A stretch of 63,981 nt of DNA, counting the filler, from Malassezia furfur (taxonomy: Eukaryota), in NCBI GenBank assembly GCA_052055015.1. It is 6 parts of 6 records of this genome, joined end to end, with 100 filler letters (N's around TTAATTAATTAA, not from the genome) between each part and the next. Parts side by side here need not be neighbours in the genome. Positions count along the whole stretch, not along the records: positions 1 to 10,964 come from JBQJIT010000378.1; positions 11,065 to 21,980 come from JBQJIT010000379.1; positions 22,081 to 32,963 come from JBQJIT010000380.1; positions 33,064 to 43,937 come from JBQJIT010000381.1; positions 44,038 to 54,911 come from JBQJIT010000382.1; positions 55,012 to 63,981 come from JBQJIT010000440.1. One strand, 5' to 3'. Positions within the stretch are counted from its first letter, which is position 1. The number at the start of each line of letters is the position of its first letter. The position numbers and the translations under genes are program-made. The notes under the pieces were generated by a model. It worked only from the letters and a program-made list of their open reading frames with translations. It did no database searches and was not told the origin of the DNA. Shown here in pieces: positions 1 to 63,981 of this stretch.

Positions 1-2076
1 CTGCCGTTCATCTCGCCTGTATTACTCTCGACGTTTCCGCCGATTTCATGAAGGAGCCCTTCCACGCACCCTCCACCACTTGCCCCAGCGCACGGCCTGG
101 TGGAGATGCTTCCTCCACGTCCTCCACCGTCTGTGCGGCCACTTGCACATCATTGGGAACGGCCTGGGGAGCGCATTTCTGGTGTGAGTACCTCCTGAAT
201 CCGCTCCAGGACGCTCCCCTTGCCTCGCCAGGCGTTCCAGATCGGCTCCTGTCCTGGCATTGATGCCCCTACGCCCTCTCTCCCCTTAATTCCCACTCGA
301 TTCATGCCCCCACTTGCGTCTCACGCTTGGATCCCACCAATCTGCGCGCGCCCCTGCCCATGTTGACACTTCTACCATGCGCCTCATCTTGCTGCCAAGT
401 CCTCCTCCGCCGTTCCTGATTTGCTCCCACCTTGCGCTCACGCTCCTTGCTCGCCGCTCATTCGTCTCCAGCTCCTCCGCGTTGGGGACCCTCCCCCCCG
501 CCGCCTTACGTCAGATCTGTGTCGCCTCCTCATCATCTTTCCGCCAATCTCCTTGCGCGCCTTGCCGCGGTGCTGTCCCCCTTTTGCTGTCCACACGCGC
601 CTCGCCCGGGGCCATGCCGAGCCGCAGTCGCGCCGCGCCGCGTTGACGCGTCGCGCCTGGCTAGGGGCGCGCGGCCACCCTCCCCGTCTTTGCCACAGCA
701 GCCTCTTTGGGCTGGAGCAAATCCACGCGTGTGGCAAAAACAAAAACACCAGGCGCTACGCCTCGCTGGGGGCTCTCCTCGGCGCCGGCACGGCGTCGTC
801 CTCCCCCCTCGTGTAGCCTGTTAGCATAGTCTTCTCCTCCCCACACCCCCCTAAAGCGCTTGCTGTATTTCCGCCTGGTGCACTTGTCGCACCTTTGCAG
901 GCATTGCCGTGCTGTGCTGTGCGCTGTGGGTGCTGCCTACACGATCCAGCGGCGCGTTTCGAACGTTGGCTTGCCTTCGCTTTGCTTCCCTCGTAGCATG
1001 CAACAGCAGCTTGTCGTTACTCCAAAAATTGGATCCTTTTTGGGCTAAATGCCCATGCGGAGGGCTTGGGCGAGTGCGGAGAGTCGGACGTTCCTCCCGT
1101 ACCCAAGTACATCGTCATGGTCCAGCAGGCTCCATGCTGTGTGTGCATGTCAGACCTCAACACGTACCAGCAGGCTACGGGACACGGTTCGGCGTCTGGA
1201 TGCCTTTTCCGCGCACGGACGTTCCGCCTGCCAAACCGGTGGTGGCCTTTTGCCGCAAGCGACGTTGGCGTTGGGGGATACCCCTGCCGCCGCCATAGTG
1301 TCTCTTGGGACAGCAGCAAAACGAGTATGCTGCGCTCGTAGCGGCCGCACCACGGGTGCCCATCCGCCCCGACCCACCGCTGGGCGCTCCTCCGCCACGG
1401 CCCATGGCCGTGCGCGTGTAGGTGTTGAGGGAACACACCTCCATCGCCCCACCGCGTCCAAAAAAGAGAGAACTGCAGCATCCAGGATTCCCACGTGGTC
1501 CCCCACCGCAGTACTAACTAGACGATACCATGCTTAACTTCGCAGATCGGACGGGATACGGTGTTTTCATGGTTCTGTGGCCGCAGATGGGAGGGAAGGG
1601 CGTGCACACGGTGATAAAGGGATGCGCTCGGGGCGCGGCGCGGCGGGCGCGGCGCGCGGCGCGGGGGAGAGTGTACGGTCATATGTGCACAGGTTTAAGA
1701 AACGATGGTACACATCTAACTAATGATATATTTTTAGAATGGCGCGTGAGACCTTTGTGCACCTGTGTAGGAGATACGAGCCTGGTGCTTCTAGCTTGCT
1801 TCTGGCTTGTCTTGAGTACAGATTCCCTTGTTTAGTCACGGTTGTGTTCAGCCTTCGAGCCCCACCTTGGGTTCAACAAGCCAAGGTCATGGGGTTGTGG
1901 AGGTGGGCGTCATAAAACCATATCCGTGCCCCTAACATTCCCCAGATCATGAATGTAGAAATTCCCGCATTTTGCTTTGACGGGCTTTAAAAAGGGGGCT
2001 ACTTTCCTGGAGAGTAGTGCCCTGCTAAAGGCGCTTGTCAGACGTTTGGGAGCACTAAACACTTGGGCCAGCAGAT

Positions 2077-2910
2077 ATGTCAACAGCAGATGAGCAATCC
2101 CTGACGCGCTTTATGTCGCACGAAGAACACCAGACCGCAATTGGCGCGGCGCGTTTCGGCTATGGACCACTTGTGCACACCTCCCCCCGTGAACGCGCTG
2201 ACCTACTTCCGCCCTTCGGGGGTGAGATGCAGCCCGGTCTATACAAAAACGTGGAGAAACGCAAATTCGCCAACCCCGCACCACTTGGTCTCTCAGCCTT
2301 CGCGCTTACGACGTTCGTGCTTTCGTTGGTCAACCTTGGAACTCTTGGCCTAACCAACTCCTCGATCGTCATCCCTCTTGGCTTTGCTTATGGTGGCTTG
2401 CTCCAGCTTCTCGCGGGCATGTGGGAAATGGCCGTTGGTAATACGTTTGGTGCGACTGCGCTGTCTTCGTATGGCGGCTTTTGGATCTCCTTTGCTATTC
2501 TGCTCACGCCTGGCGGATTTCGTATTGAGGAGACGCTCGAGAGTACGGAAGGAACGCGGGGACTACTCGATAGCATCGGGTTGTTTCTCTTTGGCTGGTT
2601 CGTCCTTACGTCCATTCTTCTCCTTTGCACGCTGAAATCGACCGTGGCATTCTGCATGCTTTTCGTCCTTATGGACTGGACTTTCCTGTTGCTCGCAATT
2701 GCGTATGTCCGGAACGATGGACAGACACCGCACACAGGCTGTGTTCGAGCAGGTGGTGCCTTTGGCATCGTAACGGCTTTCCTTGCGTGGTACAATGCAT
2801 ACGCTGGTATTGCCAACGAAACAAACTCGTTCATGATTTTCCCTGTTCTCTACTTCCCTTGGACTGAGATGGGGCGGAAGCAGTGGGTTGTACAGAAGAA
2901 CGTTGCGTAA
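2077..2910 (+). CDS. ADY2: GPR1/FUN34/YaaH (AceTr) family acetate/ammonia transporter
   Basis: Intronless 277-aa ORF with the family signature FANPAPLGLSAFALTTFVLS, plus GNTFGATALSSYGGFW and about 6 hydrophobic helices. Confidence 0.92.
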   Translation: MSTADEQSLTRFMSHEEHQTAIGAARFGYGPLVHTSPRERADLLPPFGGEMQPGLYKNVEKRKFANPAPLGLSAFALTTFVLSLVNLGTLGLTNSSIVIPLGFAYGGLLQLLAGMWEMAVGNTFGATALSSYGGFWISFAILLTPGGFRIEETLESTEGTRGLLDSIGLFLFGWFVLTSILLLCTLKSTVAFCMLFVLMDWTFLLLAIAYVRNDGQTPHTGCVRAGGAFGIVTAFLAWYNAYAGIANETNSFMIFPVLYFPWTEMGRKQWVVQKNVA

Positions 2911-3024
2911 GTTACGAACTCTGGGGGGTGGTGGCTAGGTCAAATAGCTTGGACATAAGGGGCGCCATGGAAGAATGCTAGGATGTCATTTCTGCCGCGG
3001 TATGCCTGGCCGAAGGAGTCTCCC

Positions 3025-3444
3025 CTACGTGGGAGCGGCTCGTGGGTATTGCGGAAGACCGTCGTTGATGGTGACCCAATTGGGCATGTCCTCCACATAA
3101 AAGTGGAACACGGGCCTTGCATCGAGGTTGCCGTCGAGTGTTCCTGCGCGTATGCGGATTTCGTTCGGCTTGGAGACGTGCTCACTATGGATCGGTGAGC
3201 CGCATTTGCAGCAGAACTTGCGCAGCTTCCCAGGCGATGATTCGTACGAGGAAATGAGATTCGCCCCGCTTTGAATGTGAAAGTTGGATTTCGCAATGGG
3301 GATGTTGGCTGCAAACGCTGTGCCAGAAGACCTCTGGCATTGCTTACAGTGGCATAGTTGGATCTGCTGTAGGGCTTGTTCGACCGTGAACTGGACTCCG
3401 CCGCAAAGGCAATGCCCAGTGTACTTTGGCGGTCCCTCGGTCAT
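3025..3444 (-). CDS. GFA / CENP-V family Zn-binding protein (glutathione-dependent formaldehyde-activating enzyme-like)
   Basis: 139 aa, intronless. GHCLCG...CHCKQCQR...RKFCCKCGSP cysteine pattern of the GFA family. Confidence 0.9.
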   Translation of the reverse strand: MTEGPPKYTGHCLCGGVQFTVEQALQQIQLCHCKQCQRSSGTAFAANIPIAKSNFHIQSGANLISSYESSPGKLRKFCCKCGSPIHSEHVSKPNEIRIRAGTLDGNLDARPVFHFYVEDMPNWVTINDGLPQYPRAAPT

Positions 3445-3785
3445 GTCAGCGCGTCAGTCACGAGACCTGCCAGACAGACTTGGGCTCGTCGACGCAAATT
3501 CGACCAATTTCCCTCGTTGTGCTCAGCACGCCCCCCTTCACCGATCGGGCACGATCGGGCGGGTCAAATGATTTGACCGGTAAGGTGCTGCTGCCTGGCA
3601 CGCGTCAAATGCAAGTGGAGGCGCAGGTGCATAAATTGCTGCGCCTATTTCAGAAGGGGTGCGCACATGTCAACGTGCGTGCACACAGACCACTCTGGCC
3701 TGAGGTGCAGGACGAGCGAAATGGAGCTACAAATGGAGCGGGTTTGCCTGCAGGGCGCACTCTCATCGCCACTGCATCACCCAGG

Positions 3786-5339
3786 ATGGGAGACATTGTA
3801 ATTCCTGGCCCGGTGGCCGTGGACGACCGCACCATCTCCTGGAAAAAAGTCGGCTCCATCGCCGCTTGCGGCACGGCGCTCTTTGCTGATGGCTACGTGA
3901 ACAACTCGATCGGCCCGGTGAACACCATTTTCAAGTCGTACCTGTACAAGGGCATCATGACGACGCATCGGAGTCAAATTCTGACGGCCATTTCGTTTGT
4001 CGGCACGGTGGTCGGCATGCTCATCTTTGGCTATTTCTCCGATGCTGTCGGCCGCAAGAGTGGTATGATCATCGCGACGCTTATCATCATCGTCTTCTCC
4101 GGTCTGTCCGCCGGCTCGTACTACAAAGGCGACGTGGGCGGCATGATCGACATGCTGACCGCCTGGCGTTTCTTCACGGGTGTCGGTATCGGAGCCGAAT
4201 ACCCCACCGGCTCGGTCGCTGCGGCGGAGCAGTCGGAGGAGCTGCCTAAGCGCTGGCAGCATGGGCCGTTCATCATGGTGACCAACTTTGCACTATGCCT
4301 TGGCTCGGTGTGTGCCAACATGGTACCGTTTATTCTCGTGCTCATCTGCACGTCGGACCACTTGCGCCTCGTCTGGCGTCTGCAGCTCGGCCTGGTGATT
4401 GTGCCATGCCTGCTTGTCCTGCCCTTCCGCTTCATTCTCAAACAGCCGCGGCTGTACGTCAACGGCGCTATCAAGCCCAAGAAGATCCCGTACCGCCTTG
4501 TGCTCCGGTACTACTGGTTCCGCCTGTCGATCATTTCGATCGTGTGGTTCATCTACGACTTTATCGTTTTCCCCTTCAACCTATTCTCTTCGCTGCTTGT
4601 CAAGGACGTGCTGGGCAGCGGCGCGGCGTTCTGGCGCGTCTTTGGCTGGAACGCGCTGATTACGGCGCTCGGCCTGCCTGGCGCGATTGCGGGCGCCTAC
4701 TTTGCGGACGTGATTGGCCCCAAGCGGACCTTCATGGTGGCTCTCACGCTGCAAATCATTATTGGGTTCATCATGGCGGGCCTGTTCTCACGCCTCCGTG
4801 CACACATCGCCGCGTTCGTCGTGGTCTATGGTCTGTTCCAGTCGATGGGCCAGATGGGCCCAGGTAGCAACCTGGGTCTGCTTGCCTCCAAGTCGTGCGC
4901 GACGTGTGTCAAGGGCCAATTCTACGGCATTGCTGCGGCGGTCGGCAAGATTGGCGCGTTTGCTGGCACCTACGCTTTCCAGGACCTCCAGGGACACTGG
5001 GAGGACGCCAAAGGCAACCCCACCAACAACCTGTTCTACACGGCACCCTTCTTCCTGGCCGCAGCGCTCGCATGCCTGTCCCTTACCCTGCTCACGCTGT
5101 TCATCAAAGAGCGCAACTCGGACTGCCAGCTCAACGAAGACGTCGATTTCAAGCGCTTTTTGGCTGAGCATGGCTACGATCTCTCGCAGATGGGCCGCCT
5201 CAGCGATGTCGACTCGGAGGATGTGGTGCTGGAAGGTACCGAAGAAAAGAAGCTGGACTCGCCGACTGCGGCGTTTGACTCGCCAACCTGGGCGGAGGCC
5301 TCGACTCCTGCTCCCCCCCCCCTATTCACGACCTCATGA
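3786..5339 (+). CDS. GIT1: GIT1-like MFS glycerophosphodiester permease, divergent copy 1
   Basis: ATG at 3786 (MGDIVIPG) aligns with the N-terminus of the neighbouring paralog. Motifs GTALFADGYVNN, FGYFSDAVGRKSG, GIGAEYPTGSV, GQFYGIAAAVGKIGAF; about 12 TM segments. Confidence 0.85.
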   Translation: MGDIVIPGPVAVDDRTISWKKVGSIAACGTALFADGYVNNSIGPVNTIFKSYLYKGIMTTHRSQILTAISFVGTVVGMLIFGYFSDAVGRKSGMIIATLIIIVFSGLSAGSYYKGDVGGMIDMLTAWRFFTGVGIGAEYPTGSVAAAEQSEELPKRWQHGPFIMVTNFALCLGSVCANMVPFILVLICTSDHLRLVWRLQLGLVIVPCLLVLPFRFILKQPRLYVNGAIKPKKIPYRLVLRYYWFRLSIISIVWFIYDFIVFPFNLFSSLLVKDVLGSGAAFWRVFGWNALITALGLPGAIAGAYFADVIGPKRTFMVALTLQIIIGFIMAGLFSRLRAHIAAFVVVYGLFQSMGQMGPGSNLGLLASKSCATCVKGQFYGIAAAVGKIGAFAGTYAFQDLQGHWEDAKGNPTNNLFYTAPFFLAAALACLSLTLLTLFIKERNSDCQLNEDVDFKRFLAEHGYDLSQMGRLSDVDSEDVVLEGTEEKKLDSPTAAFDSPTWAEASTPAPPPLFTTS

Positions 5340-5896
5340 AGTAAAAATAAAAAAGCCGTGTGGACTGACAGGTTATGCTATGCAAGGGATACGCAAAAAT
5401 TGACATGGACGCGAACTTCGCCTGACGTTCCTAGAATTCGCTCGCTATAGAAAAAAGACCAGCCTACTCCGCATGAATGGCGCGACACGTGCCCATCGTA
5501 ACTATTAGCAAGGGATGACACGAGCGGTGGGCGCAGTCACTCGCTCTCCCATCGCAGCGAATCTAGCCTGTCGCGTCCACCGCTTGTATCAGCGCGTGGC
5601 TTATCGCTGGGCTCTGCGGATACTCCACTGGGGGCGCCGGCTGCGTAGCCAATCCCCGCACACGGGCGCATCTGATTCGCAGATCCAAATAAACTTTTTT
5701 TGTAATACTCATGCATCAATAGTGTCCACCTGTGCTGCGCGACCTGCGTCAACAGTCGCACGTGCACACGAATGCATGAAGGCAGGCACGAGCGCACTTC
5801 GCGATTTAGGGAGGGGCCGGGGCCGGGGGGCCGGAGAGCCATTACAAAGCGTGCGCGTCAATTCCACCCCTCCCAGCCTTCGCGACTCTTCCCAAG

Positions 5897-7525
5897 ATGT
5901 CTGACGGTGCAAGTCCAGGGAATATCATCACTGCCATTGATCGCAAGTTCACATGGAAGAAGTTTGGCACTATCATTGCATGCGGCGCGGCCCTCTTCTC
6001 CGACGGGTATGTCAACAACTCGATGGGTGTCGTCAACACCCTGCTCAAGAAGCGGCTATACCCCGAGGTGTTCCAGACCTCGAATCGCTCCGAGGTGATG
6101 TCGTCCATTGTGTTCGCTGGCACGGTCGTTGGCATGCTTATCTTCGGTTATTTCTCGGATGTGGTGGGCCGCAAGAGCGGCATGATTGTTGCGACGCTGA
6201 TCGTCCTTGTGTTCACCGCACTGTCGGCTGGCTCCTACTACCATGGATCGGCTGCCCAAATGGTGGATATCCTCATTGCATGGCGTTTCTTTACCGGTAT
6301 CGGTATCGGTGCGGAGTACCCCACGGGCTCCGTGGCCGCCGCCGAAAAGACGGAGGAGATGCCGAAGAACTTCCAGCATGGCCCGTTCATTTTTGTGACC
6401 AACTTTGCGATTGATATGGGCTTCGTCACGGCAGCGTTCATGGGTGTGCTTCTCGTGTGGATCTGTGGCCAGAACCACGAGCGTCTGATCTGGCGTCTGG
6501 TGCTTGGTCTGGGTGTGGTGCCCTGCTTGATTGTGCTGCCATTCCGTCTGGTGATGGAGCAGTCCAAGTCCTACCAGAAGGGTGCCATCAAGTTCAACAA
6601 GATCCCCTACGGCCTGATCCTGAAGCGCTACTGGTTCCGCCTGCTGATGATCTCGCTGGTGTGGTTCATCTACGACTTTATCAGCTACCCCTTCGGCATC
6701 TACTCTTCGATTATCACCGACAGCCTCAGTGACAAGAACAACCTGGTGCAAGTCTTTGGATGGAGCACGGTGATCAACTGCTTCTACCTTCCCGGCTCGT
6801 TTTTGGGCGCCGTGATTGTCGACCGTGTCGGACCGAAGAAGACGATGATGGCGGGTCTCATTTTGCAGATCATCATTGGTTACATCATGTCGGGCATTTT
6901 CCCTCACCTCAAAGACCACATCGCCGCCTTCTGTGTGGTGTATGGCCTCTTCCTGACATTTGGCGAGATGGGCCCCGGCGACAATCTCGGTCTGCTTGCC
7001 TCCAAGTCGTGTGCGACGGCGTGCAAGGGCCAGTTCTACGGTATCGCCGCGGCCATTGGCAAGATTGGCGCTTTCGGCGGCACCTATGCGTTCCCTGTGC
7101 TGCAGGCGCACTGGGAGGACGCGGATGGCAACGCGACCGACAACCGGTACTACACCGCCCCCTTCTACCTGGGCACGTCGCTTGCCGTTGTTTCGCTGAT
7201 CCTCGTGACCTTCTTCATCCAGGAGCGCGACGCCGACTGCCAGGCGCGCGAGGACGCCGAGTTTGCCGAGTATCTCCGCGCGAACGGCTTTGACATGTCG
7301 TACATGGGCCGCGACGACAAGATCGCCACCGACGAGCTCGCCGAGGCGTACGATGACAAGCTCTCGGACGAGAAGCACGGCGTCACGCGCGACTACACGC
7401 AGGGCGACTCGCCCTCCAACCCGTTTGAGGTGCACGAGGAGTACGAGAATGGCCACCCCCACCACGGGGCGCACGGGACGTACATCCCTCAGGGCTACAC
7501 CGCCTACGCTCCGAACCCCGCGTAA
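5897..7525 (+). CDS. GIT1: GIT1-like MFS glycerophosphodiester permease, copy 2
   Basis: 542-aa ORF with GAALFSDGYVNN, GIGAEYPTGSVAA, WFIYDFISYPFGIYS and GEMGPGDNLGLLASK. Confidence 0.9.
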   Translation: MSDGASPGNIITAIDRKFTWKKFGTIIACGAALFSDGYVNNSMGVVNTLLKKRLYPEVFQTSNRSEVMSSIVFAGTVVGMLIFGYFSDVVGRKSGMIVATLIVLVFTALSAGSYYHGSAAQMVDILIAWRFFTGIGIGAEYPTGSVAAAEKTEEMPKNFQHGPFIFVTNFAIDMGFVTAAFMGVLLVWICGQNHERLIWRLVLGLGVVPCLIVLPFRLVMEQSKSYQKGAIKFNKIPYGLILKRYWFRLLMISLVWFIYDFISYPFGIYSSIITDSLSDKNNLVQVFGWSTVINCFYLPGSFLGAVIVDRVGPKKTMMAGLILQIIIGYIMSGIFPHLKDHIAAFCVVYGLFLTFGEMGPGDNLGLLASKSCATACKGQFYGIAAAIGKIGAFGGTYAFPVLQAHWEDADGNATDNRYYTAPFYLGTSLAVVSLILVTFFIQERDADCQAREDAEFAEYLRANGFDMSYMGRDDKIATDELAEAYDDKLSDEKHGVTRDYTQGDSPSNPFEVHEEYENGHPHHGAHGTYIPQGYTAYAPNPA

Positions 7526-7700
7526 GGCAGCGGCGCAGGGCGCACTGCAGCACGTTTTCTTTTCTTCGCATCCCCAAATCCAAAAAGAACCGATGGCTTG
7601 GTCCATCGGCCCCGGCGCACGAGGGCGCTTGGCTTCGTAGTATAAGGTAATCTAATGTGGAGAGTATGGCATACGACTAGTGTACAACGGACGGACGCGA

Positions 7701-9570
7701 CTACCCCCGCCCGCGCCCCCCGCCGGTCAGGATGAGCTTGGGCTTGCGTTTCTGGCCCTTGGCGTTGGGCGCGCGCTGCTGCGCCGGCTCGGTGGCCGTG
7801 TCGTGCTGCGACCCGTGCGCCTGCTCCAGGGCGCTCCATGCGTCGTCGAAGCGCTGGGCATCGGCACCAAGCGCCTCGCCGCCCGCGCTCGGCGCCGCAG
7901 GCGTGCCCCACACCGTCTTGTGCGTCGAGGCGGCCGGGCGCTGCGGCACACTCGGCAGCGGCACCCCAAACGCCGCGTCGTCCTCCACGTCGGCGCCCGG
8001 ATGCCGCGGGAAGTACATCTCGGCGCCGACCATGGCCGACTCGCGGAAGGACATGGCGGCCTCGGCGCCCGCCCACTCGTCTCCGTGCGGCCCGTGCGGC
8101 GCGACCGGCGGCGCGGCCTGCTTCTCGGCCTTGGCCCGTGCGCGCTCCTCGCGGTGGTGCTTTTCGTGGTGCCGCTGGCGCCGCTGGCGAAGCATGGTCT
8201 CGAACGGCGCGTAGTGGATCTCGCCCTGCGTCGCGGCAAAGCGCGCCGCGGTCTGGGGCCAGTCGACCTCGAGGAAGGTCACGTCGGACGACATGGGCAG
8301 GTGCGCAATGTACTTGCACTTGCGCCGCAGCTGCTCGTCCATCGTGCCCTCCTCGGCGTGCTGGATGACGATCCGCAGCGTGTCTGGGAAGCGCGCATAC
8401 GCGCCAAAGTGCGCGAGCAGCACCTTGACGTCGAGCGGGTGCAGGAACACATTCTGCCCCGACGCCGCCTGGTAGAAGTAGTAGGCGTCGGCCTGCGTCG
8501 GCGCCGCATGCGCCGACTGCGCCGCATGCTCGACCGCATTGCGCGCCGCCTGCACACGGCGCAGCGGGGGCGCCTCGAGCTGCACACGCACCTGCGCCAT
8601 CTGCTCGCCGAGCTTCTCGCGCGCGACGCGCAAAAACTCGACGCTGAGCTCGTCGGGCGCGTATGCACGCAGCGCCACGATCTCCTCGTCGATCTCGGCG
8701 ACGTCGCGCTCCAGCGACGCGAGCAGCAGCTCGGGCGTCGCCAGCACCACGCGCGAGAAGACGAGCGCATCCGGCTGGAAGCTATAAATGCCCTCGGGGC
8801 GCGCGGCAGCGGGCCACGTCGCGGAGCGCGGCAGCGCGAATGCCGTGCCGTGCGGGCGCTCGATCAGGCGCAGCGTGAGCTCGGGCGCGCCGGGCGCCGC
8901 CCCGCCGTCTTCCGCAGACTGGGCGGCGAGGTAGGACGCCGTGAACGTCTGCGCCGTGCGCCGTGCGTCGATCCAGTGCACCGCCTTGAGGTCGCGTGCG
9001 TGCACCTCGTCCCAGCAGATGGGGCACCGCTTGCTGTGCCGGTGGCTCAGCACGCCACGCGGCCGGGGACCGTCCTCGGCGACGATGAGGTAGTGCAGGA
9101 TGCATGCGTAGCAGAACACATGCCCACACCGGGTCATGCGCGGCGCGCTCGGCGCCGACAGGCAGATGGGGCAGTTGGTGTCGCTGTGCGCGTTGGGCAG
9201 GTCGCTCGTTGCGCACACAAGCACCTGCTCGATGTCGGCCCAGGGCAGCGGCGCATCGGCGTCGGCGATTTGGGCGGTGCAGTCGTACGTCGGCTTCATC
9301 ACGAAGCGGTACTGCGCATTGACGTAGCCTGTGTGAGTCGCGCTCTGACGTACGCTCGCGGTTGAACGGGCGGTGGTCGTGGCGGCGCGCACGCCGCGGC
9401 CCGCCGGGCGCCGGCGCGCGGGGAGGCAAGGTGAAGGCGAGCAGCTGTGTGAGTGGCGGCGCGCGACGTACGTGGTTGAGCGACTGCGCGCGCTTCTTGC
9501 TGCCCTGCCGCCCGCCATGAGCGGCGTCGTGCGGCGTGGTGTGCGCATCGCGGCGGTTCGTGCCCGCCAT
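7701..9570 (-). CDS. MAG2: C3HC4 RING E3 ligase, RNF10/Mag2 family
   Basis: Introns 9445-9471 (27 nt) and 9329-9353 (25 nt). Splicing gives QSLNHLLAFTLPPR and FNRERYVNAQYRF. RING motif CPICL..CGHVFCYAC..CPIC; YYFYQAASGQNVFLHPLD. Confidence 0.85.
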
Positions 9571-9638
9571 TGCGTGCTCGGTCGTCGTCGACGTCGCCGG
9601 CGTCGCTACGGACCACGTGGGCAAGCACGTGGAGGTGG

Positions 9639-10964
9639 CTACAGGAGGCCCTGCCGCTTGAGCAGCTCGTAGGTCTTGCGGGTATACGCCTGGGTCAGTG
9701 CGCCACGTACGTTGCCGTGCTCGTCCTCGATCTCCTCCGTGTCGCCATCGTCGACCTGCTCGAGCTTCTGCTGCTGCTTGAGCTTGTCGTACACTGGGTG
9801 AGAGAGGCAAGTACGTACGCGCAAACGCATCCTGGATCCGCGTCACGTCGCGGAACTGCACCGTGTTGGGCAGGCCAAGCGCGCGCATCCCAAACGTGTG
9901 CCGCGCCTCGGAAAAGTGCTTCTCAAACACCTTGCGCCCGCGGTACACATGGTCCGAGCAGATCTCGCACTTGTACTCCACCGACAGGCCCTGCAGCTTG
10001 TACATCCAAAAGGGGATCGGCTTGCCGTCCCACCCGAGCGGCAGCTTCAGCGGGTTGTGCACCTTTTCAGTGACGTCGTGGTCGCGCACCGCTTTCTCAA
10101 TCGCCCGCTCGTAGCCCATCCCGCCCGTCGCCATCGCCTCTTCCTGCTCGGCCTCGAGCGCTTCCGCCTCGTCCTGCCGCTCGCGGTCGGTGAGGGCGGC
10201 CTTGCGCTCGATGTTGGACCGCGTGTCCTCGCGGACACTTGCGAGCACCTTGGCCAGCGCCTGCACCACCACCTCGTCGCGTGCAAGTGCCTTGGCCCGC
10301 GCGACGCGCTTGGCCTGCTCGAGCGCCGCGTCGGGGCGCTTGGGCGGCGCGCGCGGCGCCTCGCGCTTGGCCGCGAGGGCTGCGAGCTTCTGGTGCCGCG
10401 CCGAGGTGAGGTGCGCGTCAAAGACGGTCTGCTTCGCATAGCTCCGCTGGCACACCTCGCACCAGATGCCGCCGCCGGCATCCGACGTGGCCTTGTCGGG
10501 GAACAGCGCGTGCTCCTTTGCCTCCCAGCCCGGCACCGTGCCGCGGTCCCAGTTGGACTCGAAAAACTCGGCCGCATGGATTTCGGGCGCATCCATGTCC
10601 TCGAGCGGCCGCGTCTTGTGCAGAAAGGCGGAGAGGTAGTGCCGCAGGCTCACGATGTACGTATGGTAGGCCTCAGTGCGCTTGGTTGATGCCGGAGCGC
10701 CCGCATCCGCGCCGCACATGCGGTCGAGGCGCGCGAGGTACTCGAGGTAGCTGATGCGCTCGACCCCTTTGAGGTTGATATACATTTCGTACTGCTCGTA
10801 CAGGTCCAAAAAGCGCCCGCTCATTTCCTCGCCGCTGAACTCTCGGTCCATCATCCCGACATCCGACATGAGCTCCTCGCCGCGCGCGAGGATCGACGGC
10901 GTGGCCGTAGTCTGCAGCGCGACGGCATTTTCGGGGTATCGCTTGTAGTAGTCCTGCACCTTGC
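9639..10964 (-). CDS. PRP9: SF3a subunit 3 (Prp9/SF3A3), 5'-truncated at the contig end
   Basis: NPLKLPLGWDGKPIPFWMYKLQGL..CEIC..H..H zinc finger. Introns 9794-9818 (25 nt) and 9690-9710 (21 nt) restore the C-terminus EDEHGNAYTRKTYELLKRQGLL*. Confidence 0.95.
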
Positions 10965-11064
10965 NNNNNNNNNNNNNNNNNNNNNNNNNNNNNNNNNNNN
11001 NNNNNNNNTTAATTAATTAANNNNNNNNNNNNNNNNNNNNNNNNNNNNNNNNNNNNNNNNNNNN
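10965..11064. other. Artificial contig-joining linker
   Basis: 44 N + TTAATTAATTAA (stops in all six frames) + 44 N. Confidence 0.98.
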
Positions 11065-11847
11065 GACTCGGCGGACGTGCGCCTGGTGGTGTGCGAGAAC
11101 GAGGTGCTGCAGCTGCAGAGCGCCAACGCCGAGCTGGCGCGCGAGCTGCGCGTCGTGAAGAGCCATGCGAGTTTCCTACTAGGCCTCTACAAGTGGCGCG
11201 GCGAGCAGGCCGGCGGCGATGCCGCACAGCTTGCGGACCTCCAGCAGCGCCTCGAAGACGAGACGCGCGCGCGGCAGCGGGCCGAGCGCCGGCTGCAGGA
11301 GCTACAGCTGCGCGCGCCGCGCGCCGCGTCGCTGGACGTGGCCGACGCGCCGGCACCGGAGCCGCCGGAGCCGCCGATGCCTGCCGTGCTCGACGAGAGT
11401 GCGGGCGAGGCTTCGAGCCCCGTGCTGGACGCACGCCCACTCCCCGAGCGTCCCGCGCCCCGCCCCCGCGTACGTCGCACCGCACTGACCCAGGGCCGAC
11501 CGCGCAAGAAGCCGGATACGTCGAGCTCGCCGCCCGCGCCGCCGCTCGAGGCGTTTGGCATCGCGCGGAGCGAGAGCCCACGGCCCGAGCCCTCCGCCAC
11601 GCCCGAGCCTGCGGTGCTGCAGCCGGGCATGACGCCGATGCTGCGGCGCGCCGGCGCGACGTCGGCGCTGGCGCTGGACGTGGAGTCCACCCCGATGCTC
11701 GATGCGGGCGATGCGTCGCCTGCACGCAAGAAGAAGCGCAAGCTGCTCAGCGCGAACCCCAACTTCCTGCGGCTGAACGAGGCGTCCGCGACGCTCTCGC
11801 CGGGGCACGACCTGCTGATGCCCCTGTCGCCCGCGCAGCTGCCGTAG
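11065..11847 (+). CDS. Hypothetical coiled-coil / Pro-rich protein, 5'-truncated
   Basis: Frame is open from the contig edge. Heptad-like segment LQLQSANAELARELRVVK, basic cluster RKKKRKLL, GC3-rich codons. Confidence 0.6.
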   Translation, partial: DSADVRLVVCENEVLQLQSANAELARELRVVKSHASFLLGLYKWRGEQAGGDAAQLADLQQRLEDETRARQRAERRLQELQLRAPRAASLDVADAPAPEPPEPPMPAVLDESAGEASSPVLDARPLPERPAPRPRVRRTALTQGRPRKKPDTSSSPPAPPLEAFGIARSESPRPEPSATPEPAVLQPGMTPMLRRAGATSALALDVESTPMLDAGDASPARKKKRKLLSANPNFLRLNEASATLSPGHDLLMPLSPAQLP

Positions 11848-11948
11848 TGCTTATCGAGATGCCGATAGGAAGTGATCGGGCGTGCCCGATAGGATCGGCC
11901 TTGGCGCCTTTGCTTATCTTGGCAGAGAGCGGCGTGCGACTGCCCCTC

Positions 11949-12476
11949 ATGCCATTCCTCGAGCATTTCCATCGCGGGAAGAAGACGGAGCAGGAGGCCA
12001 CGCCGGAGCGTGGCCGCACCATGACCGGGACAGGGCGCGGCGGCGCCGGCAACGTGCGTGCACACGGCTTACCCCAGATCCATTACGCAAGCAAGGACTC
12101 CGCCAACGACGAGGACGACACGCCCAAGGAGACGCCGCACATCATGCACGTCGGCCGCGGCGGCGTCGGCAACGTGCGCTCCCCGTCGCGCGACCCCGCG
12201 GACCGGCGCCGCGAGGAGCGTGACGAGCGCGAGCTCGACGAAATGCAGGACGCCGAGCTCCGGCAGCACTATCACACTACGGGGCGCGGCGGCCGCGGCA
12301 ATATGCCCTTCCCCCAGGAGGAGGAGCGTGGGCGCCGCTCCACGCCTACAGGACCCGGCCGCGTCGCGGGTCTCGTGCGGTCCTTGTCGCGCTCGCGCTC
12401 GCGCGAGCCGTCCGACGTACGGCGCCGCGAAAGCTCCACGACGCGCCGTTCAAACCTGAACCAGGTCGCAGAGTAG
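11949..12476 (+). CDS. DUF3602 / Par32-like protein with GRGGxGN repeats
   Basis: Three GRGG(A/V/R)GN motifs. Removing intron 12054-12077 (24 nt) gives the canonical GRGGAGNI. Confidence 0.75.
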   Translation: MPFLEHFHRGKKTEQEATPERGRTMTGTGRGGAGNVRAHGLPQIHYASKDSANDEDDTPKETPHIMHVGRGGVGNVRSPSRDPADRRREERDERELDEMQDAELRQHYHTTGRGGRGNMPFPQEEERGRRSTPTGPGRVAGLVRSLSRSRSREPSDVRRRESSTTRRSNLNQVAE

Positions 12477-12521
12477 GGGTACGAAAGTATGGGATTCGGC
12501 TTGGGTATCGTAAGGGAATAG

Positions 12522-14800
12522 TTAATCGGAAGGTTCATCTAGGAAGAGCGCATCACGCGACGGGCTGGGGCGGCCGTGCGGATTGTGGGGTAGCACAAGC
12601 GCGACCCGCCGCGGCGCGCGCCGCGGGCCGTGGGCGCGGAATTTCTTGTAGTTGCGCACCGCCGGGGCCTCGGGGGTTTCGGCACGCACGAGCGGCACAT
12701 AGCGCACCTGCACAAACGACGTGCGCTGCAGTGACGTGTCCATCGACGCGCTCGGTGGAGTCGCCGAGCGCGCACGAGCTGGGGCGGCCGCAGGCGTCGC
12801 CAAGCCCGGAGAAGCAATCGGAGACGGCGAGCGATCTGCTCCTGCTGCATCAGCGGCTGCCGGAGATAAGGAGCGCGCCGCCGGTGCTGGACGCGCGGGC
12901 TCGTCCGGCGGCAAGGTGCGCCCAGTCCCCGCCGCGCCCTCATGCCCCGAGAGCGAAGGAGTCGGCACCGACGCAGCGGGCTCCTGCGTCAGGCCGAATA
13001 GTTCATCGAGCAGGAACGACCGCCGTGCTTGCCGCGTACCGGCGAGGCGCTGCAGCGCCGTCGGCGGCGGTGTACTTGACACCGGCGCACGGACCTCGGC
13101 ACTAGCCTGGAAGGGGCCGGTCGCAGGCGGCAGCATAAATACGTCGCTCGCATCCAGTGGTGCCTCGGTGCGTGGCAAGACAGATGCCGGGCTGGGGGAT
13201 GCCTCGCGTGCATGTAGGGGTGTAGGGACCGGCGACCCCTCCTGAGGCGCCGCACGTGGCTCCGGAGCCCTTCCGCGTTGCGCCTCGGGGGGCGACGCAC
13301 GCCGTGGAACGGCCGGTTGTGGGTCGGTACGCCGGGCCCCTCGCTCTGGTTCGGCGCGAACAGTGTCCAGAGTCGGATCGGTAATGTCTTCCAGGCTCGG
13401 GCTATCCGACAGAGGCATCTCCTCCGTGGGGTCCATCGTCTCATCCTGTGGCCGCTGCTCTGGCGAGTACAGCGAAATGTCGCCCGCGTACGCCGCAGGA
13501 CCCGCCGGCTGCGTCGGTGGAAATACATCGATTTCGCCATCGTGCCTCGCCTGGTCCTCCCGCATGCTTGGTGGTGAGGCCGGCCCTTGGGTCCCGGAAA
13601 GCAGCAGCGTTGCGTCGTCCTCGGCATCGTGCGCGTCCTGCCCTGCAACGTACAGTTCCGCACACGTCCGGGCCTCGAGGATGCACTCGGCCACGGCCGT
13701 CACGCCTTGCGGCATCACGCGGATCCGGAAACTGCATAAGTCGCCCACGTACCGCCGCGCCGCCTCGGTCACGAGGGATGTCCAGGGCGCCATCGTCTCG
13801 CCGCACAGCACAAACGTTTCTTGCACGGGCACCGGCGTAGGCCGCGCCGCCCAGTGGGCATCGGCGGCCACCTGTGCCTCGCGCAACATGTGCTCGGCGT
13901 CCCGCACCGAGCCCAGTGGGTGTTTTCGGAGGTCGTGCACCACGACGTGGCCCTCGGCCGCGATGGCCAATTGCTCGAAATCCGTCTGCGTTAGTCAGGG
14001 ACCTACATAGCGCCGTTCGGGCCCAGGAAGCACAAATACCAGTGTCGTGCCACGAAAGAGCATTGCGCGTTTGGACGATGGCGCGAGCTGCGACGTGGAC
14101 AGCGGCGTATCGAGCGCCAACCGCGCGTCTAGCGGCGGAACGTACAGGCGGCTCTCTGGCCACGCACTCTCGGCTGGAGACGCTATAGCCGCCTCGACAT
14201 ACGCTGCCGTCACAATAGGGATCCCACGGACGAGCGCGAGGAGCTGCGTACGGTTGGGACGCACGTGCGCGACGCACAGATGTGTGCAGCGCACGTCGAG
14301 CGACTCGCGCACCGTCACGAGGTGCACGCCGCTGGCGCATGCACGACGGCGGACGTCCTCGGCCTCGAGCGACGGCACACGCACGATGCCGACCGTGCAC
14401 GGCACCCAGTGCAGCTCGAGCGAGACGTCGTTCACGAGGCGGACACGCGCGCGGTCGGTGAGCGGGATGGGCGTCTCGACACGGATGCGCTGCTCCACGC
14501 GGTTTTTGCCGCGGAACGTCTCCACCAGCGAGCCCGTTTTGCTGCGTGCGTGCATGATCCAGCACACTTGGGGTATATACGCAGGGTCGCCCAGCTGCTC
14601 GGCGGACATCGACGCGACCTGCAGGGTGCCTGCCATGCGGCTCACCCGGAGCATCGGTATACATAGGTCCACCGCGCCCTCCTTGCGGCCCACCGTGTAC
14701 TCGCGGCCTGTATGCAGGACGCGGGACGTGGGTGGCGCTGCGCATCAGTCGAGGAATACGTACCGTCCTCGCCATCGAACCACGAATGCACGAACCACAT
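12522..14800 (-). CDS. NBS1: Nibrin/Xrs2 (FHA-BRCT), mirror copy
   Basis: Reverse-complement copy of 18245-20523. Confidence 0.8.
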
Positions 14801-15254
14801 CCACGCCGGGCTTGGGCGGCCTCCACTCGTCAGGAAGGTGGAAGTGCACCAATTTGGCGGATTGACGCCTCCTCCACTCGTCGTGGCGCGGAGCAGGGCG
14901 CTGATGGTTGCAACGACGCACGTCTTGTGTGCTCACTATGTGCACGACCCGGTCGTTCCACGGTCTCGGCAGCAGTCGTTGTGGTCCGTGCGGTAGGCCA
15001 CGCCGAGCCGCTGCCTTTGTCCATACTCCTCCATACTACGAGTCACCTGGCTGGCCTCTCTATGCACGGCAGGCCCTACTTCCTACCCGTCTCTATCGAA
15101 CCTCCCTGGCTGAATGCCGCTGAGTCGTCGCGCCGCCGCGGCGTCGCTCTCGGTCGCGTGGGCCGGCGCGCCCTACATCGGCGTGGAGGATCTGCGCGTG
15201 GGGCAGCGACGGTGTGTCACGTGCTCGCACCGACACGGCTTGTGCTCAGCGGTG

Positions 15255-16522
15255 ATGTACAATTATCGGCCGCGGGACGGGCGGCCACAGCCGTACTTGA
15301 GCCGGTCTTCGGGCATGCGCACGCCCGAGTGGGGCGGGCGCAGCCTCGACTTGGATGTGCGCCTGACGCCGATCCAGTCCTATGTTGGTACGTGCCATTC
15401 CTGACGAAGAACGCTGCTGTGAATCCGGCACGGAAACGCTCAACTTGCCGCTTGCGCTCGAGCTCGCCGATTATGTGAACACAAAACGCGCCAACAGCGC
15501 GCGCGAAGCCGTGTTTGAGACGCTTGGGAAGATCAACTCGCGCGTGCCACACGTTGGCTTGCTCGGCCTCGATGTGAGTAGTTGGTTTGGCTGACCCAGC
15601 TGCTCGACATTCTTGTGAAGAACTGTGGGTACCCCGTGCATCTCCAGCTCGGCACGAAAGAGTTTCTCAACGGGCTCGTGCGGCGCTTCCCTGAGCGCCC
15701 GCCGATGCACCCGAGCCCCGTCATGATCCGAATCCTCGAGATGATCCACGAATGGCGGCAGACGATCTGTGTCACGAGCAAGCACAAAGAGGACTTGGTC
15801 CACATCCGCGACATGCACCGGCTTCTTATGTACAAAGGCTACCGGTTTCCCCGCGTGGATGCGCGCAACGCCTCTGTGCTCAACAACGATACGGCGCTGC
15901 AGTCGCCCGAGGAGCTCGAAGAGGAGAACCGCATCGCCCAAGGCGCCAAGCTCCAGGAGCTCATTCGGCGCGGCACGCCGCGTGATCTGCAGCAGGCACA
16001 GGAGCTGATGAAGATCATGTCGGGTGCCGAGCCAGAGGCCAACGTGCAGACCAAGCATGTGGTCAAGGAGCTCGACAAGGTGCAAGCGCGCGCGAAGCTG
16101 CTCAACGACATGCTTGACCAGGCGAAGCCGAACGAAAAGTTTGTCTCGGGCGATGCGTATGACCAAGTCGCGTCGAACCTGCGCAGTGTTCAGCCGCGGC
16201 TGCAAAAATGGATCACCCAGGCTGAGGAGGAGGAATCCGACCAGCTTCAGCGGTTCCTGGAGGTGAACGACCTGATCAACCAGTCGCTCACGCGCTACGA
16301 TGCACTCGTGGGAGGCGACACGACCAAGGCGCAAAAGTCCAAGGCCAAGATCGACTTGATATCGTTTGACGACGACGAGGAGAGCCAAAGTGCTCCGCCG
16401 GCTGCGCAGGCCTCGTCGTCAAACCTGGGCGCGCTGGACGAGCTGGCCTCGCTGTCGCTTGGCGGGGCCGATGCGCCGCACGTCTCGCGCTCCGCCGCTG
16501 CGCAGGCGGCGAGTGCGGCGCC
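15255..16522 (+). CDS. GGA: GGA clathrin adaptor (VHS + GAT), cut by the palindrome axis; GAE domain not present
   Basis: Introns 15388-15409 (22 nt) and 15574-15599 (26 nt). VHS motifs LELADYVN and LLDILVKNCGYPVHLQLGTKEFLNGLVRRFPERPP; GAT motif AKLQELIRRGTPRDLQQAQELMKIMSG. Confidence 0.88.
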
Positions 16523-17790
16523 GGCGCCGCACTCGCCGCCTGCGCAGCGGCGGAGCGCGAGACGTGCGGCGCATCGGCCCCGCCAAGCGACAGCGAGGCC
16601 AGCTCGTCCAGCGCGCCCAGGTTTGACGACGAGGCCTGCGCAGCCGGCGGAGCACTTTGGCTCTCCTCGTCGTCGTCAAACGATATCAAGTCGATCTTGG
16701 CCTTGGACTTTTGCGCCTTGGTCGTGTCGCCTCCCACGAGTGCATCGTAGCGCGTGAGCGACTGGTTGATCAGGTCGTTCACCTCCAGGAACCGCTGAAG
16801 CTGGTCGGATTCCTCCTCCTCAGCCTGGGTGATCCATTTTTGCAGCCGCGGCTGAACACTGCGCAGGTTCGACGCGACTTGGTCATACGCATCGCCCGAG
16901 ACAAACTTTTCGTTCGGCTTCGCCTGGTCAAGCATGTCGTTGAGCAGCTTCGCGCGCGCTTGCACCTTGTCGAGCTCCTTGACCACATGCTTGGTCTGCA
17001 CGTTGGCCTCTGGCTCGGCACCCGACATGATCTTCATCAGCTCCTGTGCCTGCTGCAGATCACGCGGCGTGCCGCGCCGAATGAGCTCCTGGAGCTTGGC
17101 GCCTTGGGCGATGCGGTTCTCCTCTTCGAGCTCCTCGGGCGACTGCAGCGCCGTATCGTTGTTGAGCACAGAGGCGTTGCGCGCATCCACGCGGGGAAAC
17201 CGGTAGCCTTTGTACATAAGAAGCCGGTGCATGTCGCGGATGTGGACCAAGTCCTCTTTGTGCTTGCTCGTGACACAGATCGTCTGCCGCCATTCGTGGA
17301 TCATCTCGAGGATTCGGATCATGACGGGGCTCGGGTGCATCGGCGGGCGCTCAGGGAAGCGCCGCACGAGCCCGTTGAGAAACTCTTTCGTGCCGAGCTG
17401 GAGATGCACGGGGTACCCACAGTTCTTCACAAGAATGTCGAGCAGCTGGGTCAGCCAAACCAACTACTCACATCGAGGCCGAGCAAGCCAACGTGTGGCA
17501 CGCGCGAGTTGATCTTCCCAAGCGTCTCAAACACGGCTTCGCGCGCGCTGTTGGCGCGTTTTGTGTTCACATAATCGGCGAGCTCGAGCGCAAGCGGCAA
17601 GTTGAGCGTTTCCGTGCCGGATTCACAGCAGCGTTCTTCGTCAGGAATGGCACGTACCAACATAGGACTGGATCGGCGTCAGGCGCACATCCAAGTCGAG
17701 GCTGCGCCCGCCCCACTCGGGCGTGCGCATGCCCGAAGACCGGCTCAAGTACGGCTGTGGCCGCCCGTCCCGCGGCCGATAATTGTACAT
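16523..17790 (-). CDS. GGA: GGA adaptor fragment, mirror copy
   Basis: Reverse-complement copy of 15255-16522. Confidence 0.8.
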
Positions 17791-18244
17791 CACCGCTGAG
17801 CACAAGCCGTGTCGGTGCGAGCACGTGACACACCGTCGCTGCCCCACGCGCAGATCCTCCACGCCGATGTAGGGCGCGCCGGCCCACGCGACCGAGAGCG
17901 ACGCCGCGGCGGCGCGACGACTCAGCGGCATTCAGCCAGGGAGGTTCGATAGAGACGGGTAGGAAGTAGGGCCTGCCGTGCATAGAGAGGCCAGCCAGGT
18001 GACTCGTAGTATGGAGGAGTATGGACAAAGGCAGCGGCTCGGCGTGGCCTACCGCACGGACCACAACGACTGCTGCCGAGACCGTGGAACGACCGGGTCG
18101 TGCACATAGTGAGCACACAAGACGTGCGTCGTTGCAACCATCAGCGCCCTGCTCCGCGCCACGACGAGTGGAGGAGGCGTCAATCCGCCAAATTGGTGCA
18201 CTTCCACCTTCCTGACGAGTGGAGGCCGCCCAAGCCCGGCGTGG

Positions 18245-20523
18245 ATGTGGTTCGTGCATTCGTGGTTCGATGGCGAGGACGGTACGTATTCCTCGACTGA
18301 TGCGCAGCGCCACCCACGTCCCGCGTCCTGCATACAGGCCGCGAGTACACGGTGGGCCGCAAGGAGGGCGCGGTGGACCTATGTATACCGATGCTCCGGG
18401 TGAGCCGCATGGCAGGCACCCTGCAGGTCGCGTCGATGTCCGCCGAGCAGCTGGGCGACCCTGCGTATATACCCCAAGTGTGCTGGATCATGCACGCACG
18501 CAGCAAAACGGGCTCGCTGGTGGAGACGTTCCGCGGCAAAAACCGCGTGGAGCAGCGCATCCGTGTCGAGACGCCCATCCCGCTCACCGACCGCGCGCGT
18601 GTCCGCCTCGTGAACGACGTCTCGCTCGAGCTGCACTGGGTGCCGTGCACGGTCGGCATCGTGCGTGTGCCGTCGCTCGAGGCCGAGGACGTCCGCCGTC
18701 GTGCATGCGCCAGCGGCGTGCACCTCGTGACGGTGCGCGAGTCGCTCGACGTGCGCTGCACACATCTGTGCGTCGCGCACGTGCGTCCCAACCGTACGCA
18801 GCTCCTCGCGCTCGTCCGTGGGATCCCTATTGTGACGGCAGCGTATGTCGAGGCGGCTATAGCGTCTCCAGCCGAGAGTGCGTGGCCAGAGAGCCGCCTG
18901 TACGTTCCGCCGCTAGACGCGCGGTTGGCGCTCGATACGCCGCTGTCCACGTCGCAGCTCGCGCCATCGTCCAAACGCGCAATGCTCTTTCGTGGCACGA
19001 CACTGGTATTTGTGCTTCCTGGGCCCGAACGGCGCTATGTAGGTCCCTGACTAACGCAGACGGATTTCGAGCAATTGGCCATCGCGGCCGAGGGCCACGT
19101 CGTGGTGCACGACCTCCGAAAACACCCACTGGGCTCGGTGCGGGACGCCGAGCACATGTTGCGCGAGGCACAGGTGGCCGCCGATGCCCACTGGGCGGCG
19201 CGGCCTACGCCGGTGCCCGTGCAAGAAACGTTTGTGCTGTGCGGCGAGACGATGGCGCCCTGGACATCCCTCGTGACCGAGGCGGCGCGGCGGTACGTGG
19301 GCGACTTATGCAGTTTCCGGATCCGCGTGATGCCGCAAGGCGTGACGGCCGTGGCCGAGTGCATCCTCGAGGCCCGGACGTGTGCGGAACTGTACGTTGC
19401 AGGGCAGGACGCGCACGATGCCGAGGACGACGCAACGCTGCTGCTTTCCGGGACCCAAGGGCCGGCCTCACCACCAAGCATGCGGGAGGACCAGGCGAGG
19501 CACGATGGCGAAATCGATGTATTTCCACCGACGCAGCCGGCGGGTCCTGCGGCGTACGCGGGCGACATTTCGCTGTACTCGCCAGAGCAGCGGCCACAGG
19601 ATGAGACGATGGACCCCACGGAGGAGATGCCTCTGTCGGATAGCCCGAGCCTGGAAGACATTACCGATCCGACTCTGGACACTGTTCGCGCCGAACCAGA
19701 GCGAGGGGCCCGGCGTACCGACCCACAACCGGCCGTTCCACGGCGTGCGTCGCCCCCCGAGGCGCAACGCGGAAGGGCTCCGGAGCCACGTGCGGCGCCT
19801 CAGGAGGGGTCGCCGGTCCCTACACCCCTACATGCACGCGAGGCATCCCCCAGCCCGGCATCTGTCTTGCCACGCACCGAGGCACCACTGGATGCGAGCG
19901 ACGTATTTATGCTGCCGCCTGCGACCGGCCCCTTCCAGGCTAGTGCCGAGGTCCGTGCGCCGGTGTCAAGTACACCGCCGCCGACGGCGCTGCAGCGCCT
20001 CGCCGGTACGCGGCAAGCACGGCGGTCGTTCCTGCTCGATGAACTATTCGGCCTGACGCAGGAGCCCGCTGCGTCGGTGCCGACTCCTTCGCTCTCGGGG
20101 CATGAGGGCGCGGCGGGGACTGGGCGCACCTTGCCGCCGGACGAGCCCGCGCGTCCAGCACCGGCGGCGCGCTCCTTATCTCCGGCAGCCGCTGATGCAG
20201 CAGGAGCAGATCGCTCGCCGTCTCCGATTGCTTCTCCGGGCTTGGCGACGCCTGCGGCCGCCCCAGCTCGTGCGCGCTCGGCGACTCCACCGAGCGCGTC
20301 GATGGACACGTCACTGCAGCGCACGTCGTTTGTGCAGGTGCGCTATGTGCCGCTCGTGCGTGCCGAAACCCCCGAGGCCCCGGCGGTGCGCAACTACAAG
20401 AAATTCCGCGCCCACGGCCCGCGGCGCGCGCCGCGGCGGGTCGCGCTTGTGCTACCCCACAATCCGCACGGCCGCCCCAGCCCGTCGCGTGATGCGCTCT
20501 TCCTAGATGAACCTTCCGATTAA
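18245..20523 (+). CDS. NBS1: Nibrin/Xrs2, MRN complex subunit
   Basis: Starts MWFV. Introns 18282-18307 (26 nt) and 19039-19059 (21 nt, contains an in-frame TGA). FHA motif EYTVGRK..VSR; BRCT motif CTHL..GIPIVT..Y..LFRGTTLVF; C-terminal Mre11-binding-like NYKKFR. Confidence 0.85.
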
Positions 20524-20568
20524 CTATTCCCTTACGATACCCAAGCCGAATCCCATACTTTCGTACCC

Positions 20569-21096
20569 CTACTCTGCGACCTGGTTCAGGTTTGAACGGC
20601 GCGTCGTGGAGCTTTCGCGGCGCCGTACGTCGGACGGCTCGCGCGAGCGCGAGCGCGACAAGGACCGCACGAGACCCGCGACGCGGCCGGGTCCTGTAGG
20701 CGTGGAGCGGCGCCCACGCTCCTCCTCCTGGGGGAAGGGCATATTGCCGCGGCCGCCGCGCCCCGTAGTGTGATAGTGCTGCCGGAGCTCGGCGTCCTGC
20801 ATTTCGTCGAGCTCGCGCTCGTCACGCTCCTCGCGGCGCCGGTCCGCGGGGTCGCGCGACGGGGAGCGCACGTTGCCGACGCCGCCGCGGCCGACGTGCA
20901 TGATGTGCGGCGTCTCCTTGGGCGTGTCGTCCTCGTCGTTGGCGGAGTCCTTGCTTGCGTAATGGATCTGGGGTAAGCCGTGTGCACGCACGTTGCCGGC
21001 GCCGCCGCGCCCTGTCCCGGTCATGGTGCGGCCACGCTCCGGCGTGGCCTCCTGCTCCGTCTTCTTCCCGCGATGGAAATGCTCGAGGAATGGCAT
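20569..21096 (-). CDS. DUF3602 / Par32-like protein, mirror copy
   Basis: Reverse-complement copy of 11949-12476. Confidence 0.7.
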   Translation of the reverse strand: MPFLEHFHRGKKTEQEATPERGRTMTGTGRGGAGNVRAHGLPQIHYASKDSANDEDDTPKETPHIMHVGRGGVGNVRSPSRDPADRRREERDERELDEMQDAELRQHYHTTGRGGRGNMPFPQEEERGRRSTPTGPGRVAGLVRSLSRSRSREPSDVRRRESSTTRRSNLNQVAE

Positions 21097-21197
21097 GAGG
21101 GGCAGTCGCACGCCGCTCTCTGCCAAGATAAGCAAAGGCGCCAAGGCCGATCCTATCGGGCACGCCCGATCACTTCCTATCGGCATCTCGATAAGCA

Positions 21198-21980
21198 CTA
21201 CGGCAGCTGCGCGGGCGACAGGGGCATCAGCAGGTCGTGCCCCGGCGAGAGCGTCGCGGACGCCTCGTTCAGCCGCAGGAAGTTGGGGTTCGCGCTGAGC
21301 AGCTTGCGCTTCTTCTTGCGTGCAGGCGACGCATCGCCCGCATCGAGCATCGGGGTGGACTCCACGTCCAGCGCCAGCGCCGACGTCGCGCCGGCGCGCC
21401 GCAGCATCGGCGTCATGCCCGGCTGCAGCACCGCAGGCTCGGGCGTGGCGGAGGGCTCGGGCCGTGGGCTCTCGCTCCGCGCGATGCCAAACGCCTCGAG
21501 CGGCGGCGCGGGCGGCGAGCTCGACGTATCCGGCTTCTTGCGCGGTCGGCCCTGGGTCAGTGCGGTGCGACGTACGCGGGGGCGGGGCGCGGGACGCTCG
21601 GGGAGTGGGCGTGCGTCCAGCACGGGGCTCGAAGCCTCGCCCGCACTCTCGTCGAGCACGGCAGGCATCGGCGGCTCCGGCGGCTCCGGTGCCGGCGCGT
21701 CGGCCACGTCCAGCGACGCGGCGCGCGGCGCGCGCAGCTGTAGCTCCTGCAGCCGGCGCTCGGCCCGCTGCCGCGCGCGCGTCTCGTCTTCGAGGCGCTG
21801 CTGGAGGTCCGCAAGCTGTGCGGCATCGCCGCCGGCCTGCTCGCCGCGCCACTTGTAGAGGCCTAGTAGGAAACTCGCATGGCTCTTCACGACGCGCAGC
21901 TCGCGCGCCAGCTCGGCGTTGGCGCTCTGCAGCTGCAGCACCTCGTTCTCGCACACCACCAGGCGCACGTCCGCCGAGTC
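21198..21980 (-). CDS. Hypothetical coiled-coil protein fragment, mirror copy
   Basis: Reverse-complement copy of 11065-11847. Confidence 0.55.
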   Translation of the reverse strand, partial: DSADVRLVVCENEVLQLQSANAELARELRVVKSHASFLLGLYKWRGEQAGGDAAQLADLQQRLEDETRARQRAERRLQELQLRAPRAASLDVADAPAPEPPEPPMPAVLDESAGEASSPVLDARPLPERPAPRPRVRRTALTQGRPRKKPDTSSSPPAPPLEAFGIARSESPRPEPSATPEPAVLQPGMTPMLRRAGATSALALDVESTPMLDAGDASPARKKKRKLLSANPNFLRLNEASATLSPGHDLLMPLSPAQLP

Positions 21981-22080
21981 NNNNNNNNNNNNNNNNNNNN
22001 NNNNNNNNNNNNNNNNNNNNNNNNTTAATTAATTAANNNNNNNNNNNNNNNNNNNNNNNNNNNNNNNNNNNNNNNNNNNN
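21981..22080. other. Artificial contig-joining linker
   Basis: N44-TTAATTAATTAA-N44. Confidence 0.98.
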
Positions 22081-24312
22081 GCTGCTGGGCCGGGCCAGGG
22101 GCTCGACGGGGGTATGTGTGCGAGAGGTCTCAGTCGCAGGGCTGGCAGCCTTGGCCACGGCGGGCTTTGGCGGCGTGGAGGGGCTTTGCATGGCCGTTGC
22201 GGGGATGGGCGCAGGCTCGGCCCTGGGTATCGGTGGTGGAGAGGAGGCATCTTGGAACTCCGTGGGCGGGGTGGCAGACCGCTTGCGTGGGGCCGTCGAT
22301 GGTGGCGGAGAAGATGGTACAGGCACTTGCGCTGCCACTGGCTCGGGCGGCGGCTTGGCATCCAGCGCGGCGCCTTCGCTGGTCGGCGGTTCGGCCCGCA
22401 TCGGCGGTTCGGGCCGTTCCGCGGGGGGTATGGTGGGCGGTGCAGGGCGCTTGGCGATGCTCTCTTTGGAGGGGCTAGGTGTCATTTGGTGCGCCGGCAC
22501 ACGTTCCCTCGCTCCTGGCCCCTTGACCGCCTCGTCGTGCTGAAGTGGGGTATCCTGTGACGTGGGCTTCGGGGGAAGGAGGTCGTGCATCGAGCGCTCC
22601 GCCTTGACCTTGGGCATCGCTGCACCCTCCCATGGGGTATCTTGGGGCTTGGCAAGGGACACGGGGGCAGGTTGTGTCGAGCTCGCCTGCTCCGCCGCCT
22701 TGGGCTCTTCAGACGCCTCCCGGAGCTGCGGAGGTGGCACCGTGCTGGGCAGCTCGGGCGTGGAGCTGTGCTCAGCGCCGTGCGTGGCATCGGCGGGGAC
22801 GTCGACGGCAGGCGCTGCGTCCCCCTGCGGAATCGCCACGTCCTCCCACTCGTCATCGGAGGCGTCGTGTGCCAGACCAACATCCTCGTCGCTCTCCACC
22901 GCCACTGGACGCCGTGCGGCTTTTCGGCGGAGCGCTTCGCTGATCGGCGGCGCAGGCACCTCGACGACCTCGTCATCAGGCGCCTCGCGAAACAGCGTCG
23001 AGGGCGCATGCGGACGCGCCCGCCCGTACATGCGCTCCTCGCGTGCCTCGGCACCCGACTCGGTATGCTTCTGACGGCGGTGGTGCTCGGCACGTGCGCC
23101 CAGCAGCTGGAGCGCTCGTTCCTTGCGCACCACCGGATCGCTCTCCAGGTGCACGAGCGCGTCGAGCTCTGGGTCGGGCGCGGGCGCCACGTCGGGTATC
23201 TCGACATCTTCCAGCGCAAGCGCGTCCAGATCGTCGTCGTCGTCAATGTGGGCCAGCGGCGCCCGGCGGCGCTCCTGCTCGTCGACGTCGATCGCCTTGT
23301 CTTGCGACGTGCCGGCATCGCGCGTACCGAGCGCCCACCCGCCATCGCCCTCGTCGAGGTGCACGAGGACGTACTCACGGTTGCGCGCGCCAGCGACACG
23401 CACGGGCACCTGGATGTGTGCACTGCTAATCTCGTCGGTGACGGTGAGCACCTTTTGCGTGAGGTCATTGCGCGTACGCAGCCCGGCGATCTGCGCGCGC
23501 GAAAAGTCGATGGGCGTCGGGGCAGCGGCGAGCATGTCCTGTAGGCGCTGGTACGAGGTCGTACGCGACTGGGCGCGCAAGTCGCCCACGAGCTCGTACT
23601 GCAGCTCCGGCGGCAGGCTGCGGAACAGCTCCGAGTTGGTGTCGAGGTCATCGGGCGCGAGCTTGTTCATCAGCGCACGCAGCTCGCTCTCGGTCGCGAG
23701 ACGCAAGTCTTGCTTGCGTGCCGTATCTCCCGGTAGCGGCTCCTCGAGCGCGGGCAGCTGGTAAGGATCCTTATGGTAGTCCTTGCGTTTGGGTTTCTCG
23801 GACGCAACGGGCGCCTCGTTCAGCCGGCCGGACACCTGCGGGCGGTTGGTGCGCCCAACACTGTCGTAGTACACTGTGTTGTCCTCGAGCCCCTCGTCGT
23901 GCTCGGGCGCGGGACCATGGACGTGCGCCAGCGCCGCCTGACGCAGCTGGGCGGCGAGCAGCTTTTCGGCGGCACGTGCGTGCGATTCGACCGCATGCGT
24001 CTTACGCTGCTTGCGGTTCGCGAGCGTGCGCCGCTTCTGCACCGGCGCACCGCCGTCAAACACGAATACGGGGCGGATGCCGTAGAAGAGCAGCTTGAGG
24101 ATGCGCCACAGGAAGCCAAGCAGGTGCGCATTGGCCAACGTGCGACCCTCCTTGTCGCGCATCGCCATCTGGAAATGGTACAGCCAGATCGACGAGTCGA
24201 TCGCCAGCCGCTTGCCCTGGAGCGACTCGAGCCTGGGTCAGCGCGCCTTCTCTACGTACGTCACCGGCCGCGCCGTGGGCTGCAGCAGCTGCCACAGTCC
24301 CTGGACTCCCAT
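22081..24312 (-). CDS. RAD2: XPG/Rad2 structure-specific endonuclease, 3'-truncated
   Basis: MGVQGLWQLL, then intron 24233-24259 (27 nt, in-frame stop), then LESLQGKRLAIDSSIWLYHF..KLLFYGIRPVFVFDGGAP (XPG-N domain). Confidence 0.95.
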
Positions 24313-24350
24313 GGTGGCGTGGAGGCTGACTCAGCACGCTCGACCCCACG

Positions 24351-27300
24351 ATGACCCTCGTTGTGAACGCGGCGCTGGGCGTGCTGGGCCTCATGGTCCT
24401 GCGCCTCGGCGTGTGGGCAACTGTGCTCACCACGGCACTTGTCGTGCTCATGCTTTGTCACCCGATGGTACACACGTTCCTCGAGGTCACGGTGCCGAAC
24501 CGCCTCGTGTCTGACCAAAGCACCGCACGGGACGAGGCGCATGTGCGCGCGCTGCAGGGACGCCTTACGCACCTCGCCCAGCAGCCCAAACACACGCTGC
24601 AGGGACAGGGGCGCATGGGCCTCGATAGCGTGCCCGACGAGCTGCGCCCCGAGCTCACGCAGCTCCTCGCGCTCATCCAGCGCGACTTTATCCAGTACTG
24701 GTACGACCCTCTCACGTTGGGCGACACCACCTTCCCACGCGAGGCGATCGGCAGCTTGGAGCACCTCATTTCGCAGGTATCGCTGCGTCTCGAGCAGTTC
24801 CGCCGCGCCAACGTCGCGACCGAGCTATCGCTCACGGTGCTGTCGGTGCTCGTTGCGGCGCTGCGTCGGCGGCGCACGGCGCACGGCGCCGAATCAGCTG
24901 GCGCCGTGCCCGGCGCCGCCGAGACGCTCGGTCCGGGGCTGTGGAAGAGCTCGGCGGAGCGCATTGAGAGCTTGCGTGCGTCGATCTCGACGCTGCTCTT
25001 GCAGAGTCTGCCGTACGAAGACCGCAAATCGCCCGCCCTCGTCCAGCTGCTCACAGAAGTGTTGACGAAGCAGGCCTGGGAGACGATCCAGTCGCAGAGC
25101 GACCCGGATGTGCTCAACCAATACATTGTACAGTACGGGCAAAAATCGGCCGGCACCGCCATCACCGCTATGGCACTCGGCGAGGTGCCCGACGACGTCG
25201 AGGCAGCAGCGCAGCGTAGCGCCGATAACATGCTGCACTCGGCGCCGGACCTCGCGTCATCGGTGACCTCGACGCTCGGGTCGGCCGTCGCTGTCTCGGC
25301 GCCAGCCGTCGCGGGCGCCGCCGAGCAAACGGCAGGGGTGCTGCAAGAGGCATATGCGGCGCTCGCGGGCGCCGTGGTCGGCGACGAGGCAAGTCTGCCG
25401 CAGGATGCGTCTGCGGCACAGCAGGCGGGCACGGCGCCAGCGGTGGAGCAGCGTGCTGAGACCCGTCCTGCCGCGGCCGCCGCGCAGCCCAAGGCTGCGG
25501 CCAAGACCGAAGGAAAGGCCGAGACGCACGACCCGCGCGCGGCGGCGCCCACCGAAACACCCAGCGCTCTTCGCCCTGCGGCGCAGGCTGAGGCGCCGGG
25601 CAAGGCGCCCTCGACGGCGGCCCCGCCGGCGCTTCCTAAGCGCACCACTGCTAATGACGCTCCGCGCCCTGCGGACACGTCGACGCCTGCGACTACCGAC
25701 ACGTCGCGTGCGTCGTCACCTACAAAGCCTTCGCGCGCGCCGCTCGCGGCCGCCCCTCCCGTCTCACCGCGGCCCGCGTCGACGCCCGTCGATGCTCAGG
25801 ATAAGGTGCGCGACCTTTTGTCGATGGACGACGACACGACGAATCCGTGGAGCACCGACCCTGCCCCGGCGGCTCCGCCCAAAACCGCTTCGAGTCTTGC
25901 ATCGGGGCCGCACCAAGGCGCGCTCATCGACGCCCACCTGCTGGACCTTGATAACGAGCTGGACGAGGCGCCGCGTGCGCGGCCGATGGACATCCCGAAA
26001 GAGATGCGCGAGCCGCCGCTGCCGCAGAGCCTAAAGCAGAGCAAGTACGACGCGCCGCTTGCCTACGAGCCGCGGCGGAGCCATTCGCCGCGCCCGGTGG
26101 CGATCGGCGACGTGCTCGCGAGCCGCGACCCCGAGCAGCTTGATCCGTTTGAGAGCTACGTGGCGAGCATCGATGGCGCGCATGTCGCACAGCGCCGGCG
26201 CCCCGAAGGCGCGGTGCTGATGCAGCTGCATGCGAACCTCGACGCGCTCGCACGCACCGCGGACCACCATTCGACGACCCCGGAGCTGTTTGAGAGCGAT
26301 GTGCGTGCAATCCTGCAGCATGCACTCGACATGCTGCCCGAGCACGAGACGCCGCCTGCGACGCGCAACGCCCATGTGCGCCCGGCGATCCGCGCGGCGC
26401 TCGACCGCCCATTGACAACGCCGGCGTCGATGAGCAGCGTACAGCAGGTCGTTCTTGCGCGACTGCAGCAGCTGTGGGACGCGTACGTTGCGCACACCGC
26501 GCCGCGCCGGTTTGCGTACGAGCCACGGCGCCCGCCGTCTCGTACGTCGTCGAGCACGGGCGTGGCGCGTGTGCGTTCGCCGGAGCTGCAGCGCAACGTC
26601 GCAAGCACCGAGGGCATCACGACCATCTCGGTGGTCGACGTGAGTGCGAATTCGGAGCGGGTGGGCCCGATCGACGTGCGCACGCTGCAGGTGCTCATTT
26701 CGATCGAGGACATGGCCAGCAACACGGGCGGCTACGTCCTGCTCCGTTCCTGGGCGCAGTTTGAGGCGCTGCACGCCGAGCTCGAGCGTATGTACGCACA
26801 GCGTCCGGCCGACACGGTACTGAGCGCACCGCCGCCGCCGCTGCCGTCGCTGCGCGGCAAGTCGAGCCCGGCGGCATGCGAGGCGCTGCAGGCGTACCTC
26901 ACCGCGCTGCTTGTGCCGAAGAACGGCGCGGTGACTTGGTACAGCACGACGCAGGCAGTCCAGCGCTTCATCGACAAGACACGCGCCGAGGACGAGCCGC
27001 TGCGCAAAAACTCCAACTTGATATCGAGCATCGGCGACGTGGGACGCAGCTTCGCGAGCGGCGTCACCAGCGCCGCGGGGTCGGCGCGCAAGGGCCTCGG
27101 CCAAGGCATCGGGCAGATCGGGGCGGTCGCGCCGTCCGCAGCCAATGCGCCTGCGCGCATCGGCACGGGGCTGTCGCGCGGCCTGTTCGGCGCCAAGGAG
27201 CCGCGCAGCGGTGGCGCCCTTGCGTCGCCTGTGTCGTCGACGCGGTCGTCGTTCGACGACCGCTCGCTGCTGGACGCCAGCACGGAGCTGCCCAAGCCGC

Positions 27301-28169
27301 CGCTTCCCGCACGCTCGCGCACGAGCCAGCCGCTCGAGCACCACGACGCGACCAGCGACAGCGGACGAGGCACAGCGTCCGACTCAGAAAAGGCACCACG
27401 CCCCGAGGCGCGCAGCCAAGCCGAGGCTCCCGGCACTGCCGAGTCGCGCAGCTCGTCTGAAACGCGCGACACGTCGGCGGCGCCTGCACCCAAGCGCACG
27501 CAGTCTGCTGACGCCGCCAAGCCGGTGCCCACCCTGCCGCCGCGTAAATCGAGCGACGCGCCGGGCGATAAGCCGAGCAAGCCGAGCGGCAAGTCGAGCG
27601 ACAAGCCCAAAAAGGCTGAGGCGGCAAGCGCGACACCGTCCGCTGCCGAGGAGGCCGAAAACCTGACGCCCCAGGACATTGACGCACTGCTCACCGCCGT
27701 CTTTGCCGTGGTGCACGAGGCGTTCAACCTGCAAGGCGCGTGGACACTGCGGCGCGGTCTGCTGCGTGTGCTAGAGCAGGTCGTGCGTACGACGTACAGC
27801 ACGAGCGTCGTGAGTACGCTCGTGTACTTCTCGTCGACGCTCACGCTCCCTGCGCTCGCATCATGGCTCGAGGTGTTGCGCACGACGCTCTGGCCGAACG
27901 GCGTGTGGAAGAGCGAGGGAGCGCCGCCGCGCACCGCCGCAGAGAAGCAGGCGACCGCGGCCGAGGCGCACGAGATCGTGTTGAGCTACACGCCAACCCA
28001 GGCCGCGTATGCGATCGGAATGGGCGGCAAGCAGACGTGTATGGACGCGCTCGCAACCGTACACGAGGTGGTCACCGACCCCGTCGTGTCGCTCGACCTC
28101 CACCTGGCGCTCGTGCTGCGCGTGTTGGACTTGGCCATGGGCACGGCATCGGGCGATCGGGGTTTGTAG
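24351..28169 (+). CDS. PXA / PX / nexin-C domain sorting-nexin-like membrane protein (Mdm1/SNX13-like architecture)
   Basis: N-terminal TM segments; PXA-like LIQRDFIQYWY; PX-like LLRSWAQFEALHAEL..PPLP..LQAYL; nexin-C-like WTLRRGLL..LWPNG. Confidence 0.75.
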   Translation: MTLVVNAALGVLGLMVLRLGVWATVLTTALVVLMLCHPMVHTFLEVTVPNRLVSDQSTARDEAHVRALQGRLTHLAQQPKHTLQGQGRMGLDSVPDELRPELTQLLALIQRDFIQYWYDPLTLGDTTFPREAIGSLEHLISQVSLRLEQFRRANVATELSLTVLSVLVAALRRRRTAHGAESAGAVPGAAETLGPGLWKSSAERIESLRASISTLLLQSLPYEDRKSPALVQLLTEVLTKQAWETIQSQSDPDVLNQYIVQYGQKSAGTAITAMALGEVPDDVEAAAQRSADNMLHSAPDLASSVTSTLGSAVAVSAPAVAGAAEQTAGVLQEAYAALAGAVVGDEASLPQDASAAQQAGTAPAVEQRAETRPAAAAAQPKAAAKTEGKAETHDPRAAAPTETPSALRPAAQAEAPGKAPSTAAPPALPKRTTANDAPRPADTSTPATTDTSRASSPTKPSRAPLAAAPPVSPRPASTPVDAQDKVRDLLSMDDDTTNPWSTDPAPAAPPKTASSLASGPHQGALIDAHLLDLDNELDEAPRARPMDIPKEMREPPLPQSLKQSKYDAPLAYEPRRSHSPRPVAIGDVLASRDPEQLDPFESYVASIDGAHVAQRRRPEGAVLMQLHANLDALARTADHHSTTPELFESDVRAILQHALDMLPEHETPPATRNAHVRPAIRAALDRPLTTPASMSSVQQVVLARLQQLWDAYVAHTAPRRFAYEPRRPPSRTSSSTGVARVRSPELQRNVASTEGITTISVVDVSANSERVGPIDVRTLQVLISIEDMASNTGGYVLLRSWAQFEALHAELERMYAQRPADTVLSAPPPPLPSLRGKSSPAACEALQAYLTALLVPKNGAVTWYSTTQAVQRFIDKTRAEDEPLRKNSNLISSIGDVGRSFASGVTSAAGSARKGLGQGIGQIGAVAPSAANAPARIGTGLSRGLFGAKEPRSGGALASPVSSTRSSFDDRSLLDASTELPKPPLPARSRTSQPLEHHDATSDSGRGTASDSEKAPRPEARSQAEAPGTAESRSSSETRDTSAAPAPKRTQSADAAKPVPTLPPRKSSDAPGDKPSKPSGKSSDKPKKAEAASATPSAAEEAENLTPQDIDALLTAVFAVVHEAFNLQGAWTLRRGLLRVLEQVVRTTYSTSVVSTLVYFSSTLTLPALASWLEVLRTTLWPNGVWKSEGAPPRTAAEKQATAAEAHEIVLSYTPTQAAYAIGMGGKQTCMDALATVHEVVTDPVVSLDLHLALVLRVLDLAMGTASGDRGL

Positions 28170-28177
28170 GCACGACG

Positions 28178-28715
28178 ATGAGCAGCGACGCGGTGCGCAC
28201 CGAGGGGTTTGTGTCGCACGCGTTTGCGCCGCAGGCCGAGTTCTTAGACAACACCGAGACGAACCGTGCGCGTCCGCTCACCGATGCGGTGATTACCGTG
28301 CGGGTAATCAAGAGCTTTGAGTATCGCACCATGAAGCCGCTCGTCCTGCACGTCGACCTGACGCAGACCAACGCCGTGCAGCTGCGCACGCGGTGCCTCG
28401 AGACGGTGCGCACGCAGCCGGCATTCAAGGCATACCGCAGTGTTGCGGACAAGCTCGGTAGGTGTACCACTGACCCAGACACGCTCAAGCTGTACACGCG
28501 CGCGCACGGTGCCAAGACGACCAACCTCATTATCAACCTGGACCACCCCGAGTGGATCCTGCAAAACGACGACAACGGCCCGCCGCTCGCGGAGCTGGGC
28601 ATCGGTACGTAACGCCGCTGACCCAGAAAACGAAACGGAGCTCTCGCTGTTCAACCGCGAGGCCTACGACGCGTTCCTGGCGAACCCCCAGACGCGGTGG
28701 GATGCTTCGGGATAG
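28178..28715 (+). CDS. AIM29: DUF2340/UPF0538 ubiquitin-like protein (Aim29/C2orf76)
   Basis: ITVRVIKSFEYRT. Introns 28458-28478 (21 nt) and 28605-28626 (22 nt) give DTLKLYTRAHGAKTTNLIINLD and GIENETELSLFNREAYDAFLANP..W. Confidence 0.88.
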
Positions 28716-28719
28716 GTAG

Positions 28720-30563
28720 CTATGTAGCGGGGCGCGCGATCAGCTCGCGCACGCCCGCGTCCGCACACACGTTGCGGAACAGACGGCGCCACTCGAGCGG
28801 GTTGCCCTTGCTGCGGCGCATCAACACAAAGCTTGGCGCGGTGCGCTTGGCGGCATGCGCAAGCTCGGGGGGCAGCTCGGCGAGACGCTCGATGCGGATC
28901 TCGCCCTTGAGCGCACACTTGCGCCGGTCGACAAGCCCAAGGCGGATGCGCACACCGCGTGCACCCGCAAGCGGCTGCGACGGCCGCGTCTCGCCGTCGG
29001 TGCCGAGCTCCATGTCCTCGTACGCCTCCTGCAGCTCCGTGTCTTGCCCCAGCGGCTCCACACTGAATTGCGCCTTTTGCCGCTCGAGCGCCGCGGTGAG
29101 CGCCGCAGCGACGTGCGGCGGCTCGTCGCCTGAGTAGAAGCGTGTGAGGTGCACGGCCATGGCGGTGCCATACGGTACGGCACTCGACTGCGTCTGGGTA
29201 AGGGACACCACGTACCAAGTAGCCCAGCGCCTGCGTAAACTCCGCGGCGTGGTCCTCCAGCTGCGTTGCGGACGGGCGCGCAAACTGTGACGCCGCGAGC
29301 CCTCGGCGGGGGTGCAGCGCCGGCTGTGCGGTCGACGAGGGCATGGCGTCGTCGCGCCCGAGGCCCAGAGAGCGCGACTGCATCGCTTCCGGCTGCGAGA
29401 GCGACACGCTGGGTGAGCGGGCGACGTACTTCTCCGGCACCGGCGCGCGCTGGCCATCGCTGTGGAGCGCAAGCTGTACATCGCCCGAAACAATGAGGCC
29501 CTGTAACAGGCGCTCGGCAAGCGACACGGGGTCGTTGCACTTGCCCGACGTCAGCAGCGCATTGGACCGCGTGAACCAGCGGTGCCGCTGGATCTGCTCA
29601 AGCGACGAGCGGCGCTTGGGATCGGGGTGCATCATGCGGCGGAGCAGCGCTGCGTGAGTGCGATGCAAAACGTACACAGTGCGTCGCCGCCGATCCGTGT
29701 CCATGGGTCCATACGCAGCAGCTCCCCCGAGAGGTACGCGCGGTACTCGGGGCTCCGACTGGTCGGCTCGTCCCACGGCGTGTCTGTGTGAGCGGGATGA
29801 CGTACTGCCCACGAGCAGCGCAAAGAGCACCACGCCCGAGCTCCATACGTCCACGGGCTCGCCGTGGTAGGGCTGCCCATTCATCTCGGGCGCAATGTAC
29901 GGCAGGGAGCCGCAGGTGCCGTGCAAGGTGCGTTCCTTGCCCTTGTATTTATACACGCTGCACAGCCCAAAGTCGGCGATCTTGAGGTTGCCCTGTGCAT
30001 CGAGCAGCATGTTTTCCGGCTTGATGTCGCGGTGGGTCACGCCCTGGGTATGGATGTAGGTCTGGGTCAGTGCGAGCGACGTACGAGGCCGGAAATGAGC
30101 TGGGTGAAGTAGAAATGCGCGAGGTCCTCATCCACGCCGACGTCGGGAGCTGGGACGTAAGCATTGCACGTACCAATCTTGTCAAACAGGTCGCCGCCCG
30201 CGCCGAGCTCGAGCAGGATGTAGAGGCCGCGCACATAGTTGCTTGGTGCGGCGGACGACGCGGTGTACTCGACGCTGCCGAGGAACTCGAGCACGTTGCG
30301 GTGCTTGAGAATGCTGTGGATCTGCACCTCCTTTTGGAGCGCGCGGCGGTCAACCGGCTGGCGGTGCGACGTCGACGCGTACGACACGACCTTGACCGCC
30401 GCCTGGGGGTGCTCGGCGGACTGGGGATTCACTGCGCGAAACACGCTAAGGTCAGCTGGCGCACGTACCGCGAGAACCCGCCGCCGCCGAGCAGCTGGAC
30501 GATCTGATAGCCCAGCACCGCGGGGTACGACTGCCCCGTGGACGACGTGGGGCGCGTCGCCAT
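28720..30563 (-). CDS. CHK1: Checkpoint kinase 1
   Basis: Seven introns: 30446-30468, 30150-30173, 30062-30084, 29784-29805, 29650-29675, 29409-29429, 29194-29215 (21-26 nt). Spliced protein has GGGGFSRVF, GDLFDKIAPDVG, HRDIKPEN, ADFG, GNTPWDEP, SLSQP, LTRFYS and SKGNPLEWRRLF. Confidence 0.93.
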
Positions 30564-30637
30564 CTTCGTGGTGTGTTGGTTGCCCTCCACTGCATACTTC
30601 CCCAACCACCACGGGCCCCCTCCCAGGTGCGTGAACG

Positions 30638-31618
30638 ATGCCGCCGGAGCCGGGGGAAGCGGCGCCCACAGCGGGCGCCGACGCGCCCGACGAGGACATG
30701 CAGGCCGCATCGCGCGCGAGTGCGCATCTGCCGTCGCTCGAGGCGCTCGTGCACCAGCGGCGGCGGCCCCAACAACAGGATACCCCCAAGGCCGACGGCG
30801 CGCGCCCCGCGTCGCCCTCCGCGTCGCCCGCGCCGGCTCCGTCGGGCCGCGCGGCACACGACAAGGGCCATGATGAAAAAGCAGGCGGCAAAGCGCCTGC
30901 TGCCGTGCCACGCGGCCCCTCGAGCGTGATCCAGCAGACACCCAAGGTGCTGGTGCTCGACCTGGACGAAACGCTGATCCACTCCAAGCTGCGCTCGGGC
31001 GGGCGCTGGAGCATGCTGGGCGGCGGGGCCGCGTATGGCACGCACCTGGCCAGCCCCGAGGCGGTGGGCACCCGCAGCGCGAGCCGTCTGCTGAGTTTTC
31101 TGGGCCTCGGCACCGGCACACGGTCCAATGCGGCGCCGCTCGCGACGTCAGCGCACGCGCGGCTGCAGCCGACGGTGATCGAGGTGTCGATCGATGGGCG
31201 GAGTGTATATTACCAGGTGTACAAGCGGCCATGGGTCGACTACTTCCTCCGCAAGGTCGCGTCGTGGTACCAGGTGGTGATCTTCACCGCCTCGATGCAG
31301 GAGTACGCCGACCCCGTGATCGACTGGCTCGATGGCGGGCAGGGACTGATCAGCGGGCGACTGTTCCGCGAGTCGTGCACGCTACGCGACGGCTCCTACA
31401 TGAAGGACCTGACCGTGGTCGATGCGGATCTGCGGCGTGTGTGTCTCGTCGACAACTCCCCGATCAGCTACGTGCTGCAGGAGGCCAACGGCATCCCTGT
31501 CGAGGGCTGGACGCACGACCCCAATGACGTCGCGCTCCTCGACCTGCTCCCGATCCTCGACGGGCTGCGGTACGCGACGGACGTCCGACATATCCTAGGC
31601 CTGCGCGGATTTCTATAG
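30638..31618 (+). CDS. NEM1: NIF/SCP-family HAD phosphatase, Nem1/CTDNEP1-like
   Basis: LVLDLDETLIHS, VYKRPWVDYFLRKV, FTASMQEYADPVIDWLD, VDNSPISY. Confidence 0.88.
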   Translation: MPPEPGEAAPTAGADAPDEDMQAASRASAHLPSLEALVHQRRRPQQQDTPKADGARPASPSASPAPAPSGRAAHDKGHDEKAGGKAPAAVPRGPSSVIQQTPKVLVLDLDETLIHSKLRSGGRWSMLGGGAAYGTHLASPEAVGTRSASRLLSFLGLGTGTRSNAAPLATSAHARLQPTVIEVSIDGRSVYYQVYKRPWVDYFLRKVASWYQVVIFTASMQEYADPVIDWLDGGQGLISGRLFRESCTLRDGSYMKDLTVVDADLRRVCLVDNSPISYVLQEANGIPVEGWTHDPNDVALLDLLPILDGLRYATDVRHILGLRGFL

Positions 31619-31620
31619 CC

Positions 31621-32963
31621 CTATGCCTTGTTCTTTTGTTCGTCGATATACTGCTGCACCCTCGCCAGGCGTGCCTTGCGGCGCTCGGCCAACACCGCGA
31701 GGATGTTGCCGTGGCGCGCGGTCGGGATCGAGCCCGAGCGTGTGAGCAGCTGCGCAGTGGGCTTCGCGCCAGGCTGCACGTCGGGCGCGCCAGCGTTCTG
31801 GTAGGCGTAGTTGCGGTCGATCGCGTCCGACAGGCCGCGGATGCTCTTGCGCGCGCGCCAGCGGCGGCCCTTGGTCATCTTGAGCATCATGCGGCGCTCC
31901 TCGTACATCATCTCCTGCGAGAAGAGATGCGTGCGCAGGAAGTCCTTGGAGAGGCCGGGGAACACAAACGGCTCGAGAAGGCCGACCTCGACCTTCTTGA
32001 AGGTGCGGTCGCGGCCGTACGTCCGGCGCATCTTGTGCACGTTGAACACCACGCGCGAGCGGTACACCATCGAGCGTGCCCACGTCGTGCGCAGACCGTA
32101 CACGGCAAGCAGGAAGGAGCGCAGCGTGTGTTTGTGCACGTTGAGCGGCACACGGAACGTCGCCTTCCACGGGTCGTACGCTTGGCCGGCCGGCGTGTAG
32201 TTGCGCACAAAGCGCACGGGGAAGTTGGGCAAAAACTGCAGCTGCCCAGCACGCTGCGGCTCGGCGTACCAGCGCGGCGCCACGCTGCCCAGCACGCGCG
32301 TCGTTGGCGCATCGTCCACGTACACCATCGACCGGTCGCGCTGCTGCCACGCAGTGTCCCACTCAGCACGGCGCTCCTCGGGCGTGAGCGCCTCCCACGC
32401 CTCCCACGCACGCGCTGCCTCGTCCGCCTGCAGCCGCCGCCACGCCGCCGAGTCGGCACGCGCGCGCGGCGGGGCCGCGGCGGGCGAACCAGGGTAGCCC
32501 GCCGAGAAGCCGGCGCGCCAGCCGAGCTTGCGCACGCTGTCGAACGCGGCACGCAGCAGCGCCGCGTCGCGCGCCTCGGCGGGCATCTGCTGCCACACGG
32601 GGAGCAGGAGCAGGTCGGCCTGCTCCTGGATATCCATGGACTCGAGCTCCTCGAGCGTGCACCGACCGACGTCGCCGGCCTCGAGCGAGGTGCGCAGCGT
32701 CGCGAGCTCCCGATCGAGAAACGCATCGAGCGTATCGTATCCCACACGCTTCAAGTCCGCGTCGCTCGGAAGCCAGCCGCGGCTGCGTGCCGTGCGGTAG
32801 GCACGCGCGCGCGCGAGCTCCGTCGCAAGCCACGCGGGCGGCGCAGCGGTGGGCGGCGCGCTCGCGAGGAACGACTCGAGCTCCACGCGCGCGCTCGGCT
32901 CCAGGTAGTGCCAGCGCAGCAGCTTGCGGGCCTGCGCGTGGGCATCCGGCGCGGCACTCGCCG
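31621..32963 (-). CDS. MRP20: Mitochondrial ribosomal protein uL23m with a long N-terminal extension, 5'-truncated
   Basis: FLPNFPVRFVR..ATFRVPLNVHKHTLRSFLLAVYGL..FKKVEVGLLEPFVFP. Frame stays open to the contig edge. Confidence 0.8.
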
Positions 32964-33063
32964 NNNNNNNNNNNNNNNNNNNNNNNNNNNNNNNNNNNNN
33001 NNNNNNNTTAATTAATTAANNNNNNNNNNNNNNNNNNNNNNNNNNNNNNNNNNNNNNNNNNNN
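32964..33063. other. Artificial contig-joining linker
   Basis: N44-TTAATTAATTAA-N44. Confidence 0.98.
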
Positions 33064-33103
33064 GCAGCTGCGCACGGAGCACCGTGAAGCCGCCGAGCAG
33101 ACC
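33064..33103 (+). repeat. 40-bp direct repeat identical to 33835-33874
   Basis: GCAGCTGCGCACGGAGCACCGTGAAGCCGCCGAGCAGACC occurs at both positions, 771 bp apart. Confidence 0.92.
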
Positions 33104-34138
33104 AGGGGCCTCGCCGGAAGCCTCGTCTTGCGTGCCAGCGGCGTCGGCGGCGTCCGCTGCCGCGGCCTCCTCGTCGTCCCCCGTCGCCTTCGCCGCCGGG
33201 ATGCCCGCGGCGGGTATGTGCGAGCTCTTGGGGTCCGGCGTCACCATGCGCATGCGGTGCTCGGCGTCCTCACCGACCTGCTCGGCGGTGAGCGTGGCCA
33301 ATTCCGGCTCCTGCGCCGCGACGTCGTCGACGTACGCGGGGTCCGCATCGAGCGGCAGCGTCGCGAGGCGCGCAAACAGCTCGCGCGTCATGCGCAGCGT
33401 GCGGTGCTCCGCAGAGCGGCGCAGCGCCGTCGAGAGCCGCGTCTGGCAGCACATGCTCAGGCACGTCTCCATCATCTCGCAGATGTTCTGGTCGCCGAGC
33501 AGGTCGACGAGCGGCGTGCCCGGCGTGCCGTCCGCGGCATGCACACGCCCACACACGAGCTGCTCCATCACGTCGAGGATCGCGAGCAGCACCACCTCGT
33601 CCTTGCCCGCGTCCGACGGCTCGAAGCGGCAGTGCGACGCGGCATGCGCCACGTCCTGCACGGCGCGCACGAGGCCGATGCTGTCCTCGCGGAAGAGGCC
33701 GTGTTGCAGGAACGTCGCGAGCGCCTCGAGCACGGTGTGCGTCACGACGCTCGTCGTGCGCGCGCTCAGCACCACGCGCAAAAAGTGGCTCAGCAGCGCG
33801 GGCAGCGGCACTTCGGTCACGTCGCGCACCATGCGCAGCTGCGCACGGAGCACCGTGAAGCCGCCGAGCAGACCGACGCTGCTCTCGGCACGCGCATCGC
33901 CCGTGCCATCCTCGTGCGCGAGCGCGTACGCGGCGCGCGTCAGGCTCAGCGCCGACGTCGACGTCGTCGCCGAGCTCAGCAGCGCGTTCGGCGCCGTCGC
34001 CGCGAGCGCCCAGCGCGGGCTCGAGCGCATCGCAGAGGTCACCGCATTGATCTGCCGGATCACCAGGTGCATCAGCGCGCCGCGCTCGTCGTGCGCTGCG
34101 CGCGCACGGCGCTCCGTCGCTCCGCGGCCCCTCGTCAT
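33064..34138 (-). CDS. GEA2: Large Arf-GEF Gea1/Gea2/GBF1, N-terminal part, 3'-truncated
   Basis: AVTSAMRSSPRW, ASHCRFEPSDAGKDEVVLLAIL, ICEMMETCLSMCCQTRLSTALRRSAE (DCB region). Confidence 0.88.
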
Positions 34139-34194
34139 GCAGGGCAGCGGTCCACCCACGTCGAGGAATTATGCCCCACGCACCTCCGTTGCGC

Positions 34195-34581
34195 ATGGCC
34201 ACCGCGGCGCCGAGCGACGCCCGCCAGCAGAACCAGCAGCGCTTCGCCCGCGACCTCGAGTTTTTGTCGGCGCTGTGCAACCCGTTCTACCTGCACCAGC
34301 TCTCGCAGCAGGGATACCTGGACGACCCCAACTTCCTGCGCTACCTGCGCTACCTCGAGTACTTCCGGGCGCCGCACTACGTCCAGTACCTCACCTACCC
34401 GCAGACACTCTACTTCCTCGATCTCCTGCAGCATGCCGAGTTTCGCTCGGCTGTGGCCGATACGGCCTGGCCTCATGACACCGCGGCCAAGCAGATTGCT
34501 CACTGGGCGACCTGGCGCCATCGCGACGCCGCTCGCAACAGCCGCAGCCCCACGCGCCAGCCGGACGGAGGCGCCGCGTGA
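34195..34581 (+). CDS. SOH1: Mediator subunit 31
   Basis: RFARDLEFLSALCNPFYLHQL..FLRYLRYLEYF..YLTYPQTLYFLDLLQHAEFR. An alternative in-frame ATG lies at 34171. Confidence 0.95.
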   Translation: MATAAPSDARQQNQQRFARDLEFLSALCNPFYLHQLSQQGYLDDPNFLRYLRYLEYFRAPHYVQYLTYPQTLYFLDLLQHAEFRSAVADTAWPHDTAAKQIAHWATWRHRDAARNSRSPTRQPDGGAA

Positions 34582-35173
34582 CGAGGCGATCCGCGCACCG
34601 CTCGTCCGCCTCGTCGACCCCAACTCGGGCAAGGTCACGGGGCCGTTCAAGCCGCAGGACATTGTCGCCAAGATCGACCGCAAGGCGTTCGCCCTCGTCC
34701 AGGTCGCGCCGGGCGCCGCAAGCGCCGCGAACGCCAAGACTGCCCAGGCCGCCTCCTGGACGATGGACGAGCTGCCCGTGTGCAAGCTCGTGTCGAAGCG
34801 CGACGAGTACCACAAGCAGCGCGAGGCTAAGAAACGCGCCCAGTCGCACGCCGCACCCACCACCACCAAGGACCTGCAGCTCACATGGGGCGTGTCGGGC
34901 AACGACCTCGCACACAAGCTCTCGCGCGCACGCAAGGACCTCGCGCGCGGGCACAAGGTGCACGCCGTGATCCTCTCGAAGAAGGGCACACGCCGCGTCT
35001 ACCCGGGCACGCCCGAGGACGCACAGCGTGTGGAGCTCGTGCGCTCCATCCAGGACGCCCTGTGTGTCGCCGAGGACAACGATACCCCCGTCGCCCGCGT
35101 CACGCAGGGGCCCGAGTGGAAGAACCAGCGCTCCCTGTGCGAGCTGCACGTAGAGCCGCTCGCCGCGCCGTAG
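34433..35173 (+). CDS. Mitochondrial translation initiation factor 3 (IF3-like), overlapping SOH1/MED31
   Basis: PRDEAIRAPLVRLVD..LVQV..PVCKL (IF3-N) and KDLQLTWGVSGNDLAHKLSRARKDLARGHKVHAVI (IF3-C). The N-terminus from ATG 34433 is Arg-rich and lacks acidic residues, like a presequence; alternative ATG at 34475. Confidence 0.8.
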   Translation: MPSFARLWPIRPGLMTPRPSRLLTGRPGAIATPLATAAAPRASRTEAPRDEAIRAPLVRLVDPNSGKVTGPFKPQDIVAKIDRKAFALVQVAPGAASAANAKTAQAASWTMDELPVCKLVSKRDEYHKQREAKKRAQSHAAPTTTKDLQLTWGVSGNDLAHKLSRARKDLARGHKVHAVILSKKGTRRVYPGTPEDAQRVELVRSIQDALCVAEDNDTPVARVTQGPEWKNQRSLCELHVEPLAAP

Positions 35174-35187
35174 CCTCCACCTCCACT

Positions 35188-36645
35188 ATGACGCCCGAAG
35201 AAGCGACGCGCCTGCTGCCGGCGCGCGCCTGCCTGCTCCTGCAGGGCCTGCCGCGCGGCGCACACATCGCGCTCGACCTGCGTGCGGCGCAGGTAGACAC
35301 CCAGTTCGAGGGGTACAAGCTCGTTCCGCCGGGCGTCCACTGCCTCACGTGGCAGGCCGCAGGCGCCGACGACGGCATGGCCGCCTCGGGGCTGCGCACG
35401 GCCCTCGTGCAGTACACACAGCCCCAGCAGGTGCTCGGCCGGCGCTACGACGCGGAGGCCGATACGTGGCGCACGCTCAGCAACGTCGGCGACGCTCACC
35501 TCGTCGTCGCGCCCGAACACCTCCGCACCCTCGACCCGCACCTCGCGCCGTACGCCGCCAGCGACGCGTGGCCGGCGCTCACGCGGCACCTCGACGCGGA
35601 CCGCACGACCGTAGCGCGCGTGTTTGGCGTGCGGTGGGGCGCGGACGCGACGTGCGACTCGTTTACGCCGCTCACCGAGCACCCAGACGTCCTCAGCGAC
35701 CGCGAACTGCGCACGCCCAGCGCCGCGCAGGAGGGCGTGCAGTTCTCGTCGATGACGACGCACCGCCGCGCCAACGACGCGCGTGACGACCCCGAGATCC
35801 TCGTCGAAGGCGCCGCCTCGGACGCCGAGAGCGACGCCCCGTCGTCCTCCGACGAGGACGACACGCCGCACGAAGCGCCGCACGCCGCTTCGGCCGTGTC
35901 GCTGCAGTGCACACCGTTTGCGCTCGACCGTAGTTGGCCGCCCGAGGCGCGCGGTGTGGACCGCACGCGCTTCCGCTTCGACAAGTCGTGGCTCCTTGCC
36001 GATGTGCTGGAGCGCGCGGCCGCGGCGGACGCGGCCTACGCTCGGCGCCTGCGCCGTCCGGCGCCGCCCGCCGCGCCAGCGTACGGTGCGCTGCTGCGCG
36101 AGGCCGAGCTCGTGTTCATCCTGTTCGTGCAGGCTAACAATGCCGCGGCGCTGGAGCACTGGCTCGCGCTACTGACCCTATTTGTGCGTGCGTCGTCGCG
36201 CCTCGGCGCGCCGAGTCACTACGACCTGCATCCGTGCGAGTGGGAGCAGGACACAGCGCGCCCGACGCAGCCGCAGCTCGACGCGCACATCGCGTTTGTC
36301 GAGCTGCTTACTGCGCAGTTCCGTGCGCTCCCAGACGACGCATGGACCGGCGACCTAGCCACGTCGGAGCCGCGCGTGCTCAGCGACCTCGCCGAGCTGC
36401 GGCGCAACATTGCGCGGTCCCTGGGCGCCTGGGCCGCACGTGCGCCGGTGCCGGACGCGGCCAGGCCCCCGCCGCCGCCGCACGAGGCCCTGCTGCGCGC
36501 ATGGAAGGCGCTGAGCGCGACGGCGCATACACGCTTCGGCTGGTCGCTGGACGCCGTGCTCGACGAGGAGGACGAGGCGGACGAGGCAGAGGACGGCGAC
36601 GATGCACCCGTCGTCGTCGAGACTGGATACCCCTATACACTGTAG
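35188..36645 (+). CDS. AAR2: U5 snRNP assembly factor Aar2
   Basis: LPRGAHIALDL..FEGYKLVPPGVH, LDPHLAPY, RTRFRFDKSWLL, LLREAELVFILF..ALEHWLALL, EDGDDAPVVV. Confidence 0.88.
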   Translation: MTPEEATRLLPARACLLLQGLPRGAHIALDLRAAQVDTQFEGYKLVPPGVHCLTWQAAGADDGMAASGLRTALVQYTQPQQVLGRRYDAEADTWRTLSNVGDAHLVVAPEHLRTLDPHLAPYAASDAWPALTRHLDADRTTVARVFGVRWGADATCDSFTPLTEHPDVLSDRELRTPSAAQEGVQFSSMTTHRRANDARDDPEILVEGAASDAESDAPSSSDEDDTPHEAPHAASAVSLQCTPFALDRSWPPEARGVDRTRFRFDKSWLLADVLERAAAADAAYARRLRRPAPPAAPAYGALLREAELVFILFVQANNAAALEHWLALLTLFVRASSRLGAPSHYDLHPCEWEQDTARPTQPQLDAHIAFVELLTAQFRALPDDAWTGDLATSEPRVLSDLAELRRNIARSLGAWAARAPVPDAARPPPPPHEALLRAWKALSATAHTRFGWSLDAVLDEEDEADEAEDGDDAPVVVETGYPYTL

Positions 36646-36921
36646 CTGTACATAACGCCACCGCCTACACTCCCCCTTGTGTGCTCAGCATTGCAGAATC
36701 AAGACGTCCCCACGGAAGTGTCGGACGGATAGGTATGTAATGTGATATGGTTGCTCATCCTCGCACACAAAGGACCGCGCACGGCGCGCGCGCGCACTCC
36801 ACCTTCGCGACTCGAAATTCGGCCGAGTGAAGAACTACATTGTCCACGTGACCCGGCGCAGCAGCACGAAGAGAAGCGCCCGCGAGCGCCGCTGCGGCTC
36901 TCTTCATCGAGTCGAACAACC

Positions 36922-37744
36922 ATGGGACGCGGTACGTACACCGTCCAGCTAACATGTAGTGATCCGTGCTCAGCGTAAGAGCGGTGGCATCTTCAAGGCT
37001 CACACGCGTCTGAACAAGGCTCCGGCGAAGCTCCGTGCTTACGACTTCGCCGAGCGCAACGGCTACATCCGTGGTCTTGTCAAGGAGATCATCCACGACG
37101 CTGGCCGGTATGTTTGACGCATTTTGCTGACCCACAGTGGTGCTCCCCTTGCCCGCGTGACGTTCCGCGACCCTTACCGCTACCAGCTGCGCACCGAGAC
37201 CTTCATTGCTGCTGAGGGTATGCACACGGGTCAGTTTGTGTACTGCGGCAAGAAGGCGCTCCTGAGCGTCGGCAACGTGCTCCCCCTGAGCTCGCTCCCC
37301 GAGGGTACGATTGTGTGCAACGTCGAGGAGAAGTCGGGTGACCGTGGCGCGCTTGCCCGCACCTCGGGCAACTACGCGACCGTCATTGGCCACGACACCG
37401 ACAACAACGTCTCGCGCATCCGTCTCCCCTCGGGTGCCAAGAAGACCGTGTCGAGCTCGGCGCGCGCCACGATCGGTGTTGTTGCTGGCGGTGGCCGTAT
37501 CGACAAGCCCCTGCTCAAGGCCGGCCGTGCCTACCACAAGTACAAGGTCAAGCGCAACAGCTGGCCCCGTACTCGTGGTGTGGCTATGAACCCCGTGGAC
37601 CACCCGCACGGTGGTGGTAACCACCAGCACATTGGTCACTCGTCGACCGTCAAGCGCGGCTCCGTCCCCGGTCAGAAGGTCGGTCTCATTGCCGCCCGCC
37701 GCACCGGTCTCCACCGCGGTACCACCAAGGTCCGGGACGCCTAA
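36922..37744 (+). CDS. RPL2: 60S ribosomal protein uL2 (L2/L8)
   Basis: MGRVIRAQRK after removing intron 36932-36959 (28 nt); second intron 37108-37137 (30 nt); [23 protein letters not shown]. Confidence 0.98.
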
Positions 37745-38123
37745 GCGCCCTCCGGTTGCTTGCGTGGATGCTTGGGATTTGATAGCTCTGGCCCATGGCT
37801 TGATGATGTACTCTGCCGGCCTAAGCCCACACAGGACACAAAATGTATGCGTTTCCGCACACGATGCTCGTTGATTAGGATAGACTAAGTGTCAGCACCT
37901 ACGTGCGCGGCGCGTCACAGCTGCCTGCGCGCCGTACTCTATAGACGCGGCGTCAGTCGGCGCGGCGGCGCGGCCGCCGAGGCAGTCGCCTGCGATTTTT
38001 TTCTTCGCTGCCAATCCTCCAGCCTCGGCGTGCTGCCCAATCACGCGCAAGCGCTTTTCCCCTCGCTGAGAATTTAGGCTGCACTCCTCCTCCACGCCGA
38101 CCGCGCTTGATACCCCGCGAGGC

Positions 38124-39557
38124 ATGGCGGCTACGCTGCGGCTCCTCACTGTACTGGCCGCAGCATATGCGCAATGCACGCGCGCACAGAATGCAACGGT
38201 GCCCACGGGCACAGGAACTGACCCGGCCTGGCTCGAGTACGATGCGCCGTTTGCGCAGCTCATCCCTCCCATCTTTCGCGTCCTGCTCATGATCGCACTG
38301 GGGATCGTCGGGTTCGGCACGGATCTCAACGTCCTGCAGCACTGGGGGATGAACATTTGGAGCAATGCGGGGCCGACGCGCCTGCCGGTGCACCGCACGG
38401 TCCAAAGCGCGCGCGATACCCTGCGTGAGAGCGGCGCCATTTCCCTCTACGTCTTGGCCGGCGCGCACTGCGCGTGGCTGCTCCTGTGCTGGGCGCTGTA
38501 CCGTGTGACCGTGGACCCTGTGAGCCACGAACGCACGCTCCTGGCGCAGTGCTGGGAGGTCGTTGCCTTCGCCGGCCTGCTCGCCTTTTGGTTCATCCCG
38601 AACCCGTTTTGGCACGCGCAGCGCGCCTCGATGCGGTACGTGTACGCACTCATATCCAGCCTGCTCAGCCGCATCTTCTCGCTCTCGCTAAACCAGACCA
38701 TCCAGTTCTCCGACGTGATCTTTGCCGACGTGCTCACCTCTTTTGCCAAGGTGCTCGGCGACGTGTGGCTTTCGCTGGTGGTGGTAGCCTACTCGGTCTG
38801 CAGCGTGCCCGTCACCGAGCGCCTCCTGTGGTCACAGCAAGCGAGCCTGGCAGTGCCGCTGCTGATCAGCGTGCCGTACCTCGTGCGCTTCCGGCAGTGT
38901 GTCTCTGAGTACCGCACGTCGTCCCCGCTCGGCCGCACGTCGCGGTCGACGCGTCCGCTGTACAATGCACTCAAGTACGCCTCGGCGTTCCCCGTGATCT
39001 GGCTGAGCGCCTTTCAGTGCAAGACGCCCGATACCCAAATCCCCGGCGAGCCAGGACACCATGCGCTGTTTGTGAGCCTGCATGGCTTTGTACAGATCCT
39101 GTGGCTCATCGCCGTACTCTTCAATACCCTCTTCTCGTTCTGGTGGGACCTGACGAACGACTGGGGCCTCGATTTGCTCCTCCCGTCGTCGTTCATGGCA
39201 TTCCGCACCGTGCACCTCCCCGAGCTGCATCGCCGCTCCGAGTCACGCACACATGTATTGCGCGCGGACGACGACGACGGTGTCGAGCTTCCGGCGCGTC
39301 CGGCGCACGCGCGGCGGGGGAGTATCCTGCGCGTACCCGAAAAGCCGCTGCCGCTGCCGACGACCGTGTACTACGGTTTCATCGTGGTGAACCTCGTGCT
39401 GCGGTTTACGTGGTCGCTCAAGCTCAGCTCGCACCTGCAGTACCTCGTCGAGTGGCAGCGCGGGCTGTTGCTGCTCGAAGCGCTCGAGCTCGTCCGGCGC
39501 ACTGTGTGGATCCTGCTGCGTGTCGAGTGGGAGCTGGTCAAGCGCGAGGCTCTTTGA
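38124..39557 (+). CDS. ERD1: EXS-family membrane protein, Erd1-like
   Basis: FSDVIFADVLTSFAKVLGD, RFRQC, NALKYASAFPVI, SFWWDLTNDWGL, LRFTWSLKLS, LELVRR..W..LRVEWE. Probable 24-nt intron at 38636-38659. Confidence 0.85.
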   Translation: MAATLRLLTVLAAAYAQCTRAQNATVPTGTGTDPAWLEYDAPFAQLIPPIFRVLLMIALGIVGFGTDLNVLQHWGMNIWSNAGPTRLPVHRTVQSARDTLRESGAISLYVLAGAHCAWLLLCWALYRVTVDPVSHERTLLAQCWEVVAFAGLLAFWFIPNPFWHAQRASMRYVYALISSLLSRIFSLSLNQTIQFSDVIFADVLTSFAKVLGDVWLSLVVVAYSVCSVPVTERLLWSQQASLAVPLLISVPYLVRFRQCVSEYRTSSPLGRTSRSTRPLYNALKYASAFPVIWLSAFQCKTPDTQIPGEPGHHALFVSLHGFVQILWLIAVLFNTLFSFWWDLTNDWGLDLLLPSSFMAFRTVHLPELHRRSESRTHVLRADDDDGVELPARPAHARRGSILRVPEKPLPLPTTVYYGFIVVNLVLRFTWSLKLSSHLQYLVEWQRGLLLLEALELVRRTVWILLRVEWELVKREAL

Positions 39558-39592
39558 CAGAGTGGTGTACATCTATCTACCTTCTTTTCTCT

Positions 39593-40101
39593 CTACCAGC
39601 TGCGGTACGGCACAAAGGCGCCATCGAGCGTAATCTTGACGCGGTCGCCGTCCGGGCCTTGTATTTTGTCGACGTGCACACGCAGATCGACCGCACTCAT
39701 GACGCCGTCACCACACTGCGTGAGTGCACGGCGCACACCTTTTCTTGGATCAGGCCTAGGATCGGACGACCATATACCATAAAGACTTCATACAGGCGGT
39801 ACAGACACGGCTCGCTGGGCGGCACCGGGTCTAGCCCTCCGCGGCGTGGTGTGAAACGAGCGGGGCCCAGATAATGCGAGATGGAATCGCGGATCCGCAA
39901 CAGACCTTGGAGCTTGCTGGCTTCCTCTTGCGTGGGCATGAATAAGCCATAGAAGCTGCATCAAGCACCGCGAGCGTACATGGCTGCTACATAGACCTCG
40001 TCTTTGTCGAGTTCCTGGGCAATGTCGCTAAACTTGAGCCGCCCATTCGCTTTGGAGAAGCGCATCCTGGCCGAGAACTGGTCCTGGGTCAGTTCGTCCA
40101 T
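39593..40101 (-). CDS. CYN1: Cyanate hydratase (cyanase), divergent paralog
   Basis: Introns 39956-39979 (24 nt, in-frame stop) and 39716-39738 (23 nt). [48 protein letters not shown]. Confidence 0.88.
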
Positions 40102-40431
40102 TTCGGCGGTTCTGTCTCCACGCACCGTGCAAGTGAGCCGGCTATATTACCACGCACCGCGCGAGGACCATGCCGGTCAGCTTGGCTCGGCCTGCGCGCG
40201 ACTCGGTAGGGGGCATGGGCCTTGCCGCGATCATACACAGATTATGCCATAGGATGCATGCGCCTTCACAGCCCTGCGGCGTGGCGGCACTGGGCGCTCC
40301 ATTCACTAGGTGGCCCCTGCGCAGCAAAACCCCTCCGCGCGTCGGTCTCGTGCCGATGGACGCAAGGCGAGGGCCGTCGGCCGTGCCCAACAGGAGCATG
40401 CAAGAGTAGTGTAATGTACATCTATCGCGCT

Positions 40432-40939
40432 CTACCAACGGCGATAGGGCAAAAACTTGCCGTCGAGGGTGATTTTGACGCGGTCGCCCTTGGGGTCCTC
40501 GACCTTTTCGACATGGCCACGGAAATCGATGGCGCTCATGATGCCGTCGCCAAACTGCGTCAGTGTGTGCGCACGCACCTTTTCGTTGATGAGGCTCCGG
40601 ATGGGCCGGCCGTACACCATCACGGCCTCGAACAGGCGGTACAGGATGGGGTCCTGTGGAGGCACCGGATCCAACTGCCCGCGGTCAGGGAAGTAGTGCT
40701 CGCCGAGGTACTCGCCGACGTAGTCGATGCCGAGTGCCTTGTTGAGGTTTTCGACGTCGCCCTCCTCCGGCTTTGCCTGTCCGTAGAAGCTGGGTCAGTG
40801 CGTGTGCGACGTACATGGCGGCGACGAACAGCTCGTCGCGACCGAGCTGCTGGGCGAGGTCTGCGAACGTAAGCCCCTTTTCGCTCTTGATCTGGCGGAG
40901 ACGCTCGAAGAACTGGGGGTATGTAAGGTTGGCGCTCAT
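40432..40939 (-). CDS. CYN1: Cyanate hydratase (cyanase), canonical copy
   Basis: Introns 40790-40814 (25 nt) and 40555-40578 (24 nt). [45 protein letters not shown]. Confidence 0.94.
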
Positions 40940-41183
40940 CGTGCGGGGAAGCCAAGGCAGAAGAAGTCCGGCGGCCCTCGGAGGACCCCAAGTAGGGCCA
41001 CCCGTGGGTTTCGGGCAGGCACGTCGGATGTGGAGCGAATCGGGTGCGGTGTCCGATTTCCGTTCCTGAGATCGCGCCGAGATCGCCGCGGTGCGAGCCG
41101 GGTCGATCCGAGGCGGCTTGGCGCACAGGTCGGGGCCGCGCGGCGCGTGTGCGTAAAGCAGGGAGAGTGTACATGGAGACTAT

Positions 41184-43729
41184 CTACTTGTAGCGCTTCT
41201 TGGCCGTAGTGATGTGCTTGCGCAGCCGCTTGCTCTTCTCGCGGAGCGACGCATTCTTCTTGCTGCGCACGCCCCAGCTCTTGGCGACCATCTGGAAGTT
41301 TTTCCCGCGCGCCTTTTGCCGGTTCGTGGTACTGCTGTACTGCTCCTTGTTCTTCTTGCCCTTGGAGCTGCCAAACTTGCCGCGGTCCTCGCGCCCGCTC
41401 TGAATGCTCTTCATACGCTCCTCGTAGTCTGCCTTGGCCTTCTTGCGGGGCCCCAGGATATCGCTCTCGTCCACGACGTCGCTCGTGCCGACGGCCGTCG
41501 CGCGCTTCTTGGACTGGAGCGCGGCGAGCTCGCGGCGCGCCGCGGCGCCGGCCGCGCCGGACTGCTTCGCGGCCTCCTCGGCCTGCTGCAGACGCAGCTC
41601 GTTTAGCTTGGCAAAGTCAGCGGGCGTCAGGATCTTGGTGGTGGCGAGCTCGAGCAGCTTCTCGTTGTCCTGTGGCGCCTCCTGCGGTGGTGCCTCGGCG
41701 GACGCCTCGTCCTCGTCGCTGCTCGCCTCGGCGCGCTGCGCCTTGGCCTGCTGCTCGGCACGGCGTCGGCGCCGCGCCTCGCGCACGCGCTCGTGGACGG
41801 GCCGGGTGTCCTTGGGCTGTGCGGCGTCCTCGGCGGGCTTTTCGTCGTCGCTCAGATCGAGGTCGCTGCGGTCCAGCGAAAAGTGGGAGTCTGCGTCGTC
41901 GTCGGAGCTGACCTTGATCCAGCCGGTGGACGAGTCGGAGTCGCTGTCGGAGGCCTCTTCGAGCTCCCAGCCCTGCCACTCGTCGTTGTCGTCTTCTTCG
42001 CCGGCCTCCTTCTTGTGCTCGAGGTGCTCTGCGAGAAGTTCGAGGCCCTGGATGCCGTGCACCTCGTTGCGGTCCACGCCGAAGCGCGCCGGCGATTTGC
42101 CGCCCGCGAGCGCGATGGCGCCCGCCTTGCCGCGGTCGACGCGCCGCAGCATCGCGGGGTTCACCTCGCGGTAGAGCTGCATGAGCCCGCGCGACGCGGC
42201 GCTCACGCCCTTGTCCTTCGACTTGCGGTAGTCGACCAGGTCGTGCAGCAGATCCTCCTCCATGCACCACGGCTGCCGGCGGCACACCTCGCGGATCGTG
42301 TTGATCCCCGCGGCGACCACCTCGGCGCTCACACCGGGGTGCACAAACCCGTATGCGATCTTGCGGATCGCCGGCGTGAGCATGTCGGTCGGCGACTGGT
42401 CGTGCACGGACTGCGCCAAGGAGACGAGGATCAGCGTGATGTGCAGCTGGTGCGGCACGAGGTACTTGCCGAGGTACGAGTAGAACGGCAGCACAACGAG
42501 GCGGTGCGTGCCGATCACGCGGCTCAGCAGCTGGATGATGCGCACCTTCATCTCGAGGTTGTGCCGCTTGTCGCCGCGGCTCAGATTCTCAAACAGGGCG
42601 TCGGCGAACGCCTGCGGGTCGTTCAGCAGGTGGATCGCGGCCATGTTGCTCGTCTCCTTCTCCTCCTTTTCGAGCTCCTTCTCGCTCTGCTCCTTGCGCC
42701 GGCGCCGCGCCTGGGCCTGCGCGAGCTTCAGGCGGCGCTCGCCGGCTTTGCTCTTGCGCCCGACCTTGCGCTGGTGCTGCAGGCGGCCGACGTTCGGGAT
42801 CGCCGCCTCCTGCTCGCTGCCCTCGTCGTCGCTGTCGCCGGTCGCCGACTCGGCCGCGTGCAGGTCGCCGAGGAAGAAGCGCACCGCTGACGCTTGCACC
42901 TTGGGGTGCGGGTGGACACACGCGCGCGCGAGCAGCGCGACGGTGCGTGTGTCGGTCCAGATACGCCGGCGCCACATTTCCGCCGCGACACGCACTGCCC
43001 AGAGCGCCTCGGTGCGCCCCGCGAGCTCCGTGTCGGCGCGGCGCAGCACCACCGGCCCGTTCTCCTGCATCCCGCGCTCGACCATGCCAAAGAGCAGGCC
43101 CTGCACCATGCGGTTGAGGCGCATGTTGCTCGACGCGCGGTTCGCCTGTTTGATGTCCTGCACGATGGTGTGCAGAATGGCCTTGCGCAGCTCCGACGAG
43201 GTCGTCGTGCTCAGCAGGGGGAAGAGCGTGCGGAGGAGGCTGGGTGAGGACGGTCAACGTACGTCTCGCTCGTGATCATATTGCGGTTGCGCAGCATCGT
43301 CAGCGCACGGAAGCACGCGTGGCGCACGTCAGGGCCCAGCTGGGCGTGGTGCACGAGGAGCAGCTCGGCAAGGTGGTCCGGCAGCGGCTTCGTCACCTTG
43401 GGGTAGCTCGGCGCAAGCTGCGTGACAAAGGTGAGCAGCTGCTGGAACTGCTCCTGCTGGTCCTTGGTGAGGCGCACCGCGTGCGCCTGCGCATCGCCCG
43501 CGCCCTCGACCTGCTGCCCGATGCCCGAGGCATAGATGCGGCGCAGACTCTCGTAGTGGTTCCACTGCGCGAGGAACTCTTCTGCGTACGCCTCCGGCTC
43601 GCGCTTGAGCAGGTTCTGCAGCGCGGGCAGGTTCGACGTGTTCAGAAGGCCACGCGCCTTGGACCGGTGCATGAGCCCATTCTCACGCACCATCGCCGTC
43701 GGGCGCGGTGCGGCACTCGCCTTGGCCAT
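41184..43729 (-). CDS. SDA1: 60S ribosome biogenesis factor Sda1
   Basis: NLPALQNLLKREPEAYAEEFLAQWNHY; intron 43240-43262 (23 nt); AGINTIREVCRRQP, KILTPADF, SSTTNRQKARGKNFQM. Confidence 0.95.
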
Positions 43730-43749
43730 CGTGCCGAGAAGCACCTGCC

Positions 43750-43765
43750 GAAAAAAAAAAATTTC
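43750..43765. promoter_or_regulatory. RRPE-like A-tract element in a divergent promoter
   Basis: GAAAAAAAAAAATTTC lies in the 73-bp gap between SDA1 and a probable DBP7 start, within otherwise GC-rich DNA. Confidence 0.5.
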
Positions 43766-43802
43766 GCAGGTGGAGGCGCTTCCTGCACGCACAGGGGCCA
43801 CG

Positions 43803-43937
43803 ATGGACGACGAGGACCTCTTGCTCAACTTTGACACGTCGGCGCCCGTGCGTGCGCCCAAGCGGCGCGACACACGCAAGCGCAGCGCACGGCACCAGCC
43901 GTATACGAAGCCGGCCGCGGCGGAGGCGCGCGAGGCC
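43803..43937 (+). CDS. DBP7: Probable DEAD-box helicase Dbp7, N-terminal fragment only
   Basis: MDDEDLLLNF resembles the conserved Dbp7 N-terminus. Only 45 codons are visible before the contig ends. Confidence 0.5.
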
Positions 43938-44037
43938 NNNNNNNNNNNNNNNNNNNNNNNNNNNNNNNNNNNNNNNNNNNNTTAATTAATTAANNNNNNN
44001 NNNNNNNNNNNNNNNNNNNNNNNNNNNNNNNNNNNNN
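43938..44037. other. Artificial contig-joining linker
   Basis: N44-TTAATTAATTAA-N44. Confidence 0.98.
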
Positions 44038-44118
44038 CCGGCGCGCGCGCAGAAGAAACGAAAATTGCCCTTCCCCCTCGGCCGAAGCGACGCCCCCGCC
44101 GCTCAACCGCCTGTCGCC

Positions 44119-45594
44119 ATGGAGCTCGAGGCGAACGGCGGCGCACGCCCGCTCTCGAAGAATGCCAAACGCCGCGCGAAGCGCAAGCTGCAGCGCACAG
44201 AGGAGAAGCATGAGGAGACACAGTCACAACGTGCTGCACCGGCGCCGGCGCCCGCCGAACCCGTCGACACCATCGACACCGTCGTGGAGCCGCAACTCGA
44301 CGACGCGATGGCCGAGCAGTTTGCACATGTGCTCGAGCGCTTCCAGCCGAGCGAGGATGCGGACGCATCCGCGCCAGAAAAGGGCGAGGTGCTGTACTCG
44401 GACGACGATATGGACGAAGACGCGGCGCCCAAAGTCGCGTTTCCCCTGTCGAAGCGGCGCCAGCGCCAGATGGAGCGCATGAGCGTCGCCGAGCTCAAGC
44501 AGCTTGTCTCGCGGCCCGAGCTGGTGGAATGGAGCGATGTCGCTGCTGCGGACCCCATCCTGCTCATCCACTTGCGCACCGTGCGCAACTCGGTGCCCGT
44601 GCCCTCCCACTGGGGCTCCAAACGAGAATACCTTCAGTCGCACCGCGGCTCGGGCAAGAAACGCTACGAGCTGCCCAAGAACATTGCGGATACCGGTATC
44701 GCGACGCTGCGTGACGCGATCAACATGGCCGACACCGACAAGACGCTCAAGGCCAAGACGCGCGAGCGCGTCCAGCCGAAGCTGGGGCGCATGGACATCG
44801 ACTATCAAAAGCTGCACGACGCCTTCTTCAAGTTCCAGACGAAGCCGCCGCTGTCGGGCTATGGCGAGACATACTTTGAGGGCAAGGAATTCGAGGCGCG
44901 CATGCGCAAGCGTCGCCCAGGCGACCTGTCGCCGGCGCTCAAAGAGGCGCTGTCTATTCCGCCGCTCGCGCCGGTGCCCTGGCTGATCGCGATGCAGCGG
45001 CACGGGCCGCCGCCGAGCTACCCGCACCTGAAAATCCCGGGCTTGAATGCGCCGATCCCCAAGGGTGCCCAGTGGGGCTTCCACCCGGGCGGCTGGGGAC
45101 GCCCGCCGCTGGACGATGCGGGGAACCCCAAGTACGGCGATGTCTTTGGCGAGCAGGAGGATCCGAATGCGCCGCAGGACGCCGAGCAGCAGCCGCAGTA
45201 CCAGCACTGGGGCGAGCTCGAGTCGGACGAGGACGAAGAGAGCGAGGAGGAGGAGGAGGAGGAGGAGGAAGAGGCCGACGAGCCAGCCGACGAGGAAGAG
45301 GAGGAAGAAGAGGAGGAGGAAGAGGAAGACACGGGCGGGATCGAGATCGAGGGGACACAGACGCCCTCGGGGCTCGAGACGCCCTCGGGCATCCAGTCCG
45401 TCGCCGAGGGTCTCGAGACGCCTGCGCACATCGAGCTGCGCAAACATACCAAGCCGACCGTGCCGCGCCCCACCGGCCCGCCGCCCCAACTATACCAAGT
45501 CATTCCCGAGCGCGAGGGCGGCGGCCAGGCACAGGGGTTCATGGGCAGCGAACGTCTGTACGATTTCTCTTCGCAGTCGCGAGACTCTACATAG
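44119..45594 (+). CDS. CUS1: SF3b subunit 2 (Cus1/SF3B2)
   Basis: SVAELKQLVSRPELVEW, RNSVPVPSHW, DIDYQKLHDAFFKFQTKP, PSP domain GPPPSYPHLKIPGLNAPIP, WGFHPGGWGRPP; poly-Glu tract. Confidence 0.96.
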   Translation: MELEANGGARPLSKNAKRRAKRKLQRTEEKHEETQSQRAAPAPAPAEPVDTIDTVVEPQLDDAMAEQFAHVLERFQPSEDADASAPEKGEVLYSDDDMDEDAAPKVAFPLSKRRQRQMERMSVAELKQLVSRPELVEWSDVAAADPILLIHLRTVRNSVPVPSHWGSKREYLQSHRGSGKKRYELPKNIADTGIATLRDAINMADTDKTLKAKTRERVQPKLGRMDIDYQKLHDAFFKFQTKPPLSGYGETYFEGKEFEARMRKRRPGDLSPALKEALSIPPLAPVPWLIAMQRHGPPPSYPHLKIPGLNAPIPKGAQWGFHPGGWGRPPLDDAGNPKYGDVFGEQEDPNAPQDAEQQPQYQHWGELESDEDEESEEEEEEEEEEADEPADEEEEEEEEEEEEDTGGIEIEGTQTPSGLETPSGIQSVAEGLETPAHIELRKHTKPTVPRPTGPPPQLYQVIPEREGGGQAQGFMGSERLYDFSSQSRDST

Positions 45595-45595
45595 T

Positions 45596-48500
45596 CTAGT
45601 CCTTCCATTCTTGCAGGAATGCATCGGCTTCTTGCATGATCGCACTGAGCGTCTTGCGGTGGCCGCCTGGGCGCTGCGTGCCCGAGGTGCTGCGCACATT
45701 CGGGATTGGCGTCCGCTTCGCCTGCGTGCCGGACACAGAGCGCCTCTTCTCGGTGGTGGGGCCACTGGGTCCGCGCTGCTCGTCGTCCTCAGTCGCGGAC
45801 GATGCCGTCGACGTCCCATGCGATGCCGTCGACGTCGTGCGCGGCATGGGCGCCGAGGGACCTGCGGGTGGGGGGGTGCCCGACGCCTCGGTGGGCTCCG
45901 ATGCAGGATCAGGACGCGGCGCGCGCTTGGCGTCCGTGGCCGGAGCATCGCTGGGGGCCGCCGCTTCCGTCGACGGGCGTGGCGAGTCGGCCGGGGCTGT
46001 GTCACCAGACGCATCCGCGACCGCACTCGGTGGCGCCTGCGTCGTTGGCACCGGCGGCACTGGGCGCTTGGAGGGTGTCGGCGCGTTAACTTCCGTGCTC
46101 TGGGACACCGAGGGCGTCGCAACGCCCGCCGGCGCAAGGTCGGTGGTGTTCTTGCGGGGGGGCAGCGCCGGGGTTGAGACGTCCGCCGACCCCTTCGCCT
46201 GCTCCGATGGGACCTGCGCGGGGATCGGTGGCAGGTCCCGTTCGCTGGACAGATCGGCGCGGCTTGCATCGGGCGCCGCACGCGGCGAGTCCTGCATCAG
46301 CCAGTCATCCTGCATCGGCGGCGTGTTCTGCGGTACGCCGGTCGGCGAGCGCGGCGGTGGCGCCGCAGCCGACGGCGGCGTCGTGTCCAGCAAGAACTTG
46401 GGGACCGCACTGCGTGCCTCGGGAGTCCGCCGCGTCGGGGTGCGAAGCGAGCGCAGGCTCGGACTGGCGCCGGAGCGTGGGCTGCGGGCCGGCAGCGAAG
46501 GGGCCCGTGGCGGCGTCGAGAGGTGAGGCACCGTGCCAAACACGTCGGCCTCGCCGCTCGGTGCATCGCGCGAGCCGAACGAGGGCGTGCGCTGCATGGG
46601 CGGCGCACCCGAGGGCGCATCCGACGGGGTCGCCGTCGGGCCTCGCAGCGTCGCAGAGCTCGTGTCTGCGGGAGGCGCCTTGCTCGCTTCCGAGTCGTGC
46701 GCCGGTTCTGCCGTCGGCGGTTCGGTACTCGCTGCCGCATGGCGCACCTCGTCCGTGTGCTGCGGGGTAGATGGCTGCGCCTGCTTCGCGACCGGCGCCG
46801 GTTTCGTGGGCGTCGGCGGACTCACCCCGGACAAGTCGCGCACGGCTGCAGTCGAGGGTGGTGCGTCGCGCTCGAGTTTCGGCGTGTCGGTGTCGCGATC
46901 CGGCCCCTTGCTAGCATGGCTGGCAGGGTCCGCCTCTCCCTTGGCATCCTGCGACCCAGGCGGCGTCGTGAGCGGCGCCGGCGTACCCGCCACGACAATG
47001 TGCTCGGGCGTATTGTCGGCCGACTCTTCCTCCTGCGAGTACTCCGACTCGGATTCGTCGGTCGCACGCGTGGACGCCGAGTGGGGCGCCGAGGACGCCT
47101 CCTGCGGGCGCTCCTCGTCGTGCACCTCGGTCCGCTGCGTCGCGTCAAGCCTGCCGAGATCCACCGGCGCACGCACCGCCTCATCAACGGAGCCCGACAT
47201 GTCGCTGGCCTGGGCGTCCCAGTCGGAGTCGACGCCCGAGTGCCGGTGCAGCGCCTGCGACGCACGCGAGGGGTTCGACACCCAGAGATCGGGTACGTCG
47301 TCGTCGTCCTCGCCCTCGCTCGAGTCTGGCTCGTTGCCGGACAGGTACGACGTCGGCTGTGTCGCAGACGTCGGCGCACCGCTCGATTCGTCTGCGGATC
47401 GCTCATGCAGCGGCGGCTCGAGCGCACTGAAGCGATCGACCACCTGGTGCTGCGTAATGCGCGACGTTTCGTGTGGGTCGCGCACAGATGGCATATGACT
47501 CGACACGCCCGATTCGTCTCCTCCCGAGGTGACATGCAGCGGCGGCTCCAATGCGCTGAATCGGTCCACCACCTGGTGCACGGCGATGCGTTCTTCTTCT
47601 GCCGAGGCACCGTCCCACACGTGCCGAGCGTCTCGCACGCTGGGCTGCGGAGAACGCGGAGTAGAAGTCTCGTGTAGCGGCGGCTCCAGCCCACTGAATC
47701 GGTCCACCACTTGGTGCACGGCGACGCGTTCCTCTTCTGCCGAAGCGTCCGCCGACACAGGCCGCGCATCGGGCGCGGTGGGCTGCGGAGAATGCGGCGT
47801 CGTGGTCGCGTGCAGTGGCGGCTCGAGCGCACTGAACCGGTCCACGACCTGGTGCACCGCCACACGCTCTTCCTCGGGCGACGCATCCTCCGACACATAC
47901 CGGCGATCGGGCGGCGGCGATGCGCGGTGCTGCGGCTGCTCGGCCGCACGGCGCGTCGCTTCCGGCAAGGTGCTCGCGCTGGCGTCAGCGTTGCGCGGCG
48001 CGGCGCCGGCATCGAGTGCCAGCTCCAGTGCTTGCCGGCTCACGTCGGTGGAGGCGGCCATGTTCGGCGACCGAGGCACAGCATGCTCGGCTTGCAGCGG
48101 CGGCTCCAGCGAACTGAAGCGGTCCAGTGTCTGGTGCAGCGCAACACGCTCCTGCTCCTTGGTCGCGCCGTGGCCGAGGTGCCGCATCCCATGTTGGAAA
48201 CTGTCGGAGCGCTGAATACCGCGAAGGCGGTCACGCACATGGCCGTCGGATCCCGCAAAGTGGTCCAGCGTCGCGCGGTCGTCCAAATGAGTGGCTTGCG
48301 GCCCGCGCGGCGCGGCGAGCACGGCCTCATCCAGATCCTGCTCGTTGTTCCAATGCGTGTGGCCCTGATGGAAATGCGTATGCGAAGTGCGATGGGGTGA
48401 TGCGGTAGACGGATGAGTGGACGGAGTAGGGTCGGCCTTCGGGAGCGCAGAACCGTCGGTAGTCGGCTCGGACGATGGAGCACGCTCAACAGAAGAGGAA

Positions 48501-51500
48501 GGCGCATCCGTCTCGGTGGCGTGCGGAGCAGCAAGCTCGGCCGTGTCTTGAGACATCGATGCCTCTGCTTCGTCCGGAACAGAAGACTCCGCAAGAGCTG
48601 TACTGACAGGCTCCGTCTTGGACAAGCTCGTGTCGGCTTGCTCGGGCGTCAGGCTCGGCGTGGCCGCCTGCGTTTTACCCGCGCCAGAGAGAAGATCCTG
48701 TGTGGACTCCGTCGCCTCCTGGCCCTCGACAGGCGAATCTGCAGGCTCATCCAGGGTCGAACGAGGAACAGACGCCGTCTCGGTCGATCCGGGCAAATTC
48801 GCCTTCTCGGGCAGGTCGGTCGGTTCAGTTGCACCTGCCGGGTTGCCAGTTTCGGTGGCTCCTGCCGTTTGCGGCTCCACCTTAGGCGCTCCCGGCATCG
48901 GAACATCGACGGCCTGGCGAGTCGATCCCGAAGGAGCTACGACTGACCATGCCTTGTCCTCAGACACATTCTTGTCTTGAGACGGCATGCTTGTCGCGCT
49001 CGTCCCGGAAAGCGACGACACGTCCTTCGGTGGCAATGGAGGAGGCACATCCTGCGTAGCATTGGTCGCAGTCGTTGCCTCCTGCGAAGGGCTAGCAGCG
49101 TCGCCAGCCTCCTCTGCGGGCGATTCTCCTGTGTCACCGACTAGACGCTGCGCCTCTGCGCCTTGTGATACCTCGGTAGCCTCACGGCCCATTTGCTCGG
49201 TATCTTGCTCGTTCTTGCTCAGCTGTGTATCACTGAGTGGCTCTTCTAGTGGATGCCTCGTGTGGTCCGCCGGCACATCCAACTCGGCCATCGCTGACAC
49301 AAGCGAGGGACCCGTTTCACCCTCCGCTGGCGGAACTTCGACGTCCGACCGCTGCGAGTCGGCCTCATCGGCCAAAGTCGTGCCGGTCAAAGGTGGCTCA
49401 AGAGTATGGCGCTCCGTAGGCATTGGCTCTTCTTCCAGTCCGTCGAGACGACCGAGGATAGACGACTGGGTCGCACCGTCAGAGAGGTTCTGATCGCTCG
49501 CATTTGCAGCGGGTGGCTCCACGCCCGACTCGTCCGCTAGCATTTGCGTCCCGAGCGGTTCTTCCAATGCAGGAGTTTCGTCCACATGGACCTTGTCGAG
49601 CGACTTGGTGAGCTCGTCCACAGGACCATCAGGATCGTTGCTCGGGGCTGCTGGCGTCCCGGACGAAAGCTCAGACTGCGCCGTGCGCTCATCCGCACGC
49701 TCGTCCGTGCGTGCACCCACAGAATCGCCCGCGTGCTCGTCCATGTGCTCCGTACCGCTGGCCGGTGCTTGGCCAGGAGAAGCCTCGTCTTGGGTGGTGT
49801 CTTTGGCTGCAATGTCCGACACATGAATCCCTTCGCTTGTTTGGGCCACCGATGCAGCGGAAAGGCTGGTCTCGTCTCCCTTCTGCTCCGCCGTGGTCAT
49901 GACAGCATCATCTTTGCCCGTCGACTGCAAACCTGGCAAGTCGGCGTTGCCAGTCGATTCGCCGAGCTCCGTAGTCTCCTGGTGCAAGGCGGTGCCTGTC
50001 TCCAGCGATGACGTAGGGTCCGCAGATACCGATGGCACTTCGTCTTTTTCTTGCGCCGAGAGTTCTTTGCCGATTGGTTCAGTCGACGGCGTTTGGGAAA
50101 CAGGTGCTTCCTCATGGTCTGCCACAGCCGCTCGCTCGTCCATAGCTTCCGGCAAATCTTCCGTACGGGACGACTTGAGGCTAGTGTTTGCCTCGGTCTC
50201 AGTGTCAGGCTGGATAGAGGCGGACTTGTCCTGGATATCATCCGCACTGGGTGTCACCGCAGAAATGTCCTGGGTACCCTTAGAAACATTAGCGGAGTTG
50301 AGTGCGTCTGTAGAGGAGGAAACGTCAGTAGGTTCACCTTCATCTTCAGTTGCACGTTCAACACCAGCGTCTGTGCTCGGTGTTGCATCTGCCCCCTCAG
50401 GTTTGCCATCAAGCACATCGGCACTGCGGGATACGTCGAGCGACGCATCAGCTTCAACAGGTGCGTCCGGCTCGTCTGCAACGGGCTCCTCCTGAGAGAC
50501 ATTCGCACCCTGTTGGTCCTGATCTGATACATCGGCCGTGCTTGGCTCTTGGCCTGCCGTGTCTTCAGCTGCAGATTCGGGCGCATCGACAGGCGTGGCC
50601 GACATGTCGTCAGATACTGGAGCCGTGCTCGCGCTCCGAGAGACATCTTCGAAGCTCTTTTCAGCCGTCTCATCGCCGACAGCCTCTGAACTTTCATCTG
50701 GTTCGTCAGACCTTGCTGTGGTGCCGGTAAGATGCACCGACTTCCGAAGGCGCTCCTGGAGTGATTTGCGAGCAGACACCCGCGCATCGCCGCTCAAGGA
50801 AGTGTCGGGCGTCTCCTCTGGCACATGGGTTGCATCGCTTGGAGCCTCCACCTCGACCGCTGCGTCTGGCTTTGCCGTTTCGTCGGTCAAGGTCGCGTCT
50901 TTAGTAACATCGGGAGCCTCTGCAACCTCGGCTTCGTCCTTTCCTGTCTCAAGAGCATCGGTGCTCTCGTCCGTAGCTTTATCAAGCACAGGGGGCGTTG
51001 TCGCTGCCGACTCCTTGGCCTGTTCCGCCGCGAGAGCGTCGTCAGGCCCGGGGACCTCAGGCTGGCTGGCCTCCTGCTGTTGCGATGCACTGACGGCCTT
51101 TGGTACAGGCGACGTCTTCTTGCGTTGTACCTCGGGTATCGTACCGTCGCGCAAGAACGCTTCGGCATCTTCGTCGTTGATCTGAGCATCGGCCAGGCCC
51201 AGACTCGCGAAGAGCTCTTCGTTCCGCCGCGCATGCTCTGTTTCTGCCTGTCGTGCCCGGCGCTCCTCCATAATCTCTTGCAGAGGGCGGCGATTCAGCT
51301 TGACACGCGGTGCAGGTCCGCGTGGCTTCGGCTCGACGCCGATCGCACGGGCCGCTTCCTCGACCAGGTTACGGGTGCCTGGTTCATAACGGGCATGGTC
51401 CGACATAGATGCAGACGTGCTGGCCGTCGACGGCACCGAAGGTGGTGCAGTACGGCTGGACGGGGTGTAGGTGCGCCGCGGCGTGCGTTTAAGTGGTTTC

Positions 51501-52014
51501 TCGAGCTCCTTGAGGAGCGAGTCGACGTCGGCATCCGAAATCGTCGTTCCCTGCGGGAGCAGCTCTGACAGCATATAGTCTGCATCTTCGGAGTATGCCG
51601 ATTTGCTGGCAACCGAAGGAGTGGCCATCAGTGTCGGGACAGGTGGGATCCGTTCACGACCGCTTCCCGCCGGCTGAGCGGGCGTTTCTGGTTTGGGTTG
51701 CGGCGCTGCCACCGTTTCCACGCCCAGAAACTGCCGCAGTTCGCCATATTCCACTGCCTCCTCAAACTCCTCGTAGGAGCCGACCCATTCGTTACGCACG
51801 AGCAGCCCTGGAATGCGCGGATCGCGTGCCTGACTCAGCGTAGAATACGTACCTTTCGTCGCCATCGCCGCTTGGCTTCGTCGTCCGAGGCGAGATCATA
51901 GAATACAAAGGGGATTTTTTGTGCCGTGAGCACGGTTATGTATCGGTCATGCCGATTCCTGGTCACTGGGTTGCCCAGGATCGACGTGGTGAACAGCTCG
52001 ACCTCCGCACTCAT
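45596..52014 (-). CDS. About 2130-aa protein: N-terminal SH3BGR/glutaredoxin-like domain plus a long acidic disordered region with internal repeats
   Basis: Exon 1 MSAEVELFTTSI..YDLASDDEAKRRWRRK, intron 51830-51852 (23 nt), then ARDPRIPGLLVRNEWVGSYEEFEEAVEYGELRQFL and a stop-free 6.2-kb exon. Confidence 0.8.
47405..48160 (-). repeat. Five coding repeats, consensus EERVAVHQVVDRFSALEPPLH
   Basis: Five copies of (H)Q(V/T)(V/L)DRFS(A/G/S)LEPPL in the translation; the three central copies are spaced 138 nt (46 aa) apart. Confidence 0.85.
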
Positions 52015-52109
52015 GAACCCTGGGAGCAACACTGACCGGCCACGGCGGAGTGTCACGTGCATTCGATCGGCGGCCGCGCGTCCGACGCCTCGTTGCTCCG
52101 ATCGACGAC

Positions 52110-53004
52110 ATGGCCAGTGTGCAGCTCGAGGAGCAGCGCAAGAGCGGCTTTGATTTCTCGAATCATACGCGCAATGCGGCTCTCGCGGCTAAGGGACATG
52201 CGGTGCCGCGCGCGACCAGCACGGGTACGACCATCGTCGGCCTGATCTACAAAGATGGTGTAGTGCTCGGCGCGGACACACGCGCGACGGAGGGTCCCAT
52301 CGTCGCCGACAAGAACTGTGAGAAGATCCACTATATCTCGGACCACATTCGGTGCTGTGGTGCCGGAACTGCAGCGGATACGGAATTCGTTACGAACCTG
52401 ATTTCGAGCAACATTCAGCTCCACGAGCTCAACACTCGCAAGCGCGCGCGTGTGGTGACGGCGATGACGCTGCTGAAGCAGCGGCTGTTCCAGTACCAGG
52501 GACACATTGGAGCTGCGCTTGTCCTGGGTGGCTACGACACGACCGGGCCGCAGCTCTTCACCATTGCGCCGCATGGCTCGACGGACAAGCTGCCCTATGT
52601 CACGATGGGCTCCGGTTCGCTTGCAGCCATGTCTGTGTTTGAGAGCCGCTGGCGTCCCAATATGGAGGTACGTGTATTCACTCATCATGCAGGAAGCGGA
52701 TGCCATTGAGCTTGTCGTGGATGCAATTGAGTCGGGCATCTTTAACGACTTGGGTTCGGGTTCGAACGTCGACGTGTGTGTGATCCGCGAAAAGACGACG
52801 CAGATGCTGCGTAACTACCGCAAGCCCAACGAGCGTGTGCACAAGGAGAAGGACTACAAGTTCCCGCGGGGGACCACGGCGTGGACGAAGGAGCAGATTT
52901 ACGACATGATTGTCCAAGAGAGTACGTCTCCGCAAGCTTACCCAGATGTGATCGACCTGGACACCACGCAGGGGTCCGAAGGGATGGAGATGGATGCCTC
53001 GTAA
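52110..53004 (+). CDS. PUP1: 20S proteasome subunit beta-2
   Basis: GFDFSN propeptide, [41 protein letters not shown]. Introns 52668-52692 (25 nt) and 52922-52945 (24 nt). Confidence 0.97.
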
Positions 53005-53160
53005 AAGACATAGACACGTCCTTGCTGGCTTGTGTGCCTGGAGCGCCCGCGCCAGGGCCACCTGGTGGCCGAGGCCCCCGCTGACTCAGCAACACAAATA
53101 CGGCCGCGCGCATTGGCCGGTGAGCCGGCGTGAGTGGAGTAGCACCTCGGTAGCAACACG

Positions 53161-54822
53161 ATGAGCTCACCGAGCTCGGGGAAGACGGAGCGTGTGTATG
53201 TCGGCCCAGTCGGGTCGATCCCTGAGGGCGAAATGCTCGAGGTGCCCCTGGATACCGGGGACCTCGCTGTGAACGCCCTCGTGGCCAACGTGCGCGGAAC
53301 GATTGTTGCGACGACGTCGCGGTGTACGCACTACGGAATGCCGCTCGCCAAGGGCGTGCTGACTGCTGACGGGCGCGTTTACTGCCCCTTCCATGGTGCA
53401 TGCTTCCGGATGGCGACTGGTGACATTGAGGATGCGCCTGGCCTCGACCCACTGAAAAAGATTCCCGTGGAAATCGACGGCGACGAAGTGTACCTCAACG
53501 TGGACATCGATGCACTCAAGCAGCCGACCGATTCGGTGCGCAAAGAGCCGGCCAAGGATCAACCCCATACGGTGTTTGTGGGTGGCGGTCCTGTGGCTCT
53601 GAATGCGGTGCAAGAAATGCGGCGGCGCGGCTACAAAGGCGCCATTACTGTACTGACGGCCGAGCCGTACCCCACGATCGACCGGCCCAAGCTCAGCAAA
53701 GGCCAGGCACCCCAGCTCGACCAGCTGCTGATTCGCGATGAAAAGTACTGGCGCGAGCGCTTAAACGTCGATCAGCGCACGTCCTGCTACGCCTACGCCG
53801 TGGATACGAGTACTCAGCGCGTGTTGGTGCGCGGCGACGATATTGTGCCATACGACAACCTCGTACTGGCCACCGGGTCCCTTTCACGGCGCTTGCCCAT
53901 TGAGGGTGCAAAGCTCGATGGCGTTTATACGCTGCGCTCGCTCAGCGACGCTCAGAAGATCAGTGATGCGCTGGAGCGGCGCACCCAGCAAGACCTGGTG
54001 ATCATCGGCACGGGCTTTATTGGGCTGGAGATGGGCATTGCGTTTGCGCGGCGTGCCAAAGTTACGCTGATCGGGCAGACGCACGTCCCACTTGAAGGGC
54101 CGCTTGGGCGGCAGGTCGGCTATGGCCTGCAGACGGCCATCGTCAACGAACGTCCCCTGCGCTTCCTCAATGCGGTCGACGTTGTGCGGATAGAGTCGGG
54201 AGCGAACGGGCACGTGGCCGGAGTGGTGGTACAGCCGCGTGCGAAGGGCTCTGCCGAGGTGTACCTGCCCGCCGACATTGTGCTCATGTCGACCGGTGCG
54301 ATGCCTGCGACGCAGTTTTTGCGCAACTCGCCCACCTTCCCGACCCTGCGTCCCGATGGGTCCGTGGAGGTGGACTCGGCCTTGCGTGTGGTGGGTGTGA
54401 ACAACGTGTATGCGGGAGGTGACATTGCGGCGTACCCCACGGGCCATGGGCTTACGCGGATTGAGCACTGGAACGTCGCGAGCAACCACGGCCGCGAGAT
54501 TGGGCGGTCGCTTGCCACTGGCCATGTGCGTGCCTACACACACATCCCCGTGTTCTGGTCTGGCCTTGGAACGACGATGCGGTACGTCGGGCATGATGCT
54601 GGGTTCAATGCCGTGCACGTGGAGGGCGAGCCGGACGAGGAAGAGTTTGTCGCCTACTATGCGAAGGACGACCGGGTGATTGCCGTTGCGACGATGCGGC
54701 GGGACCCGGTCATGGTCCAGGCACTTGCATTAATGCGTGCAGGCAAGATGCCGCGCCTGAGCGAGCTTGTGCGTGGCGTGGACTTGATGCAGGTGCCGCT
54801 CGCGCCGAGCGGCCAGCTGTGA
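53161..54822 (+). CDS. Rieske-domain flavoprotein oxidoreductase (AIF-like, AIFM3/Aif1 type)
   Basis: Rieske motif CTHYG..CPFHGACF; DRPKLSK, LATGS, IGTGFIGLE, GGDIA, RIEHWNVA, PVFWS. Confidence 0.9.
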   Translation: MSSPSSGKTERVYVGPVGSIPEGEMLEVPLDTGDLAVNALVANVRGTIVATTSRCTHYGMPLAKGVLTADGRVYCPFHGACFRMATGDIEDAPGLDPLKKIPVEIDGDEVYLNVDIDALKQPTDSVRKEPAKDQPHTVFVGGGPVALNAVQEMRRRGYKGAITVLTAEPYPTIDRPKLSKGQAPQLDQLLIRDEKYWRERLNVDQRTSCYAYAVDTSTQRVLVRGDDIVPYDNLVLATGSLSRRLPIEGAKLDGVYTLRSLSDAQKISDALERRTQQDLVIIGTGFIGLEMGIAFARRAKVTLIGQTHVPLEGPLGRQVGYGLQTAIVNERPLRFLNAVDVVRIESGANGHVAGVVVQPRAKGSAEVYLPADIVLMSTGAMPATQFLRNSPTFPTLRPDGSVEVDSALRVVGVNNVYAGGDIAAYPTGHGLTRIEHWNVASNHGREIGRSLATGHVRAYTHIPVFWSGLGTTMRYVGHDAGFNAVHVEGEPDEEEFVAYYAKDDRVIAVATMRRDPVMVQALALMRAGKMPRLSELVRGVDLMQVPLAPSGQL

Positions 54823-54911
54823 GCGAGTGTGTGGGGAAGTGGAGGCCGCGCCGGGGGACGGCGCGGGGGGCCGCGTCTGTAGAGTCGATCCGTGCACCAT
54901 TTAGTCATTCC

Positions 54912-55011
54912 NNNNNNNNNNNNNNNNNNNNNNNNNNNNNNNNNNNNNNNNNNNNTTAATTAATTAANNNNNNNNNNNNNNNNNNNNNNNNNNNNNNNNN
55001 NNNNNNNNNNN
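54912..55011. other. Artificial contig-joining linker
   Basis: N44-TTAATTAATTAA-N44. Confidence 0.98.
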
Positions 55012-55068
55012 TCGCACCGTCGCCATGCCGACACAACGCACAACGCGAGGCGACGCGCGACGCGTTAG

Positions 55069-56104
55069 TCACGTGCTATACACCCAAAGCCGTATGGACG
55101 CGTCCTGCTCAAGGCCCGCCGAGGCCAGCACGGGCAGTGTGGGATGCACCTGTGTGAGCAGCAAACGTACCGCAATCGCCGCGACGGCATCGCGATGTCC
55201 AACGAGTTTTTGGACAACCTGCTTCGTTTGCAGATCCCATAGGTATAATTCACGGTCTTCGCTCGGGGCCACGACAAGCGTCCGGGGCAACGCCGCGGAT
55301 GGCAGGTACGCAAACAGCGCGGTCCCCGCATACTTGGTATTCACATGTCCCGTGTACGTTTTGAGCACGCGCGCGTTCGCTAGGTCCCACAGCCGCACCG
55401 CGCTGTCGAGCGACATGGCCAGCAGCTGCAGCGATGACGGCGAAAAGCGCACCGACACGAGCGGCGCTTGGTCAACGTGCTGCAGCGTGCGCAAGCAGTG
55501 CCCGGAACTTGTATCCCAGAGACGACTGTGTCAGCCATCCACGCACGTACATTAGACCGTCATACGAGCACGAGGCAATCATCGTCCCGTCGCGACTAAA
55601 GTCGACATCGGTGACCGCCTCGGAATGCGCCGAGATCGTGCGGTGGCTCGTCCCGCGCTGTAGATCCCATAAACGAATTGTTTCATCAAAGCCTCCGCTG
55701 ACCAGCAGCGTGCTCTGTGGGTGGCACGCGACACAAAAGACATAGGACGTGTGCTCTGCAAACGTATGCACCAGCCGCGCCTTCTCCACCTCCCACACCC
55801 GTACAGTGCGATCGTCTGATGCACTGGCAACATACTTGCCGTCTCGCATCCAGCACACACTGTTCACACCGCCGTCGTGGCCCATGAGCGTATGCAGTAG
55901 GCGACCGGTGCGCGTTGACCAGATCTGCAGCTGCCGATCGGCGCCAGCTGACAGCAGCTGCTCGCCATCCGGCGAAAAGGCAACGCTGGCAACGGACCGC
56001 GTATGCCCATAGAGTGTGTAGAGCAGCGTATACGCGCCGCTCGCCTCTAGCTCCATCGGCGCGTCGCGCGCGGCGCGTGCGTCCGCAGCGCCGGCGTCGG
56101 CCAT
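55069..56104 (-). CDS. SWD3: WD40 protein WDR5/Swd3 (COMPASS)
   Basis: About 7 WD repeats; HTSYVFCV, VSGGFDETIRLWD, AHSEAVT, SCSYDGLIRLWD, KTYTGHVNTKY. Introns 55526-55550 (25 nt) and 55150-55170 (21 nt). Start codon uncertain. Confidence 0.85.
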
Positions 56105-56138
56105 CGTGTGGAGGAAATTCGCCGTCGCTTCGCCCATC

Positions 56139-56702
56139 ATGTCGGTGCCGGCGTTCCAGCGGCGACGCCGCGGCAATGTCGAAGTGGAAGACGCAAGTCA
56201 GGGGCGGTTAGGCCCTGGTATGTGGTGCACGACTCACACAGAATTCCAGGACGCTGGATGCTTGCTCATCTCCGAGGTGTTCCTCTTCTTTTCGCGCCCG
56301 GGCGAGACCATGGAGGGCGACACGCAGGGCACAGCGTAGGTGCATCTCGCTCACACAGTGTCGCGCAGAAGACCAAGGAATATGTCGACGACTTCAGTCG
56401 GTACAAGGAGCAGTCGACGATTCGTGAAGTGCGCGCGTACGTCTCGCGTTGCGCTGACCCAGCTTGCTGATCAAACACGCGGCGCAGCCCGACCTGGATG
56501 GCACCGTGTCCGACGACAAGGGCCTCCAGCTCACGCAGTTCGAGATGGCCCAGCTCGCGAACCTGGCCGTGTCGGACGTGGATGAGGCACGCACGTTAAT
56601 TCCTACGTATGTATGCCGCTCTCACCCAGACTCGCCAGCAAGGATGAAGCGCAGCTCGAATCGCTCCTGAACGAGCTTGCCGCGATTCGCCGGTTTGCAT
56701 GA
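56139..56702 (+). CDS. RPB4: RNA polymerase II subunit 4
   Basis: Introns 56218-56241, 56336-56358, 56437-56462 and 56607-56629 (23-26 nt). EDAS..LGPEF..CLLISEV..KTKEYV..FSR..FEMAQLANL..EARTLIPTL. Confidence 0.93.
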
Positions 56703-58044
56703 TCACGCGTACTGGGGCCCAGGTTTACCATGCCGGAACTGGGCCACCTGGCGCTTGGCAGCGTTCCAGATCGCGGCACCATATACATAATAGAATAGGC
56801 CAAACAGTGCGCCGCCGAGATGCGCAACATGGTCAAACACGCGCCATCCGCGTACGAGCCCAATCACGTCCAGCAAAACAAGCCTGTGTCAGTCGATCGA
56901 CGTACCCTGCCATGCCATATTGGATCGGGATCGCCGTGAATGGCAGGAACAGGATGCTGATGCTCGCTTGGGGATAAGCGCACGCCGACAGCACAAACGC
57001 CGCATAAATCGCGCCGCTCGATCCAAGGCTTGCGCGTTGAGCCAGCTGCATCAATGCGACACTCGCAATGCGGGCCGTGGAATGCAGCTGTGCGCGTACC
57101 GAGCTCGATGCACGGGGCAGCGCGCGTGTAGCGTCCCGTAAAATGGTCGACCCCAAACGCCAGCGCGTGGCTGTCACCAAATGGCTCGCAAGCGATGCAA
57201 ACGTGCCGGCCGTCACAAAGAACGCAAGGAACTGCGGCATGGGGTTTGCATCAGGCACGCTCTGCTTGCGGCTGCGCCATACCTGCTGTACAGCAAGTGC
57301 CGTGAGCGCACTGGCGCCCACCGACCACAGCGCAAGGTTGTTGAACAGAAAGTGTGCCGGCGCTTTGTGACTGAACACGGACGTGAGCATCGTTAGGACA
57401 CGACCGGAGGCCGGACGCGCCGTAAAGTAGCGCTGCATGAACCGGGTAAGGCCAAGGCGCGGTGCAAGCAGCCAAGCGGTAAATACGCCCGTATTCAAGG
57501 CCACCACCGGCACTGCTGCCTGTTGGTACGCCGGCAGCTCCGTGTACCATTCGGTCACCGCCAGCGACACGCGCAAAATAGGTTCGCGCACCAGCTCCGG
57601 TAGACCACGGAGCGCACGCGCCAGGCGAAAGAGGCGCGCATTGAATCGTTCAAATTGCGCGGCGCGGTCGGCTTCGTTGAGTCGCTTCGCGTCGTATTGG
57701 TCCGCAAAGAAGCTGGTCATGGGCGACCACAGCGATGCCGATGCATTTTGCACAAGACACTCAGTCTTACTCACAGACCACGCGGCACATCCACCAAACG
57801 CTAGCACGCTCACCGCGCCAAAGAAGAAGATAGCACGGCCGATCGGAGGCCGCGTCACCGCGATTTCGGCGCTTGCACGCTGCGCTGCGAGTAGTGATGG
57901 GGTATCATTCGGGTCGAATATGCGCCGGCGTGGCAGCAGGCGTGGGCGTGGCCAAAGCCGCGCGACCGGCGCAGAGGTGTGCATGCCACGCACCCACCCC
58001 GGTACAACACCGCAAGGCTGTCGAAGCATGGGAGGACCGTGCAT
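56703..58044 (-). CDS. PCP1: Mitochondrial rhomboid protease (Pcp1/PARL)
   Basis: [17 protein letters not shown] and catalytic SLGSSGA. Removing intron 56884-56905 (22 nt) restores [17 protein letters not shown]. Start may be 58044 or 58029. Confidence 0.9.
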
Positions 58045-58144
58045 CGTGCCCGATCCGATCGGGAGAAGATGGCGCAATCGCCCAAGATAACTCGTACGCA
58101 ATCAAGTTTAATTGGCTCGCACGGCGGCCCCCCGCCTCGCGCCT

Positions 58145-59634
58145 ATGACTCTTCGGCCATCTCGGATACACCCTTCCCTGTCCTTGATTCGCGCCATGAG
58201 CTCGTGGAATAAGCCTACGCGATTTCTCAACAGCCCTGCGCCGCGTGTCCAGCCCGAGCTGGCACGCGGAGTGGATGTATGGACCTTTTTCAACCCCATG
58301 GTGTTCCCCACCGCGGTGAACCTGGGGCAAGGGTTCATGAACTGGAAGCCGCCCGCATTCATTCTAGACGAGCTCACCAAAGAAATGCATGAGCGGGTCG
58401 AGCTGCACCACTACTCACACGCTCGGGGCCGTCCGCGCTTGCGTGCCGCGGTGCGCGACGTCTACTCGCAGTCCTTCCACAAGCCGTCGGAGGACACTGA
58501 CCTATCTGCCGGCGTAGTGCGTCTGGACGACGCTGGGATGCCGGCACAGCGCCCGGACCTCGGCGTGCCGCTTAACCCCGAGACAGAGATCGTGATTACC
58601 GCTGGTGCAAACGAGGCCATGTACTCGTCGCTCGCCGGCTTCCTCGACAAAGGAGATGAGGTAATCTTGTTTGAGCCCTTTTTCGACCAGTATGTGTGTG
58701 AGGCCAGCTTCAATGGCGGCGTGCCCGTCTATGTGCCCATGATCCCGCCGAACAGCAAGGAGCAGCGCCCTTCGGCGAATGAGTGGCAGTTTGACTGGGA
58801 CTTGCTAGAGCAAAAACTCGCGAGTCCGCGTGCCAAGGCGCTCTTCCTGAACACGCCGTACAACCCAATCGGCAAGGTGTGTTCATTGGCCGAGCTGCAG
58901 CGGCTCGCGCAGCTGTGTATCAAGTACGACATTCTGGTCATTGCCGACGAGGTGTACGACTGCCTGACCTTTGATGGCCAAGAGCACATCCGCATCGCGT
59001 CGATTGAGGGCATGTGGGAGCGCACGCTAACGGTCGGAAGCGCCGGGAAGACGTTCTCGTGCACGGGTTGGCGCGTAGGATGGATTGTGGGCGCTCCCCA
59101 CCTCGTTGCGCCGGCAATGGCCGCGCACGTGCGAATCACGTTCAGTGTCAACTCTGCGTCCCAGGAAGGTGCCGCAATCGGGCTCGAGCAAGCGGACGCG
59201 CATGACTTCTTTGAACAACAGAGGGAGCACTATGTGGCGCGGCGACAAGAGCTGTTCGAGGCGCTAGACTCGCTGAATTTACCCTACTCTGTGCCACACG
59301 GCTCTTACTTTGTGCTGGTCGACGCGTCGCGCATCCAGATCCCCGCCGACTTCCCCTTCCCCGACGAGGTGCGCAAAAAGCCGCGCGACTACCAGATGTG
59401 CTGGTTCCTGGCGAAGGTGTGTGACGTGGTTGCGATTCCCGTCACCGCATTCTATTCGGACGGGCACGCGCACGTTGGAGAGAACTACATTCGTTTCGCC
59501 TTCTGCAAGGACAACCAGATAGCAGAGGCCGGCCGACGATTGCAGAAGGTACGTGCTTGGACCCACTCGACCCCGGATGACTAACTACCCCGCAGCTCCA
59601 GCCCTATTTGCAGTCGGCTGATCCCCAACAATAG
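58145..59634 (+). CDS. BNA3: Class I/II PLP aminotransferase, kynurenine aminotransferase-like
   Basis: VNLGQGF, ITAGANEA, FEPFFDQY, NTPYNPIGKV, DEVY, SAGKTFSCTGWRVGW, IRFAFCK. Terminal intron 59549-59595 (47 nt). Confidence 0.9.
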
Positions 59635-59709
59635 CTTAGGTAAGCAAACGTGGGCCCCATAAAGTACCGCGTGCCTGCAGCAGCTTTCTCTTCCTGGCCC
59701 TGGTGCGCG

Positions 59710-62700
59710 ATGTTGCGCGGCACGAGTGACCCGCGACGGCGCAGGTATTCGCGCGGGGCGAGCGAAAGCGGCGACTCGGAGGCACGTCTCTCGCGCTCGC
59801 GTCCACAGAGCCGGTCCTCTGATGTGTTTCAGGACGCCGAGGATGTGAGCGAGATGGAGTACGCCCGCACGGCCTCGCGCCAGGAACGCCGCAGGAGTGT
59901 GACGGGGCGCGACAGTGAGCTTGGAAAGCGCCGCTCAATGCGACGCGATAGTGCCTCGATTATTCCAAGTGACATTGCGCGCCCAAACTCGCGCGCAGCC
60001 TCCTCGCTAGCGCATTACGCATCGGCCAACGAGGACGCACGCCCCCACTCGCGCTCGGCGTCGCGGCTGGGGCGCTCATCGTCGCGGCTGGGGCGCTCGT
60101 CTTCGCAGATTCGGGACCGCGAGCGTGCACTTGCGGATGACATGGTGGGCATTACGCCCGCGGCAGACCCCGGCGAGAAGCGCGAGCGCACGCGCAAAAA
60201 GAAAAGCGATGCACTCGCCAGCGATGAAAAGCGGCGTACGCACCGGCGCACGGTGCCCTCCGCGTCGTCCACCGGACGTGCCACGCACGAGGAGCGCCGT
60301 GCGGCGCGCAAAGCGGCGGCCGGCTCCGATGCGGGTAAGACACACCGCAAGCGGCGCCCGCGCGAAGAGCGCAGCGCCGCGTCCCCGTCGGTGGCAGATA
60401 CAAAGACACGCGCGCCGCGCGAGAACCGCCGCTCGCGTGAGCGTGGCGATATGCGCCGTGTCAAGTCCGAGACGTTCTTTGACGCGCCCGGCGACGTCAA
60501 GCCGACGCATGCGCCGAAGCGCTTGTCGGCCGACCTGGGCCGACCTGGCCGTACGTCGCTGGAGCGCAGCGGGTCGCATCGCGCTGCTGACCCGATAGAG
60601 CGCATCGCTGCGCCCCCGTCCGAAGCGGGCTTCCCGAGCAAACGGACTTCGGCGCCGCCTGCGGCCAAGAGCCCGCCGATGTCGATTGCGGGGTCATCGC
60701 GCCGCTTCCTAGGCTCCGTGCCACTGCTGGGGCGTAGCCGCGCGCCGACCATCCGCTCCTTCCGTCCTGGAAACGACGAAGAGCGCATGCGCGCCGCGCA
60801 GGAAAAGGCGGATGCGCGTGTGCGGGCGATCCAGGAGCGCGCCGAGGCGAAGCAGCGGGCCGCCGAGGAAAAACTCGAGACACGCCGCCTCGCCAACGAG
60901 ACGCGTGCCGAGGCGAAGGAGCGCGTTGCACGCGCCAAGGCCGAGGCGAAGGAGGCGGCGGCGCAGCGCAAGGCGGCGGCCAAGGAACTTGCCATGACCG
61001 AGCGTCAGCGCAAGCAGGATGCGCGCGAGCGCAAAGCGGCTGAAAAGCGCGACGCCAAGCTCGATGCTCAGCGCCAGCGCGAGATACAAAAGACCGAGGC
61101 GCTCGCGGCCGTACGCGAGCAGGAGCGCCAGCGCGAGTTGGCCGAGATGGACCGCAAACAAAAGCGCCTGATGGCCATCACGCCGTTCCGCCGGCGCGAG
61201 GACGCCGACGAGGTGCTGCTCACGCCCGAGCAGCGCCACGGCCTGCTCAAGTCGCTTGTGATGATGCAGATGCAGCAAGAGTTTCTCGACTTTGGGCACC
61301 CCGGCATCCTGGCGCAGTACGGCTACCCCTTCACGAGCGAAGGCACGAGTGTCCAGCGGAGCCGGCGCCGCGAGCTGGCCTTCTGGTCCAAAAAGAAAGA
61401 TGCCACGGCGCACATGCCGCAGGGCGCGCTCGATGCGCTGCATGAGCCACTGCTGTTGCGGCACATGTTCCACGTGCACCTGCGCCACTTCCCCGGCCTG
61501 GCCAACGCGCCCCTTGCGTTCTACCGCAAGCGCATCCAGCGCCTGAGCGATGCGTTTACCGCGGACGCGATGTCGACGTCGCGCGAGCGCAGCGAGCTGG
61601 TGCTCTCTCACATGCTGTCCCTCGTCGGCACGCAGTACCTCGGCCTGTTCTTTGCGCGCGGCTTTGGTGTGCGGGGCCCCGACGAGTTGCGCGGCCCCGG
61701 CATTGGCGAGCCGGGCACCGAGGCGTGGGGCGCCGGCAAGGAGTGGGGTGCGGGCACCGTCAAGCGCGGTCTGGACCGGCCGTACCAGCTGACGGACGCC
61801 GATTACCGGTTGATCGACAGCCTGTTTTACGGCGAGGAACTTGACGCATGGGTCGCCGCCGGGCGCGAGTCGCAGCGCGTGCAGGACGACTTTAGCGCGT
61901 TCAAGGAAACGATCATTGAGCAGGAGACGGGGTTGGAGGAGATCATTGAGTACCTTGCCGTGTCCAACGTCAATAACCTCCCGCCGCACCTGCAGAATGC
62001 CGAAGAATGGGTGCGCATCCACATTGCGCTTATGATGCGCTGGCTGTTTGTCGACTCGCCCTCGGCAGACTCGCTGTTCAACTTTGTGCGTGTGGTGCAC
62101 ATGCTCTTTCCCTACTGGCCCGCACGCCAGATCCTCAAGATCGCCAACGCACAGGTCATGATCCAGATGATGCTTTCGCTGCTGCTCGCGCAGCCAGCGG
62201 GCACCAAGTCGCTTTTCCAGCGCATCGTGGGCTTCGTCGTGTCGCGCGGCATCTCCTCGATCCAGCGCGAGTACATCGACCCACTGCGCAAGGAGATCAG
62301 CGAGCCGGTGCTCGTGCAAAAGATCGAGGCGTATGTGCGTCACAAGACGGCGCACGAGACGGAGCGCTTGGAGCGCTTGGCGGACGAGTCGGGCAACGAT
62401 CTGCTCACCACAATCCTTCTGTCGGACCGCGAGCCGCGCCTCGAGTCGGGGATGCGCGCGCACGTCCTCGACTTGCAGCGTGCCTATGCCGCCTCCCCTT
62501 ACCGCGCGAACCCCGATCTGGCGTATCCGCGCACGACGCCGCGCGGAAAAGATACCCCGCCGATCCCCGGCTGGGGTGTGTCGGTGGGCGACGCATCCAA
62601 GGCGCGCATGTTTGCGCTACTCAAGCTGCTTCTGCGCGAGCAGCTCAACAAGCGCGACCGCGAAAAGTTTGCGTCACTGCTCAGCTCGAGTTTGGTGGTG

Positions 62701-63615
62701 AACACCATCAAGGATGGCTTGCAGATTGTGTTTTACGACGCGATCCGCGACATTGCCTCGGTGGCGGACCTGAGCGGGCGCCTGGGCGACCTGCAAAAGC
62801 TAATTGAGGACATGATCCAGGTGCGCAAAACCACGGACAACAGTGCTGAGCGCTGGATTGATTTGGCGAACAAGCACCACGAGTTTATCTACTTCTTTGT
62901 GCACGAGTGTGCCCCGGTGGCCAAGCCGCTCTGGGAGTGGTGCCAGATGGGGTGCGATTACATGTCGCTCTCGACGACCGACCCGGCACACCCGGCGGAC
63001 CGCAGTGCCGAAAACATCGAGGTCAACCTGGACGAGATGCTCCAGGACGAGCGGTTGTCAGCCAGCGACGTGGACCACATTGTGCGCGAGATGGACGCGC
63101 TCACCACCTGGAGCCGCTGGCGGAAGATTCGCCGCGAACTCGAGTTCCGCAAAAACTTTTTGCTCGCCGTGCAGCCGGGGCCCACGGGGCTGTGGCGCGA
63201 GTCGCTCCCGTCTGACTCAATGCGCGAGGCCGTCGAGGACGTCGATGGGCTCTTTCTCGAGCTCCTCGAGAAGGAGCGCGTCGCGCCCGACGACGGCGCG
63301 TGCGACGCCGTGCGCGGCGGCGAGCGCCAGCACGTTCCCTGGGCCTTTTTCGACGTGCGCGACCCGCTCGGTCAGGGACTGCGCGCTGAGCCGCCCTCGG
63401 AGGAGCACCGGATAGAGAAGCCGCGCGTGGATGTGCGTCCGCCCACGCTCGACTACACGCGCCGGCTGCTGCCCATGTTCCGCGAGCTGCTGATATCCAA
63501 ATTGCCCGATTGGCTCGACCCGGAGGTGAATGGCGAGCCGATCCCGCAGCCCAAGTCGCTCGTGGCCACCTCGACGCAGCTGCTCAAGCCCAAGGGTTTG
63601 CTGCGCCGTGGCTAG
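59710..63615 (+). CDS. PXB / DUF3818-family protein (Ypr097w/Lec1-like) with an Arg/Ser-rich and coiled-coil N-terminus
   Basis: LTPEQRHGLLKSL..PGILAQYGYPF, FPGL, LLAQPAGTKSLFQRI, LNKRDRE. Single long ORF. Confidence 0.7.
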   Translation: MLRGTSDPRRRRYSRGASESGDSEARLSRSRPQSRSSDVFQDAEDVSEMEYARTASRQERRRSVTGRDSELGKRRSMRRDSASIIPSDIARPNSRAASSLAHYASANEDARPHSRSASRLGRSSSRLGRSSSQIRDRERALADDMVGITPAADPGEKRERTRKKKSDALASDEKRRTHRRTVPSASSTGRATHEERRAARKAAAGSDAGKTHRKRRPREERSAASPSVADTKTRAPRENRRSRERGDMRRVKSETFFDAPGDVKPTHAPKRLSADLGRPGRTSLERSGSHRAADPIERIAAPPSEAGFPSKRTSAPPAAKSPPMSIAGSSRRFLGSVPLLGRSRAPTIRSFRPGNDEERMRAAQEKADARVRAIQERAEAKQRAAEEKLETRRLANETRAEAKERVARAKAEAKEAAAQRKAAAKELAMTERQRKQDARERKAAEKRDAKLDAQRQREIQKTEALAAVREQERQRELAEMDRKQKRLMAITPFRRREDADEVLLTPEQRHGLLKSLVMMQMQQEFLDFGHPGILAQYGYPFTSEGTSVQRSRRRELAFWSKKKDATAHMPQGALDALHEPLLLRHMFHVHLRHFPGLANAPLAFYRKRIQRLSDAFTADAMSTSRERSELVLSHMLSLVGTQYLGLFFARGFGVRGPDELRGPGIGEPGTEAWGAGKEWGAGTVKRGLDRPYQLTDADYRLIDSLFYGEELDAWVAAGRESQRVQDDFSAFKETIIEQETGLEEIIEYLAVSNVNNLPPHLQNAEEWVRIHIALMMRWLFVDSPSADSLFNFVRVVHMLFPYWPARQILKIANAQVMIQMMLSLLLAQPAGTKSLFQRIVGFVVSRGISSIQREYIDPLRKEISEPVLVQKIEAYVRHKTAHETERLERLADESGNDLLTTILLSDREPRLESGMRAHVLDLQRAYAASPYRANPDLAYPRTTPRGKDTPPIPGWGVSVGDASKARMFALLKLLLREQLNKRDREKFASLLSSSLVVNTIKDGLQIVFYDAIRDIASVADLSGRLGDLQKLIEDMIQVRKTTDNSAERWIDLANKHHEFIYFFVHECAPVAKPLWEWCQMGCDYMSLSTTDPAHPADRSAENIEVNLDEMLQDERLSASDVDHIVREMDALTTWSRWRKIRRELEFRKNFLLAVQPGPTGLWRESLPSDSMREAVEDVDGLFLELLEKERVAPDDGACDAVRGGERQHVPWAFFDVRDPLGQGLRAEPPSEEHRIEKPRVDVRPPTLDYTRRLLPMFRELLISKLPDWLDPEVNGEPIPQPKSLVATSTQLLKPKGLLRRG

Positions 63616-63696
63616 GCGCGCTCCGCCCCGAGCCGCTCCGCATCGTCGCCCACGTAGAGTGATCGATTCATCATCCATACATACATCCTACGTCCG

Positions 63697-63981
63697 CTAC
63701 GCGTCGCCCGCCTTGGTATCTGCGCCGTTCGTCGCCGCGCGCGTGTCGTGCGGTGCCTCGGCCGCCGGCGGCTGCGCCTCGGCCTTGGCTTTTTTGGCTT
63801 CCTTGCGTGCCGCCGAGCTGCGCCCGCCGCGCCCGCCGCGCGTGTGCGAGCTGCGTGGACGCGGCGACGACGCACCCTCCTCGGCATTCGCCGGGGGCTT
63901 GGGCGCACGCTCCGCACGCTCCCCGCGCTCCTTGCGCTCCTTGCGCTCCGGCGCCGCCTTGCGCCCGAGCGGCTCGAGCGT
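63697..63981 (-). CDS. C-terminal 94 aa of an unidentified basic low-complexity protein (gene starts beyond the window)
   Basis: Frame open from the window edge: TLEPLGRKAAPERKERKERGERAERAPK..RGGRGGR..AGDA*. Confidence 0.5.
   Translation of the reverse strand, partial: TLEPLGRKAAPERKERKERGERAERAPKPPANAEEGASSPRPRSSHTRGGRGGRSSAARKEAKKAKAEAQPPAAEAPHDTRAATNGADTKAGDA

Follow-up and report, generated by a model that had tools for sequence, protein, structure and literature searches.

The 63,981-nt Malassezia furfur sequence analyzed here (the window; six contig pieces with N spacers between them) raises the question of whether the very short GT-AG elements in its genes are spliceosomal introns. 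The source organism falls within the M. furfur group, which bears out its earlier assignment to Malassezia. Judged from the DNA, these putative micro-introns are genuine and strikingly uniform.

Identification of candidate micro-introns

We scanned the window for an extended 5′ site, a branch motif and a 3′ AG (GT[AG]NGT..CTNA[CT]N0-5YAG). This strict pattern matched 45 times. Piece 2 is a perfect palindrome with an artificial look, so its six candidates recur in the second arm; we entered these six once, and removing the mirrored half left 39 matches, 37 of them 30 nt or shorter. In 200 dinucleotide-preserving shuffles, strict matches averaged 5.8 (s.d. 2.6, maximum 15) and those of 30 nt or less averaged 1.9 (maximum 8), which makes the observed short class about twentyfold more abundant than in shuffles. 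The reversed sequence, used as a control, gave 12 matches scattered across 19-53 nt. None of the strict matches inside genes was antisense.

Four of the 39 strict matches were rejected on curation. The match at 37885-37902 (18 nt) is intergenic, CTGACCCAG, which closes 40084-40125, encodes Leu-Thr-Gln where the second cyanase gene begins, the 48-nt in-frame match at 60551-60598 had no support, and 55526-55546 is an alternative nested within the 25-nt WDR5 intron. With three additions that have off-consensus signals, the curated set comprises 39 candidates in 20 genes, at least three in each of the six pieces, at a density of 0.67 per kb. The original prediction of 38 introns in 19 genes was thus close. 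The curated elements, with the evidence for each, are:

9329..9353, minus: 25-nt intron, RING-finger gene; frame change; the join ...NRER|YVNAQ... in the public M. furfur protein P0148 falls exactly there
9445..9471, minus: 27-nt intron, same gene, in frame, stop-free; P0148 joins ...SLNH|LLAF..., lacking the 9 read-through residues
9690..9710, minus: 21-nt intron, PRP9/SF3a60, in frame, stop-free; human SF3A3 lacks exactly the 7 read-through residues VRGALTQ
9794..9818, minus: 25-nt intron, PRP9/SF3a60; Pfam SF3a60_Prp9_C 1-76 upstream, 77-120 downstream in another frame
11470..11493, plus: 24-nt candidate, ORF without a family, in frame; motif only
12054..12077, plus: 24-nt candidate, DUF3602 gene, in frame; motif only; the Pfam DUF3602 stretch crosses it with no surplus residues
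13732..13752, minus: 21-nt intron, BRCT/NBS1-like gene, in frame; 7 residues absent from five annotated Malassezia orthologs, junction gap-free in four (P0142 has a gap just past it)
13986..14006, minus: 21-nt intron, NBS1-like gene; in-frame TGA; junction gap-free against annotated orthologs
14738..14763, minus: 26-nt intron, NBS1-like gene; frame change; gap-free across the junction against the M. vespertilionis ortholog
15574..15599, plus: 26-nt intron, VHS/GAT (GGA-like) gene; Pfam VHS 13-66 upstream, 65-141 downstream in another frame
24233..24259, minus: 27-nt intron, XPG/RAD2 gene, in-frame stop; aligns without gaps to an unbroken ORF of Malassezia contig L001
28458..28478, plus: 21-nt intron, DUF2340 gene, in frame; aligns without gaps to the L001 ORF, which has no intron
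28605..28626, plus: 22-nt intron, DUF2340 gene; Pfam 1-95 then 93-120 over a frame change; gap-free against L001
29194..29215, minus: 22-nt CHK1 intron 7; gap-free against intron-free L001 and 13 of 14 orthologs (2-residue gap in the exception, the mis-modeled M. furfur record P0001)
29409..29429, minus: 21-nt CHK1 intron 6, in frame, stop-free; 7 residues absent in 13 of 14 orthologs, kept only by the mis-modeled M. furfur record; L001 agrees
29650..29675, minus: 26-nt CHK1 intron 5; ortholog and L001 alignments
29784..29805, minus: 22-nt CHK1 intron 4; ortholog and L001 alignments
30062..30084, minus: 23-nt CHK1 intron 3; Pfam Pkinase 22-111 then 112-263; orthologs and L001
30150..30173, minus: 24-nt CHK1 intron 2, in frame, stop-free; ortholog and L001 alignments
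30446..30468, minus: 23-nt CHK1 intron 1; ortholog and L001 alignments
36932..36959, plus: 28-nt intron, ribosomal protein uL2 (RPL8), after codon 3; exon 1 encodes MGR, exon 2 matches chain 8eug_A from residue 4
37108..37137, plus: 30-nt intron, uL2, in-frame stop; exon 2 ends and exon 3 starts at 8eug_A residue 53
38636..38659, plus: 24-nt candidate, EXS-family gene, in frame; motif; Pfam ambiguous
39716..39738, minus: 23-nt intron, second cyanase gene, 5′ site GTGTGC; frame change where the second intron of the first gene sits (paralog alignment)
39956..39979, minus: 24-nt intron, second cyanase gene, 5′ site GTACGC; stop-bearing 8-residue insertion relative to the paralog, at the position of the first gene's first intron
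40555..40578, minus: 24-nt intron, first cyanase gene, in frame, stop-free; solved cyanases lack exactly the 8 read-through residues VRAHTLTQ
40790..40814, minus: 25-nt intron, first cyanase gene; 6xgt_E 35-75 matches the upstream ORF in its own frame (E 0.042; the final few matched residues are read-through past the exon end), 71-180 the downstream exon
43240..43262, minus: 23-nt intron, SDA1; Pfam SDA1_HEAT 1-57 then 55-364 over a frame change
51830..51852, minus: 23-nt intron, SH3BGR-like exon to a 2,099-codon ORF, branch motif CTGAG; Pfam SH3BGR 3-50 upstream, 66-98 downstream
52668..52692, plus: 25-nt intron, proteasome beta2 (PUP1); Pfam Proteasome 2-160 upstream; exon 2 starts at yeast Pup1 residue 146 (match 146-221) in another frame
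52922..52945, plus: 24-nt candidate near the PUP1 C-terminus, in frame; motif only, outside the aligned part
55150..55170, minus: 21-nt intron, WDR5/SWD3, in frame, stop-free; 65 query residues against 58 in WDR5 chains, an excess of 7; repeat alignments end just before it
55526..55550, minus: 25-nt intron, WDR5/SWD3; Pfam Beta-prop_WDR5 to about 159 upstream, 160 opening exon 2 in another frame
56218..56241, plus: 24-nt RPB4 intron 1, in frame, stop-free; gap-free against full-length relative P0132
56336..56358, plus: 23-nt RPB4 intron 2; gap-free against P0132
56437..56462, plus: 26-nt RPB4 intron 3; gap-free against P0132
56607..56629, plus: 23-nt RPB4 intron 4; gap-free against P0132; related ORF fragments P0125, P0126 and P0127 translate through the intron at the equivalent spot
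56884..56905, minus: 22-nt intron, rhomboid protease gene; Pfam Rhomboid 2-99 upstream, 107-139 in the shifted downstream frame
59549..59595, plus: 47-nt candidate, aminotransferase gene C-terminus; GTACGT, then ACTAAC, a C-rich tail and CAG; the C-terminus is open whether spliced or unspliced

Signal geometry and agreement with homologs

The curated elements have a median length of 24 nt (21 nt, six; 22, four; 23, seven; 24, eight; 25, five; 26, four; 27, two; 28, 30 and 47, one each). The 5′ hexamer is GTACGT in 28/39, a branch-site-like CTNAC is present in 33/39 with 6-13 nt between it and the hexamer, and 37/39 end in CAG. The branch adenosine was assigned by motif alone; this presumed A is followed by exactly 5 nt in 30/39 elements and lies at position 16 or beyond from the 5′ end in all 39. 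The GT-AG layout that had been predicted, with a branch-like motif near the 3′ splice site, therefore holds, as does the predicted absence of a polypyrimidine tract, for which there is no space. An apparent floor of 21 nt had also been proposed, and the shortest element is indeed 21 nt. This floor arises because the presumed A never falls before position 16 and 5 nt follow it, and it is no search artifact since the scan could detect shorter forms.

Most removals had been expected to mend a frameshift or a stop. We found this for 26/39 elements, because 22 alter the reading frame and 4 of the 17 whose length is a multiple of three contain an in-frame stop. The 13 elements that are in frame and stop-free could be retained without any sign in frame tests.

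Independent homology (intron-free DNA of another Malassezia, non-Malassezia orthologs, solved structures or Pfam collinearity) backs 29/39 elements. A further five agree with annotated Malassezia orthologs, a comparison that relies on predicted proteins of relatives, possibly sharing one set of prediction rules. Motif or frame is the sole basis for the five at 11470, 12054, 38636, 52922 and 59549. Among the in-frame, stop-free elements, independent homology is available for only 7/13. Both PRP9 introns have it, including the example GTACGTGGCGCACTGACCCAG given in the original prediction (9690-9710, minus strand, within PRP9/SF3a60). All seven CHK1 junctions are gap-free against Ustilaginomycotina orthologs, with 13 of 14 aligned orthologs (all but P0001) gap-free throughout, and the L001 gene, a single uninterrupted ORF, is likewise gap-free at all seven.

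Proposed splicing model and alternatives

We propose, with a probability of roughly 0.9, that the elements are ordinary U2-type GT-AG spliceosomal introns of a Malassezia furfur group yeast, shrunk nearly to their three splicing signals and presumably excised in RNA. The layout would consist of a 5′ hexamer (usually GTACGT), an unconstrained-looking spacer of 6-13 nt, CTNAC, typically two bases, and AG. The hexamer would be recognized by U1 and later by U6, and CTNAC would pair with U2, leaving the A bulged. The first step would then produce a lariat with a loop of 16-23 nt and a 5-nt tail. The factors that recognize the 3′ end would probably take the first AG past the branch, set by fixed distance rather than by a pyrimidine tract. 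Differences in length would fall almost wholly in the spacer, and the minimum of 21 nt would be the sum of a 16-nt stretch running from 5′ G to branch A and the 5 nt behind it. The U1 and U2 sites may nearly touch, and a modified spliceosome assembly route, as suggested in the original prediction, would be conceivable. The three splicing-factor genes in the window (PRP9, an SF3b145/CUS1 type and AAR2) have their usual Pfam domains. At least some of the introns are probably old ones reduced in size rather than new gains, and related Malassezia species have probably lost many of them.

A non-intron origin, in which the elements are assembly errors, sites of translational frameshifting or marks of decayed genes, is very improbable. 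The artificial-looking palindrome in one piece does indicate that the assembly is not flawless, but GT..AG, an extended 5′ site and a branch motif at constant spacing occur together in every element. The excess of the short class over shuffles, the lack of antisense strict matches within genes, and the exact collinearity regained by removal in 29 cases also argue against such an origin. Inefficient removal is somewhat easier to entertain, though still unlikely: many of the 13 in-frame, stop-free elements would stay in a sizable share of mRNA as facultative coding segments of 7-9 residues. Multiples of three are not depleted (17/39, only 4 with a stop), unlike in Paramecium. A public M. furfur record is translated across the 21-nt CHK1 element, and Pfam gives no argument for removing the elements at 38636 and 12054. 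At 38636, removal leaves EXS matches of 1-103 and 111-329, and the 7 unmatched profile positions could be filled by the 8 "intron" residues; the structure alignment there is too weak to be informative. Yet for 7/13 (PRP9, cyanase, two in CHK1, DUF2340, WDR5 and RPB4) the residues are absent from homologs outside Malassezia annotation, and the complete set of signals seen in the frame-shifting introns is present in the in-frame elements too.

The introns could instead be recent gains in the M. furfur lineage through copying of a short element. The CHK1 counts, seven in the window against one in contig L002 and none in L001, fit this idea, as does the resemblance of the intron sequences to each other. 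That resemblance is limited to the splice signals, however, and the spacers differ as judged by eye. In L029, a distant fungal contig, an intron of 74 nt matches CHK1 intron 2 in position and phase, and L002 shares the positions of CHK1 intron 1 (22 nt there) and of the XPG intron (23 nt there). Both intron positions are common to the two cyanase paralogs. The PXA gene contains an intron in L002 but not in the window, so intron differences go in both directions. We consider recent gain improbable, less likely even than widespread retention, and favor reduced ancestral introns for at least some of the set.

Comparison with other short introns

The original prediction allowed that its novelty would fall if related species were already documented with the same length distribution. 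Published sizes for two relatives largely show this, and the novelty was overstated. Curated M. sympodialis introns average 30 bp (n=5350, 99% with RNA-seq support; PMC5389616, Table 2, Fig. S8), with 5350 introns in 7.79 Mb, or about 0.69 per kb (PMC5389616, Table 2). The M. restricta median is 30 (PMC9241646, Table 1). The window resembles these relatives in genus and size class, and M. sympodialis in density (about 0.7 per kb), with a somewhat shorter median of 24 nt. The text passages and supplement text of these two accounts give sizes, without signal geometry, floor or branch position.

The individual features also have precedents. Irimia and Roy (2008) described introns of Yarrowia lipolytica, Trichomonas vaginalis and Giardia lamblia that have no pyrimidine tract and whose branch motif is anchored at a set spacing to the 3′ AG, 2 nt in Y. 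lipolytica and 4 nt in the two others; they also give ACTGAC as the most frequent branch hexamer in Ustilago maydis (PMC2483917). The usual two bases from CTNAC to AG in the window are Yarrowia-like. Introns of Y. lipolytica are long, with a median of 204 nt, and compact only at the 3′ end (PMC2483917), whereas in the window the distance from 5′ site to branch is minimal too. Type B introns of Trichomonas (23-28 nt) have a similar overall size, an extended 5′ motif and a branch site fused with the 3′ motif, but this intron-poor protist has only 24 to 52 of them in a genome, and most affected genes have a single one (PMC12316389). The window, from a dikaryan fungus, has up to seven in one gene, and its density suggests thousands of introns per genome.

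Genome-wide length modes below 30 nt are reported for ciliates, nucleomorphs, dicyemids and myxozoans (PMC13644364; PMC5014332), with myxozoan medians of 22-27 and Stentor introns of 15-16 nt (PMC13644364). The 2026 paper describes reduced splice-site motifs in myxozoans and dicyemids, in contrast to the unusually strong motifs of the window, and Malassezia is absent from the lineages it lists as having introns <30 bp (PMC13644364).

Gene models were expected to be miscalled at such introns, and two public records bear this out. The M. furfur chk1 record P0001 (502 aa) translates the 21-nt intron and is missing exon residues around several of the other introns. In the M. brasiliensis NBS1-like record P0139, 10 conserved residues are absent, the pattern expected if 56 nt had been spliced out in place of the 26-nt intron. 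Two of the introns are already absent from the public M. furfur RING-finger protein P0148. Novelty is limited, as very short introns are already on record for the genus Malassezia; the modest additions made here are the signal geometry, the 21-nt floor and the two mis-modeled public records.

Identification and curation of micro-introns

The window has a G+C content of ~65% and consists of six pieces separated by N spacers (1-10964, 11065-21980, 22081-32963, 33064-43937, 44038-54911, and 55012-63981). Piece 2 (11065-21980) is a perfect palindrome: its arm 11065-16522 is 100% complementary to its arm 16523-21980, with no spacer between the two. The fold point interrupts a VHS/GAT gene, and all features in this piece are present twice. 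The palindrome resembles an artefact of the assembly or of a read (e.g., a missed hairpin adapter) more than biology. Because piece 2 is palindromic, we counted its contents once, which gives 58,023 unique bases. Features named in the text are listed here.

Selected features of the window
1470-1588, minus strand: 5S rRNA gene (Rfam RF00001, 110 bits)
9640-10962: PRP9/SF3a60 gene, one of three spliceosome-related genes in the window
28720-30563: CHK1 gene
35188-36645: AAR2 gene, spliceosome-related
39596-40101 and 40432-40939, minus strand: two tandem cyanase (cyanate hydratase) genes
44119-45594: SF3b145/CUS1-type gene, spliceosome-related, with DUF382 and PSP domains
45599-52026, minus strand: 2,099-codon ORF, joined to a short SH3BGR/glutaredoxin-like domain that is split by a 23-nt intron; the remainder of the ORF had no Pfam match

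We scanned the window with a strict pattern composed of GT[AG]NGT, up to 45 nt, CTNA[CT], 0-5 nt, and YAG. The pattern matched 39 times in unique sequence, and 37 of these matches were 30 nt or shorter. Across 200 dinucleotide-preserving shuffles, the mean was 5.8 matches and the maximum 15; the class of 30 nt or shorter had a mean of 1.9 and a maximum of 8. The reversed sequence gave 12 matches with lengths scattered from 19 to 53 nt. The example quoted in the original prediction lies at 9690-9710 on the minus strand, within the PRP9 gene.

Curation removed four strict matches and added a 47-nt candidate (59549-59595) proposed by a motif-blind gene finder, along with three off-consensus introns found through truncated Pfam domains and a paralogue check. 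The curated set contains 39 candidates in 20 genes, with lengths of 21 nt (six), 22 nt (four), 23 nt (seven), 24 nt (eight), 25 nt (five), 26 nt (four), 27 nt (two), 28 nt, 30 nt, and 47 nt (median 24). These length classes agree within one or two introns per class with the earlier tally of 38 introns in 19 genes. In all, five elements were rejected as introns, the four strict matches among them: 37885-37902 is intergenic, 40084-40125 is coding sequence in the second cyanase gene, 60551-60598 (48 nt) lacked support, 55526-55546 is a nested alternative, and 33278-33335 is an in-frame 58-nt choice of the gene finder.

The commonest intron 3' end, CTGACCCAG, also codes for Leu-Thr-Gln at 40078-40101 and elsewhere, and many introns translated as read-through likewise terminate in LTQ. 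Scans by motif alone therefore yield false matches within exons. Gene finding based only on GT..AG ends and codon statistics merged neighboring genes through chains of false introns at 65% G+C and did not provide a motif-blind intron set, although it nonetheless chose many GTACGT...CAG elements. The gene models became usable once the gene finder was limited to GTNNGT starts. Broad searches for any GTNNG..AG element with coding flanks were swamped by in-frame deletions in exons and were useful only for the three off-consensus introns.

Homology support and intron age

Intron status was judged by homology. Removing the candidate restored reading frame or collinearity in 29 of the 39 cases by independent homology and in five more by comparison with annotated Malassezia orthologues. 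What we regard as the strongest sequence evidence comes from L001 and L002, a pair of contigs from other Malassezia species that we obtained by scanning metagenomes with a CHK1 alignment. CHK1 is a single uninterrupted ORF in L001. The spliced 560-residue model from the window aligns to it as one tblastn segment with 74.6% identity, and all seven junctions are gap-free. The seven junctions are also gap-free against Violaceomyces, Thecaphora, Melanopsichium, Sporisorium, and other orthologues. This was true of every junction in 13 of the 14 orthologues aligned; the exception was P0001, the public M. furfur chk1 record. The DUF2340 and XPG genes are intron-free in L001 as well, which validates three further introns.

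Other genes were compared with full-length relatives, solved structures, and domain models. In RPB4, none of the four junctions shows a gap against the full-length relative P0132. Once the two uL2 introns are removed, the exons align with a solved uL2 chain over residues 4-53 and 53-251. At an in-frame 21-nt PRP9 element, the solved structure of human SF3A3 shows a gap of 7 residues, and solved cyanases show one of 8 residues at an in-frame 24-nt element. The second WDR5 element corresponds to a 7-residue excess over WDR5 structures, a value taken from match lengths rather than residue-level alignment. Pfam coordinates continue across frame changes in the PRP9, VHS/GAT, DUF2340, CHK1, SDA1, WDR5, proteasome beta2, rhomboid, and SH3BGR-like genes. 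The second cyanase gene contains two introns at positions identical to those in the first, and the paralogues share 47% identity in their first exons and 64% in their last exons.

The annotated Malassezia orthologues agree with three introns in the NBS1-like gene and two in the RING-finger gene. In a protein search, one RING-finger gene exon of 541 residues matched the M. furfur protein P0148 at 100% identity, and P0148 omits exactly both intron segments. For the NBS1-like gene, one exon shares 98% identity with M. brasiliensis and 95% with M. furfur. These protein matches assign the window to the Malassezia furfur group, in line with the genus named in the original prediction. Five candidates fall outside this homology support (11470-11493, 12054-12077, 38636-38659, 52922-52945, and 59549-59595). 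Pfam results do not favor removal at the 38636 and 12054 candidates, the EXS structure alignment around 38636-38659 is a weak match, and the Pup1 alignment stops before 52922-52945. Taken with the excess of strict matches over shuffled sequence, the homology data uphold the claim that micro-introns occur across the window, and the sequence comparisons indicate that these elements are almost certainly genuine introns.

Intron number differs between the Malassezia contigs. CHK1 contains seven introns in the window, one in L002 (1043-2708), and none in L001 (10001-11599). The sole L002 intron is 22 nt long and sits at the place of window intron 1. An XPG intron position is also common to L002 and the window, and the L002 PXA gene has a 22-nt intron (L002:5716-5737) that is absent from the window. 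The micro-introns of L001 and L002 are few, 22-25 nt long, and laid out as in the window. A distant fungal contig, L029 (G+C 47%), has a 74-nt CHK1 intron (L029:10028-10101) with a conventional internal branch motif. Its codon position and phase match those of the 24-nt CHK1 intron 2 of the window, which indicates that at least CHK1 intron 2 is an old intron that has since shrunk. Introns have been lost in related Malassezia species, and intron content changes fast within the genus.

Intron geometry and splicing

All 39 introns begin with GT and end with AG, with CAG in 37 and TAG in two. Twenty-eight have GTACGT as their 5' site; the other sites are GTAGGT, GTATGT, GTGCGT, GTGAGT, GTGTGC, and GTACGC, of which only GTACGC and GTGTGC depart from the GT[AG]NGT type found in 37 of the 39. 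The branch-like pentamer is CTGAC in 14, CTCAC in 12, CTTAC in four, CTAAC in three, and a variant in six. CTNA[CTG] describes 38 of the 39 (the remaining one has TTGAT). Strict CTRAY is present in 18; C or T frequently occupies the middle position. The presumed branch A precedes a tail of exactly 5 nt in 30 introns; the tail measures 6-8 nt in eight others and reaches 11 nt in the 47-nt candidate. For the 36 introns curated first, the bases from this A to the AG are mostly C and usually number only three, and the spacer between the 5' hexamer and the pentamer has a genome-like composition.

The presumed A lies at position 16 (seven introns), 17 (seven), 18 (seven), 19 (six), 20 (four), 21 (four), 22 (two), 23 (one), or 36 (one). 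It never lies before position 16, though the scan admitted positions from ~10. In the two introns with 8-nt tails, the A is still at position 16 or 17. For this reason, the floor seems to constrain the distance from 5' site to branch, together with a minimal 5-nt tail, and not total length.

Intron phases are even (12, 11, and 13 among the first 36 curated introns). Length is divisible by three in 17 of the 39 introns, and an in-frame stop occurs in only four of these, so the other 13 would silently add 7-9 residues if retained. In Paramecium, stop-free introns of multiple-of-three length are depleted. Unlike in Paramecium, such introns are not depleted here (13 of 17), in what is a small sample.

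These introns have the properties of the U2-type (major) class: GT-AG ends, an extended 5' site, a branch motif, and restored collinearity on removal. U12-type introns have the 5' site [AG]TATCCTT and the branch motif TCCTTAAC; none of the 39 micro-introns starts with [AG]TATCC. They also have an anchored branch, with a fixed short branch-to-AG distance (tails of 5-8 nt save in the 47-nt candidate) and no pyrimidine tract. Irimia and Roy reported similar fixed spacing: the branch site is anchored to the AG at a distance of 2 nt in Yarrowia lipolytica and of 4 nt in Trichomonas and Giardia, likewise with no pyrimidine tract (PMC2483917). The same paper gives ACTGAC as the commonest branch hexamer of Ustilago maydis. 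In Trichomonas, type B introns are reported to be 23-28 nt long and to have their branch site merged with the 3' motif (PMC12316389).

These sequence data are best read as plain U2-type splicing of miniaturised introns, in which the 3' AG is selected by its fixed distance from the branch. We weighed three alternatives. Facultative retention would concern the in-frame elements, 13 of which are stop-free; SF3A3 and the cyanases lack the residues that two of these would add. Recent gain would accord with the uneven CHK1 intron counts but would have to accommodate the position shared with L029 and those shared with L002. An artefact would have to accommodate both the excess of matches over shuffled sequence and the uninterrupted CHK1 ORF of L001. 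None of these alternatives fits the data as well as U2-type splicing. For introner-like mobile introns, the spacers differ between micro-introns as judged by eye, and the shared old intron positions speak against such elements.

The footprint of the U1 and U2 snRNPs is known from yeast and human complexes. The 16-nt floor and fixed 5-nt tail may be too tight for these snRNPs to sit side by side, in which case early spliceosome assembly would differ in Malassezia. That the two could not share a spacer of 6-13 nt, and hence that assembly is altered, is a reasonable idea, and one we consider unlikely. If it were true, U1 might leave before U2 binds stably, or both ends might be recognized as one composite site, and the 3' AG would be picked by distance alone. 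The Pfam domains of the PRP9, AAR2, and SF3b145-type genes are ordinary and complete-looking. In an Rfam search, 5S rRNA was the sole RNA family in the window, with no snRNA, and L001 and L002 gave no matches.

Gene models and the place of Malassezia among short-intron lineages

Two public protein records are mis-modelled at micro-introns: they read into an intron, drop parts of exons, or use a wrong 3' site. P0001 (502 aa) retains seven residues of the 21-nt CHK1 intron and is missing exon sequence at four further junctions as well as N-terminally. P0139, an NBS1-like record from M. brasiliensis, lacks ten conserved residues beside the 26-nt NBS1-like intron. P0148 is correct at both of its micro-introns. 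The expectation that such genes would be miscalled is thus borne out by two records, and gene models in Malassezia are easily spoiled by micro-introns. Frame-based checks miss many of them because one third of the introns are in-frame and stop-free.

Short introns have been reported in this genus before. A review states that Malassezia genes have "very short introns" (PMC7426719). In the curated M. sympodialis annotation (Table 2), introns number 5350 and average 30 bp, with RNA-seq support for 99% of them, and the size distribution is plotted in supplementary Fig. S8 (PMC5389616). For M. restricta, the mean intron size is given as 37.2 and the median as 30 (PMC9241646). M. globosa introns were put at 76-79 bp in an earlier annotation (PMC4634964), a value that is probably due to missed short introns. 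The original prediction was right about GT-AG micro-introns with a branch motif near the AG, and its interpretation finds partial support. Its suggestion of novelty was overstated in view of these published short introns (PMC5389616, PMC9241646). The list of lineages with introns <30 bp in a 2026 paper on myxozoan introns omits Malassezia (PMC13644364), and our literature search, which covered few subscription journals, found no description of Malassezia intron signal geometry. The Malassezia case seems under-noticed, though not unknown.

We conclude that the micro-introns are a further, well-resolved instance of a known phenomenon. The additions made here are modest: an explicit geometry, the 16+5 floor, the finding that in-frame introns without stops are not avoided, and the wide variation in intron number among close species. 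Introns this short probe the physical limits of the spliceosome. Organisms known for ultra-short introns (ciliates, nucleomorphs, parasitic animals) are mostly hard to manipulate. In our 58-kb sample, 38 of the 39 introns are 30 nt or shorter, and such introns apparently number thousands in M. furfur. Malassezia is culturable and transformable (PMC7426719). In a yeast of this kind with strong, simple signals, spacer length and branch-to-AG distance could be varied directly. If early spliceosome assembly does differ, Malassezia could offer a genetically tractable system in which to study minimal-intron splicing.

Follow-up and report, generated by a model that had tools for sequence, protein, structure and literature searches.

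A conserved coding-sequence overlap between MED31 and a mitochondrial-type IF3 gene in Malassezia

Overview of the MED31/IF3 overlap

In this study, two neighbouring nuclear genes of Malassezia furfur, encoding the Mediator subunit MED31 (SOH1) and a mitochondrial-type initiation factor IF3, were found to share coding sequence on the same strand and in different frames. They were identified in a stretch of 63,981 nucleotides (filler included) of assembly GCA_052055015.1, referred to here as the window, which consists of six joined parts; the pair lies in the part derived from JBQJIT010000381.1. The reading that we favour, with a probability of about 0.5, is that of two separate overlapping nuclear genes, in which the IF3 presequence is encoded inside MED31 and IF3 is translated from a separate mRNA started within MED31. 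The overlap is newly described and genus-wide; different-frame overlap of coding sequences between neighbouring nuclear genes is a kind of arrangement that is already known. No description of a MED31/IF3 overlap, or of any coding overlap in Malassezia, was found in the open-access literature searched.

The coordinates and frames of the overlap, proposed in an earlier note on this DNA, proved exact to the base (Table 1), and the peptide given there for the overlapped IF3 frame, MPSFARLWPIRPGLMTPRPS..., is correct. Each of the two same-strand ORFs has homology of its own, and the two share nucleotides. As the in-frame IF3 ATGs lie at 34433 and 34475 and MED31 ends at 34581, the overlap amounts to 149 or 107 nt, and the MED31 stop codon TGA straddles the IF3-frame codons CGT (34577-79) and GAC (34580-82). 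The overlap penetrates the conserved Med31 domain by 83 nt (34433-34515) and, since IF3_N is matched from residue 50 on, the IF3 domain begins at the very base where MED31 stops. The 49 IF3 residues encoded by the overlap include 8 basic and 1 acidic residue (the first acidic one at position 46) and lie outside the predicted fold, the pLDDT being below 50 for residues 1-55. We infer that these first ~49 residues, unstructured, basic and nearly acid-free, form a putative mitochondrial presequence.

Table 1 Features of the MED31/IF3 region (positions in the window).
Feature	Position	Strand	Description
Divergent gene, no known family	33064..34138	-	ORF; truncated at the contig-piece end
MED31/SOH1 CDS	34195..34581	+	128 aa and TGA (34579-34581); Pfam Med31
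Conserved Med31 domain	34234..34515	+	Residues 14-107 (Pfam)
Dual-coding stretch, 149 nt	34433..34581	+	MED31 residues 80-128 and IF3 residues 1-49 (putative presequence)
Mitochondrial-type IF3 CDS	34433..35173	+	246 aa and TAG (35171-35173); +1 frame relative to MED31
Pseudo-intron GT...AG, 121 nt	34440..34560	+	Used by GenBank fusion models; judged an artefact
Second in-frame IF3 ATG	34475..34477	+	232-aa product, 107-nt overlap; not conserved
IF3 N-terminal domain	34580..34834	+	Residues 50-134 (Pfam); strands and helices of the model from residue 58 on
IF3 C-terminal domain	34865..35158	+	About residues 145-242; model and Foldseek
AAR2 gene	35188..36645	+	Pfam AAR2, AAR2_1st; ATG 14 nt past the IF3 stop

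Identity of the two proteins

The MED31 protein was matched by Pfam Med31 (PF05669) over residues 14-107 of 128 (E 3.4e-33, 114 bits against a cut-off of 25), and the match is full-length, covering positions 1-94 of the 95 in the profile. Exactly the same 128-aa protein is present on 52 contigs of a public collection. An alternative in-frame ATG at 34171, which would give a product of 136 aa and is used by GenBank WFD48490.1 (M. furfur), may be the true start of MED31.

The assignment of the second ORF to IF3 in the earlier note was borne out by profile searches. In the 246-aa product, IF3_N (PF05198) was recognized over residues 50-134 with 32 bits (cut-off 26.9), this domain being conserved, with invariant residues, across nine sequences, and a profile of nine orthologues matched bacterial IF3 (5me0_Y, E 1.8e-8) and mammalian mitochondrial IF3 (E ~4e-3) in the PDB. 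Pfam IF3_C gave no match in the window's own IF3 protein, and its orthologues P0009 and P0010 carry PF00707. The C-terminal domain characteristic of the IF3 family was recognized in the AlphaFold model, where it is predicted with a pLDDT of about 78-92 and matched in Foldseek by 1tig IF3-C (TM(target) 0.80), the 2crq C-terminal domain (0.67) and other IF3-C structures. The model also matched IF3, human mtIF3 and yeast Aim23 chains (6neq_z, 6rw4_8, 8om3_d), with Foldseek E-values of 1e-7 to 3e-4 for the human and yeast mitochondrial factors. Human MTIF3 and yeast Aim23 share with the Malassezia protein the two-domain IF3 fold and an N-terminal extension; the Malassezia IF3 differs from them in that its putative presequence is encoded inside another gene, and in that it scores below the cut-off of Pfam mIF3 (PF14877; 20.6 vs 33.8 bits). 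The IF3 protein is clearly under purifying selection, its identity being 40-75% and its two-domain fold intact. The exact 232-aa form, which starts at the second in-frame ATG, also occurs as a gene call in the public collection; at this position the window, P0005 and P0009 have M, and P0004 and P0007 have T.

Conservation of the overlap

The comparison set comprised five metagenome loci (L001-L005) from four Malassezia lineages, L002 and L003 belonging to the same lineage. In 5/5 loci the two genes overlap in the same +1 frame, by 128, 149, 149, 131 and 131 nt, respectively, and the gene order (divergent gene, MED31, IF3, AAR2) is shared by the metagenome loci. AAR2 is syntenic in L001, L002, L004 and L005, and in the same four loci a conserved copy of the divergent gene, which has no Pfam match, precedes MED31 on the opposite strand. 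A 95-residue MED31 core (QQRF...TWR) aligned without gaps in the window and all five loci.

In the window and in 5/5 loci, all in-frame ATGs that precede the IF3 domain fall within MED31, and in L002 there is only one such ATG, immediately preceded by a stop codon. The first IF3 ATG is homologous in the window and all five loci, and L004 retains it despite a MED31 His-to-Tyr change (CAT to TAT). With the amino-acid pair and the local codon usage taken as fixed, an ATG is expected at this site with a probability of 0.11, 0.42, 0.30 and 0.48 in the four lineages, which multiplies to ~0.007 if the lineages are independent. What is beyond chance is that the IF3 domain abuts the MED31 stop, without an ATG of its own, in 5/5 loci. 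This layout is at least as old as the last ancestor that the four sampled Malassezia lineages have in common.

The proteins of a further lineage point to the same arrangement. The N-terminus of the IF3 protein P0009 threads 32-33 residues onto the +1 frame of the MED31 proteins P0096 and P0097, and non-matching pairs, used as controls, thread 1-3 residues except for one cross-lineage pair at 21, a length that the shared MED31 core would allow. A fifth lineage with the same overlap is thereby suggested from proteins alone. The next-best homologues outside the Malassezia-like group (P0107, P0109, P0111-P0113) have N-termini of their own of 60-90 residues, unrelated in sequence, which fits an overprinted replacement presequence in Malassezia. 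The proposal of the earlier note that a targeting peptide was overprinted on a Mediator gene is upheld in part: the overlap is real and ancient (5/5 loci, four lineages) and the outgroup presequences are unrelated.

Selection on the overlapped frame

The shared stretch was also compared with null models in which the MED31 protein was held fixed and codons were resampled by local codon usage. Neither frame openness nor composition nor third positions gave statistical evidence that the overlapped IF3 frame is under selection. The probability that the +1 frame is open was 0.90 in the window and 0.39, 0.76, 0.80 and 0.73 in the others; an open +1 frame is unsurprising here. In tests of net charge, basic count, hydrophobic moment and proline count, the overlapped peptide was not more basic or amphipathic than the codon-resampled controls, and in two GC-rich lineages it was less basic (P(sim>=obs) 0.96-0.997). 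The Arg-rich, acid-free composition, earlier taken as a sign of a presequence, arises by default in the +1 frame of this part of MED31, so the basic and acid-poor look is not evidence of selection. Nor was synonymous variation reduced across the overlap, as had been anticipated; the contrary was observed, the third positions of identical MED31 codons being identical in 53/127 comparisons within the overlap vs 184/318 upstream. Over the shared DNA, identity was 25-50% in the IF3 frame vs 79-90% in MED31.

Proposed expression of IF3 and origin of its putative presequence

In the arrangement that we propose, MED31 would be read from 34195 (or 34171) to 34581 and IF3 from the conserved AUG at 34433 to 35173 in the +1 frame, so that 149 nt would encode both the last 49 residues of MED31 and the first ~49 of IF3. 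MED31 would dominate the constraint on the shared stretch, while the IF3 presequence would drift with the synonymous sites of MED31, a drift that an import signal may tolerate. Most likely, genome compaction removed the intergenic region together with the ancestral IF3 presequence; the role of IF3 start would then have passed to an ATG within MED31, formed by an xAT codon and the G after it. The favoured route of expression would be a separate IF3 mRNA with its transcription start inside the MED31 coding region.

The spacing of neighbouring genes bears on this route. The AAR2 start codon follows closely on the IF3 stop (Table 1), and elsewhere in the window the first non-overlapping ATG of a DUF2340 gene (28175) lies about 5 nt past the stop of an upstream PXA/nexin gene; from such spacing it would follow that downstream genes must often be transcribed from inside their upstream neighbours. 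Leaky scanning can be dismissed for AAR2, since there are internal ATGs in IF3. By analogy with these neighbouring genes, an internal transcription start is favoured over leaky scanning for IF3.

The window was surveyed for further obligatory same-strand overlaps by comparing 134/148 ORFs of at least 110 aa with Pfam, and no other was found among these. The PXA/DUF2340 pair was considered as a candidate and excluded by the non-overlapping ATG at 28175. The remaining adjacent same-strand, same-family ORF pairs in the window look like single intron-split genes.

A possible, though less probable, alternative is that IF3 is translated from the MED31 mRNA, which would then be bicistronic, by leaky scanning past the MED31 AUG. 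Between the MED31 ATG and the IF3 ATG (238-256 nt) there is no ATG in any frame in the window and the 5 loci; however, zero intervening ATGs are expected in 71%, 28%, 65% and 25% of codon-resampling trials in the four lineages, and the product of these expectations, about 0.03, presupposes independent lineages. After this codon-resampling null (0.25-0.71 per lineage), the AUG-free stretch was rejected as proof of leaky scanning. The base at position -3 is A at the IF3 ATG in all cases and C, A, T, G and G at the MED31 ATG, but the A at the IF3 start is forced by a Lys/Gln codon of MED31. The divergent gene starts near MED31 in the window (its ATG is 56 nt from the MED31 ATG at 34195), in L002 and in L004, and as these distances are about 60-115 nt, the MED31 leader may be very short. 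A very short leader favours bypass of the first AUG by scanning ribosomes. With a MED31 start at 34171, on the other hand, the ATG at 34195, also in frame, would have to be bypassed as well in the window. Were leaky scanning true, the outputs of the two genes would be inversely coupled via the strength of the MED31 start context.

A signature of this kind underlies bicistronic expression in green algae (Chlamydomonas, Auxenochlorella), as experimentally shown in the accessible text of bioRxiv 10.1101/2024.07.24.605010: such loci carry two ORFs per mRNA, AUGs being few or absent ahead of ORF2 and the start context of ORF1 being weak, and in some of them the stop and start codons touch. The algal ORFs, as described in that text, are mostly non-overlapping and reside on a shared mRNA, whereas MED31 and IF3 overlap and a shared transcript is hypothetical for them; the AUG-free stretch of the Malassezia pair is not significant with the MED31 protein fixed.

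Rather unlikely as a whole is the combined scenario in which ancestral compaction deleted the presequence, overprinting on the conserved C-terminal part of MED31, where the +1 frame is open, basic and acid-poor with any choice of synonymous codons, gave a new one and both proteins are made from a bicistronic mRNA by leaky scanning. Under it, a Mediator subunit and a mitochondrial initiation factor would share one promoter and be traded off at one start codon, and the locus would be a rare eukaryotic case, datable and dissectable, in which a targeting peptide was born by overprinting.

Alternative gene models

It is improbable that there is no functional overlap, i.e. that IF3 starts past the MED31 stop (at Met 34762 or a codon other than AUG) or is decaying, the open frame before it being a mere consequence of GC-rich sequence. 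The open and by default presequence-like +1 frame, without excess conservation, would agree with this, and an NCBI-sourced 136-aa IF3 model (P0019) does start at MDELPV, Met 34762. A start there would, however, remove the whole of the IF3_N domain that is conserved across nine sequences, and any IF3 started after 34581 would be without a presequence, whereas homologues elsewhere have long N-terminal extensions. The IF3 ATG is kept in all lineages, including those of ~50% GC, where a frame stays open less easily, and decay is at odds with the purifying selection on the downstream protein described above. In favour of two separate genes with the IF3 start inside MED31 also stands the M. sympodialis orthologue MSYG_2910 (238 aa), which begins at a Met homologous to 34433.

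Public gene models present the pair differently. In those of five named assemblies, and in the proteins P0104 and P0110, the genes are fused or IF3 is truncated; affected are M. furfur (two assemblies), M. brasiliensis, M. arunalokei and M. sympodialis (two releases). Fusion models, which come from M. furfur CBS14141, M. brasiliensis, M. arunalokei and the first M. sympodialis release, are KAI3624374.1 (285 aa), WFC96066.1 (282 aa), WFD14536.1 (312 aa) and CCU99290.1/XP_018740547.1 (317 aa), along with P0104 and P0110. The earlier note had seen no micro-intron that would fuse the two frames; this was slightly wrong, as a frame-shifting GT...AG pair, not conserved, exists at 34440-34560. It is used by the GenBank models of M. 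furfur CBS14141 and M. brasiliensis, and its excision recreates KAI3624374.1 with 281 of 285 residues identical.

A single spliced gene encoding a MED31-IF3 fusion protein, as these models have it, is nevertheless very improbable. The fusion junctions lie at five different, non-homologous places; at the aligned columns, L001 and L002 lack the donor GT, and none of the other four lineages has the acceptor AG. The 121-nt 'intron' would delete the most conserved part of Med31, compared with a mean of 30 bp for the curated introns of M. sympodialis, 99% of which are RNA-seq supported (consulted part of PMC5389616), and the fusion protein would be without an N-terminal import signal. The older 317-aa M. 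sympodialis fusion depended on a 19-nt 'intron' and was superseded by the curated stand-alone MSYG_2910, which starts at the conserved ATG; according to the same part of PMC5389616, curation was guided by RNA-seq and peptides. The curated IF3 is whole, and no stand-alone M. sympodialis MED31 of 73-235 aa was found in the public collection; MSYG_2909/2910/2911 and MSY001_1996 have no entry in one supplement of PMC5389616. The fused and truncated public models are prediction artefacts.

Although the window is a chain of small contigs, one of them an obvious assembly artefact (a perfect palindrome), a sequencing or assembly indel as the source of the frame shift between MED31 and IF3 is effectively refuted by the same synteny, frames and overlap in five independent metagenome contigs and by the exact matches of the 128-aa and 232-aa proteins in the public collection.

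Comparison with known overlapping genes

The earlier note had called same-strand overlap of nuclear coding sequences rare, which holds for the length of this overlap but not for its kind, as 18 pairs of genes with coding sequence shared between different frames are listed in FlyBase (available text of PMC4528330). According to the same text, many of these pairs reside on dicistronic mRNAs, and the overlaps are mostly under 40 nt, with five of the 18 exceeding 63 nt, compared with 128-149 nt for MED31/IF3. The Drosophila 'multiphasic' pairs described there (such as att-ORFA/att-ORFB) and the conserved Mocs2 bicistron are likewise same-strand nuclear genes in different frames. Unlike them, the MED31/IF3 pair is fungal, its partners are functionally unrelated (Mediator vs mitochondrial translation), its overlap reaches into a conserved domain, and the downstream gene contributes a putative targeting peptide to the overlap. 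Human MOCS2 also has overlapping ORFs.

Viral overprinting offers a further parallel, in that a constrained older frame is combined there with a younger one that is biased in composition, disordered and fast-evolving (accessible portions of PMC8227390 and PMC3494269). The MED31/IF3 overlap differs in residing in a cellular genome and in that not a new protein, but only the N-terminal extension of an old cellular gene, IF3, would be overprinted. In basidiomycetes, neighbouring same-strand genes are co-transcribed into polycistronic transcripts; PMC4503453, which reports this, concerns mushroom-forming species, and in its accessible text no claim of overlapping frames and no Malassezia data were found.

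Significance

The MED31/IF3 pair is a clean, genus-wide cellular case of long (128-149 nt) dual coding by two old, unrelated nuclear genes, in which one frame encodes a conserved domain and the other a putative targeting signal. It suggests that an import signal is cheaply obtainable from an alternative frame. The overlap accounts for a recurrent annotation error, in which introns are invented that fuse the pair or IF3 is truncated, and Malassezia orthology tables and gene-content comparisons are affected for both Mediator and the mitochondrial translation machinery. The locus is also a small testable system in a transformable yeast, in which an intragenic promoter may be set against leaky scanning.

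An IF3 gene that begins within MED31

The overlap between MED31, a Mediator gene, and the gene for the mitochondrial-type translation initiation factor IF3 is located 1.1 kb into the piece 33064-43937 of this GC-rich window, and the GC content near the overlap is 0.68-0.72. The MED31 ORF encodes the full Med31/SOH1 domain (E 3.4e-33, residues 14-107 of 128), and the IF3_N match of the overlapping ORF (residues 50-134) exceeds the Pfam cut-off. The IF3 domain starts at nucleotide 34580, within the MED31 stop codon, and the description in the earlier note is exact in both coordinates and frames.

Features discussed in the text and their positions in the window
Feature	Position	Strand	Remarks
MED31 ORF	ATG 34195 (extra in-frame ATG 34171) to TGA 34579-34581	+	PF05669 Med31/SOH1
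IF3 ORF	in-frame ATGs 34433, 34475 to TAG 35171-35173	+ (+1 frame relative to MED31)	Pfam IF3_N
AAR2 gene	start codon 14 nt past IF3 stop (gap 35174-35187)		Pfam
Divergent upstream gene	runs the opposite way from 34138	-	ORF; no Pfam family matched
PXA/Nexin_C gene	24351-28169	+	upstream partner of the DUF2340 gene
DUF2340 gene	28175-28612	+	first non-overlapping in-frame ATG ~5 nt after PXA/Nexin_C stop

The identification of the product as IF3, also proposed in that note, was borne out by a profile of nine orthologues, which matched solved structures of IF3 from bacteria (E 1.8e-8) and from mammalian mitochondria (about 4e-3). In the AlphaFold model (mean pLDDT 66; C-domain about 78-92), residues 1-55 are predicted to be unstructured and are followed by two IF3 domains. 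Foldseek placed chains of IF3, of human mitochondrial IF3 and of yeast Aim23 first, and by title each of the 17 matches at E <= 0.001 is either an IF3-type chain or a ribosome entry that includes IF3.

The locus is tightly packed on both sides. The IF3 stop and the AAR2 start codon are separated by 14-15 nt in the window and also in L002 (3703-3717), an M. sympodialis-like metagenome locus, so the AAR2 transcript must start inside IF3 or be common to both genes. With 56 nt between the start codons of the divergent gene and MED31 (32 nt for a MED31 start at 34171), a bidirectional promoter and the leaders of both genes have almost no space; this spacing is ~70-115 nt in L002 and in another metagenome locus, L004.

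Conservation of the overlap across Malassezia

When metagenome contigs were scanned once with the IF3 alignment, five loci emerged (L001-L005). L002 and L003 are M. sympodialis-like, their IF3 belonging to the MSYG_2910 cluster; the clusters of L004 and L005 include M. arunalokei, and L001 represents a further lineage, apart from these. The gene order (divergent gene, MED31, IF3, AAR2) is kept in all five, and IF3 is always shifted to +1 relative to MED31; the overlaps measure 128, 149, 149, 131 and 131 nt, respectively. The alignment of orthologous loci, suggested earlier as a check, thus revealed a conserved overlap of 128-149 nt in 5 of 5 cases. In each locus, all in-frame ATGs upstream of the IF3 domain lie within MED31; if the most downstream one is used, the minimum overlap is 107 nt in the window, 32 nt in L001, 149 nt in L002 and L003, and 89 nt in L004 and L005. 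L002 has one in-frame IF3 ATG only, immediately preceded by a stop codon.

The first IF3 ATG occupies an identical alignment column in the window and all five loci; its A and T come from the end of a His codon, CAT (in L004 a Tyr codon, TAT), and its G opens the Ala/Glu codon that follows. Given the residue pairs and local codon usage, the probability of an ATG at this site is 0.11, 0.42, 0.30 and 0.48 in the four lineages. Among Malassezia-like MED31 proteins of the public collection (P0011, P0029, P0059, P0089-P0098, P0104 and P0110), His, Tyr or Asn supplies the 'AT' and is followed by Ala/Glu; each of these three residues has an xAT codon and the Ala/Glu codon begins with G (at the DNA level, this was checked for the window and L001-L005). 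In P0100, a more distant MED31, the position holds Thr, which is incompatible with ATG.

In protein-only threading, 32-33 N-terminal residues of P0009, a divergent IF3 protein, were encodable by the +1 frame of the MED31 proteins P0096 and P0097 (controls: 1-3 residues for unrelated IF3/MED31 pairs and 21 for one cross-lineage pair), which suggests a fifth lineage with the overlap. These comparisons indicate that the MED31-IF3 overlap is older than the split of the sampled lineages.

Null models and origin of the putative presequence

In the null model, the MED31 protein was held fixed and synonymous codons were resampled according to the codon usage of the respective locus. The +1 frame remained free of stops between the ATG and the end of MED31 in 90, 39, 76, 80 and 73% of the trials. 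The resampled peptides matched the real ones in acid-poorness and were on average equally or more basic (real versus simulated basic residues: 8 vs 11.3 in the window, 11 vs 16.6 in L002), and neither hydrophobic moment nor proline content of the overlapped peptide stood out against these controls. Third positions of identical MED31 codons were identical in 53/127 pairwise comparisons in the overlap and in 184/318 upstream; over the shared DNA, the IF3 frame is 25-50% identical versus 79-90% for the MED31 frame. Therefore, neither the Arg-rich, acid-free composition, put forward earlier as a presequence hallmark, nor the predicted reduction of synonymous variation can serve as evidence.

These results show that the overlapped piece of MED31 is pre-adapted: nearly any synonymous version yields an open, positively charged and acid-poor +1 frame. 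Mitochondrial import signals have loose sequence demands, and such a frame is therefore predicted to serve as a mitochondrial presequence. That the overlapped frame is used is suggested by three points: a conserved two-domain IF3 must have an import signal and a codon to start from, no ATG is available outside MED31, and the ATG within it is conserved.

A full HMMER search against 1.84 billion representatives yielded 1503 IF3-type relatives at E <= 0.001. The best matches outside the Malassezia-like group (P0107, P0109 and P0111-P0113; E 1e-35 to 1e-44) have N-termini of 60-90 residues, rich in Ala/Ser/Arg/Leu and unrelated to the Malassezia extension. On the simplest reading, an ancestral stand-alone presequence would have been replaced, during Malassezia genome compaction, by one overprinted on MED31. 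The original proposal of a targeting peptide overprinted on a Mediator gene is supported in part: the comparisons speak strongly for the overlap and the overprinting, and the presequence role is putative.

How IF3 may be expressed

We favour an internal transcription start, with an IF3 mRNA that would begin within the MED31 coding region, and assign to this route a probability of about 0.5. In the same genome, the DUF2340 gene begins about 5 nt past the PXA/nexin stop, which, together with AAR2 lying 14 nt after IF3, argues that downstream genes are commonly transcribed from inside the upstream neighbour. AAR2 would be out of reach for leaky scanning because IF3 contains ATGs. A longer DUF2340 ORF, from 27863, would overlap the PXA/Nexin_C gene by ~300 nt, the extension being unnecessary for the domain.

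A more tentative route is leaky scanning on a bicistronic MED31-IF3 mRNA. There are no ATGs between the MED31 and IF3 starts in the window and in 5 of 5 loci, but resampling with a fixed MED31 protein gives the same outcome in 25-71% of trials, depending on the lineage. Similarly, the -3 base is always A at the IF3 ATG (C, A, T, G and G at the MED31 ATG), but this A is imposed by a MED31 codon. The same signature is described as demonstrated to work in green algae (bioRxiv 10.1101/2024.07.24.605010). A MED31 start at 34171 may mean one more ATG to pass over. Both routes fit the data, the internal start being preferred.

Public gene models

Exact protein matches put the window in M. furfur or close to it. 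The exact 128-aa MED31 sequence occurs on 52 public contigs, and its cluster includes WFD48490.1 ('suppressor of hpr1', M. furfur, 136 aa), whose start is equivalent to 34171. The 232-aa IF3 form is present in the public collection as a gene call, and the 246-aa form was not found there. The named models are mutually inconsistent: an NCBI-sourced IF3 of 136 aa starts with MDELPV and misses the whole N-domain, MED31-IF3 fusions have 285 aa (M. furfur CBS14141), 282 aa (M. brasiliensis), 312 aa (M. arunalokei) and 317 aa (first M. sympodialis release), and the curated M. sympodialis release contains a stand-alone IF3 (MSYG_2910, 238 aa). A M. sympodialis-type MED31 query found no stand-alone MED31 above 83% identity among proteins of 73-235 aa, so this curated release seems to have retained IF3 and lost MED31.

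A single spliced fusion protein was rejected, since its splice sites are not conserved and the frame switches at differing places. Deletion of 34440-34560 (GT...AG, 121 nt) recreates the M. furfur CBS14141 model (281/285 residues identical); L001 and L002 lack the donor GT, the positions aligned with the acceptor read CGGA or CGAA in the other lineages, and the excised stretch codes for the best-conserved portion of Med31. In the fusions of M. sympodialis, M. arunalokei, P0104 and P0110, the frame switch falls at a different site each time. The fusion was dropped from the curated M. sympodialis annotation, for which a mean intron of 30 bp and 99% RNA-seq support are tabulated (PMC5389616, Table 2). 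We judge the fusion models to be prediction artefacts, each predictor run having invented its own frame switch; ab initio predictors are unable to model overlapping genes. A sequencing error behind the frame shift is excluded by the same +1 overlap with a homologous ATG in five loci, to which the P0009 threading is added.

Assembly features of the window

The six pieces of the window descend in size (10964, 10916, 10883, 10874, 10874 and 8970 nt) and look like contigs of a fragmented assembly sorted by size. They are joined by N44-TTAATTAATTAA-N44 spacers (10965-11064, 21981-22080, 32964-33063, 43938-44037 and 54912-55011), so features spanning the joins are not true neighbours. The piece 11065-21980 (10916 nt) reads identically on both strands over its full length, a perfect palindrome with its centre near 16522 and its ORFs in mirror pairs (e.g. 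the GAT-domain ORF 15705-16754); it most likely arose as an artefact of assembly or amplification. In the MED31-IF3 piece, the initial 30 nt (33064-33093) recur exactly 771 nt further in (33835-33864), which gives the upstream minus-strand ORF a duplicated peptide, GLLGGFTVLRAQL; this repeat is probably a contig-end artefact.

Significance

Overprinting is well documented in viruses, and different-frame coding overlap between separate nuclear genes is an already known phenomenon, of which MED31-IF3 is an additional case. For FlyBase, 18 nuclear gene pairs with such overlaps are reported, the majority <40 nt and five >63 nt, many on dicistronic mRNAs; like MED31-IF3, these are separate genes sharing code in different frames (PMC4528330). 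Polycistronic RNAs have been reported in basidiomycetes (PMC4503453), and our search of the open-access literature found no paper on the MED31-IF3 pair or any Malassezia coding overlap. What sets the MED31-IF3 overlap apart is its length, its extension into a conserved domain and its conservation across the genus, along with the putative targeting role of the overlapped part and the annotation errors that result from the overlap.
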